Source: a bacterium (GTDB taxonomy: Bacteria > UBA10199 > 2-02-FULL-44-16 > JAAZCA01). From it: a stretch of 64,000 nucleotides of DNA. Every line of letters begins with the position of its first letter. The first letter of the stretch is position 1. The stretch lies in the NCBI GenBank assembly GCA_021810905.1, contig JAJZQH010000011.1, forward strand, positions 4,358-68,357, in the 5' to 3' direction. Shown here one piece after another: positions 1 to 64,000 of this stretch. The position numbers were made by a program, and so were the translations under genes. The notes beneath the pieces were generated by a model. That model did no database searches. It was not told where the DNA came from and saw only the letters and a program-made list of their open reading frames with translations.

Positions 1-2748
1 CGCTTCAAGCGATGAATACGATCCATCCGTGGTTATCTGCCACAGGCCGTTAGCGCCTTTGAGATTGATCATGCCATTCACGCTGGCCAGCGGAACCATG
101 TCGTTGTTGCCAAAGATATGTGGAACGCCTGACAGCCAATCCAGTTCAGTATGGAATTTGATCCCATCCTGCGGAATTATGTACATCCTTCCCTCATCCG
201 TTAGTCCGTCAGGAACTTTCAGCCCAAAGAAAATTTTACCGACCTCATTGAAATCCTGTGGGAGCGGCAGATACGCCCACCCAGGTGCTTGTGCGAGCAG
301 TTCGTTCGATATCAGCTGAGCAATCCACGCATAATGCCCAAGCGATCCTTCGGTTCCATTGCCGTAATCAACTCTCACATTGCCGTCCGAACACACGATA
401 CCGATATCGTTGTAACCGTCGCCATTATAATTGCCTATCGCGGGCCGGCTGTAATTCGAATCATCCGGATTCATCTTCAGATCGTCCGTCCACTGCGCGG
501 AATAATCCAGCACCCAGTCCCAGCCGTGCCACTCGCCCTTGCCTATGAGATTCGTGTTTGTCAGCGCCACGTAGAATTTGCCGTGCTCCTTGTCATACGC
601 CACAAAGTCCGCGCGGCCGTCTGAGTTCATATCCTCTACGTACGGCCAGACCCATTTGCCGCTGATAGGGGTGAAACTTAGCTGCAGGTCCCATGCGCCG
701 TAGTTGTCGCCGCCGCTCCCCTTACTCGACAGATCCACGGACCACTTGCCGTTCTCAAACTTCACAAGGTCCGCGCGACTGTCGCCATCAAAATCGTAGG
801 TCTTTGCGATCTTCGTGCCTGCCGGGAATACTTCTTCGTCCGGGCACGACGGATCGCTGTTTGCACCATCAAATTCCTTGCACACGATCCCCACTCCAAG
901 CTGCCGCAGCGCTACCATCTGCGATGACGTGAGTTGATCGTCGGATGCGAGCTGCGGATACTGGGAATGCATCGTCGCAAGGAATTGATCCACTTGCTGC
1001 AGGGCAACATCTATACGAGGCTGTTTTCCTATATTGCATCCGCTCGTATCCTTCTGCGTCACTCCTGAGCCCACGATGATCTCGCGCATCTTGAGCGGCA
1101 TAAGGTAGCGCTTGTGGCCGAGGATGTTCCTTGCGTAGCTCTGCACCAATGCTGCTGCGCCTCCCACCATGGCCGCCGCGGATGACGTGCCGCCGAACAT
1201 ATCAACGAAGTACGCGTTCGGATCTGTGTTCGGCGGTTTGGGGGAACTCGTGCCGTTCCATGCATAGGGACCGTAAGGATAACCCGTGGTCACCACACCC
1301 TGGCCCCAGGCAAAAGAGTTCACGCGCGTCCCGCAATTGGAGAAAGATATCTTATTTTCGTTTGCGCCTTCGGATGCGCCCACCATTATTGCGCCTGCAT
1401 CGTCCGTGGCCATGTTGTGCGCAAAGGTCCACGAACCTGTGTAGAGGTCCGGGTTATTGAGGTTCATCTGCCCGTTACCGCCGGCTTCAATGACCGTAAC
1501 TCCATATGCCGTAGCTTGCTGGATTGCGTCGTACACATCGGGCCAGAGCTCTACAGGTACACCGCCATATTCACAGGCAGCGTCCCATTCTGGCGTACAA
1601 TTAAGATTTGTGTATTTTCCAGGAAGCCCAACTTCAATAACCCATACTGATCCGGGCTCAAGATCGTTGTCGCTGTCGCTATTGACCTCGTCATGCCCGT
1701 CCGTTGAAATCCTCAAGTCGCCATCAACGCTGCTTGCCATCGATGCCATCAGATAATTTGCCGAGGGCGCAAAACCCGTCACCCCGTGGCCGTTGTCCTT
1801 TGCCATCAATATGCCGCCGACTGCCGTACCATGCGCTATCCATGAATCACAATCAGGAAGTTCTTCTGGAAACCCAGGCGCGCAATCCGGAGCATAGAGA
1901 AAATTACCTCCATTTGCCCAGGCGATCTTTTGCAGCGGCTGAAAATCTGCATGATCGAAATTCATCCCGGATTCATTATCCACCAGATACACATTCTCGC
2001 CGTGCGTTCCTGCGCTCCACGCTGCCAGCGCGTTCAGGCCGCCGCTGTTTGCCTCGTCATACAGATAACCCTGCTGGCCCGTGAGGGACGGCGTTGTGTC
2101 CAGTACACCAGCGGGAATGGGCTTGAACTGAGGATACACATACTTGACACCAGATACTGCCGAGAGCTCGCGCATGATCTTCACGGCCTCGTCCGGGTCG
2201 CCTACGTCTATCGTGTATGAAGAATTCCAATCCGGCATCTTCTGCCCGGAGAGACGCTCCAACCGCGCGCGCTGACGATCCACCTCTGCCTCGGGCGCGC
2301 TAGTCACGCGCTCGATGAGCGCTGCAGGATGCGCATCGAGCACCTGCTGCATGGGCGCCACTGCCGCGTCCTGACCCGTGATGCTAACGAGTTTGTAGAC
2401 CGCTGGCGCCTGCACGGAATCCGCGGAAACGCTCTTCTGCGATGGAGGCGCGAGCTCATCCTTCGTCACTGCGCCCTCTGCCTGCCCTTCGACTTCGCTC
2501 AGGGCACGCAGCCGTACGCCATAGGTTTCATCAAACTTCACCGCGAGTTTTCCGGAAAATGCTTCGGTATATACGAGGTCTTCAAGTTCTGTGAGCTGGC
2601 CGAGATCGGCATCAGGACCCACGGTTGCCGCGCCATCGCTCCCGCCGCTGCCGCCGCAACCGGCATACAAAAAGAGCGCGGCAATTGCACACGCGCTCGC
2701 GAGGATTATTTTTTTTGCTGTACAAACCGATAGCCGTTGGCTCTTCAT
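1..2748 (-). CDS. S8 subtilisin-like serine peptidase lipoprotein with C-terminal FG-GAP/VCBS-like repeats (partial; C-terminus lies beyond the window start)
   Basis: Translating the minus strand by hand from the ATG at 2748 gives an open frame all the way to position 1. It is absent from the ORF track because there is no stop in the window. The N-terminus MKSQRLSVCTAKKIILASACAIAALFLYAGCGG is a lipoprotein signal with an LYAGC lipobox. Subtilase motifs are present: YLVDNESGMNFDHADF (Asp), HGTAVGGIL (His) and GTSSAAAMVGGAAAL (Ser). Downstream are repeated DGD/DGR beta-propeller-like units (YDFDGDSRADLVKF, EDMNSDGRADFVAYD, GNYNGDGYNDIGIV). The RBS AAGGAGG sits 6 nt upstream of the ATG. Confidence 0.75.
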   Translation of the reverse strand, partial: MKSQRLSVCTAKKIILASACAIAALFLYAGCGGSGGSDGAATVGPDADLGQLTELEDLVYTEAFSGKLAVKFDETYGVRLRALSEVEGQAEGAVTKDELAPPSQKSVSADSVQAPAVYKLVSITGQDAAVAPMQQVLDAHPAALIERVTSAPEAEVDRQRARLERLSGQKMPDWNSSYTIDVGDPDEAVKIMRELSAVSGVKYVYPQFKPIPAGVLDTTPSLTGQQGYLYDEANSGGLNALAAWSAGTHGENVYLVDNESGMNFDHADFQPLQKIAWANGGNFLYAPDCAPGFPEELPDCDSWIAHGTAVGGILMAKDNGHGVTGFAPSANYLMASMASSVDGDLRISTDGHDEVNSDSDNDLEPGSVWVIEVGLPGKYTNLNCTPEWDAACEYGGVPVELWPDVYDAIQQATAYGVTVIEAGGNGQMNLNNPDLYTGSWTFAHNMATDDAGAIMVGASEGANENKISFSNCGTRVNSFAWGQGVVTTGYPYGPYAWNGTSSPKPPNTDPNAYFVDMFGGTSSAAAMVGGAAALVQSYARNILGHKRYLMPLKMREIIVGSGVTQKDTSGCNIGKQPRIDVALQQVDQFLATMHSQYPQLASDDQLTSSQMVALRQLGVGIVCKEFDGANSDPSCPDEEVFPAGTKIAKTYDFDGDSRADLVKFENGKWSVDLSSKGSGGDNYGAWDLQLSFTPISGKWVWPYVEDMNSDGRADFVAYDKEHGKFYVALTNTNLIGKGEWHGWDWVLDYSAQWTDDLKMNPDDSNYSRPAIGNYNGDGYNDIGIVCSDGNVRVDYGNGTEGSLGHYAWIAQLISNELLAQAPGWAYLPLPQDFNEVGKIFFGLKVPDGLTDEGRMYIIPQDGIKFHTELDWLSGVPHIFGNNDMVPLASVNGMINLKGANGLWQITTDGSYSSLEA

Positions 2749-2755
2749 GGTGAAC

Positions 2756-2777
2756 CTCCTTATTTCTTAAGGAGTTG
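2756..2777 (-). promoter_or_regulatory. Perfect 7-bp hairpin (CTCCTTA / TAAGGAG) that includes the Shine-Dalgarno sequence of the S8 peptidase gene
   Basis: The sequence cctccttatttcttaaggag contains an inverted repeat whose downstream arm is the AAGGAGG SD of the gene starting at 2748. This is a candidate SD-sequestering structure. Confidence 0.3.
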
Positions 2778-3093
2778 GCTATGTGGTAACATCGCGCGAC
2801 GCACCGCGCAAGCAAAATACCAGCCCGTGTCAAGAATAAATTAAGGGCAACCCTATAGAGTCATTTTCGTCAATAATCTCAAAAAGTTGCGTGATATTTT
2901 AAGTGTCGGATAACGGGGTTATGAGGGGCAAAAGGGACAAGTTAATAGGATCGGCCAGGTTAAGAGTCCAACCACGGTCTTTTCGTCAATGGGCTTTGGA
3001 ATAACTGCTATTGCTCCTGACTCTTTCGCATGGCGCGCGGAACAGAGTGTAGCCAGTAGGATCAAGACGCTTGAATTGCACGCAACCACAACA

Positions 3094-3399
3094 CTAGGTC
3101 ACGTAGCTCAGCAAAAAATCCGTGTATCTGCGCATGATTTCCAGATCGAGATATTCATGGCACGTATGTTCGTCGGACATCCCCGTCGGCAGGATCAGCG
3201 ATTCGATTCCGTGCTGCATGAAGATGTGCGCGTCCGAGCCCGCCCTATTCCTCCGCAACGCAAACAGCAAGCCGGAGAATTTTGCAGCCCGCTCAACGCT
3301 TCGAACGAATTTCGATTCCGGAGAGATATACAGGACTGGATATCCACCAATGATCTTCAGCTGATAATCAGGCAGCAAGACGTCCCCGCGATTCCTCAC
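3094..3399 (-). pseudogene. C-terminal portion of the same M20 peptidase in a different reading frame (frameshifted gene fragment)
   Basis: The ORF encodes ...RRNRAGSDAHIFMQHGIESLILPTGMSDEHTCHEYLDLEIM, the typical M20 C-terminal segment (GxDA...GIP...H...E). It overlaps the upstream M20 ORF by 32 nt, and a C5 homopolymer (gtccccgcg, 3382-3388) sits at the junction. Confidence 0.55.
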
Positions 3400-4228
3400 G
3401 GAATCGCTTTGTCACCCTCTTGACGATCGCTTCCACCTCTGCCAGAAGCTCGCCGAGCCTCTTTTCGGAAAAACTCCGGATCTCCAAACCTGCGTATGCC
3501 TCATCGGGCACGACATTGAGCGCCGAGCCGCCCTTCACGGTACCGATATTCATCGTCGAATCATCGTCGATCCTTCCGGTCGGCATCTCCGACAGAATCG
3601 CTCCCAGCACCTTGATGGCATTTATCCCGTTTTCGGGATCCACCCCGGCGTGCGCTGACCGCCCGACGATCCTGCACGAAAGTTTATGGGACCCCGGAGC
3701 CTGATTGCAAAAACCGTCCCTTTGAGATGAATCGAGCACGAAACAGCGCTTCGCCTTGAGGATACCATAATCAAAATTTCTGGCGCCCTGCATGCCTATC
3801 TCCTCAGCGACGGTAAAGACAAACTCCAGGTCCATCTTCGGTTTGAGTCCTTTTTCACGGATAACTCGGATCAGTTCCAGCAGCATGGCGACGCCTGACT
3901 TACAGTCTGCTCCCAACACCGTTGAACCGTCGGACCTCACGATGCCGCGCTCCACGATCGACCGAACACCCCTTCCTGGCGCGACGGTATCCAGATGGAC
4001 AGCAAAGGCAAGGGGAGCTGCGTTGCATTTGCCCGAGGAAATACGCGCATACAGATTGCCGGCATTGCCGCCAATCGCCGTTCCGGCATCATCTTCCTGC
4101 ACGTCCTCGCAGCTCAGCCCAACCAGCCGCTCCCGCACATAGTCCGCCATCTCCCGCTCATCCAGCGACAGGGAGGCTATGCCCGCCATCTGAACGAACG
4201 AATCCGCCATGACATTGATATTGATCAT
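3368..4228 (-). CDS. M20-family metallopeptidase (peptidase T / ArgE-like), N-terminal and catalytic part; ORF ends prematurely
   Basis: The 286-aa ORF carries M20 motifs HLDTV (His/Asp metal ligands), GADCKSG (bridging Asp) and TVAEEIG (catalytic Glu-Glu). At 286 aa it is too short for the family and lacks the C-terminal His ligand. The start overlaps the upstream gene by ATGA. Confidence 0.7.
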   Translation of the reverse strand: MININVMADSFVQMAGIASLSLDEREMADYVRERLVGLSCEDVQEDDAGTAIGGNAGNLYARISSGKCNAAPLAFAVHLDTVAPGRGVRSIVERGIVRSDGSTVLGADCKSGVAMLLELIRVIREKGLKPKMDLEFVFTVAEEIGMQGARNFDYGILKAKRCFVLDSSQRDGFCNQAPGSHKLSCRIVGRSAHAGVDPENGINAIKVLGAILSEMPTGRIDDDSTMNIGTVKGGSALNVVPDEAYAGLEIRSFSEKRLGELLAEVEAIVKRVTKRFREESRGRLAA

Positions 4229-4527
4229 CTAGCCTCCTTCGCCCACGATACGCGCATTTGGAACGGGTTAGATGCGCCCCATGCCGCCAATAGCCCGGCT
4301 TTCTCTCTTTCCGAATCCAGGCCTATGTACGACACGCCATATGCATCATCAGGTTTTCCGTTTTTATCAAAATCGATCGAGTTAATATTGCCCAACGGCT
4401 TTTCCAAACTAGCATCAGAAACAAAATATTGGGCAAATTGTCGAACATAACAACTGAGGTAATCCTGGAGACAGACCGATTCTGTTCGAGCACACGCGAC
4501 GCGCTTCCTCGCCTGGTATTTATCCAT
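4225..4527 (-). CDS. hypothetical small protein (100 aa), translationally coupled between the receiver and M20 peptidase genes
   Basis: The ORF track entry sits 3 nt after the receiver gene and overlaps the M20 start by 4 nt. No recognisable motifs. Confidence 0.35.
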   Translation of the reverse strand: MDKYQARKRVACARTESVCLQDYLSCYVRQFAQYFVSDASLEKPLGNINSIDFDKNGKPDDAYGVSYIGLDSEREKAGLLAAWGASNPFQMRVSWAKEAR

Positions 4528-4530
4528 GCC

Positions 4531-5025
4531 TCACTGCATCACGAATTTTTTCAGCTCCTCTTCTTCATACGGAATCTGGATGTATCCGTCAGCTCCTAAT
4601 TCCCGGGCCCTCGGCCACGCGTCCTCTTTTTGCATTCCGGACATCATGTAAACTTTGGTAGCAACGCGACGCTCTTTTATGTGGCGCAATAGGTCGTAGC
4701 CGTCCTGAGTGAAATCGCCCAAATTGATGTCAGCTATCACCACGTCGATTCTCTGTCCTTCGAAGATCCTCATGGCATCGCTCACCCCGCAGGCCTCGAA
4801 CACCTGAACTCCGCCAAGCTTTTTGAGCTGAAAGCGCAACGCAATACGCATGAAGTCTTCGTCGTTCACAATCAACACTTTGCGAGCAGCCCCCTCTGCA
4901 GCTTCCTTACGCGCATAAATATCATCATTCCCGTTATTTGCACACATACTTTGGCTCATTTCCTGTAATGACAACAATGTTTTTTCCCGTAGCCACGCAT
5001 AAACATTTTGCTTTTCAGCCTTCAT
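4531..5025 (-). CDS. stand-alone response regulator receiver (CheY-like REC) protein
   Basis: REC signatures are KVLIVNDEDFMR (acidic pocket), DVVIADINLG (phospho-acceptor Asp) and the KVYMMSG / ELGADGYIQIPY C-terminal helix region. There is no output domain. Confidence 0.75.
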   Translation of the reverse strand: MKAEKQNVYAWLREKTLLSLQEMSQSMCANNGNDDIYARKEAAEGAARKVLIVNDEDFMRIALRFQLKKLGGVQVFEACGVSDAMRIFEGQRIDVVIADINLGDFTQDGYDLLRHIKERRVATKVYMMSGMQKEDAWPRARELGADGYIQIPYEEEELKKFVMQ

Positions 5026-5030
5026 ACAAA

Positions 5031-7193
5031 CTATCGCAGAATATCAATAGGCACAAATCCTGCCATGTTTTTTGGCAAGAGCTTGACACCTAGCCTCTTA
5101 CACTTCTTAAGCACAGTCTCATCCTCATAACGGCTTGTTACAAGGACAGCTTCTTTAGCGATACCCAATTTTTCAATCACATCCAATCCGGATAATTTGC
5201 TGCCGAATAATTCATAGTCAAACAGATAAAGTAACGATTGGTGAATCGAGGCCGTTGACACACATTCATGATGCCAATAAAGAAATGCCTCACTATTTGT
5301 GAAATGGACGATGTCATTTTTATGAATGCCCTTATCTACTAATCTCTTTTCCCAAACTCCATGGATAGAGTCATCGTCATCAAGGATAATAATCCGATGC
5401 TGACTCTCGGATATACCGACCGACAGAGACTGTAAAAACCAGTGCGGCGCGGGCTGCTGAGGTAAAGTAATCACCACCCTGGTTCCCTTCCCAATCTCGG
5501 ATTCAATCATGATATTTCCGCCCCACGACCTGATGGTTTCCTTGGCATGGTAAAGACCAAGTCCGGTGCCACTTGTATCGTGTCCTTCTTTCCCATACGT
5601 AGCTCCGCGTTGCATGAGTTTAGGAAGGACTTCTGGCGAAATGCCCTTACCATTATCAGCGACGATAATCGTTATTTGCCGCTCATCATCGGGCAAAGTG
5701 CCAACGGTCATTGAAAGCGTAATAATTCCGCTTTCATTTTCAAACGCATCGATGGAATTGTTTATCAAATTTGACAGAACTCTTTTAAACGCACCTGGTT
5801 GTATCCTTGAAAACATCCCACAAGCTTCGTTGGACAAGTTTGACTCAATTGTAATCCCGGCGAACGCCTTGTATTGAATTCGTTTTTCGGAAACGAGCGA
5901 TTCAATGACCGGTGATAACAAAGTGGTTTCGGACGGCTCATCAGCGGACTGTTTATCTTCAGCTCTTTTTGTTTTTTTAAGCGCAAGCTGGTTCGCAATA
6001 TCATTAATCCGTTGTAGCGCACTACGAATCAGAATGCGCACTTCCTCAGGGACACCCTGCATGCTTTGGATAGCAATATTTAACGCAGCCAAAGGAGACC
6101 GAATATCATGAGCAACCTGTGAAGCAATATGCGCTACCGCCTTATTTTTTTCAGCATCAATCAATCGATTTTGATTCTTATTAAGCCTTACGATCATACC
6201 ATTAAATTGCTCTACAATTTTTGAAATCTCGTCACGCCCTCGCACACTGATGCTCGCAGTGAGATCACCAGTCTCACCCACCCGATCAAGCCCTTCTTCC
6301 AATTTACGCAAACGGCCCACAAGTCTTTTCGTGAGAATGCGAGAAAGGACCCAGCATGCAGACGATAATACGATCAAGATCGATACGATAAAGAGTCGCA
6401 GCTGATTCATTTTATTCAACAGTGATTCGGCGGATATAGTCGCGCTCAGCACATAATAATATCGACCGTTTTCGTCAGTGAGATTTTTATTTTTACATTC
6501 GCAACACTGTTCCATGCTGCCTTGCACAATTTCTCTGAAATGCATCGAATGCTCGTCTCCATACCGAGTTCGCTGTATTTGACCTAGCAATTTATTTGAC
6601 GGAGTAGTGAGGCTTATTGAGCCTATTTCCTTATAAGTCGTCACTGTGTTCGAAAGGGTCTCCTCGATAAAATTCAACATCATGCCAACTTCCACGATGT
6701 ATTTTCCTGATGCCGTCGGCAACATCGTAAATTTTTCAGGTTTTCCAGTTGGCGTCAAAATGATCGGTGTCTGCTCCAGAGGTGAGGCGCCCGTAACAAG
6801 CCCTTCGTAATTCTTACAATAGTCGAATAAATTCGCACGTGTCGATTCAGCAAAACCATTCGAACTCAAGATAAACCGGCCGGTCTTATCGATGATATGA
6901 GCCTCATCGACGTTAGATTCTGAAATCATCCTTATCAGGCCCCGCTGATCCGCGATTTGTCCCGAATTAAGTTTGTCTCTAATAGCGATAGCGGAATTCA
7001 GCATGATCAGATCTGTCAAACGATCGAACTCTCGCAATTCATTTGCAATCGTTTTGACCAGTGATTCGTAATGAGATTTATACTGATTCGTTAAAATAGC
7101 TTCGGCTTTTAAATAAAGACAAAGCAAGGCCAACAGGCCAACGCAGAATGAAGTCACAAAAAGCGATGTGAATATTTTAGTCGAATATCTCAC
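5031..7193 (-). CDS. hybrid sensor histidine kinase (2 TM, periplasmic sensor, HisKA, HATPase_c, C-terminal receiver)
   Basis: The H-box HDIRSPLAALNIAIQ and the G2 box GTGLGLYHAKETIRSWGGNIMIESEIGKGTRVVITLP are present. Transmembrane segments are FTSLFVTSFCVGLLALLCLYL and LFIVSILIVLSSACWVL. The C-terminus IIILDDDDSIHGVW...LFDYELFGSKLSGLDVIEKLG...AVLVTSRYED...LGVKLLPK is a REC domain. The start codon is GTG. GC is low, about 38-42%. Confidence 0.85.
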   Translation of the reverse strand: MRYSTKIFTSLFVTSFCVGLLALLCLYLKAEAILTNQYKSHYESLVKTIANELREFDRLTDLIMLNSAIAIRDKLNSGQIADQRGLIRMISESNVDEAHIIDKTGRFILSSNGFAESTRANLFDYCKNYEGLVTGASPLEQTPIILTPTGKPEKFTMLPTASGKYIVEVGMMLNFIEETLSNTVTTYKEIGSISLTTPSNKLLGQIQRTRYGDEHSMHFREIVQGSMEQCCECKNKNLTDENGRYYYVLSATISAESLLNKMNQLRLFIVSILIVLSSACWVLSRILTKRLVGRLRKLEEGLDRVGETGDLTASISVRGRDEISKIVEQFNGMIVRLNKNQNRLIDAEKNKAVAHIASQVAHDIRSPLAALNIAIQSMQGVPEEVRILIRSALQRINDIANQLALKKTKRAEDKQSADEPSETTLLSPVIESLVSEKRIQYKAFAGITIESNLSNEACGMFSRIQPGAFKRVLSNLINNSIDAFENESGIITLSMTVGTLPDDERQITIIVADNGKGISPEVLPKLMQRGATYGKEGHDTSGTGLGLYHAKETIRSWGGNIMIESEIGKGTRVVITLPQQPAPHWFLQSLSVGISESQHRIIILDDDDSIHGVWEKRLVDKGIHKNDIVHFTNSEAFLYWHHECVSTASIHQSLLYLFDYELFGSKLSGLDVIEKLGIAKEAVLVTSRYEDETVLKKCKRLGVKLLPKNMAGFVPIDILR

Positions 7194-7234
7194 ATTTATT
7201 AACTGTCATGTACTTGTGGGACGTCGCTGGAACG

Positions 7235-8266
7235 CTACTCGTAGATCAACTTCGTGCTCATGGCAATTCCCCACTCAGGTGTGTCATCATTCTGATAAAA
7301 GGCCTTTGTCTGTTTTTCGACAGAGTTCAACAACCATATATATATGCGATATATGATTCTGAGTTGCCATTTATAATCGGGTTTTCTGCGGTAACGGCGC
7401 ATATACGAAAACGGCCAGGCATAGAAAGATTCTATAAAATCATGGTCGCGATCAAATAACTTAGCGGTTTTCGAAATGAGCACCATATTGCGCAATCGCT
7501 GCGCCCGCCATTCCTTGAGGTTATCTGCAACATCGAAATAGATTATTGAGTTCTCAGGCTTAACGATCGGCTGAACGTTCTGGGATCGTATGCGATCGCG
7601 ATTGATAGCAACGAAATAATTGCTGAAATAGGCGTCGTCTGCGACATCGTTTGACGGTAACGTCGGGAAATCCTTGACCCAGGCTGCCATTGATTGTCCG
7701 GAGCACATTTTCGGCGGTGCAGTGGGCTGTCGGTAAGGAAGCGAAAAGATTTGATACAGCAACCATTCTTTCAGCACTTTCAGCAGTGAATGTTTTTTAT
7801 TTTGACAGGCCAATAATCGTTTGGATTTAGCTAAATAATGCGAACCAACAAGCACGGGGCATTCATATTCTTTTGTCTTAGCAATAAGTGCGGACAAATT
7901 TTCACTGATGGATCCAAGTTTAATTTGCACGTCATCATCCAGCAAATGCAGTATATCGCATCGTTCTTTTTTAGCATAATTCAGTATGATATTAATCGCT
8001 TCATTTTTGCTCTGCTGATCGTGTTCTAATAACTCAATCTTCATCTGATCCTGTTCTTTTATAAATAGCTGAATCGTATTTCTTGTCTTCTCATACTCAT
8101 TATCGCGCACTCCGTTCAAACAGATTGCCAGCGAGAGATTCGGATACTCATCGCGAAGATGGTTTATTTCTGTCAGGTAATGGCTTAGCGTCTTGCTAAT
8201 ATAGGCGGAGGACCTTGTTGTCGGCACTCCAATTAATATTTTCTGCTTCCGTATTATATTCTTCAT
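7235..8266 (-). CDS. putative glycosyltransferase (GT-A fold, GT2-like) with DxD motif
   Basis: ILIGVPTTRSSAYISKTL followed by ...DILHLLDDDVQI matches the GT2 N-terminal Rossmann segment and DxD motif. The gene is AT-rich (about 35-40% GC), unlike its surroundings. Confidence 0.45.
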   Translation of the reverse strand: MKNIIRKQKILIGVPTTRSSAYISKTLSHYLTEINHLRDEYPNLSLAICLNGVRDNEYEKTRNTIQLFIKEQDQMKIELLEHDQQSKNEAINIILNYAKKERCDILHLLDDDVQIKLGSISENLSALIAKTKEYECPVLVGSHYLAKSKRLLACQNKKHSLLKVLKEWLLYQIFSLPYRQPTAPPKMCSGQSMAAWVKDFPTLPSNDVADDAYFSNYFVAINRDRIRSQNVQPIVKPENSIIYFDVADNLKEWRAQRLRNMVLISKTAKLFDRDHDFIESFYAWPFSYMRRYRRKPDYKWQLRIIYRIYIWLLNSVEKQTKAFYQNDDTPEWGIAMSTKLIYE

Positions 8267-8531
8267 TATAATTATCTTGAAATGCGACGTGGACGATTAC
8301 TCAATTATTGCTCCATACTCTTTCTGGATTCAATGAATAGCAATAAACGTACCAACACTTAAATCGGCACAAGTATCTAATTTATCGGACTTCTCTCAAA
8401 ATAGTTGCTAACTTTCCGTGTTCGGGATGTTGAAATTCGGAACAGATAGTGTTCGTGAATCGGAATGGATTAAGTGCGCCCTCGGACCGCGCATGCGCCT
8501 CCAGTCGACCTTGCCTATCATTGCAATTGCA

Positions 8532-9830
8532 TTACCTCACCAGAATCTCCACGCGCCTGTTGCGGGCGCGGCCCTCGGTTGTCTTGTTGGAATCAAGAGG
8601 CGCGGTCTCGCCGAGGGATTCGACGTTAATATGAACTGCATCTACGCCTTGCCTTGACATCCTTTCGGCCACCGTCTCAGCGCGGCGTCTTCCAAGCCGT
8701 TCGTTATAAGATGCGGAGCCGATCGAATCCGTATGGCCGCGGACGGTCGCATTCAAATCTTCATCCGAGGCCATCGTCGCGGCTATCTTATCAACCTCTG
8801 AGGCTGCTGCTTCCGAAAGTTGTGAGTCGCCAAAATTGAAGAATATGAGTTCGCTGATCTCTTGATCTATTTTTTCAGCCTTCTCCCGATGAGATTCGCG
8901 CCAGCGGCGGCCGGCGTCGAATGAGATCGATGCGAATGCATGCCAGGACGGCGAGCCGAGCGCGTCCGTAACGCCGCGGCCTCCCCCTGCCTGCAGGGCA
9001 ATGCCGTTCGAAAATCTCTTCTGCACGCCGCCTCGCGCAATGACAGGTGTGGTGATCTCGCGCACGTTTTTCACGACCGTATCGCCTTCCACGTCGGCAA
9101 AAAGATCCCAGGATTTCTTTTGAAGGGGCAGAGTATATTGAACTCCGGCCCCGAAGGTCACTCGATCGTCGTCACTGAGATTCCATGAAGCGCCGGTGAC
9201 GTTGTTTCTCACCTGAGTCTCCGCAGCAATCCGATAGCCCGCGTTTGCAACGATATACACGGGTTTGAAACTCTTATCCGCGATAAGCCGGAATTCGCCG
9301 GTGGGGGCGCTCCATCCCGTGAAGCGGCCGGGATCGCCGGTCGGAAGCGTGAGCCGCGCGAGAAAACCGAGGCCTGCGCTTCCCTTTGCGTCCTTGAAGG
9401 CAAAGGCCTTTGCATCGATGATGAGATCTCCGACGCCGGTTTGCGTGAATCCATTCTGCATGTTCACATTCATGCCGCGCTCGTAAAAGACGACGGGCAC
9501 GGTCAGTCCGAAATCCAGGCGCTCGCCCACGCCGATAGCAGCCGACAAATCTCCCTCTATAACTTTATCGACGATCTTTGCCGCGGCGTTGTTCACCGGA
9601 TTGCCCGCTTCGATGAGCGCGCCCATTCCCTGCAGCGTAAAGCGCGCCGCGGGTTTGAGATGTCCCGGCGTCTGCGTGCCGTAGATGGAGTAGACACCGC
9701 TGCCGTCCGCAGTTGGATGGAACGTCAGTACGTTGAAACCGTCTAGGCCCGTATCCTGAGCCGCCGCACAAAACGGCAGCAGAAAGACCAGGGCGAATAC
9801 GGCTGTGCATAATAATATTGAGACTCGCAT
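8532..9830 (-). CDS. OmpA-family outer-membrane protein (N-terminal beta-barrel region plus C-terminal OmpA-like peptidoglycan-binding domain)
   Basis: The C-terminus TVRGHTDSIGSASYNERLGRRRAETVAERM...NVESLGETAPLDSNKTTEGRARNRRVEILV is the OmpA_C-like motif. I placed the start at the internal ATG 9830 (MRVSILLCTAVFALVFLLPFCAAAQ signal peptide) rather than the ORF-track start at 9902. Confidence 0.8.
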   Translation of the reverse strand: MRVSILLCTAVFALVFLLPFCAAAQDTGLDGFNVLTFHPTADGSGVYSIYGTQTPGHLKPAARFTLQGMGALIEAGNPVNNAAAKIVDKVIEGDLSAAIGVGERLDFGLTVPVVFYERGMNVNMQNGFTQTGVGDLIIDAKAFAFKDAKGSAGLGFLARLTLPTGDPGRFTGWSAPTGEFRLIADKSFKPVYIVANAGYRIAAETQVRNNVTGASWNLSDDDRVTFGAGVQYTLPLQKKSWDLFADVEGDTVVKNVREITTPVIARGGVQKRFSNGIALQAGGGRGVTDALGSPSWHAFASISFDAGRRWRESHREKAEKIDQEISELIFFNFGDSQLSEAAASEVDKIAATMASDEDLNATVRGHTDSIGSASYNERLGRRRAETVAERMSRQGVDAVHINVESLGETAPLDSNKTTEGRARNRRVEILVR

Positions 9831-9851
9831 AAGCAATAAACACTGAGTTTT

Positions 9852-9939
9852 CCTCCCCTTTGTAAGGGGAGGTTGGGAGAGGTAGACCATGGATGCACTC
9901 AAGATCTACCTCCCCTTTCCCCTCCTTACAAAGGAGGGG
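9852..9939. repeat. nested palindromic element: two inverted copies of a CCTCCCC...GGGGAGG hairpin flanking an imperfect central palindrome
   Basis: The first hairpin is cctcccctttgtaaggggagg (9852-9872). The second is cccctccttacaaaggagggg (9919-9939). Between them gaggtagacc...gatctacctc forms an imperfect palindrome. The element lies between the giant-protein stop at 9947 and the ompA-like start. Confidence 0.5.
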
Positions 9940-9946
9940 AAGTGCA

Positions 9947-12900
9947 TTAACGCATCGGCTCCGGAATCAGCGTGCATCCGCCGCCACCGCCGCCGCCATC
10001 AAAGCCCGTGGGATTCGTATCGTCCAGGGGATTGTTGGGATCGGTTTCGCCCGGATCGACGCGGCCGTTCAGATTTTTGTCCTCCTGAGGATCGGTCAGG
10101 CCTCCGCCGTCCGTATCTGCCTTGGTCATGTTGGTGACCGTTGCCGGATCGCTGTCAAAGACGAGATTGCCCGCTGCATCGTCGGTACTCTTGATCGGGC
10201 CCTCGCCGTCAGGATCGTCTGCCGCGGCAGCCACACCAACCTCAAGCCCGTCATTGAGTCCGTCATTATCGCTGTCCGGATCGAGGGCATTGATGAACCC
10301 GTCTCCATCGGAATCCGCGAGAGCGGCCGTTTCCCTGCCATCGATCACGCCGTCGTCGTCGCTGTCGACATCATATGGATCAGTGCCTGCTTCGATCTCT
10401 ATGTCGTCCGAAAGCCCGTCGCCGTCGCTGTCCATGGCGGACTGGCTGAACGGAATGCCGCCGCTTGACGCCTCGTACGCACCAAGCTCCAGGGCCTCCA
10501 CGAGCCGGGAGAGCTCCGCCCGCACGGGCGCGATCTTCTCCGCATCGAGCACGACCAGTTTGTCAAACGCGTCGAGCGCCTTTGAAATCTTCTCATCGAA
10601 TCCCGCGCTGACCGCTCCATCCCATCCACTCAGGATATCCTGGAGCATAGCCTTTGCACCATCGCTCGCTGCCGCATCTGTTCTCAACCCGTCGATCAGC
10701 GCGCGGCAGTTCGCCCACTGATCGCTCCAGGTGGATGAAATTTCCTGTTTGAAACTGCTGGTCGTCGTGTCGGTAAGGCCGCCCAGCCACGAAGTAGTGA
10801 GAGTCAGAGGTAACTCGATCGTTTCGTCGTCCAAAGGCAGGCGCAGGAAATAGACAAATTTTTCTTCCTCATTCCGTATGAGCTCTGCGCTCCACGACGC
10901 GTTCGCCTGCGAAAGGTCTGCGCCAGCGGTCCCCACTAACGCGGCACGCGCGGGCACGGCAACCGATGCCGAGGCGTTTGCAGGCCGGTCACGCGTTGCG
11001 ACTTTTACTGCGAACGAGATCACTTCCCCCGGCGAAGGAGTCTCTTCAGCAGGAAGCAATCGACCGAAGAGTTCATCCCACGTTTCGCCCCAGCTCTTTA
11101 CCTCGGACGAGCCAGCGGCCGCGGTCGCATAGGCCGAATCCCAGCCATTCATGGGAAGACCGACGAGCAGCGCCGAGCCCTTGCCGAATGTTTTTTTTGC
11201 GACAACCGTCGAATCATCAGCGCTAAATAGCGGCTCGACGTTTCCGTCAAAGGAGAACAGCGGAGACAGAGTCAGAGTCGGCAATTCACTCGCATCGCCG
11301 GCGGCTCTCACCAGGCGCGTGGCGCCACCCTGCGGAACCGCATTGACGCCGCCGAGATTGCTCCACAACTTGTCCCACGCGACCCCCGTAACGCTCACGG
11401 CGCTCTGCAGCAACATCAGGGAGTCGCCGTTGTAGATGCGCGCGGCAAGTTCGCGCATCAAACCGTCCACGAATTCAGTGCCGTCAAAATGATACCCGCT
11501 TCCGGCGCTCGCGAATGCGAAGACGTTGAAGGCGTCGCTCCGCATGGCGTTCAGGAATTCCTGCTGATCCGCGACTACCTTGAATGGCCAACCGCGTTCC
11601 GCGCAGAGCGATTGAATGGAGCGCACGTCATCGAGATCGGCCGGCACAATTTCGGGCCGTGAGGCGTCCGCCAGCGCGAGCATGAGGATGCGCGGCGCCT
11701 GCGAGAGGGTCATACTGCTATCGAGGACGAGAAGATCGAGCAGCTGTTTGTGTTCGGGCTCGGGGTGCCCCAGCAGATCCGTGCTTCGGTAGAATACGGA
11801 ATGCTCTCCAGCAGCGAGATTTCGAAGCGCGAACGGAATCGAATACGGTTGCCACGCGCCGGCGTCTATTCTGTATTCGGTCGACTTGAGGCCCACGATG
11901 TCGTCATGTGCGTTGAGGCGGATTTGCGTGGATGGAGTTGCGAGTTGTTCCTCGCCCGCAACCTCCTGACTCTTCTCGATCGTGGTGACCGGCGGGCTGT
12001 TGTCGACCGTGAGCGGATAAGCAAGCTCGCGGCGGTTCTCAAAATCGTCCACCGCGAAATAGCGGATGAGATGATTGCCCTCTTCATCAATATTGAACTG
12101 CGGGAGCGAAAGTTCCGCCGTACCGCCGGACGTGGCCGTCACGGGCGCACCGGAATCTAGGCGATATTCCAGATAGACGATGTCGTCGGCTCCGCTTGTC
12201 GCCTTGATTCGGATAGGCGTCGTGTGATCGACGAAGAGAGTTGCCGCGTTGCGATATTGCGGCAGTCCGACATCCAACGTGACATTCGGCGGACTGCCGT
12301 GCAGCACGAAGTTCACATCGCGCTTGTCTTCCGCGTTCGCAACGCGATCCACGGACCAGTATCTGCCGGTGTGTTCTCCGTCGCCGATGTCGCCGAGAGA
12401 AAATGAGTTCAACGCATGATACGTGATCGAAGGACTCGTAACCTGAAAGTTCGCATCCGCAACGCCTGCGCCCTGATCCGCCGCTGTCATCTTGAGGAAC
12501 GTCGCAGAGCCGGACCAGTGCGCCTTGCCGTCGATCGTGCGCTGCACGCCCTGGATATCGAGCTGGCTCGAGGGCGGATCGAGGTCCACGGATACCGCTT
12601 TCTGCCGCGCATCTTCCGTGTTGCCCACCGAATCGACGGCCCTGTGTGAGACGGAATGGGCGCCCGCGGCCGCTATGCCGAACGGAGCTGCAAAGCGCTG
12701 CCAGTCCGCGCCGTCGAGCTGATAATCTATGTGGTCCACGTCGCTCGCCATGTCCGAAGCCGAAAGCGCTATCTTCGTCACGCCGCTTATCCAGCTCACG
12801 CCGCCGGCATCGTCGTACGACGGACCGACGAAGCTGAGCCTGGATGCAGGAGGCCTGCGATCCAGGATGAGTTCACCACTCTGCGGGGCCGAGGAATTGC

Positions 12901-15900
12901 CCGCCGAGTCCGTTACCACGATTGTATAATGATACCGGCCGTCGAATGCCCTCGCGTCCGAGAGATTGGCGCCGTTCCATGCGAGCTGACGCTCGACCGG
13001 CGGAAGTGAGGCGACCTGCGATACGGAGGCTATGAGCGCCTGACCTGCAAACACGGAGAGCTGGGCCGCGACGTCCTGCATCGCGACGTTATCATCGACT
13101 CGATAACCGATCTTCGCCTCGCCGTTCTGTGCAAGCACCCCGGTCACGGCGACGGATGGCGCCGCGGTATCCACTATGACCATACCCTCAAACGGCGCGG
13201 CCGCTGCGCCACGCGCATCTGCGATCACGAGTCGCCATGCGTGTTCTCCATCGGTGACGAGCTGGCCGCCGGACTTGCCGTCCCACGAGATCGCCAACTC
13301 CCCCGCAGGCAATTCCTGCGATTGCACGAGCGCTCCATCGACGATGAGCTCCGCACGAACGCGCTCGCCGAAAGCTCCGCTGACCTTGACGCGCCATGCA
13401 GTCTCATCCTTGACGCCGTCGCCGTTCGGAGAGAACGAGGAAGGACTCGAGAGAAGCGCAACCGCGGGCGCTGCCGCGTCAAAGCGCAGATGCATATGCT
13501 GTGGCGATTCGGCGTTGCCGACCCTGTCGATCGCCCTAACCTCGAGTTCGGCGATTCCGGCGCCGGAATCATTCACCGCGAACGGACCGCCATAGGGCAT
13601 CCACGTACCGCCGTCCACGGAATATTCAATCCGGTCGAGCCCTGCGGGCATGAGGCCGCCGTCCTCAGCAGCGCAGCTGAACCGTGTATCTGCGGCGACA
13701 TATTCGTCGTCGCCCGATTTTTCATGGCTGCCGGAGATCGCGATGTTCGTCGTCGGAGGAGTTCGATCGAAGACCACGGGCTCGCTGTGCACGGATTCCG
13801 TGAGACCGTAATAATCGATGCCGAAGAATTCGATTTCGTAGACCCCTTCCTCAAAACCTTCGAGCGTAAACGGTGCGTTGAAGAGTTGATAATCCTTGTC
13901 GTTCACCCGATAGCGCATCTGGTAGACCGGCGCCGAGCCGTCGGCAGGCACGATGTTGAGAGGAGTTGCCGGGCCGATCCACTGCTGATGCCCGTCCGTA
14001 TAATGTGGATCGTCGATATCAAAGCGCGTGACGATTCCTGCGCCCTGGCCTGGCTGGTTCGGATCGATGATCGTAATAAACACCGTCTGCTCGGGCTCTT
14101 CATTGCCCTGGTCGTCCTTTGCAGAGCATGAGAAAGAATGTCGGCCTGGCGGCATCTGCGCGAGATCGATCAGCCCCTGGTATGGCTGATACTGTTCCTC
14201 ATCCCAGCGATAGCGGATCTCCGTGACGACGCTGCCGCGATCCGCCGCGTCTTCCGCTATGAGCATGATCTGGCTCGCGGGCGGAACGACCGCAAGCGAG
14301 CCGGGTTCCACGAGCTGCTCGTTCACCACGACTTGAGTCACGGGCGCCCGGCTGTCGACATAGACGCGCACAGACGCGCTCGCCTCTTTGCCGCTCTGCG
14401 TTCTGGCGTTCGCCTCGATCTGATACCAGCCTTGAGTTGCGCCTGGCGTCCACTCGACGTCGAACGGCGAGGTCGTTGATGACGATATCGCCTGCGCACT
14501 CCCGCCTTCTGGCGCCGCGGTGACGGAGAGGCTCTCGATCCCATCCGAAGGATCGACGCCGCCGAGCGAACCGGTGATATGCACGACGCCGCGCACCACG
14601 CTGTCCGCGGCCGGCGCGTCAATCGTCAGTCGCGGATAACCGTCATCTTCGCGCATGATCAGATAGCGCGAGAAGTGATTGAGCATGCCGGAGATACGGA
14701 AGATATCGTCCGACGATCCGGGCGTGCCGCGATCGTCCCACGTGTTGATCGTCGCAAGCTGCTCGAGCTCACCATCGTCTTTAAGATTGTAGATCGCCAT
14801 CACGGGAGGATCGTTCGCAGTGATGCCATAAACGCGATCCTTCACCTCCTGCGGATCATTTGCATAGAGCGCCTCTACTTCATCCCGCGTAAAATAGACT
14901 TCCAGCTGTGGCTGATACGTCGGATTCAACGCGATATCGTCCGGCTTGATCTCGACGATCGGCCCTATCGGATTGATGCCCGAAGGGAGATAGAGGCCCG
15001 GAGTGTCGGTCGGTATTGGAATCACGGTCACGAGTTCGTTGATGGAAGAATCGCATGGGAATGGACCGTTCGCTGGGCACAGGCTGTATTCGTCGAAATA
15101 GATTGAATAACGCCGCCAAGGTGAACTCACCACGGCAGGCGCATTGGCCTTAACGAGCGAACCGATGGAGACGTTCATCGTGTCCTCGCTCTTCAAAGCC
15201 CCGTTCGCGTCGGTCGCGCGCAGCATTACCGTATATTCGTGCCCGTTCAAGCGAGAGACGTCCCACCACGCGAGAGTATTGTTTTGCGCGCCCTGCCCTT
15301 CAGCTATCCTCTGCCAGGAATTCGTCTTCGGTTCAAAATAGCGAAGCTCCCACGCTTCGCCGCCCACCGCCCCCCTGATCTCGATGAAGCGCTTCGGAGC
15401 GGCATCCGGCTTGAGCTTCAATTTGAATGAGTCGTTCACGTTCTTATTGCTCTCGGAAACGCCGTCGCCGTCCACGTCGCTCGTTCCATTCGAATTGACG
15501 AGCATATCCGTGAGCATGAAGGAATCGTTCACGCTTCCATCGGGATAGCGAAGATCGATGGTCCACTCGTTCACGTGTGCAACGTCCGAGAACGTGTAGA
15601 GCGTGGGCGAATCTTTCACGGGTTGATTATACCTGGGATGCCCCGCATAGAGCGAAAATGGCCCGCTGATCGTCTTGAACGGCGCCTGAGTATCTTCCTC
15701 TATTCCCCGCGAGAGGCACCGCCGGGATTGATTGTCGACCGCGGTATTCAAACCTCCATTGATATACTTCGCTCCGTTGAAGATGCAGGCGGACGATGCC
15801 AGATATGGATCTGCATTCGTCGTAAAACCGTCGGGAATGAGATCAGCGTAGAGCTTCGGTGAAAGATATTGCCGCTCATCTATAGGACCATTCGCGTCGC

Positions 15901-18900
15901 CGAGCCAAGCGCGAACCGCGTTTCCCACGGCGATGGTTCCGTATGAAGCGGTTTGAGTCCAGGCGACACCGTTGATGCTCGGAGTGAACGTGAGACCGTA
16001 GGAAGAGACCACACTGGACACGATGTACGACTGGCCGCTCGACGTTGCGCCGTTGTATTCCGCCACCAGGACCGGATCTGTGACTGAATCGATAATCGAA
16101 TTGCCGCCGATGACATACGGTCCCCATGGCTGCGAAAGGAGCCTGCTAGCGTTCGCACGGATACGCACGCTGCCGCAGGTTACAGGTGCAACGACATTTC
16201 CATAGTTCCACTCGTACCACGAGCCGCAGATGGTGATCGGCCCGTTAGGGCAGAACGTGGGGAAGAGGGTGTTTTCAGGAGTGTGTTCATATCCGTACGA
16301 ATGACAGAGCGACAGATCCTGGCCGTGAGAACAATTGTTCACGAGAAAAGTCTGGTCAGCTGCCGAAATGCCGTTATGCCCGCTCGGCCTCCCCACCAGC
16401 CCTACGCCGATGCTCAAGCTGTCGGAGGCAGCGGCCGGCTGCTCGGCGATGTCGAAAGGGGCCGTCACTGACCTCTCACCCAGAGGCGTCCTCAAAAGCA
16501 TCGTGACATTGTCTGGGACATTGACGCTGGAAATCCTGTAAGAAGTCACCGTGTATCCGCTGTCGAAGAAGAGATTCGATACTGGGACGTAATCCGGCAT
16601 AAGACGGAAATCCTGCGTCCGGCACCCATATCCGTCGCCGAGATCTTCAATCGTATTGAGCGGTACATTCTCGGGCGTGACGACGGTTTCCAAAGGCATA
16701 TTCTGCTCGATCAATTCCGTGCCCCTGGCGCTGATTTCGTACGTGAAGGGAACGCGGATCGTTCCGCTTCCATACGCACGCCATTTGAAATCCGACGAAC
16801 CGTTGAGCGGAAAATCGTTCAGGGGATCGTCGTCGTCTCGAAGCGTTCCGGCGATTACATCAGGATCGGTGCTGCTCTCGTCGCCTTCGCCGACGAGCAT
16901 GGTGACGTCCGCATAGAGCCCGCCTCCCCCTATCGAGAGGGCGCGCACCGCAACGCTTTCGTTCTTTTCAACCACATCCGTGCATCCGGCATCTATGCAC
17001 TGGGCCTTGATCTTCACGGTATACGTCTTGCCGGACGGCACCACCACGCCCTGATCGCTGGCGCCGTTCCACGACACCGCGCCGATCTTGTCCACGTTCC
17101 CGTCGATCAGGGTGCGCACGAGCGCGCCGTCTTCGTCATAGACACCGACGTTCAATTTCGCGTAGCGGTTGAGGTTGTAGGACGCCGTGAGCGTTTCCGC
17201 CTGTACGTCATTTCCGTTGGCGTCGGTTATCATGTTGAACGGATCGAACACGTCCGACGAGAGCGCGAAACCCAGGATCGCAAGACCTGCGTTGTATTCG
17301 GTGGCGACGGTCATGTGAATGTCCGAGGTCGTCTTCGTGTCTCCGCCCGTCCCGTCCACCGCGGTGGCGGTCACGCGAGCGCGATAATCGCCCACGTCGA
17401 CGCGCTTGTTGACGTTGTCCTTGCCGTTCCACGCAAAGGAGTACGATCCCGGCGCGGTCGCTCCCATGGAGAACGACGCGGCCACGGGGCCTATCTGCCC
17501 GCCCGCCACCTTGTAAATCGTGACATTGACGTTCGAGGTCTCGTTGGCGAGTGCGTACGAAATGACCGACTCCGGAGACTGAGTAGAGATATTCGCCGGC
17601 GAGGCGTTCACGTTCGAGAGTTTCGGCCCGATGTTCTCCGGATCGTTCGGGTCCGTGGAAGGATCGTTCGGATCGTACGGCGTTCCCTGCGCCACGCTGC
17701 GCAGATCCACCACGAGCGAATCGAAATTCACGCGCCCCACGGCATTACCGTTTCCGTCGACGACCTTGAGCAGGATCGTATAGAGCCCGTTCGGGGTCCG
17801 CGCTGAATCGGTCGTATCCCATCGCGCGAGCAGACCGTGCTGCACCGGACGCACCGAGACGTTTGACGCGGGATAGACGGCGTCAGCCGGCTCGTTCGCG
17901 CTGTTGATGGGCGATTGATGCTGCAGCGGCACAGGTACGGTGAGCCACGGCGATCCTGCCTCGCCGGCGGCAAGCGCCGTTGCTTCATCCACCTTCCAGA
18001 TGCCGGGGCGATAGTAAACCTTGTACGCGAGGAAATCGAAGTTGTCGTTTCCCTCGCCGATATTCGGATCGGTTGCGATACCTTCGATCCCCGTCACTCC
18101 GTAGACGACGGGATAAGCGCCGTCGTCGCGATTCGGGTCGGTCGGGAGATCGATCTGGGCGCGCACGCCAAAGACGATGAGCGGCGTAGTCGCGCGGGAT
18201 GCCAGACCCAGGTCGTTCATCGCGGTGATGCGCAGGAAGTACAACCCCTTCGCCAGCGGCTCGTCGTCATTCCTCGTGACCGTGCCGTGGGTATTGACTC
18301 CATCAGCACGCACCGAATTTGCGCCAGCGGACTGATGCGCATTCTCGACAACGCGGAAGAGCTCGTTGCCCGCAGCGTCGAGAAGGTCCACCGTGACGAC
18401 GGCATCCGTGGAGAGGATATACGAGAGCATGGCATCATCATTATATCCGTCCGCGTTCGGGGTAATCACCTTCGGTTGGGCAACGACTTCGTCTATCTGC
18501 GTTATCGGCATCTCCATCTCTGCTAGGATGCGATCGTAGACGTGCACGTTCTCGCCGAGCGTGAGCTCTGCAAAGCGCTCGCGCGATGTCTTGTATACCG
18601 AAGACGAGTCCCAGCCGGAGATCGACGAAATCAAGCCTTCGTAGAGATCGAAGGCCACGACTCCCGCGTCGAGCGACGATTCGGCCTCATAGGGGAGATG
18701 CCAGTCCCAGCGCCGTACGGACGTTCCATCGCGATGCACCGAATATACAGTTCGATCCGCGAGCAACACGACGATCTCAGGTTCCATGTCCAGATCGATA
18801 TCAGCGATGAGCGGGCGCGCAGCCGGCACGGCGGGAAGCGGGAAACGCGCGACGACGTCGCCGTTGCGATCGAAGGCGAGGAGTTCGGGCGCTGACGTTC

Positions 18901-19627
18901 CGACCACGAGCTCGGGTTTCTCGTCGGCGTTCACGTCGATTGAGGCTGCACCGCCCTTGAAAGTCTGGGCGTTGAGAGATGCAAAGGCATGGTGCGATCC
19001 GTCCGCTTCCCACTCTACGATCTCGCCGCCGGCCTGATCCACGGCGTAGAGAGAGGACCTCCCGTCATTGTCCAGATCCGCCGCAGCGAGCCACGGCGCC
19101 GCGTTAAAATCCGCGTCATATGCGTCGAGCTTGGTGAATCCCGCGGCGTGACGAAAGACAAAGACCTTGCCGGACGTCGTTGTGAAGACCAGCTCAAGCC
19201 TGTTGTCTCCATTGATGTCGGAGATGATCGGCATAGCGGCGATGGAACCCACGCCCTGCGGGAATGCGAAACGCCACGTCGTGAGCTCCGTGCCGTCGCC
19301 GCGCAGCACGCGCATCTGTTCGGCGCCGCCCGCTGACGCGAGCACGAGGACGATCTCGAGCTTTGCGTCGCGATTCACGTCCACCAACCGCGTCATGGGC
19401 CGCGCCTTGAGGCCCTCATCAAGAAAATTTACGACCGGCCAGCCGGAGATGGCCTCGCCCTTTCGATCCCACGCATAGACCCGTCCGTCCCGCGAGACGC
19501 TAACGCGCTCGATGGCGTAAGAGTCATCGATATTGCCGGCGGAGATGCGGGCATGGGCATAGCCGGCGGCAGCGCACAGGGCCGCTATCAAAAAAGATAC
19601 GCCGGCGATTTTAGTTCTCACGTTCAT
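9947..19627 (-). CDS. giant secreted surface protein (about 3,226 aa): N-terminal FG-GAP beta-propeller repeats, many Ig/Fn3-like beta-sandwich repeats, C-terminal thrombospondin type-3 Ca-binding repeats
   Basis: The signal peptide is MNVRTKIAGVSFLIAALCAAAGYAHA, from the ATG at 19627. The ORF track starts at a GTG at 19642 that overlaps the upstream stop. FG-GAP-like units include DINGDNRLELVF, DLDNDGRSSLYAV, DVNADEKPELVV and DIDLDMEPEIVV. Several roughly 100-aa units share Y-x-x-DGG-x-W-x-Y...G-x-H-x-V-x-YRS-x-D-x-x-GN-E. The C-terminus DSDGDGLSDD...DSDDDGVIDG...DSDGDGFINALDPDSDNDGLNDG is TSP3-like. The protein ends GGGGGGGCTLIPEPMR. Confidence 0.8.
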   Translation of the reverse strand: MNVRTKIAGVSFLIAALCAAAGYAHARISAGNIDDSYAIERVSVSRDGRVYAWDRKGEAISGWPVVNFLDEGLKARPMTRLVDVNRDAKLEIVLVLASAGGAEQMRVLRGDGTELTTWRFAFPQGVGSIAAMPIISDINGDNRLELVFTTTSGKVFVFRHAAGFTKLDAYDADFNAAPWLAAADLDNDGRSSLYAVDQAGGEIVEWEADGSHHAFASLNAQTFKGGAASIDVNADEKPELVVGTSAPELLAFDRNGDVVARFPLPAVPAARPLIADIDLDMEPEIVVLLADRTVYSVHRDGTSVRRWDWHLPYEAESSLDAGVVAFDLYEGLISSISGWDSSSVYKTSRERFAELTLGENVHVYDRILAEMEMPITQIDEVVAQPKVITPNADGYNDDAMLSYILSTDAVVTVDLLDAAGNELFRVVENAHQSAGANSVRADGVNTHGTVTRNDDEPLAKGLYFLRITAMNDLGLASRATTPLIVFGVRAQIDLPTDPNRDDGAYPVVYGVTGIEGIATDPNIGEGNDNFDFLAYKVYYRPGIWKVDEATALAAGEAGSPWLTVPVPLQHQSPINSANEPADAVYPASNVSVRPVQHGLLARWDTTDSARTPNGLYTILLKVVDGNGNAVGRVNFDSLVVDLRSVAQGTPYDPNDPSTDPNDPENIGPKLSNVNASPANISTQSPESVISYALANETSNVNVTIYKVAGGQIGPVAASFSMGATAPGSYSFAWNGKDNVNKRVDVGDYRARVTATAVDGTGGDTKTTSDIHMTVATEYNAGLAILGFALSSDVFDPFNMITDANGNDVQAETLTASYNLNRYAKLNVGVYDEDGALVRTLIDGNVDKIGAVSWNGASDQGVVVPSGKTYTVKIKAQCIDAGCTDVVEKNESVAVRALSIGGGGLYADVTMLVGEGDESSTDPDVIAGTLRDDDDPLNDFPLNGSSDFKWRAYGSGTIRVPFTYEISARGTELIEQNMPLETVVTPENVPLNTIEDLGDGYGCRTQDFRLMPDYVPVSNLFFDSGYTVTSYRISSVNVPDNVTMLLRTPLGERSVTAPFDIAEQPAAASDSLSIGVGLVGRPSGHNGISAADQTFLVNNCSHGQDLSLCHSYGYEHTPENTLFPTFCPNGPITICGSWYEWNYGNVVAPVTCGSVRIRANASRLLSQPWGPYVIGGNSIIDSVTDPVLVAEYNGATSSGQSYIVSSVVSSYGLTFTPSINGVAWTQTASYGTIAVGNAVRAWLGDANGPIDERQYLSPKLYADLIPDGFTTNADPYLASSACIFNGAKYINGGLNTAVDNQSRRCLSRGIEEDTQAPFKTISGPFSLYAGHPRYNQPVKDSPTLYTFSDVAHVNEWTIDLRYPDGSVNDSFMLTDMLVNSNGTSDVDGDGVSESNKNVNDSFKLKLKPDAAPKRFIEIRGAVGGEAWELRYFEPKTNSWQRIAEGQGAQNNTLAWWDVSRLNGHEYTVMLRATDANGALKSEDTMNVSIGSLVKANAPAVVSSPWRRYSIYFDEYSLCPANGPFPCDSSINELVTVIPIPTDTPGLYLPSGINPIGPIVEIKPDDIALNPTYQPQLEVYFTRDEVEALYANDPQEVKDRVYGITANDPPVMAIYNLKDDGELEQLATINTWDDRGTPGSSDDIFRISGMLNHFSRYLIMREDDGYPRLTIDAPAADSVVRGVVHITGSLGGVDPSDGIESLSVTAAPEGGSAQAISSSTTSPFDVEWTPGATQGWYQIEANARTQSGKEASASVRVYVDSRAPVTQVVVNEQLVEPGSLAVVPPASQIMLIAEDAADRGSVVTEIRYRWDEEQYQPYQGLIDLAQMPPGRHSFSCSAKDDQGNEEPEQTVFITIIDPNQPGQGAGIVTRFDIDDPHYTDGHQQWIGPATPLNIVPADGSAPVYQMRYRVNDKDYQLFNAPFTLEGFEEGVYEIEFFGIDYYGLTESVHSEPVVFDRTPPTTNIAISGSHEKSGDDEYVAADTRFSCAAEDGGLMPAGLDRIEYSVDGGTWMPYGGPFAVNDSGAGIAELEVRAIDRVGNAESPQHMHLRFDAAAPAVALLSSPSSFSPNGDGVKDETAWRVKVSGAFGERVRAELIVDGALVQSQELPAGELAISWDGKSGGQLVTDGEHAWRLVIADARGAAAAPFEGMVIVDTAAPSVAVTGVLAQNGEAKIGYRVDDNVAMQDVAAQLSVFAGQALIASVSQVASLPPVERQLAWNGANLSDARAFDGRYHYTIVVTDSAGNSSAPQSGELILDRRPPASRLSFVGPSYDDAGGVSWISGVTKIALSASDMASDVDHIDYQLDGADWQRFAAPFGIAAAGAHSVSHRAVDSVGNTEDARQKAVSVDLDPPSSQLDIQGVQRTIDGKAHWSGSATFLKMTAADQGAGVADANFQVTSPSITYHALNSFSLGDIGDGEHTGRYWSVDRVANAEDKRDVNFVLHGSPPNVTLDVGLPQYRNAATLFVDHTTPIRIKATSGADDIVYLEYRLDSGAPVTATSGGTAELSLPQFNIDEEGNHLIRYFAVDDFENRRELAYPLTVDNSPPVTTIEKSQEVAGEEQLATPSTQIRLNAHDDIVGLKSTEYRIDAGAWQPYSIPFALRNLAAGEHSVFYRSTDLLGHPEPEHKQLLDLLVLDSSMTLSQAPRILMLALADASRPEIVPADLDDVRSIQSLCAERGWPFKVVADQQEFLNAMRSDAFNVFAFASAGSGYHFDGTEFVDGLMRELAARIYNGDSLMLLQSAVSVTGVAWDKLWSNLGGVNAVPQGGATRLVRAAGDASELPTLTLSPLFSFDGNVEPLFSADDSTVVAKKTFGKGSALLVGLPMNGWDSAYATAAAGSSEVKSWGETWDELFGRLLPAEETPSPGEVISFAVKVATRDRPANASASVAVPARAALVGTAGADLSQANASWSAELIRNEEEKFVYFLRLPLDDETIELPLTLTTSWLGGLTDTTTSSFKQEISSTWSDQWANCRALIDGLRTDAAASDGAKAMLQDILSGWDGAVSAGFDEKISKALDAFDKLVVLDAEKIAPVRAELSRLVEALELGAYEASSGGIPFSQSAMDSDGDGLSDDIEIEAGTDPYDVDSDDDGVIDGRETAALADSDGDGFINALDPDSDNDGLNDGLEVGVAAAADDPDGEGPIKSTDDAAGNLVFDSDPATVTNMTKADTDGGGLTDPQEDKNLNGRVDPGETDPNNPLDDTNPTGFDGGGGGGGCTLIPEPMR
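9950..10430 (-). other. thrombospondin type-3-like DxDxDG calcium-binding repeat region at the C-terminus of the giant protein
   Basis: Tandem D-x-D-x-D-G-x-x-D motifs are present. The antisense ORF 10122..10721 shows the mirrored SPS/LSL low complexity. Confidence 0.6.
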
Positions 19628-19638
19628 GAGTCGCTCGT

Positions 19639-22600
19639 TCACTGCGCTTCGAGATACGCGTTGATCAAACTCATATCGACCTGCCGGATCTTTTCGTTCC
19701 AGATAACCGTCAGATAGCGGTCGTCGCCGGAGATAATGACTGACGTCGGATCCTCCGATCCATTCTCATCATCATCATCTTTACAAGATGAATAGGGGAT
19801 CTCATCCTGTTGTTCCCCGCCAAAATACACACCTATATTGCAGTAATGCAGCACATAGTATCGCTCTGCACGTGAAGAAGGATAGGCTTGAAAATCCTTG
19901 AGCTGGCTGATATTCGACAGATCCAGGGCATAGACTCGATTCTCTACCCATATCTCATCACGCACAAGATGCGGCAAAATTGACCAATAACTGCTTACCC
20001 AATCTTCAGCCAATTTCGAAATCGAGCCGTTATCTTCAAACCGATAGACAGCAAGCTCGCCACCTTTTGCAGCTACAGCGATCCGTCGATCGGCACGGAA
20101 AGCCATGACCGGATGTCTTTCTGATGAGTAATAAAAATCCAATCCGCATGAACAATCGACGGACATATCCGAACGATCGAGAACGCAGACGTCGGACGAT
20201 TCCTTCCAAATCATAAGGACCTTCTGTCCTGGGCCGCTGGCGAGATCGGCCACCGTATCCACGTTCGGATGCGTGGTCTGACCCTGCAGCGTGCCATCTG
20301 GCGCCACCACTGTAATAACGTTGCCCTTTGCCGTGATAACAGTCCCATCCGGCGCGACGTCAAACGTGTCCGCTGCGGTTGGAAGCGGCTTCGGCGTAAT
20401 AAAATCCTTGCCGCTTATGGAATAGATCTGGAGCTCAATTCCCGGCTTGAAGAGCATGTAGACGTGATCCGTCACTGGATCATGAACCACCTTGAGCAGA
20501 TCGGCCTCTGAATAAGGAAGCGATGTGATCCATACATCCGGCATGTCGTCAAAAAGAAAAGTTGGGTTCCATCCCGACTGAAGCGAATAAATCCCCTCAA
20601 TCTCTATCGTGCTGTTCTTACAGTAAGCAGAAATCGTCACTTCAATTTCGTTTTCCGACTTAAATTCCACTGGAAGATTGTAACCATAGCACCCGGCAAA
20701 ATGTGCTTCCGTATCTTCAGTGAAGTTAAACCCTCTTATCCGAACTTTGGTTCCTATATTGCCGTTTAACGGATCTGCATTCGTAACGAGCGCATTATCA
20801 CCTCCGCCTTCCGCAACTTGTCCGATCAATGGCGTTGACAAGAGCGATGCGTCCCCCTCACGATTCAACATCAGGCTTGTCCTGTCCAAGGGTCTCATCT
20901 CGGCGTCTTCGATCCGAAGTTGCACCTTGCCGCTGTCAATGATCGACGATTCGTCAATCGTCACCTTCCCGTCAGTCGATAACCATGCACCTGATGCATT
21001 GGCTATCGCTTCATCGATCGGCATTTGATTGAATACGCTGATATCCTTGGCGGTCAGCATAAGGAGTGTCGCTCGATCAGCGTCGTACGTGTAAAAATTG
21101 TCCGCGCTCATCTGAATAGTTTCATTTCGGAAAAAATGCTTCAGAGGGATAACAAGCAGCATGCTGGTCGTGTTCTCTGCATTCCACATCGAGACATACG
21201 CGATCATACGCTGAGCATCGATTTTGATATAGCTATCCGACATAGAAACATTCTGATCGAAATTCGCTTCCGTGGGAGCCGCTGATGAACCGCCGCAGCC
21301 TGAAACAAGACACAATAATCCGACGACGGCCATGGGCGCACACGAACGCCTGGAAATACCACGCATTGCCGCCACGATCATGAGCACGATCACTCCGAAG
21401 GCGAACGACGCGCCGGCGCCGTATCCTGATCCTCCAACAAGTGCGCATCCGCCGCTGCCGGACGATGGCGGTTCATCTGCCAGCTGCGGCAATGCCTGCG
21501 GCGAGAACGGAGTTTCAGCGACATCTTCATCGCTCACCGGCAGGGGCGTCTGAAGATCGGTCGCATCGAAATTGCTGAATATTTTTGCGACGTCGATGAT
21601 TCCATATCCCCAGCGGTTGTCTGGGAAGACATCAACCACCCTTGAGTTGCGCGCAATGAGCGTCTCTATCTGCGATGTTGTGAGATCTGGCTTACGCTGG
21701 AGCATCAAGGCAATCGCTCCGGCAACGTGCGGCGATGCCATACTCGTGCCGGCCATCGCAACGAACCTCCGATCATTGTCAACGGCATAACCGGATCCGA
21801 CGAGCGAATTGATTGCATCGTAAGAAAGCGCGGAAATGATCATCTCGCCTGGAGCGGTGATTTCAGGCTTTTGCCCGGTGCGTGAGGAATCGCCAGATGG
21901 CCCTGGGCTGCTGAACGGCGAGAGAGAGTCTACGGGAGTAAAATCGCCTGAGATGCCGACGTCTCGCATGAGCGGCCATAAATCATCGCGTGTCGCAAAC
22001 GACGCCACGGAGATGACCTGCTGAGCTGTGGCGGGAATACCCACGGTGCGCCTGCTGTCGCCCGGACAATAACGATGACCTGACGACAGATAAACGCCGT
22101 CACGTTTAGTAAAATACGAGCCATATGCGGCCCACGCATCAAACGCGCCGCTTCCTGATGCGATCAGATCGAATGAATAATTATCGATGGATATATCGTT
22201 GCCTTCTGATGCTTCAATATAGAGGACTGTATGCTTTCTGCCGTTCTCGGGGTTCACGGTCTCCGTAGATTCAACCACGACATGGAGCCGTCCATCGTCC
22301 ATTTCGGAATCATAAATACTTCCTTCGGCTACGATACCGGTCTCTTCGTACGATCCATATTTATCCACGCCCAGACCAAACGTGAGCGCCGCGCCTTCAC
22401 GCTGCCATATATCGATCAACGCGTAGCTGCCGCCTGAGGACAAACCAAGGAACTCGAACCTGCATTCGTCCCCCTGCAGCTGCGTGGATGCGTGCACGCT
22501 CGCGATGACATCATCGCTATTACGGTTGTAGTTGCCGGCTGATGCGACTATGGCCCGGCCTGGAGCCTCGCTTATCTTCGCATCGAGCGCCTGCTCCAGC

Positions 22601-23487
22601 AACGACGTGCCGTCGTGCGCGCCATATTGCGTTCCGAGACTCATGTTGATCACGACCGGTTTGCCAGCCTGCGACGCCTTTCTCATTATATAATCGACGG
22701 CATCCACCAGGCTCGTAGAGAACGCACCCGACAATTCGCTCGCTATCTTGACAACAATCAGCTCGGCGCCTGGCGCCATGCCTTCGTATTGTTTGTCACG
22801 ACCGGCTGCGATCCCCGCCACATGAGTACCATGCCCGACTTCGTCCTTCGATGGACACGTCTTCTCCTCGATATCCTTGCGGAAACACTCGATGCCGTAG
22901 GTGCCCTCAATCTCCGAGGGTGCCGCGAATCCCTCTGCGGTCTCTATACCCTGATCCCATATTGAGATAATGCGTGAATTGCCGTCTGCGTCGTTGAACA
23001 CGGAATGGCGCCAGTCGATTCCCGTGTCGATGATCCCTATGATCACCCCCGTTCCATCATACGCAACTCCGTCGACCTGCCCGGCCTTCACCGCGGTCGC
23101 ACCTATAGCCGGGAGGCTCTTGTCGAGCATGGGCGCGAGCTGTTTGTCGGCCTCCGCGTATTCGATCTCACCGGATTTTGCCATCTGCTCCAGGAGCTCA
23201 ATAGATATCGTAACGGATGCGATCTCCTTGGCCACAACGCGAGCGTTGCCGCCGGAGGCATTGACGGCAGCGACTACGGCTTCAACATCACGAGCTTTCA
23301 CGAGGGCGCTGACGAAGCCATCGCGCGCGCCACTTGCCGCTTCTTTTCCGCTCCCCGCCAAATGCCGCTGCTGGCCAAGATACAAGACCGGGTCGATTGA
23401 GTTAGAGGCGCAGACCGAGAAAGATGCGGTCAACATCGCCACAGCGAGCACAATGCCGGATGTAAGCCTGTAGAGAGATGATTTCAT
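19639..23487 (-). CDS. S8 subtilisin-like peptidase (signal peptide, catalytic D/H/S). In the same frame it continues through an internal GC + TM + RRS sorting-signal-like segment and a second lipoprotein-like module with an IPT/TIG-like domain
   Basis: The catalytic triad motifs are IGIIDTGIDWRH (Asp), HGTHVAGIAAG (His) and GTSMASPHVAGAIALM (Ser). The signal peptide MKSSLYRLTSGIVLAVAMLTASFSVCASN starts at the ATG at 23487, whereas the ORF track starts at 23559. Residues 743-1306 begin with MAVVGLLCLVSGCGG (lipobox) and contain NGNIGTKVRIRGFNFTEDTEAHFAGCYGYNLPVEF (IPT/TIG-like). The stop overlaps the start of the giant protein gene. Confidence 0.8.
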   Translation of the reverse strand: MKSSLYRLTSGIVLAVAMLTASFSVCASNSIDPVLYLGQQRHLAGSGKEAASGARDGFVSALVKARDVEAVVAAVNASGGNARVVAKEIASVTISIELLEQMAKSGEIEYAEADKQLAPMLDKSLPAIGATAVKAGQVDGVAYDGTGVIIGIIDTGIDWRHSVFNDADGNSRIISIWDQGIETAEGFAAPSEIEGTYGIECFRKDIEEKTCPSKDEVGHGTHVAGIAAGRDKQYEGMAPGAELIVVKIASELSGAFSTSLVDAVDYIMRKASQAGKPVVINMSLGTQYGAHDGTSLLEQALDAKISEAPGRAIVASAGNYNRNSDDVIASVHASTQLQGDECRFEFLGLSSGGSYALIDIWQREGAALTFGLGVDKYGSYEETGIVAEGSIYDSEMDDGRLHVVVESTETVNPENGRKHTVLYIEASEGNDISIDNYSFDLIASGSGAFDAWAAYGSYFTKRDGVYLSSGHRYCPGDSRRTVGIPATAQQVISVASFATRDDLWPLMRDVGISGDFTPVDSLSPFSSPGPSGDSSRTGQKPEITAPGEMIISALSYDAINSLVGSGYAVDNDRRFVAMAGTSMASPHVAGAIALMLQRKPDLTTSQIETLIARNSRVVDVFPDNRWGYGIIDVAKIFSNFDATDLQTPLPVSDEDVAETPFSPQALPQLADEPPSSGSGGCALVGGSGYGAGASFAFGVIVLMIVAAMRGISRRSCAPMAVVGLLCLVSGCGGSSAAPTEANFDQNVSMSDSYIKIDAQRMIAYVSMWNAENTTSMLLVIPLKHFFRNETIQMSADNFYTYDADRATLLMLTAKDISVFNQMPIDEAIANASGAWLSTDGKVTIDESSIIDSGKVQLRIEDAEMRPLDRTSLMLNREGDASLLSTPLIGQVAEGGGDNALVTNADPLNGNIGTKVRIRGFNFTEDTEAHFAGCYGYNLPVEFKSENEIEVTISAYCKNSTIEIEGIYSLQSGWNPTFLFDDMPDVWITSLPYSEADLLKVVHDPVTDHVYMLFKPGIELQIYSISGKDFITPKPLPTAADTFDVAPDGTVITAKGNVITVVAPDGTLQGQTTHPNVDTVADLASGPGQKVLMIWKESSDVCVLDRSDMSVDCSCGLDFYYSSERHPVMAFRADRRIAVAAKGGELAVYRFEDNGSISKLAEDWVSSYWSILPHLVRDEIWVENRVYALDLSNISQLKDFQAYPSSRAERYYVLHYCNIGVYFGGEQQDEIPYSSCKDDDDENGSEDPTSVIISGDDRYLTVIWNEKIRQVDMSLINAYLEAQ
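21340..21459 (-). other. internal tripartite sorting-signal-like segment (Gly-rich GC motif, hydrophobic helix, RRS), followed at 21333 by an in-frame ATG and lipoprotein signal
   Basis: SGSGGCALVGGSGYGAGASFAFGVIVLMIVAAMRGISRRS resembles PEP-CTERM, MYXO-CTERM or GlyGly-CTERM C-terminal anchors, which are common on S8 peptidases. I hand-verified the codons ggt att tcc agg cgt tcg tgt gcg ccc ATG gcc gtc gtc gga tta ttg. Confidence 0.5.
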
Positions 23488-23542
23488 ATATCGTCCGTTC
23501 CGGGCATATATCATGAACCGCCCACATGGTATCCGTTCACAG

Positions 23543-24601
23543 CTATTTTTTGTTCTCACTCCCCTTCGGCTTCCACGTCGCCGCTGCCTTGTCGCCCAAT
23601 GTGGTCACGTAACTGAAGAACGGCTCCTTGAGTTCACCCTCCCCATAGAGACCTGCGTCCGGCATTTTGCAGTCCTTCATATTGTCCGCGATCGACTTCA
23701 TCCGATCGTCTATCCGCCGCGATCCTGACGAACGAATGATTTCAAATGAGACCTGCTCTCCTCGCTTGTTGTAATCGATTTTGGCCGTGACGTATTTTCC
23801 ACGGCTGTTGAGTTTTTTATTTTCCTGCTTTCCGAAACTGGCAGCCTCGCATTCTTCGAGAACGTTCATCGCCTCATAGAGTTTACTTGCCGAGGGTTTC
23901 TCTTCCTGCTTTCCGACATAAAAGTCATAGGTCTTTGCCTCAGGGTCGTCTTTCGACCTGTCATGCCCCTTGAGGGTCTCTGCGAATCCGACCTGACCAT
24001 CAAGAAGCAGGTGTGCCAACGCTCCCGCCGCGAGGTTTTTCTTTATGATCTTTACGCCCAGATCGACGCCGTCGAGATCCTTGATACGAATCTTTCGAAG
24101 TTTTTTGTCCCTGAGATCGAGATATACGATACCATAATAATCGGTGGCAGGTTCAAGTTGGCGAACATAGAATATCTCGTTCGTTCTTATCGGCCTGTGC
24201 AAAACCTGCCTGCCGTATTTAGCATCAAGTGCAGCGCTCATCCTGAGCCCGTCATTCTCGACGGTCTTGCCCGCGACAGAACCTGCAACGCGTTGTACGT
24301 GCGGATATACATGCACGGCATGCAGATTCCTGTCTCCATCAGATACGATGTCAACATGCTCCACTGAAACCGCATCGCTCCCTACGTTCCGAACCATCAC
24401 CCCAACCGGCAGAAAATGACGCCATTCTCGATACAGCTGAAATTTTTTGCGTTCCTCTTTGGCTGAATACGGATGAACGGAAACGATGGCGCCGACTTCC
24501 GGTAGTTCGACAACCGATTTCATGAAATCATCGGCAAACGATTGTTTTGTCATTGCAAACGCCACCATCATTCCGATCAACAACATGCTCAAGCGTTTCA
24601 T
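23543..24601 (-). CDS. secreted hypothetical protein with a C-terminal TonB-C-like domain
   Basis: The signal peptide is MKRLSMLLIGMMVAFAMTKQSFA. The C-terminus KYVTAKIDYNKRGEQVSFEIIRSSGSRRIDDRMKSIADNMKDCKMPDAG follows the TonB_C pattern (G.V.v.f.v...SSG...lD.aA...v). Confidence 0.4.
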   Translation of the reverse strand: MKRLSMLLIGMMVAFAMTKQSFADDFMKSVVELPEVGAIVSVHPYSAKEERKKFQLYREWRHFLPVGVMVRNVGSDAVSVEHVDIVSDGDRNLHAVHVYPHVQRVAGSVAGKTVENDGLRMSAALDAKYGRQVLHRPIRTNEIFYVRQLEPATDYYGIVYLDLRDKKLRKIRIKDLDGVDLGVKIIKKNLAAGALAHLLLDGQVGFAETLKGHDRSKDDPEAKTYDFYVGKQEEKPSASKLYEAMNVLEECEAASFGKQENKKLNSRGKYVTAKIDYNKRGEQVSFEIIRSSGSRRIDDRMKSIADNMKDCKMPDAGLYGEGELKEPFFSYVTTLGDKAAATWKPKGSENKK

Positions 24602-24707
24602 TTAGACCTCCATTAATTACGTTTTCAATCCTGAATTGCCACTCCGGCGATGAATATTGGTGATTACTCATGTCAATCACATATCGCTTGATTCAATGTC
24701 TCCATTA

Positions 24708-24944
24708 TCAACTATTCTTCAAGCAGGTTATAATGATTAATATTCCGACGCTTAGAAGAAATATTCCGCCCACTAAGGCGACATTAATAAATACTCTCTC
24801 GGATATCTTGATTCCCCAGAGCATATAATTTGATTTTACTGTCCAACGAGCCAATCTCATGCGCATTATTATGACTGATACGCCAAACATCATAAAAAAT
24901 AGTGCGATCAATAGCCTTTGCATATCTATGCCTCCAAGTACCAT
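24708..24944 (-). CDS. small integral membrane protein (2-3 TM); putative immunity protein for the orphan rhs-CT toxin immediately upstream
   Basis: The hydrophobic segments are LLIALFFMMFGVSVIIM and INVALVGGIFLLSVGILIIITCL. It is AT-rich and sits directly 3' of the toxin module, the usual immunity position. Confidence 0.45.
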   Translation of the reverse strand: MVLGGIDMQRLLIALFFMMFGVSVIIMRMRLARWTVKSNYMLWGIKISERVFINVALVGGIFLLSVGILIIITCLKNS

Positions 24945-24956
24945 TTAAAACATCAT

Positions 24957-25283
24957 TCAAAATTCCCAGATTTCAACTACATCAAATACGGTTATGGTAA
25001 CTCCGGGTGTCACGAATCCACCTTCAACATAATCTCCATCGGTCGATTCAAGTCCAAAACCAACGGAACCTCCCCCCCAGAATCCGGCCTGAAATTCAAC
25101 ATTCCATCCCTCTGAAACTGAATCAGGAGAACCTGTGATGGAGACATTTATTGATGGAGGCATGACCCCTCCACCGATATATCCATAGATCTTGCTACCG
25201 TCGAATAACAAACCTCCAGTAAGACCAAGGCCATATCCCGCTGAAACATTAATATTAACGTATCCATTTGATATTTTATTGGT
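24957..25283 (-). other. variable toxin domain of orphan rhs-CT 1 (Gly-rich, GxxxG-type)
   Basis: The domain sequence after DPFG is NKISNGYVNINVSAGYGLGLTGGLLFDGSKIYGYIGGGVMPP...GFWGGGSVGFGLES... It is AT-rich compared with the conserved core. Confidence 0.5.
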
Positions 25284-26027
25284 TCCAAATGGATCAAATG
25301 AGTTCAGTGAATTGTTCATGACATATGCATACACATTCATCCCATCCACGTACCACTCCGGATCCCTCTGCAGGAATCTTCCCAGCTCCGGCGCATACAT
25401 GCGGTTGCGGTAGTAATACAGCCCAGTCGCCTCGTCGTATCTACGCGATGCGAAGCGGTACGCGTTGCCGATCGTGCTCTCTGTTATCACTTGACCGAGC
25501 TCATCCGTGATCGTTGCTGCTCCGTACGGATCATACGAGTAGCGCTCCACGAGGGCGCCATTCTCGTCCGTGATCGCTGCTATGTTGTTGCGCATGTCTG
25601 CGTGATAGTAATACGCGTGATTGTTTGAGATCATCGCTATCGGGCGGTCGATGCCATCATCATAGATAAAACTCGCCGTGAGCGTGCCGTCCGTGACTTC
25701 CTCTATCTCTTGCCAGCCATCGTAGATGAATTGAGTCACCGTGCCATCCGAGCGCAGCTCCGAGATGCGGCGCTTGAGGGCGTCGTATGCGTAGGACGCT
25801 ACGAAGGTATCGTTCAGGGAATCCCGCACCTCGGTCACGAGATTGCGGTCGTCGTATTCATAGCGATACTTTCCATCGTCGATGAGGTTTCCTGCCTCGT
25901 CGTAGATACATCTGTCGCTCAGAATTCTCATGGCAGTCCAACAGCCCTTAGCAAGCAGCTTGGTTGGACCATATTTTGAATCGCTAAGATCCATAATTAC
26001 CGTCTCTATTTCTCGCTCAACGTCCAA
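24957..26027 (-). CDS. orphan RHS C-terminal cassette (RHS repeat-associated core, DPxG, then a Gly-rich variable toxin domain)
   Basis: The stretch AGNLIDDGKYRYEYDDRNLVTEVRDSLNDTFVASYAYDALKRRISELRSDGTVTQF...YYYHADMRNNIAAITDENGALVERYSYDPYG...GLYYYRNRMYAPELGRFLQRDP is near-identical to the C-terminal core of the main RHS protein ending at 27915. It has DPFG and then a divergent, Gly-rich C-terminus. Confidence 0.8.
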   Translation of the reverse strand: MDVEREIETVIMDLSDSKYGPTKLLAKGCWTAMRILSDRCIYDEAGNLIDDGKYRYEYDDRNLVTEVRDSLNDTFVASYAYDALKRRISELRSDGTVTQFIYDGWQEIEEVTDGTLTASFIYDDGIDRPIAMISNNHAYYYHADMRNNIAAITDENGALVERYSYDPYGAATITDELGQVITESTIGNAYRFASRRYDEATGLYYYRNRMYAPELGRFLQRDPEWYVDGMNVYAYVMNNSLNSFDPFGTNKISNGYVNINVSAGYGLGLTGGLLFDGSKIYGYIGGGVMPPSINVSITGSPDSVSEGWNVEFQAGFWGGGSVGFGLESTDGDYVEGGFVTPGVTITVFDVVEIWEF

Positions 26028-26073
26028 ACCTGACTCGTTATGTTAAGGCAATTTTTTATTAAGAAATTGGCAA

Positions 26074-26445
26074 CTACTGCTTGTAGAAAAGTCTCTTAGA
26101 TATTTTCAGGGTTTTTGCATTGATCCAATACTGCACTTCCATCCCGATTATAGCCCTATGTTGTTTTGACATTTCTTTCTTCGAAAGCAGATACGGGTGA
26201 AAGAAAACGATGATATCGTCTCCCTCTTTATAGAGCTCGATATTGTATTTTTTTAACTCTTTTTCAGCTTTGCTCATTTCCGACGTCGTCATAAAATCAG
26301 AATACGCGACAGACCACGCATCGAGGTAAACACCGGGAAATCCATACTTAGTATTAATTTCATGCAATGACACAGTTGAACATCCCAAACAACATAACGA
26401 CACTAAGGTCGCCGCACTTATCAAGCACCTATTAATAATATTCAC
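26074..26445 (-). CDS. small lipoprotein; putative immunity protein for orphan rhs-CT 2
   Basis: The signal and lipobox are MNIINRCLISAATLVSLCCLGCS. It is AT-rich and lies directly 3' of the toxin cassette 26479..27579. Confidence 0.5.
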   Translation of the reverse strand: MNIINRCLISAATLVSLCCLGCSTVSLHEINTKYGFPGVYLDAWSVAYSDFMTTSEMSKAEKELKKYNIELYKEGDDIIVFFHPYLLSKKEMSKQHRAIIGMEVQYWINAKTLKISKRLFYKQ

Positions 26446-26478
26446 ATACCCTCCTTTGATGTAATTTGGCGAAATTCA

Positions 26479-26889
26479 TCACGGTTTTTTTGGACTCCTT
26501 GAAACCGATCCCACTTTTGTTATCTCACTTGATGAAACGTCAAAACGATACACATTCCCTTTGGGGGTTCCCAGATAGGCATCGTCATTATAATATTTTG
26601 CCAAATCTTTATCGCGAGGCGAAAAATGTTCGTTATCGTACGCCGGATTATTATCACCATGTGTATGATAGTAGGCAGTTGTTCCTGTTCCGGCCGGGGA
26701 CTTTGCGTCATACGGCTGGACTTGTTTTACGTCTCCTGCAATTGGTTCCGTATATGAATAATAATCTGCTCGTGAATGATAGATTAATCCGCCATACTCC
26801 CTACCCTCTGCAATTGACCTCAGATTAATATCTGTAACTGCTGCCGCCGCAGCATCATCTTGCGTTGGATAGTGGTCACCAGGTAGTTC
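26479..26889 (-). other. variable toxin domain of orphan rhs-CT 2 (possible JAB/MPN-like H-x-H-x11-S-x-x-D motif)
   Basis: The motif H-T-H-G-D-N-N-P-A-Y-D-N-E-H-F-S-P-R-D has the spacing of JAB metalloprotease signatures, with an upstream Glu-rich segment. Confidence 0.3.
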
Positions 26890-27579
26890 GCCAAATGGAT
26901 CAGTCCATTTTATGGGATTATTCCTTACGTATTTATACACATTCATCCCATCCGCATACCCCACAGGATCCCGCTGCAGGAATCTGCCCAGCTCTGGCGT
27001 ATACATTCGGTGACGGTAGTAATACAGCCCTGTCGCCGCGTCGTATCTACGCGATGAGAAGCGGTACGAGTTGCCGATTGTGCTCTCTGTTATCACCTGA
27101 CCAAGCTCATCTGTGATCGTCGCTGCTCCGTACGGATCGTAGCTGTATCGCTCGATGAGAGCGCCGTTCTCATCCGTGATCGCGGCGATGTTGTTTCTTG
27201 TATCCGCGTGATAGTAATACGCGTGATTGTTTGAGATCATCGCTATCGGGTGATCTATTCCGTCGTCGTAGATGTAACTCGCCGTGATGGTGTTGTTCGT
27301 GATTTCCTCTATCTCTTGCCAGCCATCATAGATGAATTGAGTCACCGTGCCATCAGAGCGTAGCTCTGATATTCGACGTTTCATCGCGTAGGATGCGGAT
27401 TCGTGAGCAACGATCCACTCGCTATCTGGATGCAAATTTATAACGCTATATGTCTTATCGCTGCGGTGCATGTTTAAGCTCTCACCTTTTGTCCAATGTC
27501 CAGACTTGACCCGTTTTCGTTTCTCTACAAAACAATATTCAACCCTTGCCGATAACGAGTCGCGACATTTTGAAGCCAC
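26479..27579 (-). CDS. orphan RHS C-terminal cassette 2 (core and DPxG, with a distinct toxin domain carrying an HxH...SxxD metal-binding-like signature)
   Basis: From aa 64 onward (YAMKRRISELRSDGTVTQFIYDGWQEIEE...YYYHADTRNNIAAITDENGALIERYSYDPYG...GLYYYRHRMYTPELGRFLQRDP...NNPIKWTDPFGE) it is homologous to the main RHS core. The first 63 aa are unrelated. The toxin part includes EGREYGGLIYHSRADYYSYTEP...AYYHTHGDNNPAYDNEHFSPRD. Confidence 0.75.
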   Translation of the reverse strand: MASKCRDSLSARVEYCFVEKRKRVKSGHWTKGESLNMHRSDKTYSVINLHPDSEWIVAHESASYAMKRRISELRSDGTVTQFIYDGWQEIEEITNNTITASYIYDDGIDHPIAMISNNHAYYYHADTRNNIAAITDENGALIERYSYDPYGAATITDELGQVITESTIGNSYRFSSRRYDAATGLYYYRHRMYTPELGRFLQRDPVGYADGMNVYKYVRNNPIKWTDPFGELPGDHYPTQDDAAAAAVTDINLRSIAEGREYGGLIYHSRADYYSYTEPIAGDVKQVQPYDAKSPAGTGTTAYYHTHGDNNPAYDNEHFSPRDKDLAKYYNDDAYLGTPKGNVYRFDVSSSEITKVGSVSRSPKKP

Positions 27580-27598
27580 TTTCTAACTAGACAGCCAT

Positions 27599-27889
27599 TC
27601 ACAGCCCCATAAGCATACGGAAATGTCTGAATATTCCGAGAAATGATGCTGCAATAAATGCACATCCAATTAAATACATGACAATTCGAGCTTCGATGTA
27701 TCGACACTTACTAATCTCTGAAAGCTTCCTTCTCGTTTTGACGATCTTGGTTTCAAACATTCCTGCGTTACAGAGCAAATTCACAGTTACCACATGGTTC
27801 TTTAGGATCAGGAACACACCAAACCCCAAAAGTGCAATCGCCGCAGCCAGCCCCATAACTGCCTTTACGATATCCATATGTCTCCTCAT
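27599..27889 (-). CDS. small membrane protein (2-3 TM); putative immunity protein for the main RHS C-terminal toxin
   Basis: Hydrophobic helices are AVMGLAAAIALLGFGVFLIL and IVMYLIGCAFIAASFLGIF. It is AT-rich and starts 26 nt after the RHS stop. Confidence 0.45.
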   Translation of the reverse strand: MRRHMDIVKAVMGLAAAIALLGFGVFLILKNHVVTVNLLCNAGMFETKIVKTRRKLSEISKCRYIEARIVMYLIGCAFIAASFLGIFRHFRMLMGL

Positions 27890-27914
27890 GATTTAATGAT
27901 AATCAATTAATTAG

Positions 27915-38036: not shown

Positions 38037-38346
38037 TCAAGTCCCCTGACTGACTCTCATGCGATGTATCCGGACGTATCGGCCAAAACTATCAAAAGTT
38101 GCGCGATAAATGTCCAGAGGCGAACATATATAATGATAGGGCACATGAACATTAAGCAATTGGCATGCCATTGGCCGCCCGCGCTGCCCGATTCCTAACA
38201 TAGCGATTATTAACGGTTTTTATTTCGAGATCAAAGGATGACCCGTAAGATCACTGTTCGGCTATTCGAAAAAGTGAACAGGCTGTTCAAAATACTGAAC
38301 CAGAAGGGCAATCCGTACCGAGCAAGGGTTTTGAAATGAGTTCCCG

Positions 38347-41300
38347 TTACCTCACCGTCAGCGTGGTTACCGGGTCTTCCTCGCGATAGAGTTCGATCAT
38401 GTTGGCCGCGAGCGTTTCTATCTCGTCGTCGCGCGCGCGGATGCAGCCGTGGGTGCGGGCCTCGTAGCGGTTGTTTCTGCCGGCGTGGATGAAGAGCTGC
38501 CGATTCCACGCGGTACGATTGGGGCCGTCGTGCGGCGCACCGATGCGGATGCGGATCCTGCCCTGCGATACGTTGTAGTCATCCTGCCACGTCCCTGCCC
38601 AACGCTGTCCCGTCATGACGCTTTCGCCAATGGAATAGCCCTCGAACCCGAAGCGATTGTAGAACGATTCGCGATATTCTTCGGAATAGAATTCGGGAAC
38701 TCCTATTGCGAACGTGCCGTCCGGCACGGGTCCTCTCGCGCCGATTGTGAGCGGGTCTGCCTTTGGTCTGGTCGTGTTGTTGGCCGCGTGGTATCTCGTG
38801 ATCTCTTCGTCATCCCCGTCATAGAGAATGAGCTCGTCGTTCGCGCGCTCGAATACGAGGCTCGCAAGACCAAGCGGATCGTAGAACGTGGAAGGATCTC
38901 CGCGCGCGTAGAGATACAGATTGGGCTCGCCTTCGTTCAGATCGGCCCGGCTGCTGACAAACGCGCGTCCGAACGGGTATGCGCCATAGCGCGCGGATGT
39001 TGAGAGCTGGCGATTCGGCAACGTTGCGGTCGAAGCCTCGCCCTGCCAGCGGTGATAGGAAGGCGACGGCGCGAAAGAGACAGCAGCTTCGGTTCGAAGT
39101 CCGATCTTCATGCCCAGTGGGTCCGGCTGTATAAAACGCATGAGCCTTGGATCGTAGCTTCGGTTCCGCGCGTACATCAATTCCGGATCTCCGCCGCGCA
39201 ACATGCCGGCAAAGCCGAATGGCGTGTCGCCGTGCTCGCAGCGCTCCATTGCGCCGTACGGTCCGAAGTCGCAGAGTTTGCGAATCGTTCCCTGGATTTC
39301 TTTGGCGCGGGCGGAACCTGAGCGGTCAGCTATGAAAAATGCGGCGCCTGCTGATGAGAGCGATGCGACGGGAAGCGCGGATTCATCCGCATACACGAAC
39401 TGCTCCATGCCGTTGTCGCTCGTCACCTCCGCGGCGAGCTGCCAGCCGTTCCATATCAATTCGCGGTCGACGTCCGCCGACGATTCGCCCACGCGCCTGC
39501 CCAACGCATCATATTTGTATTGCGCCATCAATCCACCGTCTTCGAGGATATCGGTGAGGCGGCCGAAGGCGTCATAGCGATATTCCCACTCGCCGTTCTG
39601 CAGGAGATTGCCGTTTGCGTCGTAAGTGAGGGCGCGTGGGATTGCCGCGCTGTCGCTCGCGATGAAACCTGATGAGGCGCTGATATCAGTCAACTCGCCC
39701 AGCGAATTGTACTTCATCTGCGTGACCGCTCCGTCCTCTTCAGATGCGATTACATTTCCAACGGCGTCATAGGAAAATCTGCGCACCCTTTGCCTCTTGT
39801 CTTCCGGAGCGCCGGAGGGCGAGTCGATTGCGGATATGAGCCTCCCCATGTAATCGCGTGAATAGACGCGCGCGACGCCGAATAGCGAATCGTCTTCCTT
39901 GCCGACTCGACCGTTTGCATCGTATTCAAACTTCCACGCGGCGAGAGTACGCCAGGCGCCCGCATAGCGCCTGAAAGTCTGTCTGCCCCATGAATCGCGC
40001 GTGAGTTCGAGCGTCAAACCCCTGCCGAAGTCTGCGTTGACCATGTTTCCGGAAGCGTCGCGCGTAATCGCTGCAATGCGCCGACTGCCGGCCAGCACCG
40101 AGCTGATTGCGCCATCGGCGTTGCGCGCAAAATAGGCGGGAACTCCGCCATAGGGCTGCTCGGTAGAGAGCCTCCCCGCATCGTCAAAACCCCGGACCAT
40201 CCACCTGTTTCCAGCGAGCTCTGCAATCGGCCTTGATAAGGAATCATAGACAAAGCGCGAGATCGCATCGTCCTCAGCTTCTTCCGGATCGTTTTCATCG
40301 ACTGCGTATATGAGTCTATCGAGCCCGTCGTATGCAAAACGCTGCTGCCGAGTGCCGATGACGCCCGCTGCGGGCACGATGTAGCGCGATGCGAGACGGC
40401 CGGCTGCGTCGTAGTCGATCAGAAGGGATGTATTGTCGCGCTGCAATACTGCGGTGACCCGGTCGGCTGCGTCGTATGAAGTGCGCCGTTCGCTCGCGTC
40501 TGCAAAACGCTCGACGATCAGCCTGTCCTGAGGGTCGTAACCGAATGCGGTGGCGTTGTTGTTGGCGTCGATTAGGCGCACGAGGTTGTTGTTCTTGTTC
40601 CACACATAGCGCGTTACGGCTTCGGATGACTTTTCCTCTCCAGAGTTATGCGCGGCGATGCGGCGGCCCAGATCATCCACGTCAAAGCGCACGAGCGATC
40701 CGTCCGGATTTGTCACAGCAACGAGGTTTCCCTGCCCATCATAGGAAAACTGCCTGGGCATTGACCAGCCGGCATTCATACGGATCAGTTTCCCCGTTCC
40801 GTTGAACGTATATTCGGTGAGGCCAAGTTTGTTATCGCCATCCGCAATGTAAGATGCAGTGACGCGACCTGCCGCGTCGCGCGCGAATACGCGACGCACT
40901 CCCGCGGGACTTGTAATTGAGAGCACGCCACCCAGGCCGTCGCGCTCCACGCTTGTGCGGTTGCCGAGCGGATCAACGAGCGCAGTCAAATTTCCTCCTG
41001 CATCGTATTCAAACAGCTCATCGAGCCAGCGCGATGCGTCGGAATCCTCACGAAACAGCCTCCGGCTTCGCTTCACCATGAGTCGCGCATCGTACTCAAG
41101 GCGTTCCTCAGCGAGCAGCGCGCCGTTTGCGTCGATCGCTCGAACCGCTACTACGCGACCCATCGCGTCGCGTTCAAATTCCTTTCTGTTGCCAAGCGCG
41201 TCAGTCTTGGCGGCGGCCTCGCCGAATCCGTTGAGCGTGTACTCGGTGCGCGCTCCGCTCCCGTCAATGAACGCCGTGACTTCTCCATCCTCGTTGCGCG

Positions 41301-44300
41301 TCACGCACTCGCGCGATCGTTCGAGAGTCCCCTCTCCTCTCACGATACATACAAGCCTCCCTTCAGCATCGTATTCGTATGCGACGCGATTTTTTTCAGG
41401 CAGCTCAATGCCAGCGAGCCTTCCCACTGCGTCATATTCATAGCGGGTAATCGCCTGCTCAGATGCGGATATCTGTACATTCGAGCTTATCACGAGATCG
41501 AGCGAATCGTATTCGAACGAATGCACGACAGGCGCTCCCTCGCGCTCTATCTCTGCGCGCACCATATTGTCGTTCGCGTCGAACGAATAGCGCACCGGAG
41601 TCATTCCTGAGCGCTGCTCGCGCACCACTTGATTGAGCGCGTTGACTGAAAATGTCGCAATTGTTCCGTCAGGCGTGGTCTGCGAAATGATATTGCCGAT
41701 CGGATCATAGTTGAAGGAGGTTGTAGCCAGTTTGAGAACGCCCGCGGCTTTTCGCTCCGACGAATCGAAGGCATCGACAATTATGGATTTCAGATATCCG
41801 CCGCCGGAATCCGTTGCGCAAGCTGTTCGGTTTTTCCTGTCTGCCGTCGCAACGATTCCATCTCCGTCCGGATCGCAGGCGGGATAATACTCGTATCGCG
41901 TCATCACGCCGCGAGCGTCCTGCTCCCCAACCGGCCTGCCGAACGCATCGTATGCATAATGCGACGTCATGTTCCAGACGGCAGCAGGTCCTGCGCGCAT
42001 ATCAATCGCTTTAAGGTTCGATGCAGAATCGTCTCCGTACTCAAATCGCTCCTCAGCGCCGTCTGCAAACGATACCCATGCGATTCGGCCAAAACACGGC
42101 TCGTGCGAAAATTTCGTCACGCGCGGTTCTCCCTTGCCTGCGGGATATTCATCCACCTCCGTAAGCAGGCCGCGCTCCGCGCCGCTGCCATATACGAAGC
42201 GCGTACACCTGCCTGAGGGGAGACAGTCCAGCGTGCGTTCGCCATCTTCATTATATTGGAATGATTCGAGGAACTTGTATGATCCATTTTTCCACAACCA
42301 TCGTCGCAGCAGATGCCCTTCGGTATCATGCTCGTAGAGTCTTGTTGCGCCCAGCTGGTCAGTGACCCATGTGCGGCCGATTGCGCCTTGCCCTTTATCG
42401 TCATGCATTGCGGATGCACCGTATTGCACGGTCATCCATGCGCCGCTTCCGAAGCGCTGTGCCGCGACACGGCCTTGCTCGTCGTAACGATTATGGAGAA
42501 AGACTCCACCTCGCGGATCCATGACCATCGTGAGCGCGTGCGCAAGAGGGGCCGGCGCGTCAGCACGTTCGTAGCGGTACGCAGTGAGCCTTCCTTTTTT
42601 GTATTCGGGAGTGGCGGGCGAACGCACCCCGATAAGCCCCTGCGAATCATCGTATTCGAATGAAATCGTCCGTCCCGCGAAATCCTCGATCGCTGCGACA
42701 AGCCCGTCGGCGCGGCGTGCAAATTCGATGCGCCTTCCTAATGCGTCTATCACCGCCGAGAGCAACCCTCTGTCGTCGTACTCGTAGGAAATCTGGTTAT
42801 TGTTGCGATCGCGTTTTGAAAGCGGCACCCCCTGCGCGTCGAATTTCGTGACCACTCCTTCGCGAGCCGTGAGTTCGTATCCGTCACTCACTCGCGTGAG
42901 CTTTGAGTACACGCCGGGCGGAGAAATAAACGCAACTCCGTCCGCCGCAAAAAACGACTTGCGCCCCTCTTCATCTATATACGTAAGCCCCTCTCTACCG
43001 CCATCGTTCCACGGCAAAAGCCGCTCCGCAAAATTGTGCGTCCATCGCCAACCGAGCTCGCCGAGGAAATCGGAGCGGCCGCGATAGGTGCGCATAAAGC
43101 GAAAATCCAAGCCTCGGCCCGGAATTACAATATCGGTCACGCTCTGCACGTATTCGCCGTTGTGCAAAAGCACGGGATCGAGCGCGCTCTCCCGCGACGG
43201 ATTGCGCGCGGGCGAACGCTCCACATCCAATATTGCGGCAGCAGGACCGAGCATGTGAGCTGCTTCGAGAACGCCCGCCGCGCCTTGCGATACGAGTTCC
43301 GCCGCCCTTTCGTTGAGATCCGCGAGGTCGCGCTTTACCTTGCCGGTGACGCCGCGCAGCGCGTCGGAAGGCCGCCAGTCGCCGGGCTTTCCGAGCAGGC
43401 CTTCGTCGATTCCAGCAAGCTTTTTAAGCTCATCCCAGTTCGCCGGCAGACCGCCCAACCCGTCGGGAAGCGCGCCCTCCGCGAGTTCGCGCGCGCTATC
43501 GAGGCCGTCCTGAAATTTTGCGATTCCGTCGCGAAGCGGATCTGTCAGCTGATTCTGAACGTATTTGAGTTCATCCTCAACGCTGCCGACTATATTATCG
43601 AGTTCGCCGCGCACTTGATCGATGGGCTTTGCGAGCAGCGCGTCGATGTTGTCCAGCTCTCCCTGAAGTTTTGAAAGCGGCTCCTTTATCTTTGCGAGCG
43701 CCGCATCGAACGAAGCGCCGGCACCGATAGATGCAGCGAGCCCGCGCGCAAGAGATGCCAACTGCATGATCGTCATATTGAGCCACTGTTTATTCTGAAT
43801 CTGCCAGACCATCACGCGCGTGACTTCGACGGCGCGCTTGAGTTCGTAGGCGTCGACCACGGGACCGCTGAACGCCCGCGCATAATGGCCAGCGGCGGTT
43901 CCGGCGAGGATTGCTGCATAGGCGGGGGTTGGAAGGCGAAAGAGCGTCTGATTCAGAAGCGACGACTGGAGTTTGTTGAGTGAGTTTCCGGGGAAATACT
44001 GCTGCGCGCGGGCGGCATATCTCTCAAACGCTTCCGGGCCGGCCTTGAGCGCCTCTATCGCCTCGGGCGGAAGGCTTCCGCCGAGCGCATCCTCTATGCG
44101 GCCGCGGATCGCAGCTACGGTTCCATCTCCGATTATCTGCGAGAGCCCCAGTGCAGCGGAGTCCGCTATGGTGCCTACGTTGAACGCCTTGTGGAGAGTG
44201 CCGCGCATGTCCGTGGGATCTATCCAGAGGGGCATGCCTGTTGAGGACATCTGCTCTTTGAGACGCTTTATTGCCGAATCGTACATCGAAGTTGCGGCTG

Positions 44301-44817
44301 CATCTATGCGTTCGTTGAGACTCATGTTGAATTCGCGGACGACGCGATCCGCTATCTCCGCAGCCTCTTTCAGATGTTCCTCTCCGATTGCATTGCCGAG
44401 CAAGTCGCGCACGATGATGTCGCGCGCTTGTTTTGGCAGCCACTCCTTGATGCGCGTCTTGAGATCTGCCGCGACCCGCGCCTTGAGCTCCGCGTCCTGT
44501 TTGAACAGCGCCGAAAAATCGAGACGAGATCCGCTGCTGCGGCCTTTGTTGATCGCATCTGCAAATGCATCGCAGAGCCATTCGCTCCCCTCTTTGGATA
44601 GCGCCTGCTGGATCGCTGCTCGTGCGCGGCCCTCGACAAAGCCCGCAACACCCTCGAGCGAATATGCGCTCGAAAGCGCGGATGAATCGGCACCGGAAAT
44701 AAACGCGGTGACCGGGCCTTGTTGCGAACTCTGAACCTCGGCTGACATAGCGTTGCCAGCGGTGAGAGCGGCCAGGGCGGAACATAATATAATGATGTGG
44801 ATTCGCAGAGATCTCAT
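38347..44817 (-). CDS. RHS/YD-repeat polymorphic toxin (2,156 aa) with an N-terminal helical region of about 530 aa and a C-terminal L,D-transpeptidase-like toxin domain
   Basis: The signal peptide is MRSLRIHIIILCSALAALTAGNAMSA. The RHS N-boundary is DPVLLHNGEYVQSVTDIVIPGRGLDFRFMRTYRGRSDFLGELGWRWTHNF. Many YD repeats follow. The core ends ...YLYARGDPSTFYDPLGL. The C-terminus has LFIHAGRNNRYEARTHGCIRARDDEIETL. Confidence 0.9.
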   Translation of the reverse strand: MRSLRIHIIILCSALAALTAGNAMSAEVQSSQQGPVTAFISGADSSALSSAYSLEGVAGFVEGRARAAIQQALSKEGSEWLCDAFADAINKGRSSGSRLDFSALFKQDAELKARVAADLKTRIKEWLPKQARDIIVRDLLGNAIGEEHLKEAAEIADRVVREFNMSLNERIDAAATSMYDSAIKRLKEQMSSTGMPLWIDPTDMRGTLHKAFNVGTIADSAALGLSQIIGDGTVAAIRGRIEDALGGSLPPEAIEALKAGPEAFERYAARAQQYFPGNSLNKLQSSLLNQTLFRLPTPAYAAILAGTAAGHYARAFSGPVVDAYELKRAVEVTRVMVWQIQNKQWLNMTIMQLASLARGLAASIGAGASFDAALAKIKEPLSKLQGELDNIDALLAKPIDQVRGELDNIVGSVEDELKYVQNQLTDPLRDGIAKFQDGLDSARELAEGALPDGLGGLPANWDELKKLAGIDEGLLGKPGDWRPSDALRGVTGKVKRDLADLNERAAELVSQGAAGVLEAAHMLGPAAAILDVERSPARNPSRESALDPVLLHNGEYVQSVTDIVIPGRGLDFRFMRTYRGRSDFLGELGWRWTHNFAERLLPWNDGGREGLTYIDEEGRKSFFAADGVAFISPPGVYSKLTRVSDGYELTAREGVVTKFDAQGVPLSKRDRNNNQISYEYDDRGLLSAVIDALGRRIEFARRADGLVAAIEDFAGRTISFEYDDSQGLIGVRSPATPEYKKGRLTAYRYERADAPAPLAHALTMVMDPRGGVFLHNRYDEQGRVAAQRFGSGAWMTVQYGASAMHDDKGQGAIGRTWVTDQLGATRLYEHDTEGHLLRRWLWKNGSYKFLESFQYNEDGERTLDCLPSGRCTRFVYGSGAERGLLTEVDEYPAGKGEPRVTKFSHEPCFGRIAWVSFADGAEERFEYGDDSASNLKAIDMRAGPAAVWNMTSHYAYDAFGRPVGEQDARGVMTRYEYYPACDPDGDGIVATADRKNRTACATDSGGGYLKSIIVDAFDSSERKAAGVLKLATTSFNYDPIGNIISQTTPDGTIATFSVNALNQVVREQRSGMTPVRYSFDANDNMVRAEIEREGAPVVHSFEYDSLDLVISSNVQISASEQAITRYEYDAVGRLAGIELPEKNRVAYEYDAEGRLVCIVRGEGTLERSRECVTRNEDGEVTAFIDGSGARTEYTLNGFGEAAAKTDALGNRKEFERDAMGRVVAVRAIDANGALLAEERLEYDARLMVKRSRRLFREDSDASRWLDELFEYDAGGNLTALVDPLGNRTSVERDGLGGVLSITSPAGVRRVFARDAAGRVTASYIADGDNKLGLTEYTFNGTGKLIRMNAGWSMPRQFSYDGQGNLVAVTNPDGSLVRFDVDDLGRRIAAHNSGEEKSSEAVTRYVWNKNNNLVRLIDANNNATAFGYDPQDRLIVERFADASERRTSYDAADRVTAVLQRDNTSLLIDYDAAGRLASRYIVPAAGVIGTRQQRFAYDGLDRLIYAVDENDPEEAEDDAISRFVYDSLSRPIAELAGNRWMVRGFDDAGRLSTEQPYGGVPAYFARNADGAISSVLAGSRRIAAITRDASGNMVNADFGRGLTLELTRDSWGRQTFRRYAGAWRTLAAWKFEYDANGRVGKEDDSLFGVARVYSRDYMGRLISAIDSPSGAPEDKRQRVRRFSYDAVGNVIASEEDGAVTQMKYNSLGELTDISASSGFIASDSAAIPRALTYDANGNLLQNGEWEYRYDAFGRLTDILEDGGLMAQYKYDALGRRVGESSADVDRELIWNGWQLAAEVTSDNGMEQFVYADESALPVASLSSAGAAFFIADRSGSARAKEIQGTIRKLCDFGPYGAMERCEHGDTPFGFAGMLRGGDPELMYARNRSYDPRLMRFIQPDPLGMKIGLRTEAAVSFAPSPSYHRWQGEASTATLPNRQLSTSARYGAYPFGRAFVSSRADLNEGEPNLYLYARGDPSTFYDPLGLASLVFERANDELILYDGDDEEITRYHAANNTTRPKADPLTIGARGPVPDGTFAIGVPEFYSEEYRESFYNRFGFEGYSIGESVMTGQRWAGTWQDDYNVSQGRIRIRIGAPHDGPNRTAWNRQLFIHAGRNNRYEARTHGCIRARDDEIETLAANMIELYREEDPVTTLTVR
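38350..38865 (-). other. C-terminal toxin domain with YkuD (L,D-transpeptidase) catalytic signature H...THGCIR
   Basis: IHAG-x9-THGCIRA-x-DDEIETL matches the YkuD His / (S/T)HGC(I/V)R active-site pattern. I verified the Cys codon at 38443-38445 by hand. Confidence 0.6.
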
Positions 44818-44982
44818 GCTTCAATTGCTAAGCACGATGCGTGCCAACATGAGGGATAAAAATAATCGTGGAATTTCAACGCTCTGATTTTTTGCACATG
44901 CGACGAACTGCCGTATTTTCGGCGGCACTGCACAGAAACGCAGCAGCAGTAATCAATGCATTTATTATTTATCGACTTCAGA

Positions 44983-46647
44983 TCATCTACAGGAAATTGC
45001 GGACTGCTCTCCGAATGAAGCGAAGCAATTCTTTGACTGGCCTTCGGCCAGCACCACCCTCGCCTCTACGGTGCGGCCGCTCGGCGGATGCGCAACCTTC
45101 ACCGAATAGGCTCCAGGCTTCACCTTGACTCCGGCCAGCGGCGTCTCGCGCCCCTGGGCCACGCCTGAAATGGAGGCTATGCCCCAGGGCTTTGCGGTAA
45201 TGGAGATTGCAGCAGCTCCAACTCGCTTGAGAGCGAAGCTCTTCACGTAGGCGGGGCTGGCCGGCCCTAATCGAAACGATTCGGATATTGGCGCGTAACC
45301 CGCGGCAGAGAGCTCGACGCGGCAGTCGATATCGCCGCCCGTTTGGATATTTTCGATGGTAAAAGGCGTTACGATCTCGCGGCGCTCCGTGCCGAGCAGA
45401 AGAATGCCGCGCGCACCTGCGGGTGCGCTGTCGATCGCCACGGCCCCTGCGACAGCGGGCGGCACGCCGGGCGTATCAGGACGCTGCTGCACAATCTGTG
45501 CGGCAGCGCGATCCGTTGAAACGGGACGGACGATTCCCAGCGCCGATACCCTGGCATGCGGCACAAACGACATGGCGATGAACATGAAAGTTGCGGCGGC
45601 ACTTCGCCAGCTCAGCGGAAAGATGAACGAATGCCTGTGCGTCTCGGCAGGCAGAAAGCACGGCTCCATCGCGCGCGTCTTTGCGCCCGTATGCTCTACG
45701 ACATCTGCGCGCGGCGAAGTCCTCGCTGTGCCATCAGGGAACACATCATGCAGGTATGCAGCGAGATCCAGGCTGGAGCTGATCTCGCCAACCGATCGAG
45801 CGGCACGCCGTACGTCGGAGAGCATTTCCGCTGCGCTCTGATAGCGCGTCTCCGCCCTTGGCGAAAGTGCGAGCATGATAGTCGCGCGCAGCTCCGCGGA
45901 AAGCCTCTCGATTCCCGCGAGTTTGATCTCGGCGTGCGCCACCGTGCGCAAAAGTTCGACGTCCGTCTCGCCATCAAATAGCCGCCGGCCGGTGAGCAAC
46001 TCGTACAGCAAGATGCCGCACGCGAAGATATCCGCGCGCGCGTCGATCTGTTCGCCTCGCGCTTGCTCCGGCGCCATGTAGGCGTACTTGCCGCGGATCT
46101 GGCCGGCCGTGGTGAATCGCGTGCGATGCGAGCCCTTTGCGATTCCGAAATCCGTGACCTTCACCTCGCCATTCCACGAGAGTAGTATGTTCGAAGGCGA
46201 TATGTCCCTGTGCACTATTCCCAGCGGCCGTCCCGAGGCATCCTCACACCGGTGTGCGAATTCGAGCGCCGTGAGCACCTGGCTTACGATGTAGAGCGCG
46301 TGCGGAGCGTCAAGCGGGGCGGGCTCGCGAATGATGTGGGTGAGGAGCCTGCCGCAATCGATTCCGTCCACAAACTCCATGGCGATGAACGGAGTGCTAT
46401 CCTCGCTCCCGAGCTCGTAGACCTGGACGATCGATTGGTGCGCGAGCAGACAGAGCACGTTCGCCTCGTCCACGAGCATGTGCCTGAGTTCGTCGTTTTC
46501 GTCCCATGAAGGCAGGAGCTTCTTGATGGCAACGGTCTTGATGAACCCGCTGTCGGACGTGAGCAGCGCGCGATACACCTCGGCCGTGCCGCCGTTGGCA
46601 ACTTTTTCAACCAGAGTGTACCGCCCGAATCTGCATGGAAGGTTCAT
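44983..46647 (-). CDS. Ser/Thr protein kinase (Hanks-type) with a transmembrane segment and a C-terminal PEGA-like domain
   Basis: Kinase motifs are ANGGTAEVY...VAIKKL (ATP site), IVHRDISPSNILL (catalytic loop), DFGIAK and YMAPEQ. A hydrophobic segment is FIFPLSWRSAAATFMFIAMSF. The C-terminus ISITAKPWGIASISGVAQGRETPLAGVKVKPGAYSVKVA is PEGA-like. The start is the ATG at 46647 (MNLPCRFGRYTLVEK). Confidence 0.85.
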   Translation of the reverse strand: MNLPCRFGRYTLVEKVANGGTAEVYRALLTSDSGFIKTVAIKKLLPSWDENDELRHMLVDEANVLCLLAHQSIVQVYELGSEDSTPFIAMEFVDGIDCGRLLTHIIREPAPLDAPHALYIVSQVLTALEFAHRCEDASGRPLGIVHRDISPSNILLSWNGEVKVTDFGIAKGSHRTRFTTAGQIRGKYAYMAPEQARGEQIDARADIFACGILLYELLTGRRLFDGETDVELLRTVAHAEIKLAGIERLSAELRATIMLALSPRAETRYQSAAEMLSDVRRAARSVGEISSSLDLAAYLHDVFPDGTARTSPRADVVEHTGAKTRAMEPCFLPAETHRHSFIFPLSWRSAAATFMFIAMSFVPHARVSALGIVRPVSTDRAAAQIVQQRPDTPGVPPAVAGAVAIDSAPAGARGILLLGTERREIVTPFTIENIQTGGDIDCRVELSAAGYAPISESFRLGPASPAYVKSFALKRVGAAAISITAKPWGIASISGVAQGRETPLAGVKVKPGAYSVKVAHPPSGRTVEARVVLAEGQSKNCFASFGEQSAISCR

Positions 46648-46803
46648 GGCAGACCTATTATAATGATAACGGGATCTAGATAAGCAAATGGCGTGCCACC
46701 GGGTAGGATATAAAAAACGCAATAGTTTCAACGGATATAACGCGGCAAGAAATTAAAACCTGTTCGCGGAAGAACACACATGTGCGGACAGCTGCGCTAT
46801 TTT

Positions 46804-46867
46804 GGTGCCAGGCACGATGCGCGCGGCTTGGCTGGGAAGCTAAGCGCAAACCGAGGTGCCAGGCACG
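46804..46867. repeat. two direct copies of the REP-like motif GGTGCCAGGCACG upstream of the Y1 transposase gene
   Basis: The copies are at 46804-46816 and 46855-46867. The reverse complement (GTGCCTGGCAC) occurs three times downstream of the transposase. Confidence 0.6.
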
Positions 46868-46964
46868 TAGGGTCTCTGCCGAAAATACAGCAGCGCTGCC
46901 CAGAAACGCAGCACTTGCGCGGTACGATCACTGAATAATTAAAGGAATTTTGTTGGCCTGAGTC

Positions 46965-47633
46965 TTGCTTATGCTATTCGGCATGGGCAGACCACTTCGA
47001 ATCCTGCAGGCTGAATATCCATACCATGTCACTACCAGGACAAATGGCAGGGTCTTTGTCTTCAAGAAGTGGACGTACAAGATCATCATCAATGTCCTAG
47101 TAGAGGCTGCAAAGCGCTTTGACGTGCATATTCATCACTTCAAGATGATGACCAATCACTATCATCTCACGCTCACGACACCGATAGCCAACATCAGCGA
47201 TATCCTGTGGTTCATCAACAATCAGATCGCGAAAAAATACAACCGGAGGATGGGGATCACGGGGCATCTTTGGGGCGAGAGGTTTCATTCGACTATCATC
47301 GAGACGGATAAACACGCCGTGAGATGCGTAATTTATCTCTATACGAACGGGGTGAGAGCGGGAATGTGCAACCGTGCATCAGAGGACGAGCAGTTGAGCA
47401 CGTTTGAGTTTTATGCGCGCGGGAAGAAGGTAGAGTTTATTGTAACTGAGGACGATGTGTATCTGATGCTTGGCAAGAATCGGAGAGAGCGGCAGGAGGA
47501 GTTTGTGAGGCTCGTAGATCAGCCGATGGATGAGGAGGAGATCGAGGCGATCCGCAGCGGTCTTCGAAAGTTATTTTACGGGTCAGCGGATTTCGTCGAA
47601 CGCATGAAGGCGAGGTATTTGAACAGGCAATAG
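46965..47633 (+). CDS. IS200/IS605-family HUH Y1 transposase-like protein (REP-associated tyrosine transposase, RAYT-like)
   Basis: The HUH motif is HFKMMTNHYHLTL, and a conserved Tyr lies in YLYTNGVRAG. The protein is about 220 aa, typical of RAYT/IS200-like TnpA, and is flanked by inverted REP-like repeats. Confidence 0.75.
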   Translation: MLMLFGMGRPLRILQAEYPYHVTTRTNGRVFVFKKWTYKIIINVLVEAAKRFDVHIHHFKMMTNHYHLTLTTPIANISDILWFINNQIAKKYNRRMGITGHLWGERFHSTIIETDKHAVRCVIYLYTNGVRAGMCNRASEDEQLSTFEFYARGKKVEFIVTEDDVYLMLGKNRRERQEEFVRLVDQPMDEEEIEAIRSGLRKLFYGSADFVERMKARYLNRQ

Positions 47634-47836
47634 ATAACTGCGAGTTCTTATTGGTTCCAGCGATGCAGAAGTTTGCCCGGCGACGCGGGCCACGCGAAGT
47701 AAACCACCCCAATCTCCAATCTTAGAATACGAACATAGCTCAATCTGCCTGCCTGCTTGCCATAAGGACGAAATACGTCTGCCATGATGGAAAAAATACC
47801 ACTATCTTGACTCTCAAAGCCATGTCGAAAGGCTAA

Positions 47837-47907
47837 CATGCCTGGCACCTTTTCGGAGCCGGCATCAGGCGCCATCTCACGTGCCTGGCATCTCACGTGC
47901 CTGGCAC
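47837..47907. repeat. three copies of CGTGCCTGGCA(C)C, the reverse complement of the upstream REP motif, downstream of the transposase gene
   Basis: The sequence reads catgcctggcacctttt ... cacgtgcctggcatctcacgtgcctggcaccttttt. Confidence 0.6.
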
Positions 47908-47951
47908 CTTTTTACTGAAAATGCGCAACTTTATTAGCAGGTGGCCGATAA

Positions 47952-49376
47952 GTGGGCATGGCGCGCGACGATATATGGAGGATCAAGCCGATCATCAGGG
48001 TCACATGGCCGGAGCCAGTGATCGACTATCCGCCTGTTCCGAAAGAGCTCGAACCTGCCCTGCGCGGTCATCCTGAGCCGGCTGTTGACTGGAAAAAAGT
48101 GCCGATCATAGGACGTATGTGGCGAAGGCGACCGCTGGCTGCGCAGAGCTTATCGCTCGCGGATCGCGCAGGGGCGCTTGCGGCCGAGAGGCGCTCCTAT
48201 GAGTCGAATCTGCTCTATCGCATCGCGTTCTCTCGGGGAGAGAATGACCCGCGCATAAGCGCAGCGATAGATCGAATCACGGAAAAGGCGATCGGTGCGG
48301 TCGATAGAATTGAGCTCAGATCACATACCTGTCCGAACGGAAGCCCTGTGACATCTACCATAGGCTACACGGTGTCGGCACGCGCGTTCCTTGAAACAGC
48401 TCTCGGCAGCAGGCTCACGCTTATGGATGCAGTTGATTTGCTGGACATTGCCTCACCGCTCTTCAGGGTGAAGGAGATCCATCTCAATCATTACATGTCC
48501 GAGGACGGGCTGCCGAGGCTTTCTATTAACGGCATATACGAGCGGAATGAAGGCAGCAGCACTCCGCTCGCGTGTTCTGTGGAACTTGAATTTCACGACG
48601 GAAAACCCGTAATCACACGACGCAACTTGAGCGTCAGTTGTGGATTCAGGAGGATGGCGATCGGCACGCGACGCCTGCTCAGGACGGTTCAGTTCGCACA
48701 ACTGCACGGAATCGGGAACTGGGAGGACGACATCAGCGAAGATGGGCTCTTCGTGTGGCCTCGCCTGGGCGCACCGATGACTAGCGAAAGTCTTGAATAT
48801 GTGCTCGGCAAACTCAAGAAGCTCGTCGAGAATGGCGTTGTCGGACACATCGATCTTTCGGCGAACGGTCCGTACGAGATCGCCTCCTTCATACTGAAGG
48901 AAAAGGATGTGCTCGATACGAATGCGCTCAAGAAGTGGTATCGGCACAATACCCGCATCCGGCCGCACGATATCGATACGCTCTCTCCACCTTACAGGGT
49001 CGGACTCGCGGCGCTGCGCGGGAGCGTCATCTACGCCGACTTCGTTCCGAAGAAGATCGAGGCGGAATTGCTCATTCGCCACATACCCCGCCGTCTGGAA
49101 TCGGGGTTGATACATGGCGAAGCGAGATCAAGGCTCGACGAGGATCAAAAAATAAGGCTCACAGAAGCGGCGGACGGCCTTGCCACGGACTTCAGCAGTG
49201 CGCTCGTACGCGAGTGGGTCGTGAAATCTGTCGAGGAAAGTGCAAATGAGGACGCCGGCGCTTCAATAGAAGCGGATGGCTCCGGACTGTGGATGCCGGG
49301 CAATGAGTTTGCGCAGAATTTTGACGGAGTTGTCGAACCAGCACTTCTCTCGGCGGCAACGCTCCTGAAGATGTAA
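47952..49376 (+). CDS. hypothetical protein (474 aa), cytoplasmic and Arg-rich; no recognisable motif
   Basis: A long ORF with codon usage consistent with the host. It lies directly downstream of the REP-RAYT unit. Confidence 0.4.
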   Translation: MGMARDDIWRIKPIIRVTWPEPVIDYPPVPKELEPALRGHPEPAVDWKKVPIIGRMWRRRPLAAQSLSLADRAGALAAERRSYESNLLYRIAFSRGENDPRISAAIDRITEKAIGAVDRIELRSHTCPNGSPVTSTIGYTVSARAFLETALGSRLTLMDAVDLLDIASPLFRVKEIHLNHYMSEDGLPRLSINGIYERNEGSSTPLACSVELEFHDGKPVITRRNLSVSCGFRRMAIGTRRLLRTVQFAQLHGIGNWEDDISEDGLFVWPRLGAPMTSESLEYVLGKLKKLVENGVVGHIDLSANGPYEIASFILKEKDVLDTNALKKWYRHNTRIRPHDIDTLSPPYRVGLAALRGSVIYADFVPKKIEAELLIRHIPRRLESGLIHGEARSRLDEDQKIRLTEAADGLATDFSSALVREWVVKSVEESANEDAGASIEADGSGLWMPGNEFAQNFDGVVEPALLSAATLLKM

Positions 49377-49393
49377 TGCAGAGATTTTCAACC

Positions 49394-50623
49394 TCAGAGT
49401 CTATACCTGAGCCCCACACCTGCCCCCCACATCGTGCCTAACGAGAATGAGTTTCGGCAAGTAGTGGTGAGTTTTCCGGTCTGAGTAGCCGTTGCGCCTC
49501 CATTGCCATTCGGTGTGGCGAGGATCGAATCTTCGTCTGCTTTGTAGGCATAGCTGCATGGCTGATCGGCAACACCGCCCATGATGAATCCGCCGGTTAT
49601 GTCATAAACAAAGCTGAATGGTGAATCCTTTTTGAAGGGATGAGAACCCTCCACTACCGCAGCCAGGTAGGCGCCGTTGAAGAGGCGGGTGATATCGTGT
49701 TCGCGCATGCGATAAGCGGTGTGCGTGGAGTTGACAGGCGGATTCGAAGGTTCGACGGGTATGAGATCGCTCCGCTCGTCGTTACTCGTGAGCCTTGCAT
49801 AGCCGCCTTCGACGTAGAATGCAGTGGATTCGTTTGCCACGCCGACGCGAGCGCCGATCATCGTGAGGCCCGGTGTCGCCATGGTCAATGCGCCGCCCGC
49901 CATCGTGCGCGTTCCATTGGCAGAGGCCCTTCCGTACCAATCGAGCGTAAGCCGGCCGCAGAAATTCGATTGCGAGAGCGGTTCGCCGGCCAGGCGTGAG
50001 AACGTGCGATAGCAGAGATTTATCGAAGAGCCGATCAATGAATTGTACTGCTTGTACAGATCAAAGAGCTTCGCGTGCCTCGCGTAGCAATCGTCATCCG
50101 ATTTGCATTCCTGCTTGCGCATATCGGCGAGCGCGTTGAGGCATTTATTGTAGAATGAGACGTCTCGCGCGCCGCTCTCCAGCTGCTTGTCGGTAATAGA
50201 GAGGATCTCCCTCTCGATCGCGTCTCTCACCTCGGGCCTCTCTCGCGCGATGGCCGTAATCACGATCTCCTGTTCAAGCCTCCCCGCCTTCGGACCCATA
50301 TTCTGCACAAGCGCCGTAACGAGATCTATGCACTTCGGGTTAGAGAGTTTCTGAAACTTTTCCCAGAAACGGACGGAGACCGCTTCATACGAAGATTGCT
50401 GCTGCGGCCCACATTGACCGCCGCGCTCAGATAGCTGCGCAAATGCCTGCCACCGCGCCTTGTCGTGCGGATCCTCGATCCACGCCATGCAACGCTCATC
50501 TATCTCCGCGGCGGACGGGCACGACGCTGGCGGTTGATCCGTTACGGGAAGCGCTGCGGCGGCGCTGCTCGCCGCCGGCGGCGTTGTGACGGTCGCGGAT
50601 TCTGTCTTGCCTGGAGAACCCAT
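49394..50623 (-). CDS. hypothetical protein (409 aa) with a C-terminal region of alternating beta-strand-like pattern
   Basis: The ORF track entry is the last gene of a four-gene minus-strand cluster. No N-terminal signal is evident from the annotated start. Confidence 0.4.
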   Translation of the reverse strand: MGSPGKTESATVTTPPAASSAAAALPVTDQPPASCPSAAEIDERCMAWIEDPHDKARWQAFAQLSERGGQCGPQQQSSYEAVSVRFWEKFQKLSNPKCIDLVTALVQNMGPKAGRLEQEIVITAIARERPEVRDAIEREILSITDKQLESGARDVSFYNKCLNALADMRKQECKSDDDCYARHAKLFDLYKQYNSLIGSSINLCYRTFSRLAGEPLSQSNFCGRLTLDWYGRASANGTRTMAGGALTMATPGLTMIGARVGVANESTAFYVEGGYARLTSNDERSDLIPVEPSNPPVNSTHTAYRMREHDITRLFNGAYLAAVVEGSHPFKKDSPFSFVYDITGGFIMGGVADQPCSYAYKADEDSILATPNGNGGATATQTGKLTTTCRNSFSLGTMWGAGVGLRYRL

Positions 50624-50687
50624 AACTCTCTTCCTTTCACTCCCCCGTACAGAACAATTCTCAAATTAAAATCTCACGTTCACGGCG

Positions 50688-51569
50688 CTACTGCTTCTCG
50701 CAGTGGACATAGAGTTCACTCCACTTGTTTCCGGTGAGGGTTGTCATATCCAGCGGCGCGGCCTGATCGACCGTGGTGCAGTCTGCATTGCAGATCACTT
50801 CCATGCCGAGCTCGGACTCAGCTGCCGGATACTTCTCATTGCCGTCGCCTATCGGCTGCGGCGCGTTAGTGATCGAATCGTGGAAGGTCATCGCAAAAAG
50901 CGCGGCGCTTTCGAAACCCCCTATGCCCGCATCGGACGGTAGTTTGAGAGTGCGCAAATTGAGGAAGTGCTTTCCGCCGCTCTCCGAGACCGTCAGTTCA
51001 TATTGACCGGTGAGGTCCCCTGCCCATCCAGGAATTGCCGAAGTCCAGTCCGGATAGTACTGTTTATCCGGCCAGGTTGAGGCTCGATCGTTCTGACGCG
51101 CATTCTCCAGCGCCGGGTCGGTGCCCGCGCTGGCCCTATAGCGGAATAGGCCGGTGAACCCCGACGCATTCGACGATACGGATGAAATCGATTCCATGAT
51201 CGAGGAGAACGGGGGCCCGTTCAACTCCTGGGCTTTAAATATGCACTTGAATGAATTCATGACGCCTGAGTCATCGGCATCGGAACCTGCCTCTACGTAC
51301 GAATCGGGCTTAGCATCTGCCGGTGCGTCCGGGCTCGCGTCAACGACGTCGGCCTTTGCATCCGCGGGCGGATTTTCAGAGATAGCGTCCTTGCCGCTGT
51401 CACCGGAAACGCCTCCAGTGCCGCTGTCAGCGCCACCCGTGCCACCTGTCCCTGCGCCGCCATCATCCTTTCCATCGAGCGGGGCAAGAGGCGCCGGCGG
51501 CTCTCCGCTGCTGCATCCCCAGTGAATGATCGCCGCTATCACAGCGCCTGCAAAAACCAATGCACCCAT
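50688..51569 (-). CDS. hypothetical lipoprotein (293 aa) with a Gly/Asp/Ala-rich low-complexity linker
   Basis: The N-terminus is MGALVFAGAVIAAIIHWGCSSG, and a GGAGGG RBS lies 5 nt upstream. A GGAGTGGTGGADSGTGG linker follows the signal. Confidence 0.5.
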   Translation of the reverse strand: MGALVFAGAVIAAIIHWGCSSGEPPAPLAPLDGKDDGGAGTGGTGGADSGTGGVSGDSGKDAISENPPADAKADVVDASPDAPADAKPDSYVEAGSDADDSGVMNSFKCIFKAQELNGPPFSSIMESISSVSSNASGFTGLFRYRASAGTDPALENARQNDRASTWPDKQYYPDWTSAIPGWAGDLTGQYELTVSESGGKHFLNLRTLKLPSDAGIGGFESAALFAMTFHDSITNAPQPIGDGNEKYPAAESELGMEVICNADCTTVDQAAPLDMTTLTGNKWSELYVHCEKQ

Positions 51570-51597
51570 AACTCCCTCCTCAGTCCGCGTTGATCTA

Positions 51598-53667
51598 TCA
51601 ATATTCCGTAGCGCCTATATCCGGCAATCCATCCGAACGGCTCTTCCCGTCGATGTCCGTCGTCACTCCGGTGCCGCCCACTCCCTTATCCTTTGCAAAC
51701 ACCTGGAAGGCGGCCAGGAGTTCCGCCGCGTCAAAATCAAAATACGATGGCTGCAGATTCTGTTTCAGCACGTTCCCCCTGCGATTGACCTGGTTGTTCT
51801 GACACTGCGCCGGCTGCGGATTCTGTTCGCATTCGTTGGCAACGGAGAGCGCCACGAACTGTGCGGTGTCCGGATAATATGCGAGCGGCATATTCGTTGC
51901 GCCGAAGTTGGCGTTGACGAGATCCGCCACGATCTCCTTCGCGCAGAATGACGCCCCGCACGCGGATGGCATGGAGAGAATCGCGTTGTTGGCGTTGGCG
52001 CCGTACACGAGCAGGATGTCATCAATCGTCGAGAACTGAACGTCGCCCCTGTCCGATGACACGGCGTGCAGCTCACCGCCGTTGCCGTTGATGAGCACCG
52101 TGTTGTGTACGGATGAAATCGTGGAGCCGGCGCCCATCATCGTGAGATAGATGCCGGTCTTTGTGGCCATATCCGCCACGGCGCCGGGCATCGAGATGGC
52201 GTTGTTGACGATCGAGAGTTTGATAGGACGAAGCTGCGATGAGGCGTTGATCCCGCGCACGGCAACGGTCTGGTTGTCCGGCGTGGCCAGCGCGATGCGA
52301 TTTTGCGATATCTCAAAATCCGCGTTTGGCTGCGGACAAATAATACGCACGCCGGTGGCGGACGTTCCATAGGCCGCGAACGAGATGGAGTTGCCGGTCA
52401 ATGACGCGTCCGCTGCGACATCGGTGCAGCGGTAGAGGATGCCCGCGGGTCTGTCCGCGCCGTCTATCGAGACGGCGCTGTCGGAGATGGCGAGCGACTG
52501 TACGTCCTCAAGGCTGATCCCCGTGAAGACAGTGCCTGGAGAAACCTGGCCGCTGCCGCTGTCGATGGTCACGCGGGATATATCCACGCCCGCGCTGTTC
52601 AATACTTCTATCGCCTTCAGGTAACTCTCGTTTCCGTTCGAGGCCATCCAGAAATAGTTTGTGTCGTCTTCCGGAACGATCTTGAGACCCTGCACATTGT
52701 CCGCGAGTACGCACGTCGCGTTGCCACACTTGCCGCTGTTTTGAAAACTGCTGTCCGTGACGGAGATCTCGCTGCTGTCGGTTGCCTGTATGTCGCGGCA
52801 CGCGGCGCCCGCGGCGCCCGGCGTCTTGATCGAGAGATTGTCCAACGCGATACGCTGGGACGCGTTTATCGCAATACCCATGGAGCCCGTTGCAACCGAT
52901 GCGCCCGTGATCGCCAGGCACTCGATGCGCACGTCCTGCACGGAGCTCAGCAATATGGCCTGAGACTTGCCGACCGGCGTCTTGAGTATCGTGTTTGCGT
53001 TGCTGGCATTGAACGCAGGAACTCCATTTTCATCCACGGACGTTACGCAACCCTTGATCGTTATCCCGCTCTGAGGCGCGATCGATTCGGTGTAGGTACC
53101 TTCCATCACGTACACGTTTGTAAAACCGTTCTGCGCCGCGATGGCGAGCGCGCGGCCTATCGTGGCCACGGGCATGTTCTGTGAGCCGTCGCGAGCCGCG
53201 GAATCGTTGCCTGATTTTGAGGATACGAAGACCGCGCTCTGCGGCGGGGGCGGTGTTTTGCCTGCCACCGGGATTTGAATGAGCGTGGGCGAACTCGCGA
53301 CCGCGTTATCGTTGGTGACGACTAGTTCAAATTCGAGAGTTGTCACGGTGTCCGGTACGTAAAATGACATCACCGCCGCGGTGGCGCCCGAAAGACCCGT
53401 GAGGGTGCCGCCGGTCTGCCGCCACGCATAGGACTTGATCGGAGTGCCTTCAGGATCGAACGAAGTGCTGCCGTCGAGCGTGACCTTCTGCCACGGCGCG
53501 GGCGATGCGGGCGACATGGAGATCACCGCGACCGGAGGCAGGTCCGTAATATCGGCGTTCGCTTCGACCGCGCTATCACCGCCGCACGACGTGTAAAAAA
53601 GCCCAGCCGCAAGGAAGAACATGATCGCGGCAATATTGAGATTCATTTTGCGGCCATGCCTTGTCAT
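51598..53667 (-). CDS. lipoprotein with a PKD-like domain and right-handed parallel beta-helix repeats (choice-of-anchor-Q-like C-terminus)
   Basis: The signal and lipobox are MTRHGRKMNLNIAAIMFFLAAGLFYTSCGG. The PKD-like segment is VAVISMSPASPAPWQKVTLDGSTSFDPEGTPIKSYAWRQTGG. The beta-helix region is repetitive and rich in N, S, G, I, V and T. The protein ends DIDGKSRSDGLPDIGATEY. A GGAGGA RBS lies before the ATG at 53667. Confidence 0.65.
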   Translation of the reverse strand: MTRHGRKMNLNIAAIMFFLAAGLFYTSCGGDSAVEANADITDLPPVAVISMSPASPAPWQKVTLDGSTSFDPEGTPIKSYAWRQTGGTLTGLSGATAAVMSFYVPDTVTTLEFELVVTNDNAVASSPTLIQIPVAGKTPPPPQSAVFVSSKSGNDSAARDGSQNMPVATIGRALAIAAQNGFTNVYVMEGTYTESIAPQSGITIKGCVTSVDENGVPAFNASNANTILKTPVGKSQAILLSSVQDVRIECLAITGASVATGSMGIAINASQRIALDNLSIKTPGAAGAACRDIQATDSSEISVTDSSFQNSGKCGNATCVLADNVQGLKIVPEDDTNYFWMASNGNESYLKAIEVLNSAGVDISRVTIDSGSGQVSPGTVFTGISLEDVQSLAISDSAVSIDGADRPAGILYRCTDVAADASLTGNSISFAAYGTSATGVRIICPQPNADFEISQNRIALATPDNQTVAVRGINASSQLRPIKLSIVNNAISMPGAVADMATKTGIYLTMMGAGSTISSVHNTVLINGNGGELHAVSSDRGDVQFSTIDDILLVYGANANNAILSMPSACGASFCAKEIVADLVNANFGATNMPLAYYPDTAQFVALSVANECEQNPQPAQCQNNQVNRRGNVLKQNLQPSYFDFDAAELLAAFQVFAKDKGVGGTGVTTDIDGKSRSDGLPDIGATEY

Positions 53668-53677
53668 CCGATCCTCC

Positions 53678-54844
53678 TCACCTTCCACCGCTCTTGTTGA
53701 GCGCTTTTCGTGCAGCCAGAAATTCCCTGCTCAGTTCGCTGTAGATCTTCTTCTCCTTCGCCGATTTCTCAAGCGCGTCGAGGCGTTCCCTTGCAACTGA
53801 CGCGCTTGCGAGCTCTCCGCTGCGCGCCTTTATCGCAGCGAGCGCTTCGCGATATCCCTTTATCAACTGATCATGGAGGGCGCCGCTGAACTTGTCCTCA
53901 AGACCTACCTGACTGGCAAATCCTCCGATCGTTGAGATCGTCGCCTGCAGGAGCTCCACCTTTCCTACATCAAGCTCTTCTTTGACGTCAGTCCGAACCA
54001 GTACAGAGGAAATCACTCTGAAATAGCAGTCGAAAAAGGCCTCACCGATAGCATTGCCGAGACCATTCTCGCCGGCCTGATAACCTTGAGTGTTTCTGAT
54101 TCCTGCCGCGTCCAGAGCCTGGCCGAGCTTCTTAAATTCTTCATTTAATGTGCCGAGATCTTCAACCGTCCAGTTCTTTTCAGAAAGCGTCTGGATCGCA
54201 GCCTTGCATATATCCTTCAGGCGTTTTGAGAATTCCGGATCTTTGACTTTCTGTTCCCTGCCGCACTTTCCGGCGACGTTGATCGCGGCGGAAACGCCGT
54301 TAACGGAAGCATCTCCCGAAGACTGCTCCGCCATGAAGATCGGGATGTAACAACCGAGTTTTCCGGAGATATCGAGTGCACGGGCCGCAAGAGCAGAATC
54401 GACACCGCGAGGAACGCCGGCGGCATCGGCGGCCTTTGCTATCTCTTCGTAATGACTCCATACTGACTGGGCGTCCTGATCCTTTTTGATATCGGCCATC
54501 CTGGACCAGAAGACCGCAATGTAGTTTCGAAGCGCAGCCACGGGCGCACGATTGAATTGAGCGCCATTGATGCCTACCCTCGCAAAGGCCTTCTGTACGC
54601 GCTCGTCATTTGCGGCCAGCTTCGCACCTGCGGAATCCATCACATAGTCGTTTTTGTCGTCCATTGAAAATGTGCCGTTGCCGTCGTCGACAAGCGTGAC
54701 ATCCTCACCGAGCGGAATCCTGTTGCCCGCGCCTGCGTCCGGATCGCGAGATTTGAAATTGGGCGACACCGATTCTTTCCAGCTCGCCGCACAACCCGCA
54801 GCAGCGAGCGCCGCCAGCACGCCCAGAAAAATCACAGGAACCAT
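53678..54844 (-). CDS. hypothetical helical lipoprotein (388 aa)
   Basis: The signal and lipobox MVPVIFLGVLAALAAAGCAAS begin at the ATG at 54844. The ORF track starts the frame earlier, at 54985. Confidence 0.5.
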   Translation of the reverse strand: MVPVIFLGVLAALAAAGCAASWKESVSPNFKSRDPDAGAGNRIPLGEDVTLVDDGNGTFSMDDKNDYVMDSAGAKLAANDERVQKAFARVGINGAQFNRAPVAALRNYIAVFWSRMADIKKDQDAQSVWSHYEEIAKAADAAGVPRGVDSALAARALDISGKLGCYIPIFMAEQSSGDASVNGVSAAINVAGKCGREQKVKDPEFSKRLKDICKAAIQTLSEKNWTVEDLGTLNEEFKKLGQALDAAGIRNTQGYQAGENGLGNAIGEAFFDCYFRVISSVLVRTDVKEELDVGKVELLQATISTIGGFASQVGLEDKFSGALHDQLIKGYREALAAIKARSGELASASVARERLDALEKSAKEKKIYSELSREFLAARKALNKSGGR

Positions 54845-55004
54845 ATACTCCCCTTTCCTGACACGTGAACAGACATATACAGGAGGAGATACCCCTCCAA
54901 TACTATTCTCGGCATTACTCCGAGGATGTTGCGCGTTTTTTTCAGGCTTGTAACATCTTGAAATTATAATGTTTTTCAGAAGCAACGGCGGTGTTTCGCG
55001 TTTT

Positions 55005-55886
55005 TCACCCTATGATGAGCCGGCGAAGCACCTTGAGATTGTGGATATCGGACTTCACGGCATCGCCCTGCTTCGGCGTCTCCAGGAGCATCGGCACGTG
55101 CGCGATGCGCTTGTCATTCATGATACGCCTGAAGCCGGCGAGCCCGATCTCTCCCTTGCCAATATCCTCGTGACGATCCTTGCGGCCTCCGAGCTCTCCC
55201 TTGGAGTCGTTGAGGTGCATCGCTATGAGATTCTCGAGCCCGATCGCGCGGTCGAATTCTCTCCACGTCTTCTCGTATCCTGCCTTCGTGCGAAGCTCAT
55301 AGCCCGCGGCAAAGGCATGGCACGTGTCAAAACAGACGGCCATCCGCTTCCCGCCCTTGACTATGCGAATGATCTCGGCAAGCTCATCGAACGAACTGCC
55401 AATCGAGTTGCCCTGTCCCGCTATGGTCTCCAGCGCTACACCAGCGCGGCAGCCGGCCGTGGCGGCTAGGACTTCGGAAAGCGCCTCCGCGATCCTCCAC
55501 ACGCCCCATTCAAGCCCCATGCCCTTGTGCGAGCCGGGATGCACGACGACCCATGGAATACTCAGCAGCTCCGCCCGATTGATCTCCGCCTTCATCGCTG
55601 CGACTGATTTATCGAAGATCTCTTCGTCAGGGGCAGCTAGGTTGATGAGATACCCCGCGTGTGCGACGACAGCGCAGATGCCCGCCTTGTCTCTATTATA
55701 ATGATAAGCCTCGACCTCGTCCGGCGTAAGCTCTGGCGCTCGCCACTGCTGGTTGGGGCCCGTAAAGAGCTGAAGCGCATTGGCGCCAATCTCGGCCGCG
55801 ATCAAAGGCGCGTTGGCAACGCCGCCCGCGATGGAGCAATGCGCGCCGAGGAGATGAGCGCCTTTCTGTCTCTTGCGCACGTGCAT
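55005..55886 (-). CDS. nfo: endonuclease IV (AP endonuclease family 2)
   Basis: Metal-binding motifs are LLGAHCSIAGG, VAHAGYLINLA, LETIAGQG, CFDTCHAFAAGY and AMHLNDSKGELG, with the layout of the Nfo TIM barrel. Confidence 0.85.
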   Translation of the reverse strand: MHVRKRQKGAHLLGAHCSIAGGVANAPLIAAEIGANALQLFTGPNQQWRAPELTPDEVEAYHYNRDKAGICAVVAHAGYLINLAAPDEEIFDKSVAAMKAEINRAELLSIPWVVVHPGSHKGMGLEWGVWRIAEALSEVLAATAGCRAGVALETIAGQGNSIGSSFDELAEIIRIVKGGKRMAVCFDTCHAFAAGYELRTKAGYEKTWREFDRAIGLENLIAMHLNDSKGELGGRKDRHEDIGKGEIGLAGFRRIMNDKRIAHVPMLLETPKQGDAVKSDIHNLKVLRRLIIG

Positions 55887-57032
55887 TTAGAGAATACTCG
55901 ATGGGTCTGACTTCAGATATTCAATGCCTTGTTCAAGATTCCACATCATGACTTGTGCCTTGGGAAATCGTTTGGAAAAGGCCTGCATGCCCTTATGCCT
56001 CATCGGCTTCTCGCGAACGCCGATCTCGATACCGATAACGCCCTTCGGCGTCTTCAGGACATAATCGATCTCAAGATTGCCTTCGCGCCAGTAATACAAT
56101 TCACAACCCGCCGCACGCGACAGATGGGCGCCGATCATGGATTCAAAGACGCGGCCATACCATACCGAATCAGAGAGCCTTGACTGAGACTCGTAGGCAT
56201 GTGTGAGCGCAGGATTGAGCACCACGATCTTGGGAATAGACGCTCGCACCTGTACCGCAGAACCCGAATATTTCTGCAGCGTCCGGATCAGAAAACACTG
56301 CTCCAGGATCTCCAGATAGTGTTTGATGGTCGAGACATTTCCGCGATCCTGCAGCTGGCCCAACATCTTCTGCAGGCTGAGCGTCTGCGCGGGGTGCTGC
56401 ACGGCGAGCTCAAACGTCTGTCGAAAGAGCGCTGGCTTGGTAACCGAAGAGACACCCAGGATGTCGCGGCTGATGACCGGCTCGATGATGCTCTGGCGGA
56501 TATAATCGCGCCATCGCGCCTCATCGTCCGCAAACGGTGCAGCGCCGGGGTAGGCCCCGAACCGCACGAATCGATCAAAGTCCCAGCCGAACTCCTGCTG
56601 AAAATCTGCAAGCGACCAGTGAGGCGCGTGGAGCAGCTCAAAGCGGCCTGCAAGACTCTCTCCCAGACCCTTCTTCAAATAGAGACTCGATGAACCGAGC
56701 AGGAGGATCTTCAATCTGCCAGTACCGCGTTCCGGATCGAACAGCGACTTGATGGCCTCGCTCCAGCGCTCGACCTTCTGGATTTCGTCGAAGATGAGGA
56801 GCGTGCCCGGTCCCTTGAGCCTGGCCTGCTCCCAGTTGAATCTGATCCATTCCGCATTTGGAGGGGTGATGGAATCTGCCGTTGCCATGACCTTTGGGCC
56901 GGTCCACGCATCGAAAATCACCTTGGCAGTTGTAGTCTTCCCCACCTGCCGGGGTCCCAAAAGGACCTGAATAAGAGGGGCCTGTTCTTGCAACCGCTCA
57001 GATATTATTCTTTTTAATTCGGTAGTTATCAT
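55887..57032 (-). CDS. AAA-family ATPase with DUF4143-type C-terminal domain (COG1373-like)
   Basis: Walker A is GPRQVGKTT and Walker B is LLIFDEIQKV. The start is the ATG at 57032 (MITTELKRIISERL) with a GGAG RBS. The gene abuts nfo. Confidence 0.75.
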   Translation of the reverse strand: MITTELKRIISERLQEQAPLIQVLLGPRQVGKTTTAKVIFDAWTGPKVMATADSITPPNAEWIRFNWEQARLKGPGTLLIFDEIQKVERWSEAIKSLFDPERGTGRLKILLLGSSSLYLKKGLGESLAGRFELLHAPHWSLADFQQEFGWDFDRFVRFGAYPGAAPFADDEARWRDYIRQSIIEPVISRDILGVSSVTKPALFRQTFELAVQHPAQTLSLQKMLGQLQDRGNVSTIKHYLEILEQCFLIRTLQKYSGSAVQVRASIPKIVVLNPALTHAYESQSRLSDSVWYGRVFESMIGAHLSRAAGCELYYWREGNLEIDYVLKTPKGVIGIEIGVREKPMRHKGMQAFSKRFPKAQVMMWNLEQGIEYLKSDPSSIL

Positions 57033-57097
57033 GACACTCCTGATTTTAGGAGATCGACTTCCTAAAATCAAGAGATATGTCTAGCAGGCATATGATG

Positions 57098-59121
57098 CTA
57101 TTTCCTGCGGCGAGGTCTGAGCGAGGGCGAGGCGTCGATCACCTCGCGGAGCGTGTGCGTGACGCCTGCGAGGTTCATCAACGTCACAGCGGCAGAATCG
57201 AAAGACATCGCGTCAGCCCAGGAAAAGCGGAAGGCATTCCGCTCGCGATAGTGTCCCTTGATCGCGGGCTTGAGGAGGTTTTCGAGATCGATCTCAACTT
57301 CTTCAAAGGGGATGCGATCGAGGACCTCTTCCGGCAGGAACCCCTGACTCACGAGGATGAGGAGCGCCGCAATGCGATGGTGGCCGTTGAGCAGGAGCCT
57401 CGTGCCATTGCCGATCGATTGACTCACCAGAGGAAGACGGTATTGGGAATTGTCATTAAGCGCTTCGTACTGCCATTCACGCGTGATCTCTTCGAGTTGG
57501 ACGTCTGTCGGCAATTCGCCGTGTTTCCATCCGTTTGACTCCAGGCTCAGCATAATTCCGGAGGCAATGGATTGAAGACTGTCGAGATACTCTTCCTGAT
57601 CTTTCACGCCATGAAGAGGAAGAATATCGCTCAGCGGCAACAGACTCACGCCTTTCGATTTTCCTGATCCCATCTCACCGAGTCGTTCCATCATCGTCCA
57701 CTGCCACCTGCTCACTTTCGGCAACGGTCCGTCGGCGCTGACATTCGGAAAAGGTCGCTGCGTCGCAACAGCCCTGGCCTCATAGGCATCCCCCAAACGC
57801 TGCAGGATCTTCCAATCCTGGTAGATCGTTCCGGCAATCCGCCTTGGCTGCGTGTCATAGGCACGCTGAACTTTCCGCGCGGCACGATAGGCTTCATGGA
57901 ACAGACCGAATGAAGAAAGCAGGGAAAAAACTTCAAAGTATCGCAATTTTCGTTCCTCCCAGATTTCATGAAGGTCAGTCAATGAATGAACCTTTCCGAT
58001 ATCGAGATCCTTATCGAGCATGACTTCGGTAACGACCTTCACGGCCTTGATCAAAAGAGGCCAGAGATCCGGCGATGCATTCGGGTAAAGAGAGGACCCC
58101 GCCAGCATATTACCAAGTATGGATGTTACCGCCCTCTTCGCCTCCTCTGGATATCCGGGCATCTCGTCGATTGCCCGGAGCGCGGGAAATTGTTTCAGAT
58201 CGAGCTCTTCGATCTCTTTCGAAAGTACGCGCCGGCCTGGAGGCGAAATCCGCTCTAGCGTCAAGAGCGCACGCACACTCTCTGACGTCAGTTCCCCTGC
58301 TCTCTCGAAGCACTTATCGCTTGACCAGCGAGGATCGAAGAGGGATTGCGACCCCGACTGCTCCATTCTCTCCAGCACTTGATACCAACGACCGGTTTGC
58401 AGAGGCTGGACGATATCGCTGCCGCGAACTTTCCGCTCCAGCACGAGCAGACGAACAAATGTATCGAGCGGAAGATCGAGATTGGCCAGGGCCTTACGCA
58501 TATCTTCGGCCACTTCGGGGAATTCGTGTTGCCACCCTTTAAAACCCCACATGCATTTCAGAAGTTGTTGTTGAGACCTCACATCTCCGATCTGGTGGCA
58601 GAGTTTGATCGTCAAGAGAAGGGGCAATGCGTGTTGATGAAGTCGCATCCAAAAGAACTGACCTTTTGGATCGCATTTTTTTCGCATCTGCTCCCACAAT
58701 CCGAGGCAGTCCTCCACGCACGCATCTTTCACGGCGTTGACCGCCGCAAAGAGCCTCGCGCGCGTATCCGCATCCGGCTGCAGAGAGGAATAGACACCGC
58801 GCATGTGCGGAGCGATCGTCTGGTGTGCATCGGCCGCAAAGATTTTAAATCTTCGACTGGCGTCGGCACGAGGCTCGAATGATAACGCGAGTGGCTCGGC
58901 GACTTCATCGGCTGCCGTCATGAATTGTTCTGCACCATCGGGCTCCAAACCGGCACCATCGAGCGACGGATCTCCACCCAGCTCGGCCAGGTTTTCGGCC
59001 GGCGGCGTCAGGGAAAGCTGGATATTGAGGATCGTCGTCATGACTTCCCCGTTATCGGCGCCTGATCGGGAAAGTTGCGTGTTTTCATCGTTTTTCGTCG
59101 CACTCGACAACGCGCTTTTCA
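57098..59121 (-). CDS. large hypothetical protein (about 675 aa from the MKSAL start) with a C-terminal ParB/Srx-like (DGQHR-like 'NGHHR') domain
   Basis: The C-terminus ...YRLPLVSQSIGNGTRLLLNGHHRIAALLILVSQGFLPEEVLDRIPF resembles the ParB N-terminal / sulfiredoxin fold core. The ORF-track N-terminal extension (to 59245) runs into a palindromic repeat, so I used the ATG/GTG near 59121. Confidence 0.45.
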
Positions 59122-59157
59122 TCACATATAGGACCCCTTTGTTTTTCGGTATATTCT

Positions 59158-59305
59158 TGATCAGTTGGATCGGGACGCCTTCCGAGGCGCTCGGAGGGCG
59201 TCGCTTTCGAAGCCTCGAATAACGCGACGCTCGGAGGGCAGCCAAGCCGCCGGCGTGTGAGGCGGCGCAGGCGTGCCTCGGAAGGCGTCCCGATCCAACT
59301 GATTC
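59158..59305. repeat. roughly 150-bp nested palindrome / MITE-like element with 30-bp inverted arms
   Basis: The arms tcagttggatcgggacgccttccgaggcgc (59161-59190) and gtgcctcggaaggcgtcccgatccaactga (about 59273-59302) are reverse complements. An inner palindrome gcgtcgc...gcgacgc and a duplicated cgctcggagggc are also present. Both strands encode ...SWIGTPSEA in the ORF track. Confidence 0.55.
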
Positions 59306-59334
59306 CTTTCATGCCGGAAACAGAAGGAGCATCA

Positions 59335-60234
59335 ATGAACCCCATGGGCGTCACAGCGGCGTTGGCTACGGCAGTGAGCTGGGCCGCGTGCGCGCTTTTC
59401 TTCACGTCGGCAAGCAAGCGCGTGGGGACGCTCTCGATGAACCACTATCGCACGCTCTTCGGCGCGCTCCTCCTTGCCGCGGCCCACATCGCCACTTTCG
59501 GCACGATCATACCTGTCGCGAATCATCATCAGATGTCGCTGCTCCTGACGAGCGGCGTGATAGGCGTGGTCGTGGGCGACATGCTGCTGTTCCAGTCCTA
59601 TATGGACATAGGCCCCAGGCTCGGCGTGCTGATCATGAGCGTGGGCCCGATAATCACCGCTTTGCTCGCGCGCTGGTTTCTGGGCGAGAGGCTCGGAGGG
59701 CTGGCGTGGCTCGGCATTCTGGTGACGCTTGGTGGAACGACGTGGGTCGTGGCTGAAGAAAATCAGAAGGAGCTGGCGCAGAGACACCAGCACCTCGTCC
59801 GGGGCATATCGTTTGTGATCCTCTCCTCTATCTGCCAGTCAGTGGGATACGTCATGGCAAAACCCGCGATGATGGGCTCGGACGGCGTCGATCCTCTCTC
59901 TGCAACATTCATACGCGTGGCAGCGGGTGCAGTGGCCTTCTGGATAATCGGCTTTGCCAAGAGTCACACCTGGCGCGCGCTCTGCGACTTCAAAAACAAG
60001 CGCGCGATGCTCATGACCTTTGGCGGCGCGGTGCTGGGACCGTTCATCGGAATCTGGCTCTCGCTCTTCGCCCTGAAACTCATCCCCGCAGGGGTCGCGT
60101 CAACGCTCATTTCCACGATGCCGGTAATCATCCTTCCGATGGTCGTCGTGATTCACCGCGAGAAGGTTTCATGGCGCGCAGTCATCGGCGCCGCCATAGC
60201 GGTAGCGGGAGTGGCGATACTGTTCAATTCGTAG
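59335..60234 (+). CDS. DMT-superfamily (EamA-like) transporter, 10 TM
   Basis: The protein is hydrophobic throughout and has two EamA-like halves. I set the start at the ATG at 59335, which has a GAAGGAG RBS 5 nt upstream. The ORF-track start at 59257 lies inside the palindrome. Confidence 0.75.
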   Translation: MNPMGVTAALATAVSWAACALFFTSASKRVGTLSMNHYRTLFGALLLAAAHIATFGTIIPVANHHQMSLLLTSGVIGVVVGDMLLFQSYMDIGPRLGVLIMSVGPIITALLARWFLGERLGGLAWLGILVTLGGTTWVVAEENQKELAQRHQHLVRGISFVILSSICQSVGYVMAKPAMMGSDGVDPLSATFIRVAAGAVAFWIIGFAKSHTWRALCDFKNKRAMLMTFGGAVLGPFIGIWLSLFALKLIPAGVASTLISTMPVIILPMVVVIHREKVSWRAVIGAAIAVAGVAILFNS

Positions 60235-60269
60235 ATCGTATTTTGCAGTTTCGATTCACGATTTACGGA

Positions 60270-61514
60270 TCACGGAATCTGTTTCTTCACCTCTGCCAGC
60301 GAGTCCTTGATTATGTTTGCGGCCTGTTTGAGGTCTTCGTCCGTGTGGCGGTACGCTATGTAGGAATGATGGTACGGCTGCATGAAGAGGCCGCGGCGGA
60401 CCGCCTCTGTGAAGAAGAGCTTGCGCCGCTCCTTGTATTTCTTCTCAGGGTCCGCAGGGAAGGTGATGTAGGGCATTGGCGGAATCCCGGAGAGGTGAGC
60501 CGGTACGCCGGACGAATGGATGATCTCGTGCACGCTCTTGAGGAACGCGGTGCCACGTTCCCAGATTTTCTCGGGGACCTTCTCGCGCTCGAGGATCTCA
60601 ACGGTCTTGAGCGCTGCCACGATCTCCAGGCTGTTCGGGAAGAACGTTGAGGATATGAAGACCTCGCCGTCCGTGAGAGGCTTCATGATATCGCGGCGTC
60701 CGCAGACGATTCCGATCGGATAGCCGTTTGCTATCGCCTTGCCGAAGAGCGCGAGATCCGGCGTCACCTTGTAACGCTCCTGCGCGCCACCCAGCGAAAC
60801 GCGGAAACCGGAGCGTATCTCGTCGAAGATGAGGACCGCGCCGTGTTCGGTCGCGAGCCTGCGCACCCCCTCAAGAAAACCGGGCTTCGGCTCCTCGACG
60901 GGCTTTGCAAGTGGATGCCCCACGGGCGTTATGATTATCGCAGCGACGTCGCCCTTGTTCTGCGCGAGCAATTTTTCCAGGGAATCGATATCATTATAGT
61001 GGAATTCGAACGTGTCTTCGTAGAGCTTGGGCGGGATGCCGCCGTGCGTCTCCACGCACCAGTCATGCCAGCCGTGATAGCCGCAGCGCAGGATCTTTGC
61101 ACGTTTGGTAAACCCACGAGCGATGCGCGTTGCAGCGGTGGCCGCGTCGGAGCCGGTCTTCACGGTGAAGCCCTGTTCGAAGCACGGGATAATTTTCTTG
61201 AGCCTCTTCATCAGTTCATTCTGCACCGGCTGGCAGAGATTGAAGCAGAATCCTCTCGAAGCCTGCTCTGCAACAGCTTCGTCTATCTCAGGCTCGCAAT
61301 GCCCCAGAATGATGGGGCCATAGGCGCAAAGGAAATCTATATATTCGTTTCCGTCAGGATCCCAGATGCGGCCGCCCTTTCCCTTGCTCAGGAAATACGG
61401 ATACTCGCCGGGCACAAAGTTATACGGCCTTCTGATGCCCAGCACTCCGCCGGGAACTAGATCCAGCGCCTCGTTCCATAGCTCTTGAGATTTGGTGAAA
61501 TTGAGTTTGTTCAT
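60270..61514 (-). CDS. class III PLP-dependent aminotransferase, glutamate-1-semialdehyde 2,1-aminomutase (hemL)-like
   Basis: LVPGGV, TRIARGFTKRAKILRCGYHGWHD and IFDEIRSGFRVSLGGAQERYKVTPDLALFGKAIANGYPIGIVCGRRDIM align with the GSA-aminomutase PLP-lysine region. The start ATG at 61514 has a GAGGTG RBS. Confidence 0.8.
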   Translation of the reverse strand: MNKLNFTKSQELWNEALDLVPGGVLGIRRPYNFVPGEYPYFLSKGKGGRIWDPDGNEYIDFLCAYGPIILGHCEPEIDEAVAEQASRGFCFNLCQPVQNELMKRLKKIIPCFEQGFTVKTGSDAATAATRIARGFTKRAKILRCGYHGWHDWCVETHGGIPPKLYEDTFEFHYNDIDSLEKLLAQNKGDVAAIIITPVGHPLAKPVEEPKPGFLEGVRRLATEHGAVLIFDEIRSGFRVSLGGAQERYKVTPDLALFGKAIANGYPIGIVCGRRDIMKPLTDGEVFISSTFFPNSLEIVAALKTVEILEREKVPEKIWERGTAFLKSVHEIIHSSGVPAHLSGIPPMPYITFPADPEKKYKERRKLFFTEAVRRGLFMQPYHHSYIAYRHTDEDLKQAANIIKDSLAEVKKQIP

Positions 61515-61891
61515 GGAAATCACCTCAGATTCACTCCGTGGCATGCCGCTTATGTTTTTTTCGCAATCTGCTGCAGATCCCCGAGAACTTCAACAGATTT
61601 GTTACCGGTCACCACGCAGCACGCGCAGGTCCTGCCACAGCCGGAAGCTCCGTGCCACAAAGGACGCATGGGCCCTCTCCCCTCGGCGGGACGAATCGAC
61701 ACCGAGTGACGATCAGTTCATACGGCTAACGGTAAAACACAAGCTATCGCGTTCCCGTTCGCCCGGCGAGGGAAGAGGACCCACGCTCGCTATGTACCAC
61801 TACGCAATTGTTAACGGCACAGAGCCCACGTAACCTTTGTGGCACAAAGCCCCTTCTTGTGAACCATTTCGTTTCGGTTTATACATTGCGT

Positions 61892-64000
61892 ATGACCCTC
61901 TTTTCGCATGAGATGCACAGGCTGATGGCCAAGCGCATCCGAGAGGTGCTGCTCGTTTCCTCGCCTTACGATCTCTATATAATGGAAGAGGAAGGCATAC
62001 TCGCGGACAGGGTCTCCGACGAATACACGATGCTTCATCTCACCAGCGCGCCGGCGATCACGCGCGTATCTACCGCCGATGAGGCGCTGGCAGCCGTGAA
62101 AAACAAAAATTTCGACCTCGTGGTCACTGGTCTCCGCGTCGGAAAAAAACAGAGCTCTGTGGAGATGGCGCGGGCGATAAAGCAACTGAAGCCTGCGCTT
62201 CCCGTGGTGCTTCTCACTCCCGAGACGGGGCGAGCCGCGGGACTTCTGAAACGAAAGGAATCGTCGCCGTTCGATAAGACCTTCTACTGGCGCGGCGATA
62301 CGCGCCTCTTCCTCGCCATCATCAAGAGCCTCGAGGATCAGCTCAACGCGCCGCACGACTGCCTCATAGAACAGGTGCGCGCCATCATTCTGGTTGAGGA
62401 CTCGCCCCACTTTTACAGCGCGCTCCTGCCGATGCTCTACACGGAGTTAATGGTGCAGACGCGCGAGCTCATCGCTGAGGGCGCGACCGCAGAGGAAAAG
62501 CTCCTGCGAATGATGAGCCGACCGAAGATCCTGCTCGCCTCCAGTTACGAGGAGGCCGCGGAGCTGTACGGTCGATATCGCGACAACGTCATAGGCGTGA
62601 TCAGCGACGTGAGGTTTCCGAAGGGCGGCGGACTCGACCCTGACGCAGGCTACAAGTTCACGCAGCTCGTCAAGTCGGACAATCCCGACATTCCTGTCTT
62701 GCTCCAGTCTCAGGACGTCTCCAACGCGGCGCGCGCCGAATCGCTCGGAGCCTCCTACGCGGACAAGAACTCCGTGCACCTGCTCTCGGAACTCAGGGCC
62801 TTTATCAAGGCATACTTCGGTTTCGGCGACTTCGTATTCCGCATGCCGGACGGAAGCGAGGTGGGACGCGCGCCAACGCTTCTGGTCATGGAGAACATCC
62901 TCCCTTCGATACCGCCCGATTCTATCGCCTATCACAACATGCGCAACCACTTCTCGAGCTGGTTCTATGCGCGCGGAGAGATGGAGCTGGCAGCCAAGCT
63001 GAAGCCTTTGAAGATATGCGAATCTTTCACGATTGAGGACCTTCGAAGGACGCTGATAGAATACCTCAAGGCCGCCCGCATCATACGCCAGCGTATGACG
63101 ATAGCGCGCTTCTCAGAGCAGAACCTCGACCTCTCAATGCCATTCATGCGGATCGGAGGCGGCTCCATCGGCGGCAAGGGCCGAGGCATCGGCTTCATGA
63201 CAAAGCTCCTCTCGGATCCTGAAGTCGCCAAGCGGTTCGAGGGCCGAAGGGTCATGGTTCCCCAGACCGCGGTGATAGGAACCGACGTCTTCGACAATTT
63301 CCTCGATCGCAACATGCTGCGCGACATGGCCGTAGAGGAGACCGACGACGCGAAGATCGCCGCCGCCTTCCTGGCTGGAGAGCTGGACCACAGGATACTT
63401 GCCGACCTCGCGTCTTTTCTCAAGAGAACCGGCCGGCCGCTCGCGGTGAGATCCTCCTCGCTCTCCGAAGACTCGCTTTCCCAGCCGTTCGCCGGCATCT
63501 ACACGACTTACTTTATTCCGAACAATCACCCGGAATTGGAGACGAGGCTTCAACAGTTCGTCTCCGCAATCAAGCTCGTCTATGCGTCCACGTTCTTCTC
63601 CAATCCCAAGTCATACATGGAAGCGAACGGCGTTTCGATCGAGACGGAGAAGATGGCCGTGGCGGTGCAGCAGATCGTTGGCGAAGAACACGGCGGCTAC
63701 TACTATCCCGACGTAGCCGGAGTAGCGCAGTCATATAACTTCTTCCCGGTCGGTTATCTAAAGCCGGAGGACGGAATCGCCGAGCTCGTCATGGGATTGG
63801 GAACCATGGCCGTGCGCGGCGGCCGCGCGTTGCGGTTCTGTCCCCGCTATCCCGCGATACTGCCGCAGTTCGGGCATGCGCGCGATATCGCCGCGCGTTC
63901 CCAGCGCAATTTCCATGCCCTTAAACTGTCCGAGAGCGCACCTTCGCTCTTTACAGACGAAACCGTGACGCTGGCGACGCTTGATCTGACGGCTGCGGAA
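61892..64000 (+). CDS. response-regulator-receiver-like N-terminal domain fused to a PEP-utilising / pyruvate phosphate dikinase N-terminal (PPDK_N, ATP-grasp) domain; partial, runs off the 3' edge
   Basis: Hand translation from the ATG at 61892 is open to the end of the window: MTLFSHEMHRLMAKRIREVLLVSSPYDLYIMEEEGILADRV...FDLVVTGLRVGK... (REC-like), and later ...MPFMRIGGGSIGGKGRGIGFM... (PPDK_N GGKG motif). It is absent from the ORF track because there is no stop in the window. The listed minus-strand ORFs 61811-63553 are its antisense shadows. Confidence 0.7.
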   Translation, partial: MTLFSHEMHRLMAKRIREVLLVSSPYDLYIMEEEGILADRVSDEYTMLHLTSAPAITRVSTADEALAAVKNKNFDLVVTGLRVGKKQSSVEMARAIKQLKPALPVVLLTPETGRAAGLLKRKESSPFDKTFYWRGDTRLFLAIIKSLEDQLNAPHDCLIEQVRAIILVEDSPHFYSALLPMLYTELMVQTRELIAEGATAEEKLLRMMSRPKILLASSYEEAAELYGRYRDNVIGVISDVRFPKGGGLDPDAGYKFTQLVKSDNPDIPVLLQSQDVSNAARAESLGASYADKNSVHLLSELRAFIKAYFGFGDFVFRMPDGSEVGRAPTLLVMENILPSIPPDSIAYHNMRNHFSSWFYARGEMELAAKLKPLKICESFTIEDLRRTLIEYLKAARIIRQRMTIARFSEQNLDLSMPFMRIGGGSIGGKGRGIGFMTKLLSDPEVAKRFEGRRVMVPQTAVIGTDVFDNFLDRNMLRDMAVEETDDAKIAAAFLAGELDHRILADLASFLKRTGRPLAVRSSSLSEDSLSQPFAGIYTTYFIPNNHPELETRLQQFVSAIKLVYASTFFSNPKSYMEANGVSIETEKMAVAVQQIVGEEHGGYYYPDVAGVAQSYNFFPVGYLKPEDGIAELVMGLGTMAVRGGRALRFCPRYPAILPQFGHARDIAARSQRNFHALKLSESAPSLFTDETVTLATLDLTAAE

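What the first reader, a model, noticed from the sequence alone, without database searches (positions are those of the whole stretch)
8532..23487. Three-gene operon S8 peptidase - about 3,200-aa FG-GAP/Ig/TSP3 surface protein - OmpA-like protein with overlapping stop/start codons
The peptidase stop TGA overlaps a GTG of the giant gene, and an ATG lies 12 nt downstream. The giant protein ends in TSP3 Ca-binding repeats, a module usually found on OmpA-like proteins, and the next gene is an OmpA-family protein. This suggests a dedicated protease, adhesin and outer-membrane anchor unit. A second S8 peptidase with FG-GAP repeats sits at 1-2748.
Basis: partly seen in the sequence, partly recalled or inferred. 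Interest (0 to 1): 0.5.

Follow-up and report, generated by a model that had tools for sequence, protein, structure and literature searches.

The report
Conserved protease–giant adhesin–barrel surface module
This is a real, conserved gene cluster for a giant cell-surface protein, its outer-membrane barrel partner and a subtilisin-type protease, built around a cysteine-containing sorting tag like the one myxobacteria use, with two unusual twists: a protease fused in frame to a lipoprotein, and a tag cut down to a short tail.

Summary
The three ORFs exist as described, all on the minus strand: S8 peptidase 23487-19639, 3,226-aa FG-GAP/Ig/TSP3 protein 19627-9947, and barrel+OmpA protein 9830-8532. 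The GTG/TGA overlap is real but trivial. The likely giant start is the ATG 11 nt downstream, and there is no overlap at the giant/OmpA junction.

The order peptidase-giant-barrel/OmpA recurs in four independent metagenomic lineages (giants 31-71% identical), usually after a fourth conserved gene (24601-23543). So the cluster is a real unit.

Three points were missed:
- **Peptidase fusion.** The ORF is S8 domain + Cys sorting tag (GGC681, TM, RRS) + lipoprotein signal (VSG-C731) + a sandwich/IPT/propeller domain. All eight fused homologs checked keep this hairpin. The C-domain also exists as free-standing lipoproteins.
- **Giant's tail.** The giant ends in the same GGC-x-L motif. One ortholog keeps the full tag. 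Five of six related loci keep only a short tail with no TM segment.

The closest known systems are TraA/TraB and the MXAN_5598 fusion of Myxococcus. I rate it a new variant of a known kind. Processing and function are inferred.

The parts
23543..24601 (-). Conserved upstream gene, 352 aa. It has a signal peptide and no known domain. Probably the first gene of the unit.
   Evidence: Homologs sit directly upstream of the peptidase in L003 (27% id, E=3e-36) and L007 (29%, E=8e-21), but not in L006/L010. No Pfam or NCBIfam hit. A strong SD (GGAGG) precedes the ATG. The gap to the peptidase start is 28-55 nt.
19639..23487 (-). Peptidase-lipoprotein fusion ORF, 1,282 aa. The source annotation uses an in-frame ATG at 23514, giving 1,291 aa.
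   Evidence: ORF. A 100% identical protein, P0001, lies on a 143.5-kb contig. Full-length homologs of 1,267-1,307 aa exist at 33-51% identity.
21568..23070 (-). S8 (subtilase) catalytic region, about aa 140-640, with a large insertion between His and Ser.
   Evidence: Pfam PF00082 E=1.7e-45. D154 (DTGID), H219 (HGTHV), N319 and S582 (GTSMA) are present and nearly invariant in the alignment.
21343..21459 (-). Internal Cys-containing tripartite sorting tag: GSGG-C681-ALVG..., a hydrophobic helix at about 691-708, and a basic cluster R709-R714.
   Evidence: C681 is invariant in 13 aligned sequences. The same tag is the extreme C-terminus of the ~715-aa stand-alone paralogs. Hydropathy shows only three hydrophobic segments in the ORF. 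Regex tabulation.
21295..21363 (-). Internal lipoprotein-type signal. The basic cluster serves as n-region, the h-region is C716-G730, and the lipobox is V-S-G-C731 followed by GGSS.
   Evidence: Conserved in all eight fused homologs matched by pattern; a ninth fused hit, P0248, did not match the pattern. Stand-alone homologs of the downstream domain begin with N-terminal lipoprotein signal peptides whose Cys aligns with C731.
19642..21297 (-). C-terminal lipoprotein-like domain (aa 731-1282): beta-sandwich, then an IPT-like Ig domain, then a beta-propeller.
   Evidence: AlphaFold2 model has mean pLDDT 80.6. Foldseek matches IPT+propeller surface lipoproteins BT_3476/BACOVA_00264 and Leptospira Lp49. 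No Pfam hit.
9947..19627 (-). Giant secreted surface protein, 3,226 aa. In order: signal peptide, FG-GAP propeller (~60-330), CHU_C-like and FlgD_ig domains (385-880), an unassigned stretch (880-1650), Big/OmpL47-type domains (~1665-2620), an unassigned stretch (2620-3040), TSP3 repeats (3060-3206).
   Evidence: Orthologs are 71% (L006), 57% (L003) and 31% (L007) identical over nearly the full length.
9950..9997 (-). C-terminal tail GGGGGGG-C3218-TLIPEPMR. It carries the signature motif of the sorting tag but no TM helix or basic cluster.
   Evidence: The L003 ortholog has the full tag (GGGC-KLYSDQSGDGRSLQSTLVMLISIAIAILI-KRRSGYRC*). L006, L007, L011 and L012 have short tails CSLIPEHKR*, CQLIR*, CSLMRQ* and CSLVMQ*.
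9850..9941 (.). A 92-nt imperfect palindrome in the giant/OmpA intergenic region. As RNA it forms three hairpins that enclose an SD-like GGAGG and the TTG 9902 and ATG 9890 start candidates.
   Evidence: Inverted repeats. MFE -63.3 kcal/mol, z=-7.4. Unique in the window. No Rfam family. The first hairpin plus GGAGG(G)TAGATC(G)TTG is conserved in L006.
8532..9830 (-). Outer-membrane protein, 432 aa from ATG 9830. In order: signal peptide, conserved N-terminal segment, 12-stranded barrel (aa ~60-305), linker helix, OmpA peptidoglycan-binding domain (aa 325-431).
8348..8371 (-). Terminator-like hairpin with a T-rich tail, about 160 nt downstream of the OmpA-like stop. Possible end of the transcription unit.
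   Evidence: Consensus scan only. Weak evidence.

Best explanation
A conserved cell-surface module, probably one operon of four genes, built around a cysteine-type C-terminal sorting signal of the MYXO-CTERM class.

All four products are Sec-exported.

**Giant protein.** The FG-GAP/Ig/OmpL47/TSP3 protein is a Ca-binding adhesin-like surface protein.

**Barrel partner.** It works with the next gene's product, a 12-stranded FapF/COG4313-class outer-membrane barrel tied to peptidoglycan by an OmpA domain. This matches TraA with TraB in Myxococcus.

**Peptidase ORF.** It is a two-in-one precursor:
- The S8 domain is exported.
- The tag helix stops transfer.
- The Arg cluster stays in the cytoplasm and doubles as the n-region of a lipoprotein signal.
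- That signal restarts export of the sandwich/IPT/propeller domain.
- Lgt/Lsp cleavage at C731 would free that domain as a lipoprotein.
- A myxosortase-like (CPBP) enzyme encoded elsewhere would process the S8 domain at C681.

The result would be a surface-tethered protease that matures or sheds the giant protein.

**Shown:** gene order conservation, domain content, the conserved tag and lipobox hairpin, free-standing lipoprotein homologs, and the barrel fold class.

**Inferred:** co-transcription, both cleavages, lipidation, the protease's substrate, and the adhesin role.
For: - Gene order is conserved in four lineages, with giants 31-71% identical.
- Intergenic gaps are short, and terminator-like sites are no more frequent than in shuffles.
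- The tag plus lipoprotein-signal hairpin is kept in all eight fused homologs matched by pattern, down to 33% identity.
- The same tag ends the ~715-aa stand-alone paralogs; 23 of 120 S8 homologs have such a tag.
- The C-domain profile finds free-standing 585-652-aa proteins that all begin with lipoprotein signal peptides, with the Cys aligned to C731.
- The L003 giant ortholog carries the full tripartite tag, and its ORF overlaps the barrel gene by 7 nt.
- The giant's TSP3 end is most similar to Myxococcota proteins ending in canonical MYXO-CTERM.
- Published precedent: TraA (tag) and TraB (barrel+OmpA) with overlapping ORFs, the MXAN_5598 internal-tag fusion, and MrtX cleavage requiring the Cys (PMC11980579).
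- P0419 shows the same arrangement of tag followed by a signal peptide and then a Phenol_MetA_deg barrel.
- The S8 catalytic residues are intact.
Against: - In this window, and in four of five other loci, the large protein keeps only the Cys motif with no TM or Arg cluster. It therefore cannot be a standard substrate of a membrane-embedded sortase.
- No CPBP/Rce1-like gene or T2SS gene was found among the ORFs of the 64-kb window that were scanned against Pfam (the larger ones).
- The tags score with no curated C-terminal sorting model. There was no TIGR03901 hit; JDVT-CTERM gave E=0.8 and Loki-CTERM E=0.4.
- The strongly structured RNA between the giant and barrel genes could uncouple their expression.
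- More distant barrel homologs occur with no peptidase or alone.
- No expression or protein data exist.
Confidence: 0.55

Rival explanations
1. Dedicated outer-membrane secretion route. The barrel+OmpA protein is not just an anchor. It is a FapF-like polypeptide channel that exports, or threads and holds, the large protein. The short C-terminal GGC-x-L tail is its docking or secretion signal, and Ca-driven folding of TSP3 repeats outside acts as a ratchet. The peptidase plays the role that the periplasmic protease FapD plays for FapF, or SphB1 plays for FHA.
For: - FapF moves unfolded polypeptides and needs a periplasmic protease (PMC5557850).
- The barrel gene directly follows a large secreted protein in six of the seven loci where the upstream end can be read. 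L011 and L012 large proteins share nothing detectable with the window giant except the tail.
Against: - The same Cys motif occurs as part of a full TM+Arg tag on the L003 giant and on every peptidase. That fits inner-membrane sorting better than an OM signal.
- MYXO-CTERM proteins use the T2SS in Myxococcus (PMC11980579).
- FapF's coiled-coil domain and Fap partners are absent.
- A 12-stranded barrel exporting a 3,226-aa multidomain protein without a POTRA or BAM-like helper is unproven.
- Fold class does not prove transport.
Confidence: 0.25
2. The peptidase ORF is not processed into two proteins. The two hydrophobic segments form a permanent inner-membrane hairpin that holds both the S8 domain and the propeller domain in the periplasm as one bitopic protein. 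The Cys and lipobox are relics of the gene fusion.
For: - The hairpin has two hydrophobic segments flanking a basic loop, the classic topology of a stable membrane hairpin.
- NCBIfam NF058595 ('lipo-invert' C-terminal anchoring domain) gives weak hits across this region (E=0.027 for aa 696-740 and E=0.0042 for P0241, both below cutoff). This hints at a described anchoring module.
Against: - Relic motifs would not stay intact. The tag Cys, the lipobox Cys and the G/S-rich stretch after it are kept in all eight fused homologs matched by pattern, down to 33% identity.
- Free-standing homologs are clear lipoproteins.
Confidence: 0.15
3. The genes are merely neighbours in a variable region rich in Rhs toxins and mobile elements. 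Each acts independently: a general secreted protease, an unrelated adhesin, and a general OmpA-type envelope protein.
For: - Stand-alone paralogs of the peptidase lie in housekeeping contexts.
- Distant barrel homologs stand alone.
- Rhs genes and an IS200-like transposase are nearby.
Against: - The same order persists in four lineages at 31-71% identity, with tight spacing.
- The peptidase and the giant share the Cys motif.
- The fused peptidase form was seen only in these loci: at all four loci where its context could be read, it sits next to a giant gene.
Confidence: 0.05

Closest known systems
TraA/TraB outer-membrane-exchange pair and the MXAN_5598 fusion of Myxococcus xanthus; MYXO-CTERM sorting by myxosortase MrtX (PMC11980579; Haft bioRxiv 10.1101/2023.06.07.544157)
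   Same: - A large surface protein ends in a Cys-containing tripartite tag and is followed at once by a gene for an OM barrel plus OmpA domain. ORFs overlap in L003 as in traAB.
- An internal tag arises from gene fusion, followed by a second export signal. This is seen in MXAN_5598, in P0419, and here in the peptidase.
- TSP3 repeats and a Gly-rich linker lie just before the Cys.
   Different: - The tags score with no MYXO-CTERM model and have a single Cys (GGC-x-L) rather than GCGC.
- The host is an unclassified MAG, not shown to be Myxococcota.
- The giant has no TraA-type PA14 or Cys-rich repeats.
- The barrel scores 69 bits against a TraB cutoff of 700.
- The fusion partner here is a lipoprotein (SPII signal), and the tagged protein is a protease.
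- Most giants have a tail without TM or Arg.
- No myxosortase gene is in the window.
FapF/FapD functional-amyloid secretion system of Pseudomonas, and the COG4313 channels (PMC5557850; PDB 5o65, 4rl8)
   Different: - There is no N-terminal coiled coil; a C-terminal OmpA domain is present instead.
- The client is a 3,226-aa folded-domain protein, not small amyloid subunits.
- The protease is S8, not C39.
- No FapA-E homologs are present.
FhaB/FhaC/SphB1 of Bordetella and LapA/LapG of Pseudomonas (from my own knowledge, not checked here)
   Same: The logic of a giant adhesin, an outer-membrane barrel partner, and a dedicated protease that matures or releases it. SphB1 is also a surface-anchored S8 lipoprotein.
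   Different: - No TPS domain, POTRA/Omp85 barrel, T1SS genes or RTX repeats are present.
- SphB1 is an autotransporter and is not fused to a second lipoprotein.
- LapG is a cysteine protease.
Surface lipoproteins with IPT plus beta-propeller (Bacteroides BT_3476/BACOVA_00264; Leptospira Lp49)
   Same: The predicted fold of the peptidase C-domain matches (Foldseek E about 1e-11). Like them it is a lipoprotein in its free-standing form.
   Different: Fold-level resemblance only (7-12% identity). Here it carries an extra N-terminal sandwich and is encoded in frame behind a protease.

Membership tests
Peptidase S8 (subtilase) | Pfam PF00082 above the gathering score, plus an Asp-His-Ser triad with the oxyanion Asn | tested here: met
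   156 bits against a cutoff of 21.8. D154, H219, N319 and S582 lie in the canonical motifs and are conserved in the alignment.
MYXO-CTERM (TIGR03901) sorting domain | The curated HMM scores above its cutoff | tested here: not met
   No TIGR03901 hit for the peptidase, the giant, the isolated tag, the L003 giant tail or six paralogs, even at E<=10. HMMER filters may hide very weak matches.
MYXO-CTERM / Cys-type tripartite sorting signals (class) | A signature motif with an invariant Cys, then a TM helix, then an Arg-rich cluster | tested here: met
   Met for the peptidase (GGC681, helix 691-708, RGISRRS), for the ~715-aa paralogs and for the L003 giant.
MYXO-CTERM / Cys-type tripartite sorting signals (class) | The same tripartite signal on the giant protein of this window | tested here: not met
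   The giant ends GGGC-TLIPEPMR* with no TM or basic cluster, and no frame downstream encodes one.
MYXO-CTERM / Cys-type tripartite sorting signals (class) | The signal lies at the extreme C-terminus | tested here: not met
   In the peptidase the tag is internal (aa 677-715 of 1,282). Precedent for internal tags exists (MXAN_5598, PMC11980579).
MYXO-CTERM / Cys-type tripartite sorting signals (class) | A cognate CPBP/Rce1-family sorting protease (myxosortase) in the genome | not testable with these tools
   No PF02517-type hit among the window ORFs that were scanned, which were the larger ones only. The rest of the 143.5-kb contig and the genome could not be read.
Bacterial lipoprotein (SPII) signal | A basic n-region, a hydrophobic h-region, and a lipobox [LVI][ASTVI][GAS]-C | tested here: met
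   R709-R714, C716-G730, then V-S-G-C731 followed by GGSS. Equivalent motifs are in all eight fused homologs matched by pattern. Pattern check only; no predictor was run.
Bacterial lipoprotein (SPII) signal | The signal lies at the N-terminus of the precursor | tested here: not met
   It is internal here. Free-standing homologs P0241, P0242, P0243, P0246, P0263, P0273 and P0299 have it at the N-terminus.
TraB (NF033763) | The equivalog HMM scores above its cutoff | tested here: not met
   69 bits against a cutoff of 700, and the best stretch is only the OmpA domain. The architecture (barrel plus OmpA) is shared.
FapF / COG4313 (Pfam Phenol_MetA_deg) barrels | Pfam PF13557 above the gathering score, and a 12-stranded barrel fold | tested here: met
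Fap amyloid secretion system | The FapF N-terminal coiled coil, and FapA-E partners in the operon | tested here: not met
   There is no coiled-coil segment before the barrel in the model. Neighbouring genes are unrelated to Fap components.
OmpA C-terminal (peptidoglycan-binding) domain | Pfam PF00691 above its cutoff, and the Pal/OprF fold | tested here: met
Two-partner secretion (TpsA/TpsB) | A TPS (haemagglutination activity) domain at the N-terminus of the giant, and an Omp85/POTRA transporter | tested here: not met
   No such Pfam or NCBIfam hit in the giant or its neighbours. The barrel is 12-stranded, not Omp85.
T9SS cargo | A C-terminal CTD (Por_Secre_tail or CHU_C type) at the C-terminus | tested here: not met
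   The only hit is a weak CHU_C-like match at aa 385-470, which is internal.
T1SS RTX adhesin with LapG-type control | RTX repeats, a C-terminal T1SS signal, and adjacent ABC/MFP/TolC genes | tested here: not met
   None were found in the window ORFs that were scanned.

The most novel reading that the evidence does not exclude
The TM-less C-terminal tail G-G-C-x-L-[IVM]-x(1-5) is a sorting or docking signal in its own right. It resembles CAAX, or an inverted lipobox. It would mark large surface proteins for a FapF-class 12-stranded barrel that carries an OmpA domain, defining an undescribed way to export or hold giant proteins at the outer membrane. The same tail also ends some S8 peptidases. 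Alongside this, a single ORF would yield two lipid-anchored proteins, one lipidated at its C-terminal Cys and one at its N-terminal Cys, from one membrane hairpin.
Probability: 0.2. Interest if true: 0.75.

Novelty: new variant of a known kind. Interest (0 to 1): 0.5.

Why it matters
Cys-type C-terminal sorting (MYXO-CTERM and myxosortase) was demonstrated experimentally only in 2025, and the lipidation step is still unknown.

This family offers natural test cases:
- A protease whose tag is followed in frame by a lipoprotein signal. The two Cys-directed pathways act on one precursor and can be compared directly.
- Matched orthologs of one giant protein, with the full tag in one lineage and only the Cys motif in others.

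The family also links a FapF-class barrel, so far tied to amyloid export, to giant adhesin-like proteins. That could bear on what TraB-type barrels do.

If the short tail proves functional, it would be a new surface-targeting signal.

Tried and rejected
- **Exact look-up of the OmpA-like protein from ATG 9830.** It found nothing because the source annotation starts at ATG 9890.
- **Genome and metagenome scans.** The genome-contig scan with the six-sequence C-domain alignment failed for lack of conserved stretches. With four sequences it found one MAG contig only. The metagenome scan found two contigs, both duplicates of loci already held. The system is therefore rare in these collections.
- **Taxonomy of the window.** It could not be established; cluster look-up gave no names.
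- **Curated C-terminal sorting models.** None match.
- **Is the L011/L012 lipoprotein homologous to the peptidase C-domain?** hhalign was not significant (Prob 0.4%). I make no claim.
- **Is the intergenic palindrome a REP element of the nearby IS200-like/RAYT gene?** That gene's flanking repeats (AGGTGCCAGGCACGT) are different, and the palindrome is unique in the window. Rejected.
- **Is the palindrome a known RNA family?** No Rfam match.
- **Terminator-like hairpin at 24781-24766.** It lies inside a called 78-aa ORF, so I do not use it as an operon boundary.
- **Other secretion classes.** TPS, T1SS/RTX and T9SS readings were rejected on missing defining features.
- **afdb50 fold library.** It was unavailable.
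- **Literature.** A search for internal lipoprotein signals or 'lipo-invert' found nothing relevant.

Full report
**What is in the sequence**

All three ORFs of the finding lie on the minus strand.
- **Peptidase.** It runs from ATG 23487 to the TGA at 19641-19639, 1,282 aa. The public annotation of the same contig uses an in-frame ATG at 23514.
- **Giant gene.** It runs from ATG 19627 to the TAA at 9949-9947, 3,226 aa.
- **OmpA-family gene.** It ends at 8532. It can start at TTG 9902, at ATG 9890 (source annotation) or at ATG 9830, which opens directly into a signal peptide.

The GTG that overlaps the peptidase stop (GTGA) exists. However, the ATG 11 nt downstream begins a clean signal peptide, and orthologous junctions have gaps of 6-26 nt with no overlap. 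I therefore treat the overlap as chance.

Between the giant and OmpA genes there is no overlap. A 92-nt imperfect palindrome sits there. As RNA it folds into three hairpins (-63.3 kcal/mol, z = -7.4) that enclose an SD-like GGAGG and two candidate start codons. It matches no Rfam family and is unique in the window. Its first hairpin plus GGAGG(G)TAGATC(G)TTG recurs in the orthologous locus L006.

**Domain content**

The peptidase has an S8 domain (E=1.7e-45) with D154, H219, N319 and S582 intact.

The giant protein reads in this order:
- a signal peptide;
- an FG-GAP propeller (E=7.7e-17);
- CHU_C-like and FlgD_ig Ig domains;
- a long unassigned stretch;
- Big-type and six OmpL47-type domains (E=8e-70);
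- a second unassigned stretch;
- TSP3 repeats;
- a run of seven Gly and the tail C-TLIPEPMR.

The third protein has a Phenol_MetA_deg barrel and an OmpA domain. The second S8/FG-GAP peptidase at 1-2748 is real, and it is itself a lipoprotein.

**Conservation of the gene set**

The window's peptidase is identical to a protein on a 143.5-kb metagenomic contig. Full-length homologs at 33-51% identity exist.

Where their contigs are long enough, the same order recurs: peptidase (986-1,293 aa), giant (3,003-3,255 aa), barrel/OmpA (428-452 aa). This holds for L003/L005/L017, for L006/L010/L018 and for L007. The giants are 57%, 71% and 31% identical to the window's over almost their whole length.

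A 352-aa secreted protein encoded just upstream (23543-24601) has homologs in the same position in L003 and L007. Consensus scans give no excess of terminator-like sites inside the unit.

The order is conserved and the unit is real, although transcription was not measured. The system is rare: one species-representative genome (an unclassified MAG) and two JGI contigs in the large collections.

**The peptidase ORF is two proteins joined by a membrane hairpin**

Apart from the N-terminal signal, the ORF has only two hydrophobic segments, back to back at 691-708 and 716-730. The sequence reads ...GSGG-C681-ALVGGSGYGAG-ASFAFGVIVLMIVAAM-RGISRRS-CAPMAVVGLLCLVSG-C731-GGSS....

The first half is a tripartite sorting tag: a Cys motif, a helix and a basic cluster. 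About 715-aa paralogs of the peptidase end exactly there with the same tag, and C681 is invariant across 13 aligned sequences. At least 23 of 120 S8 homologs carry such a tag.

The second half has the form of a lipoprotein signal. The basic cluster serves as n-region, followed by an h-region, the lipobox V-S-G-C and a G/S-rich start of the mature chain. All eight fused homologs matched by pattern, down to 33% identity, keep both halves. A ninth fused hit, P0248, did not match the pattern.

A profile of the region after C731, searched against 1.8 billion representatives, finds two kinds of protein:
- fused forms, where the match starts near residue 740-790;
- free-standing proteins of 585-652 aa, where the match starts near residue 21-85.

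Every free-standing one begins with a lipoprotein signal peptide whose Cys aligns with C731. So the C-domain belongs to a lipoprotein family, and the long ORF is a gene fusion that preserved both signals.

The AlphaFold2 model of this domain (pLDDT 80.6) shows a beta-sandwich, an IPT-like domain and a propeller. Its nearest solved folds are IPT+propeller surface lipoproteins of Bacteroides and Leptospira Lp49.

The simplest reading runs as follows:
1. The S8 domain is exported.
2. The tag helix stops transfer.
3. The Arg cluster stays inside the cytoplasm.
4. The second segment restarts export.
5. Lgt/Lsp releases the C-domain as a lipoprotein.

This processing is inferred, not shown.

**The giant protein carries the same motif, usually cut short**

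The L003 ortholog ends GGGGGGGC-KLYSDQSGDGRSLQSTLVMLISIAIAILI-KRRSGYRC*. This is a full tag, and its ORF overlaps the barrel gene by 7 nt. The window (CTLIPEPMR*), L006 (CSLIPEHKR*) and L007 (CQLIR*) stop a few residues after the Cys.

More distant full-length homologs of the barrel protein (33-34% identity) lie in L011 and L012. There they follow a 1,438-1,502-aa Ig-rich protein and a ~370-400-aa lipoprotein, with no peptidase. Those large proteins end GGC-SLMRQ* and GGC-SLVMQ*. They have no detectable similarity to the window giant, so the tail is the only shared feature.

Five S8 homologs also end in TM-less Cys tails, for example GCSLIRR* and GGGGGGCFIQTVR*. The short tail is therefore a recurrent, selected feature rather than an assembly artefact. 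No known pathway explains it. One further barrel homolog (L016) follows a gene without the tail, and more distant ones stand alone.

**The barrel**

The AlphaFold2 model (pLDDT 81.4) shows a barrel (about aa 60-305), a linker helix and an OmpA domain.
- Foldseek agrees.

FapF is a plugged 12-stranded barrel that moves unfolded polypeptides and needs the periplasmic protease FapD (PMC5557850). The 'anchor' may therefore also be a conduit or a socket for the tail.

**Comparison with known systems**

The Cys-type tripartite signals (MYXO-CTERM, JDVT-, Synerg-, CGP-CTERM) and their CPBP-family sorting proteases were defined by Haft (10.1101/2023.06.07.544157). MrtX cleavage of TraA, dependent on the Cys, was shown by Guo, Haft and Wall (PMC11980579).

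That paper also describes two relevant arrangements:
- TraA (tag) with TraB (barrel+OmpA), with overlapping ORFs.
- MXAN_5598, a fusion with an internal tag followed by a barrel and an OmpA domain.

The giant's TSP3 end is most similar to Myxococcota proteins that end in canonical MYXO-CTERM. P0419 shows TSP3, then tag, then RRRRR, then signal peptide, then Phenol_MetA_deg barrel. This is the same hairpin logic as in the peptidase.

The locus therefore works like the TraAB/MXAN_5598 kind, but membership is not established:
- No curated tag model scores.
- TraB's model scores far below its cutoff.
- No myxosortase gene is among the window ORFs I scanned.
- The host taxon is unknown.

The weak NCBIfam hits to NF058595 ('lipo-invert' anchoring domain) over the hairpin are below cutoff. 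I could find no description of that model.

**Verdict**

The interpretation (protease, adhesin, outer-membrane partner as one unit) is supported by conservation but needs revision in several respects:
- The unit probably has four genes.
- The peptidase ORF encodes two exported proteins.
- The link between the parts is a Cys sorting motif.
- The barrel is of the FapF class.

I rate it a new variant of a known kind, of moderate interest. The most interesting open point is the short Cys tail.

Noticed in passing
window 46965-47633 (+), repeats at 46804-46868 and 47836-47909: A 222-aa IS200-like Y1 transposase (Pfam E=1e-9). It is flanked by several copies of a 15-nt repeat, AGGTGCCAGGCACGT, in inverted orientation on its two sides. 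This is a RAYT/REP-like arrangement.
   Followed up: partly
window 24957-44817 (-); also L003 1-8084: A cluster of Rhs/YD-repeat toxin genes: 3,373 aa and 2,156 aa (the latter with a YkuD domain), plus two Rhs tip fragments, one carrying DUF4329, and small TM ORFs. A 3,384-aa Rhs gene also lies upstream of the orthologous triplet in L003.
   Followed up: partly
window 9826-9952 (-): The structured RNA between the giant and barrel genes hides the SD-like GGAGG and the TTG/ATG start candidates inside its middle hairpin. It could control barrel-protein translation or stabilise the upstream message. The true start of the barrel gene (9902, 9890 or 9830) is unresolved.
   Followed up: partly
P0027, P0031, P0032, P0034, P0060 (S8 homologs): Five S8 peptidases end in TM-less Cys tails: GCGCTTVAIQ*, GCSCNILDVL*, GCGCSLLN*, GCSLIRR* and GGGGGGCFIQTVR*. 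These resemble the giant's tail. Their gene contexts were not examined.
   Followed up: no
L011 8798-9994 and L012 8894-9997: A Cys-rich lipoprotein of ~370-400 aa with propeller-like repeats sits between the tail-bearing large protein and the barrel/OmpA gene. The two copies are 31% identical to each other. Homology to the peptidase C-domain was not significant by hhalign.
   Followed up: partly
window 4531-7193 (-); L016 1382-4873: A histidine kinase and a response regulator lie downstream of the barrel/OmpA gene in the window, after a 343-aa gene with no known domain. A similar pair lies downstream of a 37%-identical barrel homolog in L016. This may be a regulatory link.
   Followed up: no
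L007 628-3588 (P0006): In this lineage the fused peptidase is shorter (986 aa). It keeps the tag, the lipobox, the sandwich and the IPT domain but lacks the propeller. Its giant lacks the TSP3 repeats.
   Followed up: partly
L008 and L009 (P0014, P0018): The ~715-aa tagged S8 paralogs sit in a conserved housekeeping neighbourhood (serS, DsbA-like, MFS transporter, glnA). One of them comes from the same sequencing run (SRR13189623) as a copy of the window locus.
   Followed up: partly
window 1-2748 (-): The second S8 peptidase has an N-terminal lipoprotein signal (LYAGC-GGSGGS) and C-terminal FG-GAP repeats. It is cut off by the window edge.
   Followed up: partly

What the first reader, a model, noticed from the sequence alone, without database searches (positions are those of the whole stretch)
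19639..23559. S8 peptidase ORF reads through a C-terminal-anchor-like signal (GC + TM helix + RRS) and straight into a second lipoprotein signal peptide
At aa 701-739 the peptidase has SGSGGC followed by a 16-aa hydrophobic helix and RGISRRS. This layout matches exosortase/rhombosortase-type C-terminal sorting signals, which are common on subtilases. Only 3 codons later an in-frame ATG starts MAVVGLLCLVSGCGG (a lipobox) and about 560 aa more, including an IPT/TIG-like domain. The ORF is either a genuine fusion with an internal membrane anchor or two genes whose separating stop codon is missing. The partner giant protein also ends ...GGGGGGGC, as if with a truncated GC motif.
Basis: seen in the sequence. 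Interest (0 to 1): 0.6.

Follow-up and report, generated by a model that had tools for sequence, protein, structure and literature searches.

The report
Peptidase fused to lipoprotein via hairpin
This is one real, evolutionarily conserved gene in which a secreted subtilisin-type protease, still carrying its old C-terminal membrane-anchor signal, runs straight into a complete lipoprotein signal peptide and a 552-residue lipoprotein, so the two signals probably form a membrane hairpin at which the protein may be cut in two.

Summary
ORF 19639..23514/23559 (-) encodes an S8 peptidase, then SGSGGC, a 13-aa spacer, a 14-aa hydrophobic helix, RGISRRS, and three codons later MAVVGLLCLVSG-C plus 552 aa.

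It is not a lost stop codon. The gene is 100% identical in two assemblies. The same continuous ORF occurs in seven other lineages (33-63% aa identity), six loci with DNA. Both cysteines are invariant.

The in-frame ATG is incidental: three of eight fused forms have no Met in the loop. What is conserved is a [GS]4-C-x-L signature, a 9-15-aa spacer, TM1, a +3 to +5 loop, a 12-16-aa uncharged run and a lipobox.

Both halves exist separately. About 31-37 ~700-aa S8 relatives end with the same Cys/TM/Arg tail. Eight free C-module homologues start with their own lipoprotein signal peptide.

The C-module models as beta-sandwich + IPT + beta-propeller. A cassette of fusion, ~3000-aa giant and OmpA-like protein recurs.

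Best reading (inferred, untested): a Sec-inserted hairpin whose second arm is an internal signal-peptidase-II site, giving an anchored protease and a lipoprotein.

No curated sorting-signal model is met, and no sorting enzyme lies in the window. I found no published precedent.

The parts
19639..23514 (-). Whole fused gene (1291 aa from M16). Alternative starts are M25 at 23487 and GTG at 23559.
   Evidence: The exact 1291-aa product is called on contigs of two assemblies, which are 100% nt identical to the window.
23404..23487 (-). N-terminal Sec-type signal peptide MKSSLYRLTSGIVLAVAMLTASFSVCAS (aa 25-52).
   Evidence: Hydropathy peak at aa 31-52. Homologues start the same way and align from the conserved DP[YF] that follows.
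21568..23055 (-). Peptidase S8 catalytic region with a large insert. Catalytic motifs: IID178TG, GH243GTH, SAGN343, GTS606MASPHV.
   Evidence: Pfam PF00082, 155.9 bits against a cut-off of 21.8. Motif positions. Assignment of catalytic residues within the motifs is by analogy with subtilisin BPN' (own knowledge).
21436..21462 (-). Cys signature SGSGGC705-ALV (family consensus [GS]4-C-x-L-[AIV]).
   Evidence: The Cys is invariant in 8 fused proteins. The signature was counted in 46 sequences.
21406..21444 (-). Polar, Gly-rich spacer ALVGGSGYGAGAS between the signature Cys and TM1.
   Evidence: Spacer is 9-15 aa (median 12) in 39 family members.
21364..21405 (-). TM1 FAFGVIVLMIVAAM, the predicted stop-transfer helix (periplasm to cytoplasm).
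   Evidence: Highest hydropathy peak of the protein, KD15 = 2.6. Present in all fused and stand-alone relatives.
21334..21363 (-). Basic loop RGISRRSCAP. It serves both as the cytoplasmic Arg cluster of the anchor and as the n-region of the lipoprotein signal peptide.
   Evidence: Net charge is +3 to +5 in all eight fused homologues. Loop length varies from 3 (RRK in P0004) to about 11 aa.
21298..21333 (-). h-region and lipobox MAVVGLLCLVSG, the predicted second hairpin arm (cytoplasm to periplasm).
   Evidence: The uncharged run before the Cys is 12-16 aa and fits a lipobox pattern in 8 of 8 fused forms. It aligns with the N-terminal signal peptides of the free homologues.
21295..21297 (-). 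Lipobox Cys755, the predicted diacylglyceryl-modified +1 residue and signal-peptidase-II site (G754|C755).
   Evidence: Invariant in all 16 fused and free C-module homologues. Modification and cleavage are inferred, not shown.
19642..21297 (-). Mature C-module (552 aa): beta-sandwich (about 20809-21243), IPT/TIG (about 20548-20790) and beta-propeller (about 19675-20535).
   Evidence: AlphaFold2 mean pLDDT 85.3, pTM 0.76. Foldseek PDB hits include BT_3476, BACOVA_00264 and Lp49. Domain-to-window mapping.
9947..19642 (-). Giant partner protein (3231 aa from the GTG; 3226 aa as called in L001 and L002), overlapping the fusion gene by 4 nt at the GTG start. It has FG-GAP-like, FlgD_ig, Big_13 and TSP3 repeats and ends GGGGGGGC-TLIPEPMR (9950-9997) with no TM helix.
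   Evidence: The same gene order is seen in L003, L004, L005 and L092.
8532..9902 (-). OmpA-family protein with an N-terminal Phenol_MetA_deg-type barrel, the third gene of the cassette.
   Evidence: Pfam. Conserved position in L001, L002, L004, L005 and L092.
23543..24601 (-). Upstream secreted 352-aa protein with no known domain. It may be the first gene of the cassette.
   Evidence: 29% identical homologue in the same position in L005. No Pfam hit. Not conserved in L004.

Best explanation
The gene is a genuine, old fusion of two secreted proteins that also exist separately.

The two partners:
- An S8 peptidase that ends in a Cys-type tripartite C-terminal signal: [GS]4-C-x-L, a polar spacer, a TM helix and an Arg cluster.
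- A lipoprotein built of a beta-sandwich, an IPT domain and a beta-propeller.

In the fusion, the Arg cluster of the first signal doubles as the positively charged n-region of the second signal.

Proposed pathway (inferred):
1. The N-terminal signal peptide takes the protease domain across the inner membrane through Sec.
2. TM1 stops transfer.
3. The basic loop stays in the cytoplasm.
4. The lipoprotein h-region re-initiates translocation, forming a helical hairpin that places the lipobox at the outer face of the membrane.
5. Lgt then lipidates Cys755 and signal peptidase II cuts G754|C755.

One translation product would thus give, in 1:1 ratio and at one membrane site, a membrane-held S8 protease and a roughly 60-kDa lipoprotein. 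The protease may be processed further at its GGC signature.

Both products belong to a conserved cassette with a ~3000-aa repeat-rich surface protein and an OmpA-like protein, and presumably serve in its maturation or anchoring.

Shown: the fusion, its conservation, the separate existence of both halves, the signal-peptide-like properties of the junction and the synteny.
Inferred: the topology, the lipidation, the cleavage and the role in the cassette.
For: The continuous ORF is real.
- It is identical in two assemblies.
- It is conserved in P0001, P0003, P0004, P0123, P0126, P0129 and P0133, at 33-63% aa identity. The two homologues that can be aligned at the nucleotide level are only 66-70% identical, and two others cannot be aligned at all.
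- Both Cys residues are invariant.

The junction behaves like a lipoprotein signal peptide.
- 8 of 8 fused junctions fit a lipobox pattern.
- Each has an uncharged run of 12-16 aa, typical of signal-peptide h-regions and short for a TM helix, preceded by net +3 to +5.
- All eight free C-module homologues have an ordinary N-terminal lipoprotein signal peptide at the aligned position.

The first signal is ancestral to the S8 lineage.
- 37 of 119 listed S8 homologues, including all the closest stand-alone ones, end in a Cys...TM...basic tail.
- The signature and spacer length are the same as in the fused forms.

Internal initiation is not conserved.
- There is no Met in the loop of P0004, P0123 or P0129.
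- No ATG, GTG or TTG lies in the loop DNA of L005 or L092.

The hydropathy profile fits the proposed topology: exactly three hydrophobic segments.

The cassette recurs.
- Fusion, giant and OmpA-like gene appear in that order in L001, L002, L004, L005 and L092. In L003 the giant follows the fusion and runs off the end of the contig.
- One free C-module gene lies just upstream of an orthologous giant (L091), and another lies just downstream of an unrelated 3290-aa giant (L089).

NCBIfam NF058595, 'lipo-invert putative C-terminal anchoring domain', matches TM1, loop, h-region and lipobox in 6 of 8 junctions at 16-21 bits. This is below threshold, but the register is consistent.
Against: - No experiment or proteomic datum shows lipidation or cleavage.
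- Signal peptidase II acting on a signal peptide that is internal to a ~1300-aa chain has no published precedent that I could find.
- After cleavage the protease would keep an odd two-helix tail, unless a further unidentified enzyme acts on it.
- No sorting enzyme or polytopic protease is encoded in the window or in the related loci.
- The lipobox could persist for a reason other than cleavage.
- The lipobox regular expression was written from memory of PROSITE PS51257, not taken from the database.
Confidence: 0.6

Rival explanations
1. The fusion protein stays uncleaved. The two hydrophobic segments are simply a helical-hairpin anchor that holds a protease domain and a beta-propeller domain together on the periplasmic face of the inner membrane. 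The lipobox is then a relic of the fusion partner's past.
For: The topology and conservation data fit an uncleaved hairpin equally well. No precedent for internal signal-peptidase-II cleavage was found. A fusion that is cut again gains only stoichiometry and co-localisation.
Against: - A relic should decay. Instead the Cys is invariant, and the -3 to -1 positions stay lipobox-compatible in eight lineages down to 33% identity.
- The second arm keeps signal-peptide length (12-16 uncharged residues) rather than TM length.
- The residues after the Cys (GGSS) are conserved with the free lipoproteins.
Confidence: 0.22
2. These are two nested genes. The lipoprotein is made mainly by internal translation initiation at ATG 21333 (M743), and the long ORF yields the protease with a dispensable extension.
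For: An in-frame ATG sits exactly where a lipoprotein signal peptide would start in the window, in P0001 and in P0003. Most genes of this organism lack obvious Shine-Dalgarno sites, so the absence of one is weak evidence.
Against: - P0004, P0123 and P0129 have no Met between TM1 and the lipobox.
- The loop DNA of L005 and L092 has no ATG, GTG or TTG.
- From M743 the signal peptide would have no positively charged n-region at all. The basic residues lie upstream of the Met.
- There is no SD-like sequence at the right distance.
Confidence: 0.08
3. This is a sequencing or assembly artefact, or a recent loss of the stop codon between two adjacent genes.
For: None beyond the unusual layout. The two assemblies that agree could derive from the same or related samples.
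Against: - The same continuous frame occurs in seven other lineages from different studies (ENA, JGI, Logan, NCBI). These lineages are strongly diverged.
- No orthologous locus is split.
Confidence: 0.01

Closest known systems
MYXO-CTERM and JDVT-CTERM, the Cys-type tripartite C-terminal sorting signals processed by CPBP-family intramembrane proteases (myxosortase MrtX). Sources: Haft preprint 10.1101/2023.06.07.544157; Guo, Haft and Wall, PMC11980579.
   Same: A Gly/Ser-rich signature with an invariant Cys, then a TM helix, then an Arg-rich cytoplasmic cluster. The signal is frequent on secreted enzymes. One S8 relative (P0036) carries a tail that a source names MYXO-CTERM.
   Different: - No curated model reaches threshold on the window's tail or on the tails of most relatives.
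- A 9-15-aa polar spacer separates the Cys from the TM helix, whereas those signals abut the TM helix.
- A conserved Leu sits at +2.
- In the window the signal is internal, not C-terminal.
- No CPBP protease is nearby.
- The organism's taxonomy is unknown.
NCBIfam NF058595 'lipo-invert putative C-terminal anchoring domain'. Only the name and the profile matches are known to me; I found no paper.
   Same: The profile's positions 30-82 align with TM1, the basic loop, the h-region and the lipobox in 6 of 8 fused junctions. This suggests that curators have seen a TM helix followed by a lipoprotein-signal-like element at the end of other proteins.
   Different: - Scores are 16-21 bits against a cut-off of 37, so the window protein is not a member.
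- The profile is 113 positions long and is named a C-terminal domain. It would be followed by a short tail, not by a 552-aa folded lipoprotein that also exists as a free gene.
Bacterial lipoprotein precursors (Lgt / signal peptidase II / Lnt pathway).
   Same: A positive n-region, a short uncharged h-region, a lipobox with invariant Cys and a small, Gly/Ser-rich start to the mature part. The free homologues are ordinary lipoprotein precursors.
   Different: The signal peptide lies 740 residues into the chain and follows another TM helix. I found no described natural substrate of that kind.
Viral polyproteins with internal signal sequences, for example flavivirus prM-E-NS1 junctions (own knowledge, not tested here).
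   Same: The C-terminal anchor helix of one protein is followed by a second helix that acts as the signal sequence of the next protein. That second helix is cut by a signal peptidase on the far side of the membrane.
   Different: Those are eukaryotic-host signal peptidase I sites in viral polyproteins, with no lipidation. This is an analogy of mechanism only.
Ig/IPT + beta-propeller lipoproteins: Bacteroides BT_3476 and BACOVA_00264 ('auxiliary nutrient binding proteins') and leptospiral Lp49.
   Same: The fold combination of the C-module (Foldseek E 1e-12 to 1e-10). They are cell-envelope proteins; that Lp49 is a lipoprotein is from my own knowledge, not a tool result.
   Different: 8-12% sequence identity and TM-scores of 0.33-0.44, so the similarity is generic at fold level. 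No shared function can be inferred.
Mycosins (TIGR03921), S8 proteases of type VII secretion with a C-terminal TM anchor.
   Same: An S8 domain followed by a linker and a single TM anchor. The profile aligns through the TM helix (aa 556-734).
   Different: 91 bits against a cut-off of 278.75. There is no ESX context, and mycosins are not known for a Cys signature or a following lipoprotein.

Membership tests
Peptidase S8 (subtilase), PF00082 | Profile match above the gathering score | tested here: met
   155.9 bits against 21.8.
Peptidase S8 (subtilase), PF00082 | Asp, His, Ser catalytic motifs and the oxyanion Asn | tested here: met
   IID178TG, GH243GTH, SAGN343 and GTS606MASPHV are present. 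Residue assignment is by analogy with subtilisin (own knowledge).
Bacterial lipoprotein precursor (SPII signal peptide) | Positive n-region, uncharged h-region and a lipobox ending in Cys | tested here: met
   Net +3, a 16-aa uncharged run and LVSG-C. Also met in all 8 fused forms. The pattern was written from memory of PROSITE PS51257.
Bacterial lipoprotein precursor (SPII signal peptide) | Signal peptide at the N-terminus of the translated chain | tested here: not met
   The Cys is residue 755 (740 counted from M16). A conserved internal start is excluded by P0004, P0123 and P0129.
Bacterial lipoprotein precursor (SPII signal peptide) | S-diacylglyceryl modification and cleavage by signal peptidase II | not testable with these tools
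   Needs labelling, globomycin treatment or mass spectrometry.
MYXO-CTERM (TIGR03901 / TIGR03382 GC_trans_RRR) | Profile match above the cut-off | tested here: not met
   No hit at E<=10 for the window's tail or for six other fused tails. Only P0036 gives 14 and 11.9 bits, against cut-offs of 20 and 15.85.
MYXO-CTERM (TIGR03901 / TIGR03382 GC_trans_RRR) | Invariant Cys signature, TM helix and Arg-rich cluster | tested here: met
MYXO-CTERM (TIGR03901 / TIGR03382 GC_trans_RRR) | Signature abuts the TM helix, and the signal lies at the extreme C-terminus | tested here: not met
   The spacer is 9-15 aa, against the description. In the window 564 residues follow the signal.
MYXO-CTERM (TIGR03901 / TIGR03382 GC_trans_RRR) | Myxosortase (CPBP family) in the same genome; Myxococcota lineage | not testable with these tools
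   Only 64 kb of an unclassified MAG is available. There is no CPBP protease in the window.
JDVT-CTERM (NF033191) | Profile match above the cut-off | tested here: not met
   No hit for the window. P0126 gives 15.5 bits against 27.
JDVT-CTERM (NF033191) | Adjacent CPBP intramembrane protease gene | tested here: not met
   No such gene is next to the fusion in the window, L001, L004, L005 or L092.
GlyGly-CTERM / rhombosortase and PEP-CTERM / exosortase | Profile match; a GG or PEP signature abutting the TM helix | tested here: not met
   No NCBIfam hit at E<=10. There is no PEP motif in the S8 tail. The conserved residues are Cys and the Leu at +2, not GG alone.
NF058595 lipo-invert C-terminal anchoring domain | Profile match above the cut-off (37 bits) | tested here: not met
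   18.7 bits for the window junction and 16-21 bits in 6 of 8 homologues, all in the same register.
Mycosin (TIGR03921) | Profile match above the cut-off (278.75 bits) | tested here: not met
   91.2 bits.
IPT/TIG domain (PF01833) | Profile match above the gathering score | tested here: inconclusive
   13.9-15.2 bits against 20.9. However, the family profile hits hundreds of IPT-repeat proteins at positions 180-265, and the model has an Ig-like domain there.

The most novel reading that the evidence does not exclude
The hairpin is a double processing module.
- A still unidentified enzyme recognises the [GS]4-C-x-L signature. This signature forms an uncurated class of Cys-type sorting signal with a spacer. 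A short, TM-less version of it ends the giant partner protein.
- Signal peptidase II recognises the lipobox.

One precursor would then yield a protease anchored through a C-terminal Cys, a lipoprotein anchored through an N-terminal Cys, and a discarded two-helix peptide. That would make it a natural bacterial envelope polyprotein and the first natural substrate with an internal signal-peptidase-II site.
Probability: 0.2. Interest if true: 0.8.

Novelty: new variant of a known kind. Interest (0 to 1): 0.55.

Why it matters
If the internal lipobox is used, it would show that the lipoprotein pathway (Lgt and signal peptidase II) can act on a signal peptide buried in the middle of a chain. It would also show that bacteria build envelope polyproteins in the way some viruses do, delivering two partners to one membrane site in fixed ratio. 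This bears on how lipoprotein and sorting-signal predictors are written, because they look only at chain ends.

Separately, the [GS]4-C-x-L + spacer + TM + Arg tail is shared by dozens of S8 peptidases. Its short form is shared by ~3000-aa surface proteins. No curated model reaches its cut-off on the tails tested here, so it may mark an undescribed sorting system. The fusion gives a clean, testable handle on it, with two cysteines and two predicted cuts.

If the protein stays uncleaved, the finding is only an unusual anchor architecture.

Tried and rejected
- Exact look-ups with the GTG and M25 starts found nothing. M16 is the start on record.
- The genome-contig scan with the full fused alignment was swamped by generic S8 motifs (KPEITAPGE, GTSMAAPHV).
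- The metagenome-contig scan with C-module-specific motifs returned a single locus, the contig of an already known cluster member. The family is rare and no split orthologue was found.
- The word-indexed protein search with the C-module found only two relatives. The exhaustive profile search was needed to find the rest.
- NCBIfam scans of isolated tails and junctions gave no match above threshold.
- Source names gave only 'bacterium' for the organism.
- Pfam and hydropathy scans of the window's other genes found no CPBP protease, exosortase, rhombosortase or other polytopic protease.
- Four literature searches for internal lipoboxes, internal SPII sites, 'lipo-invert' or sorting-signal/lipoprotein fusions found nothing relevant.
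- Shine-Dalgarno inspection does not discriminate, because most genes here lack an obvious site.
- I considered and rejected a PEP-CTERM reading of the giant's ...IPEPMR. The PEP is not conserved in L004, L005 or L092.
- I ran no further search on taxonomy, and I did not model the hairpin itself, because neither would separate the competing explanations.


Full report
**1. The observation**

The minus-strand ORF 19639..23559 is 1306 codons from a GTG. Gene callers start it at M16 (23514). That exact 1291-aa product is on record on contigs of two assemblies, ENA ERZ27237050 (143.5 kb, L001) and Logan SRR13189623 (L002). Both are 100% identical to the window at the nucleotide level.

In GTG numbering the junction reads as follows:
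- SGSGGC, aa 700-705
- ALVGGSGYGAGAS, aa 706-718
- FAFGVIVLMIVAAM, aa 719-732
- RGISRRS, aa 733-739, then CAP
- M743-AVVGLLCLVSG-C755-GGSS

A hydropathy scan finds only three hydrophobic segments in the whole protein: the N-terminal signal peptide, TM1 and the second short segment. Pfam sees Peptidase_S8 and a sub-threshold TIG domain. The subtilase catalytic motifs are intact. The giant downstream protein ends GGGGGGGCTLIPEPMR, not in GC itself.

**2. Not a missing stop**

A word-indexed search with the C-terminal 564 aa found two relatives:
- P0001 is 58% identical and fused to an S8 domain. Its ORF runs off the 5' end of its contig.
- P0002 is 44% identical. It is a free 589-aa protein with its own lipoprotein signal peptide, in an unrelated neighbourhood.

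A search with the N-terminal part found P0003 (62% identical, 1267 aa) and P0004 (46% identical, 986 aa), both fused. An exhaustive profile search of 1.84 billion representatives added the following:
- Fused forms: P0123, P0126, P0129 and P0133.
- Free forms: P0124, P0125, P0127, P0135, P0145, P0160 and P0138.

All eight fused forms have the same junction: [GS]-rich signature with Cys, spacer, TM1, basic loop, short uncharged segment, then Cys-G-[GS]-S. Both cysteines are invariant columns.

Nucleotide identity of the window gene to L003 and L004 is 66-70%. L005 and L092 cannot be aligned to it at the DNA level. The P0003 type has been recovered in ENA, NCBI/Logan and JGI data. A sequencing error or a recent stop loss is excluded.

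**3. The ATG is incidental; the hairpin is the conserved thing**

P0004 (FRRK-FLGVLILTVFLCS-C), P0123 (RWFRRRYR-LGIQLAIIIIATSVSA-C) and P0129 (RCFGKRGVAGR-AGLLLCGVFLVVG-C) have no Met in the loop. The DNA of L005 and L092 has no ATG, GTG or TTG in the loop.

In the window, starting at M743 would leave the signal peptide without any positive n-region, and there is no Shine-Dalgarno-like sequence.

In all eight fused forms the Cys is preceded by 12-16 uncharged residues that fit a lipobox pattern. Those residues are preceded by a net charge of +3 to +5. These are the proportions of a lipoprotein signal peptide whose n-region is the Arg cluster of the preceding anchor.

**4. Both halves are autonomous modules**

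The closest stand-alone S8 relatives (about 700 aa, 35-38% identity) end in a Cys...TM...basic tail. This is true of 37 of the 119 listed homologues.

Counted over 46 sequences, the signature is [GS]4-C-x-L-[AIV]. In 39 of them with a TM helix, it is followed by a polar spacer of 9-15 residues (median 12), a TM helix and a basic cluster. The fused forms fall within the same range. Two such stand-alone S8 genes lie in a housekeeping neighbourhood (SerRS, DsbA-like, MFS, S8, then GlnA downstream in L007), not next to giants.

The free C-modules all begin with ordinary lipoprotein signal peptides that align with the internal one.

The C-module models confidently (pLDDT 85.3, pTM 0.76) as beta-sandwich + IPT + beta-propeller. 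It resembles BT_3476 / BACOVA_00264 and the leptospiral lipoprotein Lp49 at fold level only.

**5. Context**

The order fusion, ~3000-3230-aa giant, OmpA-like protein recurs in L001, L002, L004, L005 and L092. In L003 the giant follows the fusion and runs off the end of the contig. The giant carries FG-GAP-like, FlgD_ig, Big_13 and TSP3 repeats. The OmpA-like protein has a Phenol_MetA_deg-type barrel.

A free C-module gene (P0125, L091) also sits just upstream of an orthologue of the giant (38% identity). Another (P0127, L089) sits just downstream of a different 3290-aa giant. The C-module is therefore linked to giant surface proteins, and the protease is an addition.

The giants of four cassettes end with the same signature followed by only 4-16 residues and no TM helix:
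- GGC-TLIPEPMR
- GGC-SLIPEHKR
- GGC-QLIR
- GGC-TLIQPGAYKKRGPHE

Three S8 homologues end the same way.

**6. Mechanism**

The best-supported reading is a Sec-inserted helical hairpin:
1. TM1 stops transfer.
2. The basic loop stays in the cytoplasm, following the positive-inside rule.
3. The second segment re-initiates export and presents the lipobox to Lgt and signal peptidase II.
4. These enzymes release the C-module as a lipoprotein and leave the protease held by the hairpin.

By analogy with MYXO-CTERM, whose Cys-dependent cleavage by the CPBP protease MrtX has been shown (PMC11980579; preprint 10.1101/2023.06.07.544157), the protease may be processed a second time at its GGC signature.

All of this is inference. 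What is shown is architecture, conservation and modularity.

The rivals:
- An uncleaved hairpin anchor. This is plausible, but it does not explain the strict upkeep of the lipobox.
- Internal initiation. This is contradicted by three lineages.
- An artefact. This is excluded.

**7. Comparison with known families**

The window's tail, and the tails of most relatives, reach no curated NCBIfam sorting-signal model. JDVT-CTERM gives 15.5 bits against a cut-off of 27 in one homologue. MYXO-CTERM models respond only to the more distant P0036.

The spacer between the Cys and the TM helix also departs from the described Cys-type signals, which abut the helix.

NF058595, 'lipo-invert putative C-terminal anchoring domain', aligns with TM1, loop, h-region and lipobox in 6 of 8 junctions. 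The scores are 16-21 bits against a cut-off of 37. It is a conceptual neighbour, not a family assignment.

No sorting enzyme is encoded in the window or the related loci. The organism is an unclassified MAG.

Four literature searches found no description of an internal signal-peptidase-II site or of such a fusion. This was a limited word search, not proof of absence.

**8. Verdict**

This is a real and conserved but rare architecture, with eight fused clusters among 1.84 billion representatives. It is a new variant built from known parts.

Interest is moderate to high for protein-sorting specialists, for two reasons. It predicts a natural internal lipoprotein-processing site. It also exposes a Cys-type tail class, with a short form on giant partners, on which none of the curated models tested here reaches its cut-off. 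Everything beyond architecture awaits experiment.

Noticed in passing
window 9950-9997 (-); L004 about 14850-14903; L005 about 12570-12606; L092 about 13380-13457: The giant proteins of four cassettes all end in the S8 tail's signature, followed by only 4-16 residues and no TM helix: GGC-TLIPEPMR, GGC-SLIPEHKR, GGC-QLIR and GGC-TLIQPGAYKKRGPHE. Three S8 homologues (P0039, P0049, P0066) end the same way. It is a conserved short form of the signal, and its function is unknown.
   Followed up: partly
window about 9845-9946: The gap between the giant and the OmpA-like gene holds a long G/C-rich palindromic structure. Its perfect self-complementary unit, CCCCTCCTTTGTAAGGAGGGG, lies at 9919-9939 and is single-copy in the window. 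A similar element is at the same place in L004. It may be a terminator or attenuator. The TTG start listed for the OmpA ORF (9902) lies inside it.
   Followed up: partly
window 1-2748 (-): A second S8 peptidase runs off the left end of the window. It has an N-terminal lipoprotein signal peptide (LFLYAG-C-GGS), then an S8 domain, then FG-GAP repeats.
   Followed up: partly
window 24957-44817 (-): Directly upstream of the cassette lies a cluster of RHS/YD-repeat polymorphic-toxin genes. It holds proteins of 3373 aa and 2156 aa, the latter with a C-terminal YkuD L,D-transpeptidase domain. It also holds two shorter RHS C-terminal cassettes with small genes between them, presumably immunity genes. 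A similar giant-plus-small-genes arrangement precedes the free C-module in L091.
   Followed up: partly
L006 and L007 (P0011, P0014): Stand-alone S8 peptidases with the full Cys/spacer/TM/Arg tail sit in a conserved housekeeping neighbourhood: SerRS, DsbA-like, MFS, S8, with GlnA downstream in L007. P0011 was assembled from the same run (SRR13189623) as the window's strain.
   Followed up: no
L005 628-3588 (P0004): This fused homologue is only 986 aa. It has the hairpin, the beta-sandwich and the IPT domain but stops before the beta-propeller, so the propeller is dispensable in at least one lineage.
   Followed up: no
window 46965-47633 (+): An IS200-like Y1 transposase gene is one of the few plus-strand genes. 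It lies between a Ser/Thr kinase gene and unannotated ORFs.
   Followed up: no
window 23543-24601 (-): The upstream 352-aa secreted protein has no known domain. Its stop lies 29 nt upstream of the likely M16 start of the fusion gene, overlapping only the alternative GTG start (by 17 nt). A 29%-identical homologue occupies the same position in L005 but not in L004.
   Followed up: partly

Follow-up and report, generated by a model that had tools for sequence, protein, structure and literature searches.

A two-shell, Sec-signal Rhs polymorphic-toxin gene of an uncultivated bacterium with a probable orphan rhs-CT/immunity array at its 3' end

The window considered in the current analysis is a stretch of 64,000 nucleotides of bacterial DNA, which carries on its minus strand a set of genes in the order main Rhs, imm1, orphan 1, imm2, orphan 2 and imm3. 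The ORFs proposed in an initial annotation are all located on this strand at the coordinates given there. The genes and the features within them are as follows.

27915-38036, minus strand: main full-length RHS gene, 3373 aa (ORF coordinates)
28404-29027, minus strand: main-core segment repeated in the orphans (YDEAGN...DPYGL, aa 3004-3211; BLASTN and protein alignment)
28681-28804, minus strand: 124-nt tract of the main core identical to orphan 1 (sequence comparison)
27915-28403, minus strand: main C-terminal toxin tip, glycine-rich "family A", no named family
27599-27877, minus strand: imm1, candidate immunity gene for the main tip, 92 aa, 2-TM
27400-27598, minus strand: junction between imm1 and the orphan-1 core fragment, without homology to the main gene
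26479-27579, minus strand: orphan 1 ORF, 366 aa
26890-27399, minus strand: orphan-1 core fragment, about 170 aa, ending in DPFG
27164-27287, minus strand: matching 124-nt tract in orphan 1 (sequence comparison)
26479-26889, minus strand: orphan-1 toxin tip, Tox-JAB-2/DUF4329 (Pfam PF14220)
26074-26445, minus strand: imm2, candidate immunity gene for orphan 1, 123 aa, N-terminal export signal
24957-26027, minus strand: orphan 2 ORF, 356 aa
25284-25904, minus strand: orphan-2 core fragment, 207 aa, ending in DPFG
24957-25283, minus strand: orphan-2 toxin tip, glycine-rich "family B", no named family
24708-24944, minus strand: imm3, candidate immunity gene for orphan 2, 71-78 aa, 2-TM

Profile search of the main Rhs protein has revealed RHS_repeat (E 4e-105), YD_repeat_2x (E 1e-70) and TIGR03696 (E 4e-44) domains. 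The protein is made up of two RHS shells and two Rhs_assc_core (TIGR03696) stretches, whose core motifs lie at aa 1449-1491 and aa 3166-3211; a DUF6531 domain is positioned between the shells, and the N-terminus resembles a Sec signal peptide. The two-domain architecture is conserved in three related metagenomic loci (L012, L018 and L019). A signal peptide together with two Rhs domains of one core motif each is the organisation of WapA-like proteins. The S. suis WapA-CT1/WapA-CT2 system resembles the present locus in having a Sec-dependent Rhs of >3000 aa with a signal peptide, DUF6531 and two Rhs domains with a conserved cleavage motif in each, and a truncated orphan Rhs-CT encoded downstream (PMC12704120). 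The window protein differs from WapA in the location of DUF6531 between two shells, in its unrelated tips and in having no LysM, DNRLRE or cell-wall-anchor domain; cell-wall binding or anchoring domains such as LysM are not detected in it by Pfam. An OmpA-family protein that has an outer-membrane barrel domain is also encoded in the window; it points to a diderm host and sets the locus further apart from WapA. A T6SS-delivered Rhs effector has been considered and is ruled against: the N-terminus is not of PAAR or VgrG type, and neither PAAR, VgrG or T6SS domains nor linked T6SS genes are found in the Rhs or in the scanned neighbour genes of the 64-kb window.

The last part of the main core recurs in both the orphans, where 510-621 nt of it are kept with 80-85% identity to the main gene. 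In BLASTN, positions 25321-25905 (orphan 2) match 28444-29028 (main) with 84.5% identity over 588 nt (reported E 0.0), 26891-27400 (orphan 1) match 28408-28917 (main) with 81.9% over 513 nt (E 1e-143), and the two orphans match each other with 83.8% over 507 nt. A repeat search recovers three copies with spacings of 1606 and 1517 nt, and the nucleotide-level homology of orphan and main core, on which the initial annotation had staked its proposal, is therefore present by both methods. Both orphans match TIGR03696 (E 1e-20 and 1e-25) and align to the main protein without gaps until DP[YF]G, beyond which the sequences are unalignable, in agreement with the proposed divergence after DPxG into different toxin domains. 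It had also been proposed that roughly the last 200 aa of the core are reproduced almost exactly. The core is indeed homologous, but identity is 82-85% at the aa level and 80-84% at the nucleotide level, and the length is right for orphan 2 (about 207 aa) but not for orphan 1 (only about 170 aa).

Unrelated sequence of 120-200 nt precedes each homology block, and homology to the main gene begins at codon 42 of the orphan-2 ORF and at about codon 61 of the orphan-1 ORF. No signal peptide is found in the orphan sequence upstream of the homology and no shell or secretion-adaptor domain in the orphan ORFs, which comprise 356 and 366 codons as against 3373 for the main gene and are devoid of the N-terminal export region. 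Core homology, small size, absence of an export region and divergence at DPxG are the features of orphan rhs-CT/rhsI modules. The core fragments show dN/dS of 0.15-0.17 at dS of 0.64-0.75, and because this divergence has proceeded under purifying selection they are considered to be pieces of once-functional Rhs genes and not products of local decay.

The tip of orphan 1 matches positions 1-114 of the 116 positions of the PF14220 profile with E 3e-21 and 75.9 bits, well above the curated cut-off of 28.6 bits, and has also a weak Prok-JAB match (E 0.19). The E, H[ST]H, S and D residues that define the JAB metal site (Zhang et al. 2012; PMC3482391) can be read from its sequence as E...HTH...SxxD, in the segments ...AEGREYGG..., ...YYHTHGD... 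and ...FSPRD.... Attachment of this domain to RHS repeats is a further likeness to Tox-JAB-2 proteins (PMC3482391), and DUF4329 is known on a full-length Rhs in PAAR-RhsA-DUF4329 of Salmonella SPI-6 (PMC10469887). The single-sequence AF2 model of the tip is of low confidence (pLDDT 33), and no PDB sequence relative has been found for it.

The main and orphan-2 tips are glycine-rich: family A contains 17% Gly and three GxxxGxxxG motifs, family B 21% Gly and two such motifs. No relative of these tips is found in Pfam, NCBIfam or PDB (for the main tip, no significant PDB match). The best Foldseek match of the AF2 tip model, itself of low confidence (pLDDT 46), has an E-value of 0.027 and a TM of 0.37, and no structural match is significant. 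The motifs, taken with the two-span imm1 and imm3 proteins, follow the glycine-zipper pattern, and tips of both the families may be membrane-acting, as judged only from composition and the type of immunity protein. They resemble glycine-zipper/ionophoric toxins such as the CDI ionophores (PMC11630599) and EsxX of S. aureus (PMC12744356) in the Gly-rich GxxxGxxxG tips, the very small integral-membrane protein after each and the delivery by a polymorphic-toxin scaffold; the Rhs pore-former Tse5, as cited within PMC11630599, is another comparator. The tips have no detectable sequence similarity or significant structural similarity to the CDI ionophores, EsxX or Tse5, and family A is predicted, with low confidence, to comprise two helices and eight beta-strands, unlike a helical bundle.

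A small gene with an SD site lies directly downstream of every tip (3/3). The sites are strong in all three, with GAGGAG 4 nt upstream of ATG 27877 in imm1, AAGGAGGG 3 nt upstream of the GTG start of imm2 and GGAGG 7 nt upstream of ATG 24923 in imm3; the start assigned earlier to imm1 at 27889 has no SD and ATG 27877 is preferred. The description of these genes as encoding small membrane proteins or lipoproteins is borne out, as imm1 and imm3 have two hydrophobic spans each and imm2 carries a hydrophobic signal at its N-terminus and, after it, a lipobox-like LGC, which failed the strict lipobox pattern. Promoter-like sites are not enriched (7 found against 9.3 expected), and expression of the small genes is therefore assumed to arise from read-through transcription.

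The putative immunity role of the small genes has comparative support for imm1 and imm3 and none for imm2. In L012, L013/L014 and L016, homologues of imm1 lie immediately behind family-A tips, with z = 8-20 (z <= 1.7 for unrelated small TM proteins), the four loci representing three independent contexts, and imm3 is homologous to a 77-aa gene after the L019 RHS (z = 5.6, one locus). For imm2 no homologue is found anywhere searched, including the fetched related loci, nor any match to Pfam/NCBIfam immunity families, and it is regarded as an ORFan. Its identification as Imm-NTF2-2 is rejected, with no match to PF15631 even at E <= 10 and a Smith-Waterman z of -1.3 against the Imm-NTF2-2 of L012. 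The orphan-1 cassette thus departs from known Tox-JAB-2 cassettes in that an ORFan with an export signal, and not Imm-NTF2-2, lies downstream of the toxin. Published functional guesses for Tox-JAB-2 are nuclease or RNase, implying a cytoplasmic target, with which an exported imm2 does not fit.

The core fragments have 50-54% GC (GC3 0.59-0.68), the orphan tips 43-44% and the small genes 37-42%. The earlier distinction between a GC-rich core and AT-rich toxin and immunity parts is therefore upheld, with the main tip at 52% GC; GC3 is 0.31-0.38 in all three tips. In every related locus, too, the AT content of the CT and immunity parts exceeds that of the core.

Comparison with these loci reveals that cassette types occupy both main and orphan positions. 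The syntenic locus L019 encodes a 3384-aa two-shell RHS that ends in a tip of the orphan-2 type (47.6% identity, E 2e-15), so that this CT type is found fused to a full-length Rhs; next come the imm3-like 77-aa gene, a homologue of p347 and an S8 peptidase, and orphans are absent from the locus. Conversely, L012 has a family-A tip, the type of the window main gene, with an imm1-like gene in orphan position, along with a stand-alone signal-peptide Imm-NTF2-2 gene without its toxin and decayed core and CT remnants. Yet other tips occupy the main position in L017 and L018. Homology of the relatives to the main gene always stops at DPxG (aa 3210-3216). The orphan-1 Tox-JAB-2 tip and imm2 have no counterpart in the 88 other loci compared.

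The 124-nt tract shared perfectly by the main core and orphan 1, within which orphan 2 differs at 19 sites, has a third-position P of about 1e-10, and a run of this length was reached in 0/100,000 permutations. Against the background dS of about 0.7 it indicates past gene conversion between the main gene and orphan 1. The main gene and orphan 2 share a perfect tract of 45 nt. Crossovers placed in silico in the 124-nt and 45-nt tracts give in-frame fusions of 3346 aa and 3318 aa, both free of internal stops, the former by deletion of 1517 nt to yield an RHS::Tox-JAB-2 protein. The earlier characterisation of the locus as recombination-ready is thus justified by the perfect tracts and in-frame crossovers, but the repeats are homeologous (80-84%) and not near-identical. 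Homeologous recombination is inefficient. The modest identity of the core repeats and the shortness of the perfect tracts tell against easy switching.

The locus is very probably an orphan rhs-CT/immunity array, as initially proposed, with a full-length main gene, 5'-truncated core-homologous fragments downstream of it, a change of sequence at DPxG and a small gene behind every tip. The reading is carried by this anatomy, the homology, the mobility of cassettes between main and orphan positions and the conversion tract; from it we infer expression, toxicity, immunity specificity, compartment of action and present-day switching. Exportable toxin would be made from the main gene only, since it is the sole carrier of the signal peptide, shells and self-cleaving core, and the fragments, which retain the last 170-207 core codons in frame with alternative tips, would be silent spare warheads because they have no export signal. 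The three small genes are probably expressed and would give the cell immunity against each of the three types of toxin, with imm1 and imm3 neutralising the glycine-zipper membrane-acting tips in the inner membrane and, outside the cytoplasm, the exported imm2 neutralising the Tox-JAB-2 metallohydrolase. New tips would come as core-CT-immunity cassettes, recombine into the core and push the previous tip downstream, orphan 2 being presumably the oldest because ancestral downstream neighbours are still kept. Homologous exchange between the repeated core segments could subsequently join an orphan tip to the full-length gene again.

[quoted passage not shown] 2014; PMC3967940). There, too, the sequence of the fragment switches at DPxGL to that of another toxin with its own immunity gene, and orphan tips are fused to full-length Rhs in other strains (PMC3967940). 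The present locus, known from sequence alone, differs in having two orphans in series, in a core identity of 82-85% with a 124-nt perfect tract as against 95% over 522 bp in LT2 (PMC3967940), in its toxin types and in a main protein with a predicted Sec signal peptide and two shells, with no PAAR, VgrG or T6SS genes in 64 kb.

The contig comes from a metagenome assembly, and repeats are classic sites of mis-assembly; an artefact, or a tandem duplication in situ of the 3' end of the gene with later divergence, is nevertheless highly improbable. Divergence among the three copies amounts to 16-20% of sites, the longest common tract (124 nt) is shorter than the assembly k-mer (141, as suggested by the k141_ contig name), and a second assembly (Logan, run SRR13189623) has the same gene order and junctions at 100% identity, its contigs breaking exactly within the repeated tracts. 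Divergence from one duplicated tip is excluded by the three tips, which are not demonstrably homologous and are of a composition unlike the core, while a dS of about 0.7 and a dN/dS of 0.16 favour separate functional histories. Independent function of the orphans, expressed from internal starts as core-remnant and toxin proteins of about 330-345 aa, is also improbable, if somewhat less so. Gene callers predict products of 330 and 345 aa, and possible internal ATG starts occur in both orphans, at 27471 in the junction 27400-27598 after a weak to moderate SD (AAGGTGAG) and at 25994 with a weak GAGACGG. Such products, lacking signal peptide, shell and secretion-adaptor domain, would not be exportable; where this has been studied by experiment, the product of the orphan is undetectable unless fused (PMC3967940), and the truncated S. 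suis WapA-CT2 is non-functional in competition (PMC12704120).

A more serious contender, though still on the unlikely side, is that the locus is an immunity island, in which selection keeps the three small genes against toxins of neighbours and the orphan CTs are relics with no reuse. The best translation signals of the region belong to the small genes, the stand-alone Imm-NTF2-2 of L012 indicates that immunity genes outlive toxins at the locus, and 80-84% identity disfavours recombination. Against mere relics, neither orphan frame is interrupted across its 330-345 codons of AT-rich DNA and the catalytic JAB residues are preserved, the identical 124-nt tract points to exchange between the main gene and orphan 1, and cassettes are found in both positions in related loci. 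Such selection is compatible with the array explanation and does not exclude it.

The array as such is textbook polymorphic-toxin biology and introduces no new principle. That its cassettes hold new biology beyond the architecture, in the form of undescribed membrane-inserting folds and an extracytoplasmic Tox-JAB-2, is a tentative and rather doubtful proposal. Family A with the imm1 family and family B with the imm3 family may represent undescribed glycine-rich, beta-predicted, membrane-inserting folds with Sec-type Rhs delivery. The Tox-JAB-2 immunity partners of this lineage may be exported, as imm2 in the window and the signal-peptide Imm-NTF2-2 in L012; if so, Tox-JAB-2 would act outside the cytoplasm, for instance in the role of a periplasmic peptidase, instead of being the assumed nuclease or RNase. 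The value of the locus lies in a clean natural series that involves neither enterobacteria nor T6SS. One chromosomal Rhs gene is present with different tips in five related uncultivated loci, identical cassette types are caught both active and orphan, and a gene-conversion tract links the main gene to one of the orphans. Two glycine-rich Rhs toxin families without a name are thereby defined with conserved 2-TM partner families, and an exported candidate partner is flagged for Tox-JAB-2.

[quoted passage not shown] CT refers to the C-terminal toxin domain, or tip. The array and its borders comprise the following genes.

27915-38036, minus strand: main RHS gene, 3373 aa
27599-27889, minus strand: small gene imm1, start refined to ATG 27877 (92 aa, not 96)
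26479-27579, minus strand: orphan 1, 366 codons
26074-26445, minus strand: small gene imm2, GTG start at 26445
24957-26027, minus strand: orphan 2, 356 codons
24708-24944, minus strand: small gene imm3, likelier start ATG 24923 (probably 71 aa)
23543-24601, minus strand: secreted 352-aa protein, unrelated to the array, next after imm3 and before an S8 peptidase

BLASTN with the array region as the query has revealed exactly three copies of one core segment in the whole window. Orphan 2 (25321-25905) shares 84.5% identity over 588 nt with the main gene (28444-29028), orphan 1 (26891-27400) shares 81.9% with 28408-28917, and the two orphans are 83.8% identical over 507 nt. A repeat search recovers the same copies at spacings of 1606 and 1517 nt, and both orphan fragments match TIGR03696 Rhs_assc_core (E 1e-20 and 1e-25). 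The nucleotide homology expected by the initial annotation is hence present. Its proposal of divergence after DPxG into different toxin domains also agrees with the protein alignments, which run without gaps from orphan to main as far as DP[YF]G and are unalignable beyond. The description of the last 200 or so residues of the core as reproduced almost exactly is overstated, since the core identity is 82-85% in protein and 80-84% in DNA, and orphan 1 keeps only about 170 core codons and orphan 2 207. Each orphan homology block is preceded by 120-200 nt of unrelated sequence. A GC-rich core with AT-rich toxin and immunity parts is borne out by GC contents of 50-54% in the core fragments against 43-44% in the orphan tips and 37-42% in the small genes, the main tip being at 52%; GC3 is 0.59-0.68 in the core fragments and 0.31-0.38 in all three tips. 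The contrast between core and tip or small gene recurs in all the related loci described below. Neither Rfam families nor IS-like inverted repeats are found within 23500-29200, and a promoter and terminator scan is uninformative, with promoter-like sites fewer than expected from shuffles.

Repeats are frequent sites of mis-assembly. A 143.5-kb metagenome contig (ERZ27237050) matches the window. Three contigs of the Logan assembly of SRR13189623, which may not be an independent sample, align with the array at 100% identity and give the same order, from the main tip through imm1, orphan 1, imm2, orphan 2 and imm3 to the downstream genes. The Logan contigs stop exactly inside the perfectly repeated tracts, the pattern expected of a short-k assembler. 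The three core copies differ at 16-20% of sites and their longest common run, at 124 nt, falls short of the k-mer length that the k141_ contig name implies for the assembly; a collapsed or chimeric assembly is therefore unlikely, and with the second assembly in agreement an artefact is rejected. The core fragments show dN/dS of 0.15-0.17 at dS of 0.64-0.75, indicative of purifying selection. They are therefore considered to derive from genes that were once functional and have had separate histories, so that local duplication in situ is also rejected.

The core copies are mosaic. Over the first 94 nt orphan 2 is closest to the main gene (89%), and in the final 274 nt the highest identity is between the orphans (84% vs 76%). 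In the middle, 124 nt are identical between main and orphan 1 (28681-28804 = 27164-27287), a tract in which orphan 2 differs at 19 positions. Third positions outside it differ at a rate of 43%; that all 41 inside it should agree by chance has a probability of about 1e-10, and none of 100,000 permutations reached this run length. The tract is a gene-conversion signature and shows a past exchange. A crossover placed in silico within it deletes 1517 nt and yields an in-frame 3346-aa RHS::Tox-JAB-2 gene, and a crossover in a 45-nt tract common to main and orphan 2 (around 28723-28767 and 25600-25644) deletes 3123 nt and yields an in-frame fusion of 3318 aa.

Related loci from distinct taxa have been recovered by scanning metagenomes for the core alignment and by look-up of matches to the main tip group, here named family A; the group of the orphan 2 tip is named family B. 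Their RHS proteins share 52-78% and their S8 peptidases about 50% aa identity with those of the window. A core-alignment scan of a genome collection finds only relatives at 27-29% identity (a Myxococcota MAG, Albitalea and Variovorax). In the syntenic locus L019 the two-shell RHS (3384 aa) has a family-B tip at its end and is followed by a 77-aa gene with two TM segments, an imm3 homologue (Smith-Waterman 61 vs shuffles 28.7 ± 5.7, z = 5.6), by a homologue of the 352-aa protein (27% identity, E 1e-32) and by an S8 peptidase; the locus has no orphans. The orphan 2 cassette of the window thus corresponds, in a relative, to the end of a full-length gene with the same downstream neighbours, which marks it as the oldest, displaced tip of the array. 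The 352-aa protein, which has no family match and no homologue in L017, delimits the RHS locus on its ancestral downstream side.

Locus L012 shares the two-shell RHS, again with a different tip. The RHS gene is followed downstream by one orphan with a third tip type and one with a family-A tip, the latter with an imm1 homologue of 86 aa (z = 8) behind it. Also downstream is a stand-alone Imm-NTF2-2 gene (8127-8453; PF15631, E 5e-17, clear signal peptide) with no Tox-JAB-2 toxin in the locus, an orphan immunity gene. A 53-aa core fragment (11651-11812) and a fragment of its own main-type tip (12176-12358) are decayed remnants, so that such loci accumulate dead cassettes too; a transposase HTH fragment follows them. 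The L017 RHS gene ends in the tip type of the first L012 orphan, directly followed by the S8 peptidase, and L018 has a fifth tip and the beginning of a long orphan. In L013/L014 and L016, imm1 homologues stand immediately after family-A tips (z = 13.5 and 19.7), compared with z of at most 1.7 for small membrane proteins that are unrelated. These patterns show that a tip and its partner gene travel together and occupy either the main or the orphan position.

All three small genes have strong Shine-Dalgarno sequences. GAGGAG lies 4 nt ahead of ATG 27877 in imm1 and GGAGG 7 nt ahead of ATG 24923 in imm3, from which the shorter products follow; in imm2, AAGGAGGG lies 3 nt ahead of the GTG. Their assignment to small membrane proteins or lipoproteins stands for imm1 and imm3, with two hydrophobic spans each, and in part for imm2, where an N-terminal hydrophobic signal is followed by a lipobox-like LGC, as read from the sequence, with the strict pattern unmet. 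Pfam and NCBIfam assign no family to any of the three, no relationship is found between imm1 and imm3, and the imm2 search returns imm2 itself only. A divergent Imm-NTF2-2 identity for imm2 was considered and rejected.

The tips are encoded at 27918-28403 in the main gene, 26482-26889 in orphan 1 and 24960-25283 in orphan 2. The orphan 1 tip is a Tox-JAB-2/DUF4329 domain (PF14220, E 3e-21, 75.9 bits vs cut-off 28.6) that bears the E, HTH and SxxD signature given by Zhang et al. 2012. No database family matches the main tip; an exhaustive HMMER search with it, covering 1.8 billion representatives, has identified four real relatives (E 3e-16 to 2e-5), all composed of an RHS core, DPxG and a glycine-rich tip. 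For the orphan 2 tip the fetched loci yield a single relative, that of L019 (47.6% identity over 105 aa, E 2e-15). Both family A and family B are acidic, with 17-23% glycine and GxxxGxxxG motifs. Homology between them is not demonstrable (BLASTP E 0.014 over 33 aa, hhalign probability 14-15%), and they are therefore treated as separate. AF2 models are of low confidence for orphan 1 (single sequence, pLDDT 33) and for family A (five sequences, pLDDT 46; two helices and eight strands). Foldseek finds no match of the latter in the PDB at E <= 0.001; its top matches are transmembrane beta-barrels, a lead only. Profile searches of the PDB give marginal, unconvincing matches (8w2s, E 0.002 without a passing stretch; 8oks, E 0.02).

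The partners with two TM segments point to action of families A and B at the inner membrane, by analogy with CDI ionophores, EsxX and Tse5 (PMC11630599, PMC12744356). The exported imm2, a candidate partner with no counterpart in the fetched loci, may point to action of the orphan 1 Tox-JAB-2 outside the cytoplasm, at odds with the nuclease or RNase guessed in the literature; the export signals of imm2 and the L012 Imm-NTF2-2 together hint at an extracytoplasmic Tox-JAB-2 in this lineage.

The main gene is a Sec-signal two-shell Rhs outside a T6SS context. Its single ORF has a Sec-type signal peptide, two complete RHS shells and two Rhs_assc_core domains, the first ending ...YFGGRYYDPLVGRFISPDP...NPFGSRDIFGW (aa 1449-1491) and followed by a G/D/S-rich linker of about 220 aa, DUF6531 (aa 1713-1771) and the second shell. 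The shells share only 23-24% identity and differ in GC (47% vs 60%). This architecture is kept in L012, L018 and L019, and S. suis WapA-CT1 (PMC12704120) is the sole precedent found. No T6SS, PAAR or VgrG genes occur among the genes scanned in the 64 kb, and no tRNA genes in the 64 kb. Directly upstream, a second RHS gene (38347-44817, minus strand; 2156 aa) has a signal peptide, DUF6531, RHS repeats and a YkuD-like C-terminal domain (L,D-transpeptidase fold); its core has no nucleotide homology to the array, and the 310-nt gap at 38037-38346 has no plausible immunity ORF. Downstream of the array are the 1306-aa S8 subtilase (19639-23559, minus strand), which is in synteny with the RHS gene in both L017 and L019, and a 3231-aa protein (9947-19642, minus strand) that carries FlgD_ig, Big_13 and TSP3 repeats and matches CHU_C (T9SS signal) weakly at an internal site.

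The sequences themselves show the architecture, the linkage of tip and partner gene, the movement of cassettes between positions and a past exchange. From the work on Salmonella LT2 (PMC3967940) and S. suis WapA (PMC12704120) we infer that the small genes would confer immunity, that the orphans would not be exported by themselves and that recombination would fit a stored tip to the main gene, probably following a duplication by which the main immunity is retained. The identity of 80-84% over the common core, compared with 95% in LT2, points to less frequent switching in this array, and the role of an immunity reservoir may dominate. Such an array is not surprising to a specialist. The comparative loci turn resemblance into a test, and natural variants support it unusually well; it yields two unnamed toxin/immunity family pairs that are worth a simple experiment.

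Follow-up and report, generated by a model that had tools for sequence, protein, structure and literature searches.

A Sec-type RHS protein with a predicted L,D-peptidase cargo, from a conserved family without a recognisable downstream immunity gene

Enzymes with the YkuD fold are known both as toxins and in non-toxic roles, the latter including housekeeping transpeptidases, shape-determining carboxypeptidases and the Lpp-detaching amidase DpaA. Among the toxins, peptidoglycan cross-links are the predicted target of the Tox-LD-peptidase class (Zhang, de Souza, Anantharaman, Iyer, Aravind 2012; PMC3482391). Tlde1/Tlde1a (DUF2778, PF10908) is an effector of the Salmonella type VI secretion system (T6SS) that acts as an L,D-carboxypeptidase and in transpeptidase exchange, and in the Tae7 (Tlde1c) family 11% (387 of 3,510 genomes) are fused to Rhs (bioRxiv 10.1101/2020.02.18.954545; PMC9638812). 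The combination of RHS and L,D-peptidase was therefore already known, from work of 2012 and 2020, and the gene analysed here, RHS-2, adds a divergent subfamily only. The more useful result is a negative one, namely a family with a fixed cargo, a Ser/Thr kinase as constant partner and the immunity gene absent throughout.

RHS-2 lies in a stretch of 64,000 nucleotides, hereafter the window, and is intact, encoding 2156 aa on the minus strand (38347..44817; ORF list, translation, Pfam and NCBIfam matches). We consider it the most probable reading, though by no means a certain one, that its product is a Sec-exported cage whose cargo is a predicted competent cysteine L,D-peptidase (His2111, Cys2125), and that it belongs to an immunity-free, non-polymorphic family.

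All parts of RHS-2 named below are on the minus strand. By inspection, the protein starts with a Sec-type signal peptide (aa 1-23, MRSLRIHIIILCSALAALTAGNA; 44749..44817), and a signal-like peptide is likewise found at the N-terminus of its full-length relatives. The gene call on the source contig (ENA ERZ27237050 k141_1238644) begins 23 aa later, and the signal peptide would be cut off by it. The signal peptide is followed by a family-specific helical domain (aa 24-545; 43183..44748). This domain of about 520 aa recurs at 30–55% identity in all 15 full-length relatives, and beyond a weak match of aa 370-520 to amphipathic helices of the apolipoprotein type it has no counterpart in Pfam or the PDB. 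Where the DUF6531 plug begins, a regex search located DPVLLHNGE (aa 547-555; 43153..43179), an N-terminal autocleavage-like motif that resembles D-PVYVASGE / PVSMVTGE of Rhs1 and that we accordingly regard as a putative cleavage motif (PMC8636562).

The RHS/YD-repeat cage, with its N-plug (DUF6531) and C-terminal aspartyl-protease plug, occupies 38881..43152. It is recognised by Pfam through 15 RHS_repeat stretches (E 6.8e-68) and DUF6531, and by NCBIfam through Rhs_assc_core and YD_repeat. A motif search placed a first DPLG motif at aa 1899-1903 (39109..39123), and the second motif, DPLGL (aa 1980-1984; 38866..38880), is the predicted C-terminal autocleavage site under the PxxxxDPxGL definition (PMC8636562). 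As in other Rhs cages, this boundary stands directly ahead of the C-terminal domain (CT), here as GDPSTFYDPLGL at aa 1973-1984. Both DPLG motifs are thus present, 76 aa apart rather than at the Rhs spacing of about 17 residues; the insert between them is common to two relatives (P0001 and L004), and in RHS-3, the next RHS gene of the same window, the spacing is 18 residues. We identified no secretion system or outer-membrane translocator for RHS-2 in the window, and neither RHS-2 nor the scanned genes of the window showed a PAAR or T6SS domain.

Directly past DPLGL begins the CT (aa 1985-2156, 172 aa; 38350..38865). The preliminary description had placed a YkuD-like domain in exactly these last 172 aa, GDPSTFYDPLGL ending at aa 1984, and the assignment is upheld by a Pfam match above the curated cut-off, by the same match in relatives and by a high-confidence structural model, which we count as three independent lines. 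More specifically, the CT alone matches Pfam YkuD (PF03734) with an E-value of 8.7e-7 and 30.1 bits (gathering score 23.4), far above what chance would give, covering profile positions 19-138 of 146, and the profile is matched by 22 of the 23 family members. An AlphaFold2 model computed from 23 sequences (the CT and 22 relatives) reached a pLDDT of 96.7 and a pTM of 0.92; it was used instead of a model from 2 sequences that was discarded at pLDDT 52. The predicted structure is a YkuD beta-sandwich: the top 35 Foldseek matches are all YkuD-fold, the best being Tlde1a (E 3.8e-6), and the best solved matches are L,D-transpeptidases or L,D-carboxypeptidases throughout, with the T6SS toxin Tlde1a among them. 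Sequence searches of the PDB with the CT and with the family profile gave no meaningful match, the sole one, to an acetyltransferase (E 0.017), being rejected as spurious.

The YkuD motif H-x(n)-[S/T]-x-G-C-h-R occurs in the CT as IHAG(127)...RTHGCIR(141). Both the catalytic histidine (His2111, CT residue 127; codon 38485..38487) and the catalytic cysteine (Cys2125, CT residue 141; codon 38443..38445) are invariant in all 23 sequences, and so are T138, G140 and R143. The motif reported earlier as IHAG...THGCIRARDDEIETL is therefore present, but the second histidine of its THGC part is not conserved (H, L, M, W, Y, F, Q, E or K in the family), leaving the first His and the Cys as the invariant pair. 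These two are 14 residues apart, and in classical Ldts the His-Cys spacing is 16-21. The Tlde1_dom profile (DUF2778, PF10908) does not match the CT at E <= 1; it matches 9 of the 23 relatives weakly (best E 0.0038), always below YkuD. We conclude that the CT represents a rare, divergent subfamily distinct from Tlde1/DUF2778, with no solved relative detectable by sequence. A family-specific insert of about 50 residues lies within this domain family.

A search with the CT returned 70 matches among 1.84 billion representatives, about 20 of which are the C-termini of proteins of 1,700-2,170 aa. Other routes recovered little: a word-indexed protein search yielded one relative with the CT alone and two fragments only with the N-terminal domain, and a genome-collection scan found one incomplete locus, L001, in a Deltaproteobacteria MAG. 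RHS-2 aligns along its entire length to the RHS genes of four loci (L003, L005, L006 and L007) at 32-43% identity. Signal peptide and N-terminal domain are found in 15 of 15 full-length members, in which cage and enzyme likewise recur. All recovered relatives that have the RHS-2 N-terminal domain carry the same CT, as seen in a set of relatives found by CT query. The CT shows no GC drop, with GC and GC3 of 0.605 and 0.756 compared to 0.581 and 0.639 in the cage, and the variable CT of polymorphic toxins is not found among the recovered relatives, nor their deviating GC or codon bias in RHS-2. Taken together, RHS-2 is a member of a small, conserved, non-polymorphic family of uncultured bacteria, one member being labelled Deltaproteobacteria, and in this family the N-terminal domain is inherited as one with the cage and the enzyme.

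The preliminary description had seen no immunity gene ahead of the next RHS gene, leaving it as missing, very small or encoded elsewhere, and had proposed a search for CT-immunity pairs in related genomes. We indeed found no immunity gene immediately downstream of RHS-2, nor any conserved downstream gene in 11 related loci, most of them on fragmentary metagenome contigs. In these loci the RHS gene is followed either by nothing or by an unrelated gene. The kinase follows after 108 bp in L003 and after 188 bp in L006, the S8 protease after 355 bp in L009, and a convergent DedA gene lies downstream in L004 and L011, the latter locus being part of the MAG GCA_043798915.1. The remaining downstream ORFs are mutually unrelated (82 aa in L005, 207 aa in L013, a 213-aa multi-TM protein in L007, ORF6N on the P0003 contig and 392 aa on the P0001 contig). 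Pfam detected no Imm-family domain, including Imm16/DUF2750 and Imm57, among the window proteins scanned. Small ORFs upstream of the RHS gene in L006, L007, L011 and L013 were rejected as immunity genes, as they are not homologous to one another and are absent from the window. From the comparison of these loci we favour the view that the RHS-2 family as such lacks an immunity gene, rather than that one was lost locally or that a very small ORF was overlooked; an immunity gene elsewhere in the genome is possible.

If RHS-2 works as do Rhs and Tc proteins, the cage would cut itself after DPLGL(1984), with a second self-cut probably at DPVLLHNGE(547), and the enzyme would thereby be released. The freed enzyme would attack peptidoglycan stem peptides at their L,D bond, and may either trim them as an L,D-carboxypeptidase or exchange D-amino acids, in the manner of Tlde1, Csd6, Pgp2 and Bd1075. 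We infer peptidoglycan as the substrate, another cell rather than the producer as the target, and a toxic role. Because the CT is fixed in the family and compositionally native, an effector role against competitors stays presumptive. That immunity and CT polymorphism are both lacking speaks against a classical toxin of kin competition; RHS-2 does not behave like a polymorphic toxin, and a role not directed at kin, or not toxic at all, is a serious alternative.

The genes around RHS-2 bear on such a role. A Ser/Thr protein kinase is encoded at 44983..46731 on the minus strand (Pfam Pkinase, 9.1e-38), with a weak PEGA-like C-terminal match (16.7 bits, below the 20.8-bit cut-off). Kinase orthologues (41-59% identity) adjoin the RHS gene in L001, L003, L005, L006, L011, L012 and L013, and 8 of the 10 distinct loci with visible flanks have an orthologue next to that gene, in varying gene order; the kinase is thus a constant neighbour of the family. 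S8 protease and DedA genes recur near the RHS gene in relatives, whose surroundings are core-genome (rpoD, ftsK, gyrB, rluD). RHS-2 might accordingly be a conserved envelope device that remodels the wall of its own cell, of prey or of other species under kinase control; it would not be a weapon against kin and would therefore need no immunity. This explanation, which we hold to be clearly less likely than the one favoured above, draws on the conservation of the whole protein with a fixed CT, on the core-genome surroundings, on the adjacency of the kinase despite differing gene order and on the recurrence of the S8 protease and DedA genes. We know of no precedent for an RHS cage with a housekeeping enzyme. 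Encapsulation and autoproteolytic release are moreover the hallmark of toxin delivery (PMC8636562), and a role for the kinase is purely conjectural. A kinase-paired, immunity-free RHS cage serving an uncultured deltaproteobacterial-type lineage as a regulated wall-remodelling device, and not as a kin-competition toxin, is an unlikely proposal; if true, RHS encapsulation gains a function outside the polymorphic toxin-immunity paradigm.

Somewhat less likely still, RHS-2 could be a classical antibacterial polymorphic toxin whose immunity gene is elsewhere, or was displaced or lost when a 35.6-kb segment with RHS-3 was inserted after the stop codon. The composition breaks exactly at that codon, from a GC of 0.605 in the CT to 0.458 in the following gap. 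Furthermore, an S8 protease / FG-GAP gene (1..2748, minus strand, running off the window) is 35.6 kb from RHS-2, and its orthologues (tblastn and blastp; 58%, 43% and 31% identity) are found directly after the RHS gene or past one small ORF in L005, L007 and L009. No direct or inverted repeats of at least 11 nt flank the 35.6-kb segment. Small ORFs do occur downstream of the RHS gene in some relatives (L005, L007 and L013), but they are unrelated to one another, and in five other loci no gene separates the RHS gene from its conserved or convergent neighbour. The CT is also not polymorphic and shows no GC discontinuity, and no Imm-family Pfam match was obtained among the window proteins scanned. 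RHS-3 provides an internal contrast, as it has the classical layout, in which a toxin tip of low GC is accompanied by genes for small membrane proteins and by orphan modules: its CT drops in GC3 (0.389 versus 0.732) and is followed by a 92-aa ORF with two TM segments and then by orphan CT modules that each come with a small ORF.

Standalone homologues of the CT (about 175 aa) are 30-39% identical to it over the whole domain, family-specific insert included. They have no signal peptide and, in two distant MAGs, are translationally coupled to a cytoplasmic zinc-ribbon protein, which leaves room for a cytoplasmic or non-peptidoglycan substrate. The site of action of the CT might thus be cytoplasmic, or its substrate might be something other than the mature sacculus, such as nucleotide- or lipid-linked peptidoglycan precursors or another substrate of thiol peptidases, and the target cytoplasm is where most characterised Rhs CTs act (PMC8636562). 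We regard this as improbable, because the characterised YkuD-fold enzymes in our fold searches all act outside the cytoplasm, on peptidoglycan or peptidoglycan-linked Lpp, and RHS-2 itself has a Sec signal peptide. The zinc-ribbon partner was also considered as an immunity factor and rejected, as neither the window nor any RHS locus encodes a counterpart of it.

The 310-bp gap between RHS-2 and RHS-3 (38037..38346) contains no credible gene. The earlier statement that it holds no ORF of 60 aa or more was correct, and the suggested scan for smaller ones with a ribosome-binding site found four, none of them with a Shine-Dalgarno-like sequence at the proper distance: 54 aa (38037..38201) and 31 aa (38057..38152; MFMCPIIIYVRLWTFIAQLLIVLADTSGYIA, hydrophobic) on the minus strand, and 44 aa (38064..38198) and 33 aa (38238..38339) on the plus strand. 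A 92-aa ORF (38231..38509, minus strand), which likewise reads without such a sequence, was rejected as a gene, being arginine-rich and overlapping the end of RHS-2 out of frame. None of these five ORFs is among the called proteins of a 15-billion-protein collection, no gene is called in the gap on the source contig, and the three ORFs tested against Pfam (36, 54 and 92 aa) gave no match. An antisense ORF overlapping the CT (38449..39003, plus strand, 184 aa) appeared 'conserved' in six loci; as its counterparts vary from 72 to 253 aa, we rejected it as a by-product of conservation in the sense frame. The gap carries two sigma-70-like sites on the minus strand, and neither a terminator nor an Rfam match was found in it. 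RHS-3 starts at the GTG at 38036, with AGGGGA ahead of it and a signal-peptide-like N-terminus, and the gap is probably its promoter region. That the 54-aa or the 31-aa minus-strand ORF encodes a very small immunity factor is highly improbable: both exist, the 31-aa product could span a membrane and small membrane immunity proteins adjoin RHS-3, but neither start has a Shine-Dalgarno sequence upstream, neither ORF is among called proteins or has a counterpart in any related locus, AT-rich DNA yields hydrophobic ORFs by chance, and the 54-aa product has neither signal peptide nor membrane segment although the enzyme would act in the periplasm.

If the reading of RHS-2 as an exported, immunity-free L,D-peptidase cage is confirmed, the family would provide a clean case for how a producer tolerates a peptidoglycan-active RHS cargo, whether through encapsulation alone, through the chemistry of its own wall or through target exclusivity. 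It would also test whether RHS cages serve beyond kin competition. In addition, the family offers a compact new L,D-peptidase scaffold for structure-function work.

Among known systems, RHS-2 shares its plan with the Tox-LD-peptidase class, in which an L,D-peptidase with conserved H, S/T and C ends an RHS-repeat protein, as it does here (PMC3482391). The export routes listed for that class include a Sec-type ('T2SS') one, to which the signal peptide of RHS-2, read as Sec-type by inspection, corresponds, and the lineages listed include delta-proteobacteria. However, the class is defined by linked Imm16/DUF2750 or Imm57 and by a polymorphic architecture, neither of which RHS-2 has, and the RHS-2 family is instead conserved as a whole protein, novel N-terminal domain included.

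With Tlde1, RHS-2 shares a cargo derived from the YkuD fold, which in Tlde1 is antibacterial and at times carried on Rhs and which in RHS-2 may be toxic. The CT model is structurally similar to Tlde1a, and the His-Cys spacing is in both shorter than in classical Ldts, although it is 14 residues in RHS-2 and 10 in Tlde1a (H121, C131). Unlike Tlde1, RHS-2 is not matched by the Tlde1_dom profile and lacks a T6SS context, a PAAR domain and an adjacent Tldi1-type immunity gene; it is predicted to be exported by Sec. Csd6 (H. pylori), Pgp2 (C. jejuni) and Bd1075 (B. bacteriovorus), to which the CT is 14-16% identical in sequence, are free periplasmic L,D-carboxypeptidases with an extra NTF2-like domain and are not RHS cargo.

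As a cage, RHS-2 resembles Photorhabdus laumondii Rhs1 and other T6SS Rhs cages in its YD repeats, its N-plug motif of the D-P-V-x4-G-E type and its aspartyl-protease plug ending in DPLGL (PMC8636562). Its DPLG motifs are 76 aa apart, compared to 17 aa in canonical Rhs1 (PMC8636562). Instead of a prePAAR or PAAR region, an Eag chaperone and VgrG, RHS-2 has a Sec signal peptide and a helical domain of 520 aa, and it comes with no recognisable immunity gene.

RHS-2 is an intact minus-strand ORF (38347..44817; 2156 aa) in which Pfam finds fifteen copies of RHS_repeat (E 6.8e-68) and a DUF6531 plug, and a profile match identifies the Rhs-associated core. Residue 1984 is the last of its boundary motif GDPSTFYDPLGL, which puts the C-terminal domain (CT) at aa 1985-2156 (38350-38865, minus strand), in agreement with the last 172 aa named in the preliminary description. 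Its aspartyl-protease plug contains DPLG twice, at aa 1899 and again at aa 1980 (aa 1899-1984 overall; 38881-39123, minus strand); 76 residues separate the two motifs, as against the canonical ~17, and the insert between them (…SYHRWQGEASTATLPNRQLSTSARYGAYPF…) is kept in two relatives, P0001 and the protein of L004. A D-P-V-x4-G-E motif at aa 547 resembles the N-terminal cleavage site of Rhs1. The cleavage motifs of this RHS cage are intact, and its cargo has the YkuD fold and a conserved catalytic dyad.

Conservation in this family extends over the whole protein, not the tip alone, and the architecture is fixed. A signal-like peptide is common to all 15 full-length relatives, as is an N-terminal domain of ~520 aa (43183-44748, minus strand, in RHS-2), with 30-55% identity to RHS-2 in that domain, and the RHS genes of L003, L005, L006 and L007 align with RHS-2 end to end at 32-43% identity. 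Pfam and PDB searches with the N-terminal domain gave no relative beyond weak apolipoprotein-like amphipathic-helix matches (aa 370-520, 7/10 members); Ala/Gly-rich hydrophobic helices lie near aa 296-370, and the domain may associate with membranes. Gene calling on the source contig put the RHS-2 start 23 codons after that of the longest ORF (44749-44817, minus strand), giving 2133 aa and losing the signal peptide; the N-termini of family members support the upstream ATG. In composition the CT is native (GC/GC3 0.605/0.756, compared with 0.581/0.639 for the cage and 0.608/0.708 for the neighboring Ser/Thr kinase gene).

That RHS-2 ends in a YkuD-like domain, as previously proposed, is borne out by Pfam, AlphaFold2 and Foldseek. 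Searched by itself, the CT scores 30.1 bits against Pfam YkuD (PF03734; E 8.7e-7; curated cut-off 23.4), with no match to Tlde1_dom at E <=1; over the family alignment, YkuD is found in 22/23 members and Tlde1_dom weakly in 9/23. PDB sequence searches with the CT and with the family profile gave no meaningful match. Among 1.84 billion representative proteins, a profile search returned 70 relatives, ~20 of them C-termini of 1,700-2,170-aa proteins. H127, T138, G140, C141 and R143 (CT numbering) are invariant in the 23-CT alignment; the catalytic motif quoted earlier therefore stands for H127 and C141 and falls for the His of 'THGC', which is variable (H, L, M, W, Y, F, Q, E, K). A two-sequence AlphaFold2 input reached pLDDT 52 and its model was not used; the 23-sequence alignment gave pLDDT 96.7 and pTM 0.92. 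Foldseek ranked Salmonella Tlde1a first (E 3.8e-6, TM 0.54), with Bd1075 and B. subtilis YkuD next, and 35/35 top matches have the YkuD fold. At 14 residues, the His-Cys spacing lies between that of Tlde1a (10) and the 16-21 usual for classical Ldts. The weaker canonical-type matches, which align to the CT in two separate stretches, lack a family-specific insert of ~50 residues (about CT residues 56-105). On the Pfam, alignment, AlphaFold2 and Foldseek results, the CT belongs to the YkuD superfamily as a divergent L,D-peptidase whose His-Cys dyad is intact.

From inspection of its N-terminus, RHS-2 would be exported by Sec. The CT would be released from the cage by autoproteolysis and probably acts on peptidoglycan stem peptides, by analogy with Tlde1, Csd6, Pgp2 and Bd1075 as a carboxypeptidase or in an exchange reaction; the protein would be used against other cells.

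The RHS-2 family has no conserved immunity gene. Downstream of the RHS gene lie 108 bp and then a Ser/Thr kinase (L003 and L002), 188 bp and then the kinase (L006), a convergent DedA gene (L004 and, likewise, L011), 355 bp and then an S8-type protease (L009), an 82-aa coiled-coil ORF and then an S8 protease (L005), a 213-aa multi-TM ORF and then an S8 protease (L007 and L008), a 207-aa repeat protein (L013), an ORF6N protein (P0003 contig) or a 392-aa protein (P0001 contig). Among the downstream ORFs, those of L005, L007 and L013, for which DNA could be read, are mutually unrelated, and no conserved CT-immunity pair, of the kind that the preliminary description suggested seeking in related genomes, emerged from these loci. 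The relatives' surroundings are core genes (rpoD, ftsK, gyrB, rluD); an S8/FG-GAP protease is a repeated neighbor (L005, L007, L009), as is DedA (L004, L007, L011).

The kinase (44983..46731, minus strand) is linked to the family: orthologues with 41-59% identity adjoin the RHS gene in the window and in L001, L003, L005, L006, L011, L012 and L013, upstream in most loci and downstream in two. Coupled to this kinase, RHS-2 could serve a non-kin or self-directed envelope function, a reading that we consider unlikely. The kinase is called on the source contig 28 codons later than its longest ORF (46648-46731, minus strand; 554 aa), and a divergent IS200-type Y1 transposase gene adjoins it (46965-47633, plus strand; Pfam Y1_Tnp, E 1e-9).

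L005 has, in order, kinase, RHS, 82-aa ORF and S8/FG-GAP protease. In the window the protease orthologue (1..2748) lies 35.6 kb downstream of RHS-2, separated from it by mosaic-GC DNA (2749-38346; 0.43-0.61) that encodes RHS-3, another S8 protease (1306 aa), a FlgD_ig/Big_13 protein of 3231 aa, an OmpA-family protein and a histidine kinase/response regulator pair; no flanking repeats of at least 11 nt were found. That this segment displaced an RHS-2 immunity gene, or that immunity is encoded elsewhere, is unlikely as well.

RHS-3 (27915..38036, minus strand; 3373 aa, tandem double RHS) and its array (23543-27877, minus strand) have a textbook polymorphic toxin/immunity/orphan layout. All on the minus strand, a 92-aa two-TM ORF directly after RHS-3 (27599-27877) is followed by an orphan RHS-CT with DUF4329 (26479-27579), a 123-aa lipoprotein (26074-26445), a second orphan RHS-CT (24957-26027) and a 78-aa two-TM ORF (24708-24944); a 347-aa ORF also belongs to the array. 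Since the array was called by the same caller in the same genome, immunity-type genes are detectable where present, and none follows RHS-2. The DPxG motifs of RHS-3 have a canonical 18-residue spacing, and its GC3 is 0.389 in the CT versus 0.732 in the cage; this CT is rich in glycine, with membranes as a possible target. A degenerate core (…RFISPDPL…NNPFGSRDIFGW, aa 1449-1491) without DPxGL closes the first YD-repeat region; a Gly/Asp/Ser-rich linker comes next, and then a complete second cage, from the N-plug DPITLHNAE (aa 1714) to DPVGY(3184)…DPYGL(3207). GC of 0.47 in the first half and 0.60 in the second suggests that RHS-3 is a chimera.

Standalone CT homologues of ~175 aa (L014 5486-6525; L016 5472-6531), labeled 'L,D-transpeptidase' by NCBI in Bacillota and Eremiobacterota MAGs, share 30-39% identity across the whole domain and have no signal peptide. 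In two distant genomes a ~172-aa zinc-ribbon plus acidic-helical protein directly precedes the homologue, with overlapping stop and start codons. Both features hint at a cytoplasmic or non-sacculus substrate for the CT, a reading that we consider improbable. Several very acidic standalone proteins (P0028-P0032) start exactly at the CT boundary (MA[ES]L[VI]FSR…), and keep the N-terminal strands and catalytic end but little of the family-specific insert; they could represent the toxin domain as an orphan or in independently secreted form.

The 310-bp gap between RHS-2 and RHS-3 (38037-38346) holds no credible gene. It had been described as free of ORFs of 60 aa or more and of a recognizable immunity gene, and both points hold: the ORFs fully within it have only 54, 31, 44 and 33 aa, and the source contig (ENA ERZ27237050 k141_1238644, 143.5 kb) has no called gene there. 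A 92-aa ORF was ruled out as a gap gene by its out-of-frame overlap with the end of RHS-2. None of these five ORFs is preceded at a usable distance by a Shine-Dalgarno sequence, and none is a called protein in a collection of 15 billion; a micro-ORF serving as RHS-2 immunity is very hard to credit. The minus strand of the gap has two sigma-70-like sites; neither a terminator nor an Rfam match was found, and GC is 0.458 versus 0.605 in the CT. The gap resembles a promoter region for RHS-3.

The YkuD call for RHS-2 is firm and unremarkable. What is mildly surprising, and can be tested, is that immunity is lacking across the family, that the cargo is fixed and that the kinase is linked. A 2012 catalogue listed L,D-peptidase domains on RHS proteins as Tox-LD-peptidase, naming Imm16 and Imm57 as their immunity partners and including delta-proteobacteria in its lineages (PMC3482391). 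Tlde1/DUF2778 effectors were characterized in 2020-2022, and the Tae7 family is fused to Rhs in 11% (387/3,510 genomes) (bioRxiv 10.1101/2020.02.18.954545; PMC9638812). The RHS-2 family would work like both kinds of effector, yet departs from them in several defining features: unlike Tox-LD-peptidase it has no immunity gene, unlike Tlde1/DUF2778 effectors RHS-2 has neither a Tlde1 profile match in its CT nor a T6SS context, and the CT polymorphism by which polymorphic toxins are recognized is absent among the relatives recovered by searching with the CT. Compared with Rhs1, the T6SS Rhs cage of Photorhabdus laumondii, whose type has plug motifs a canonical 17 residues apart (PMC8636562), RHS-2 spaces them at 76.
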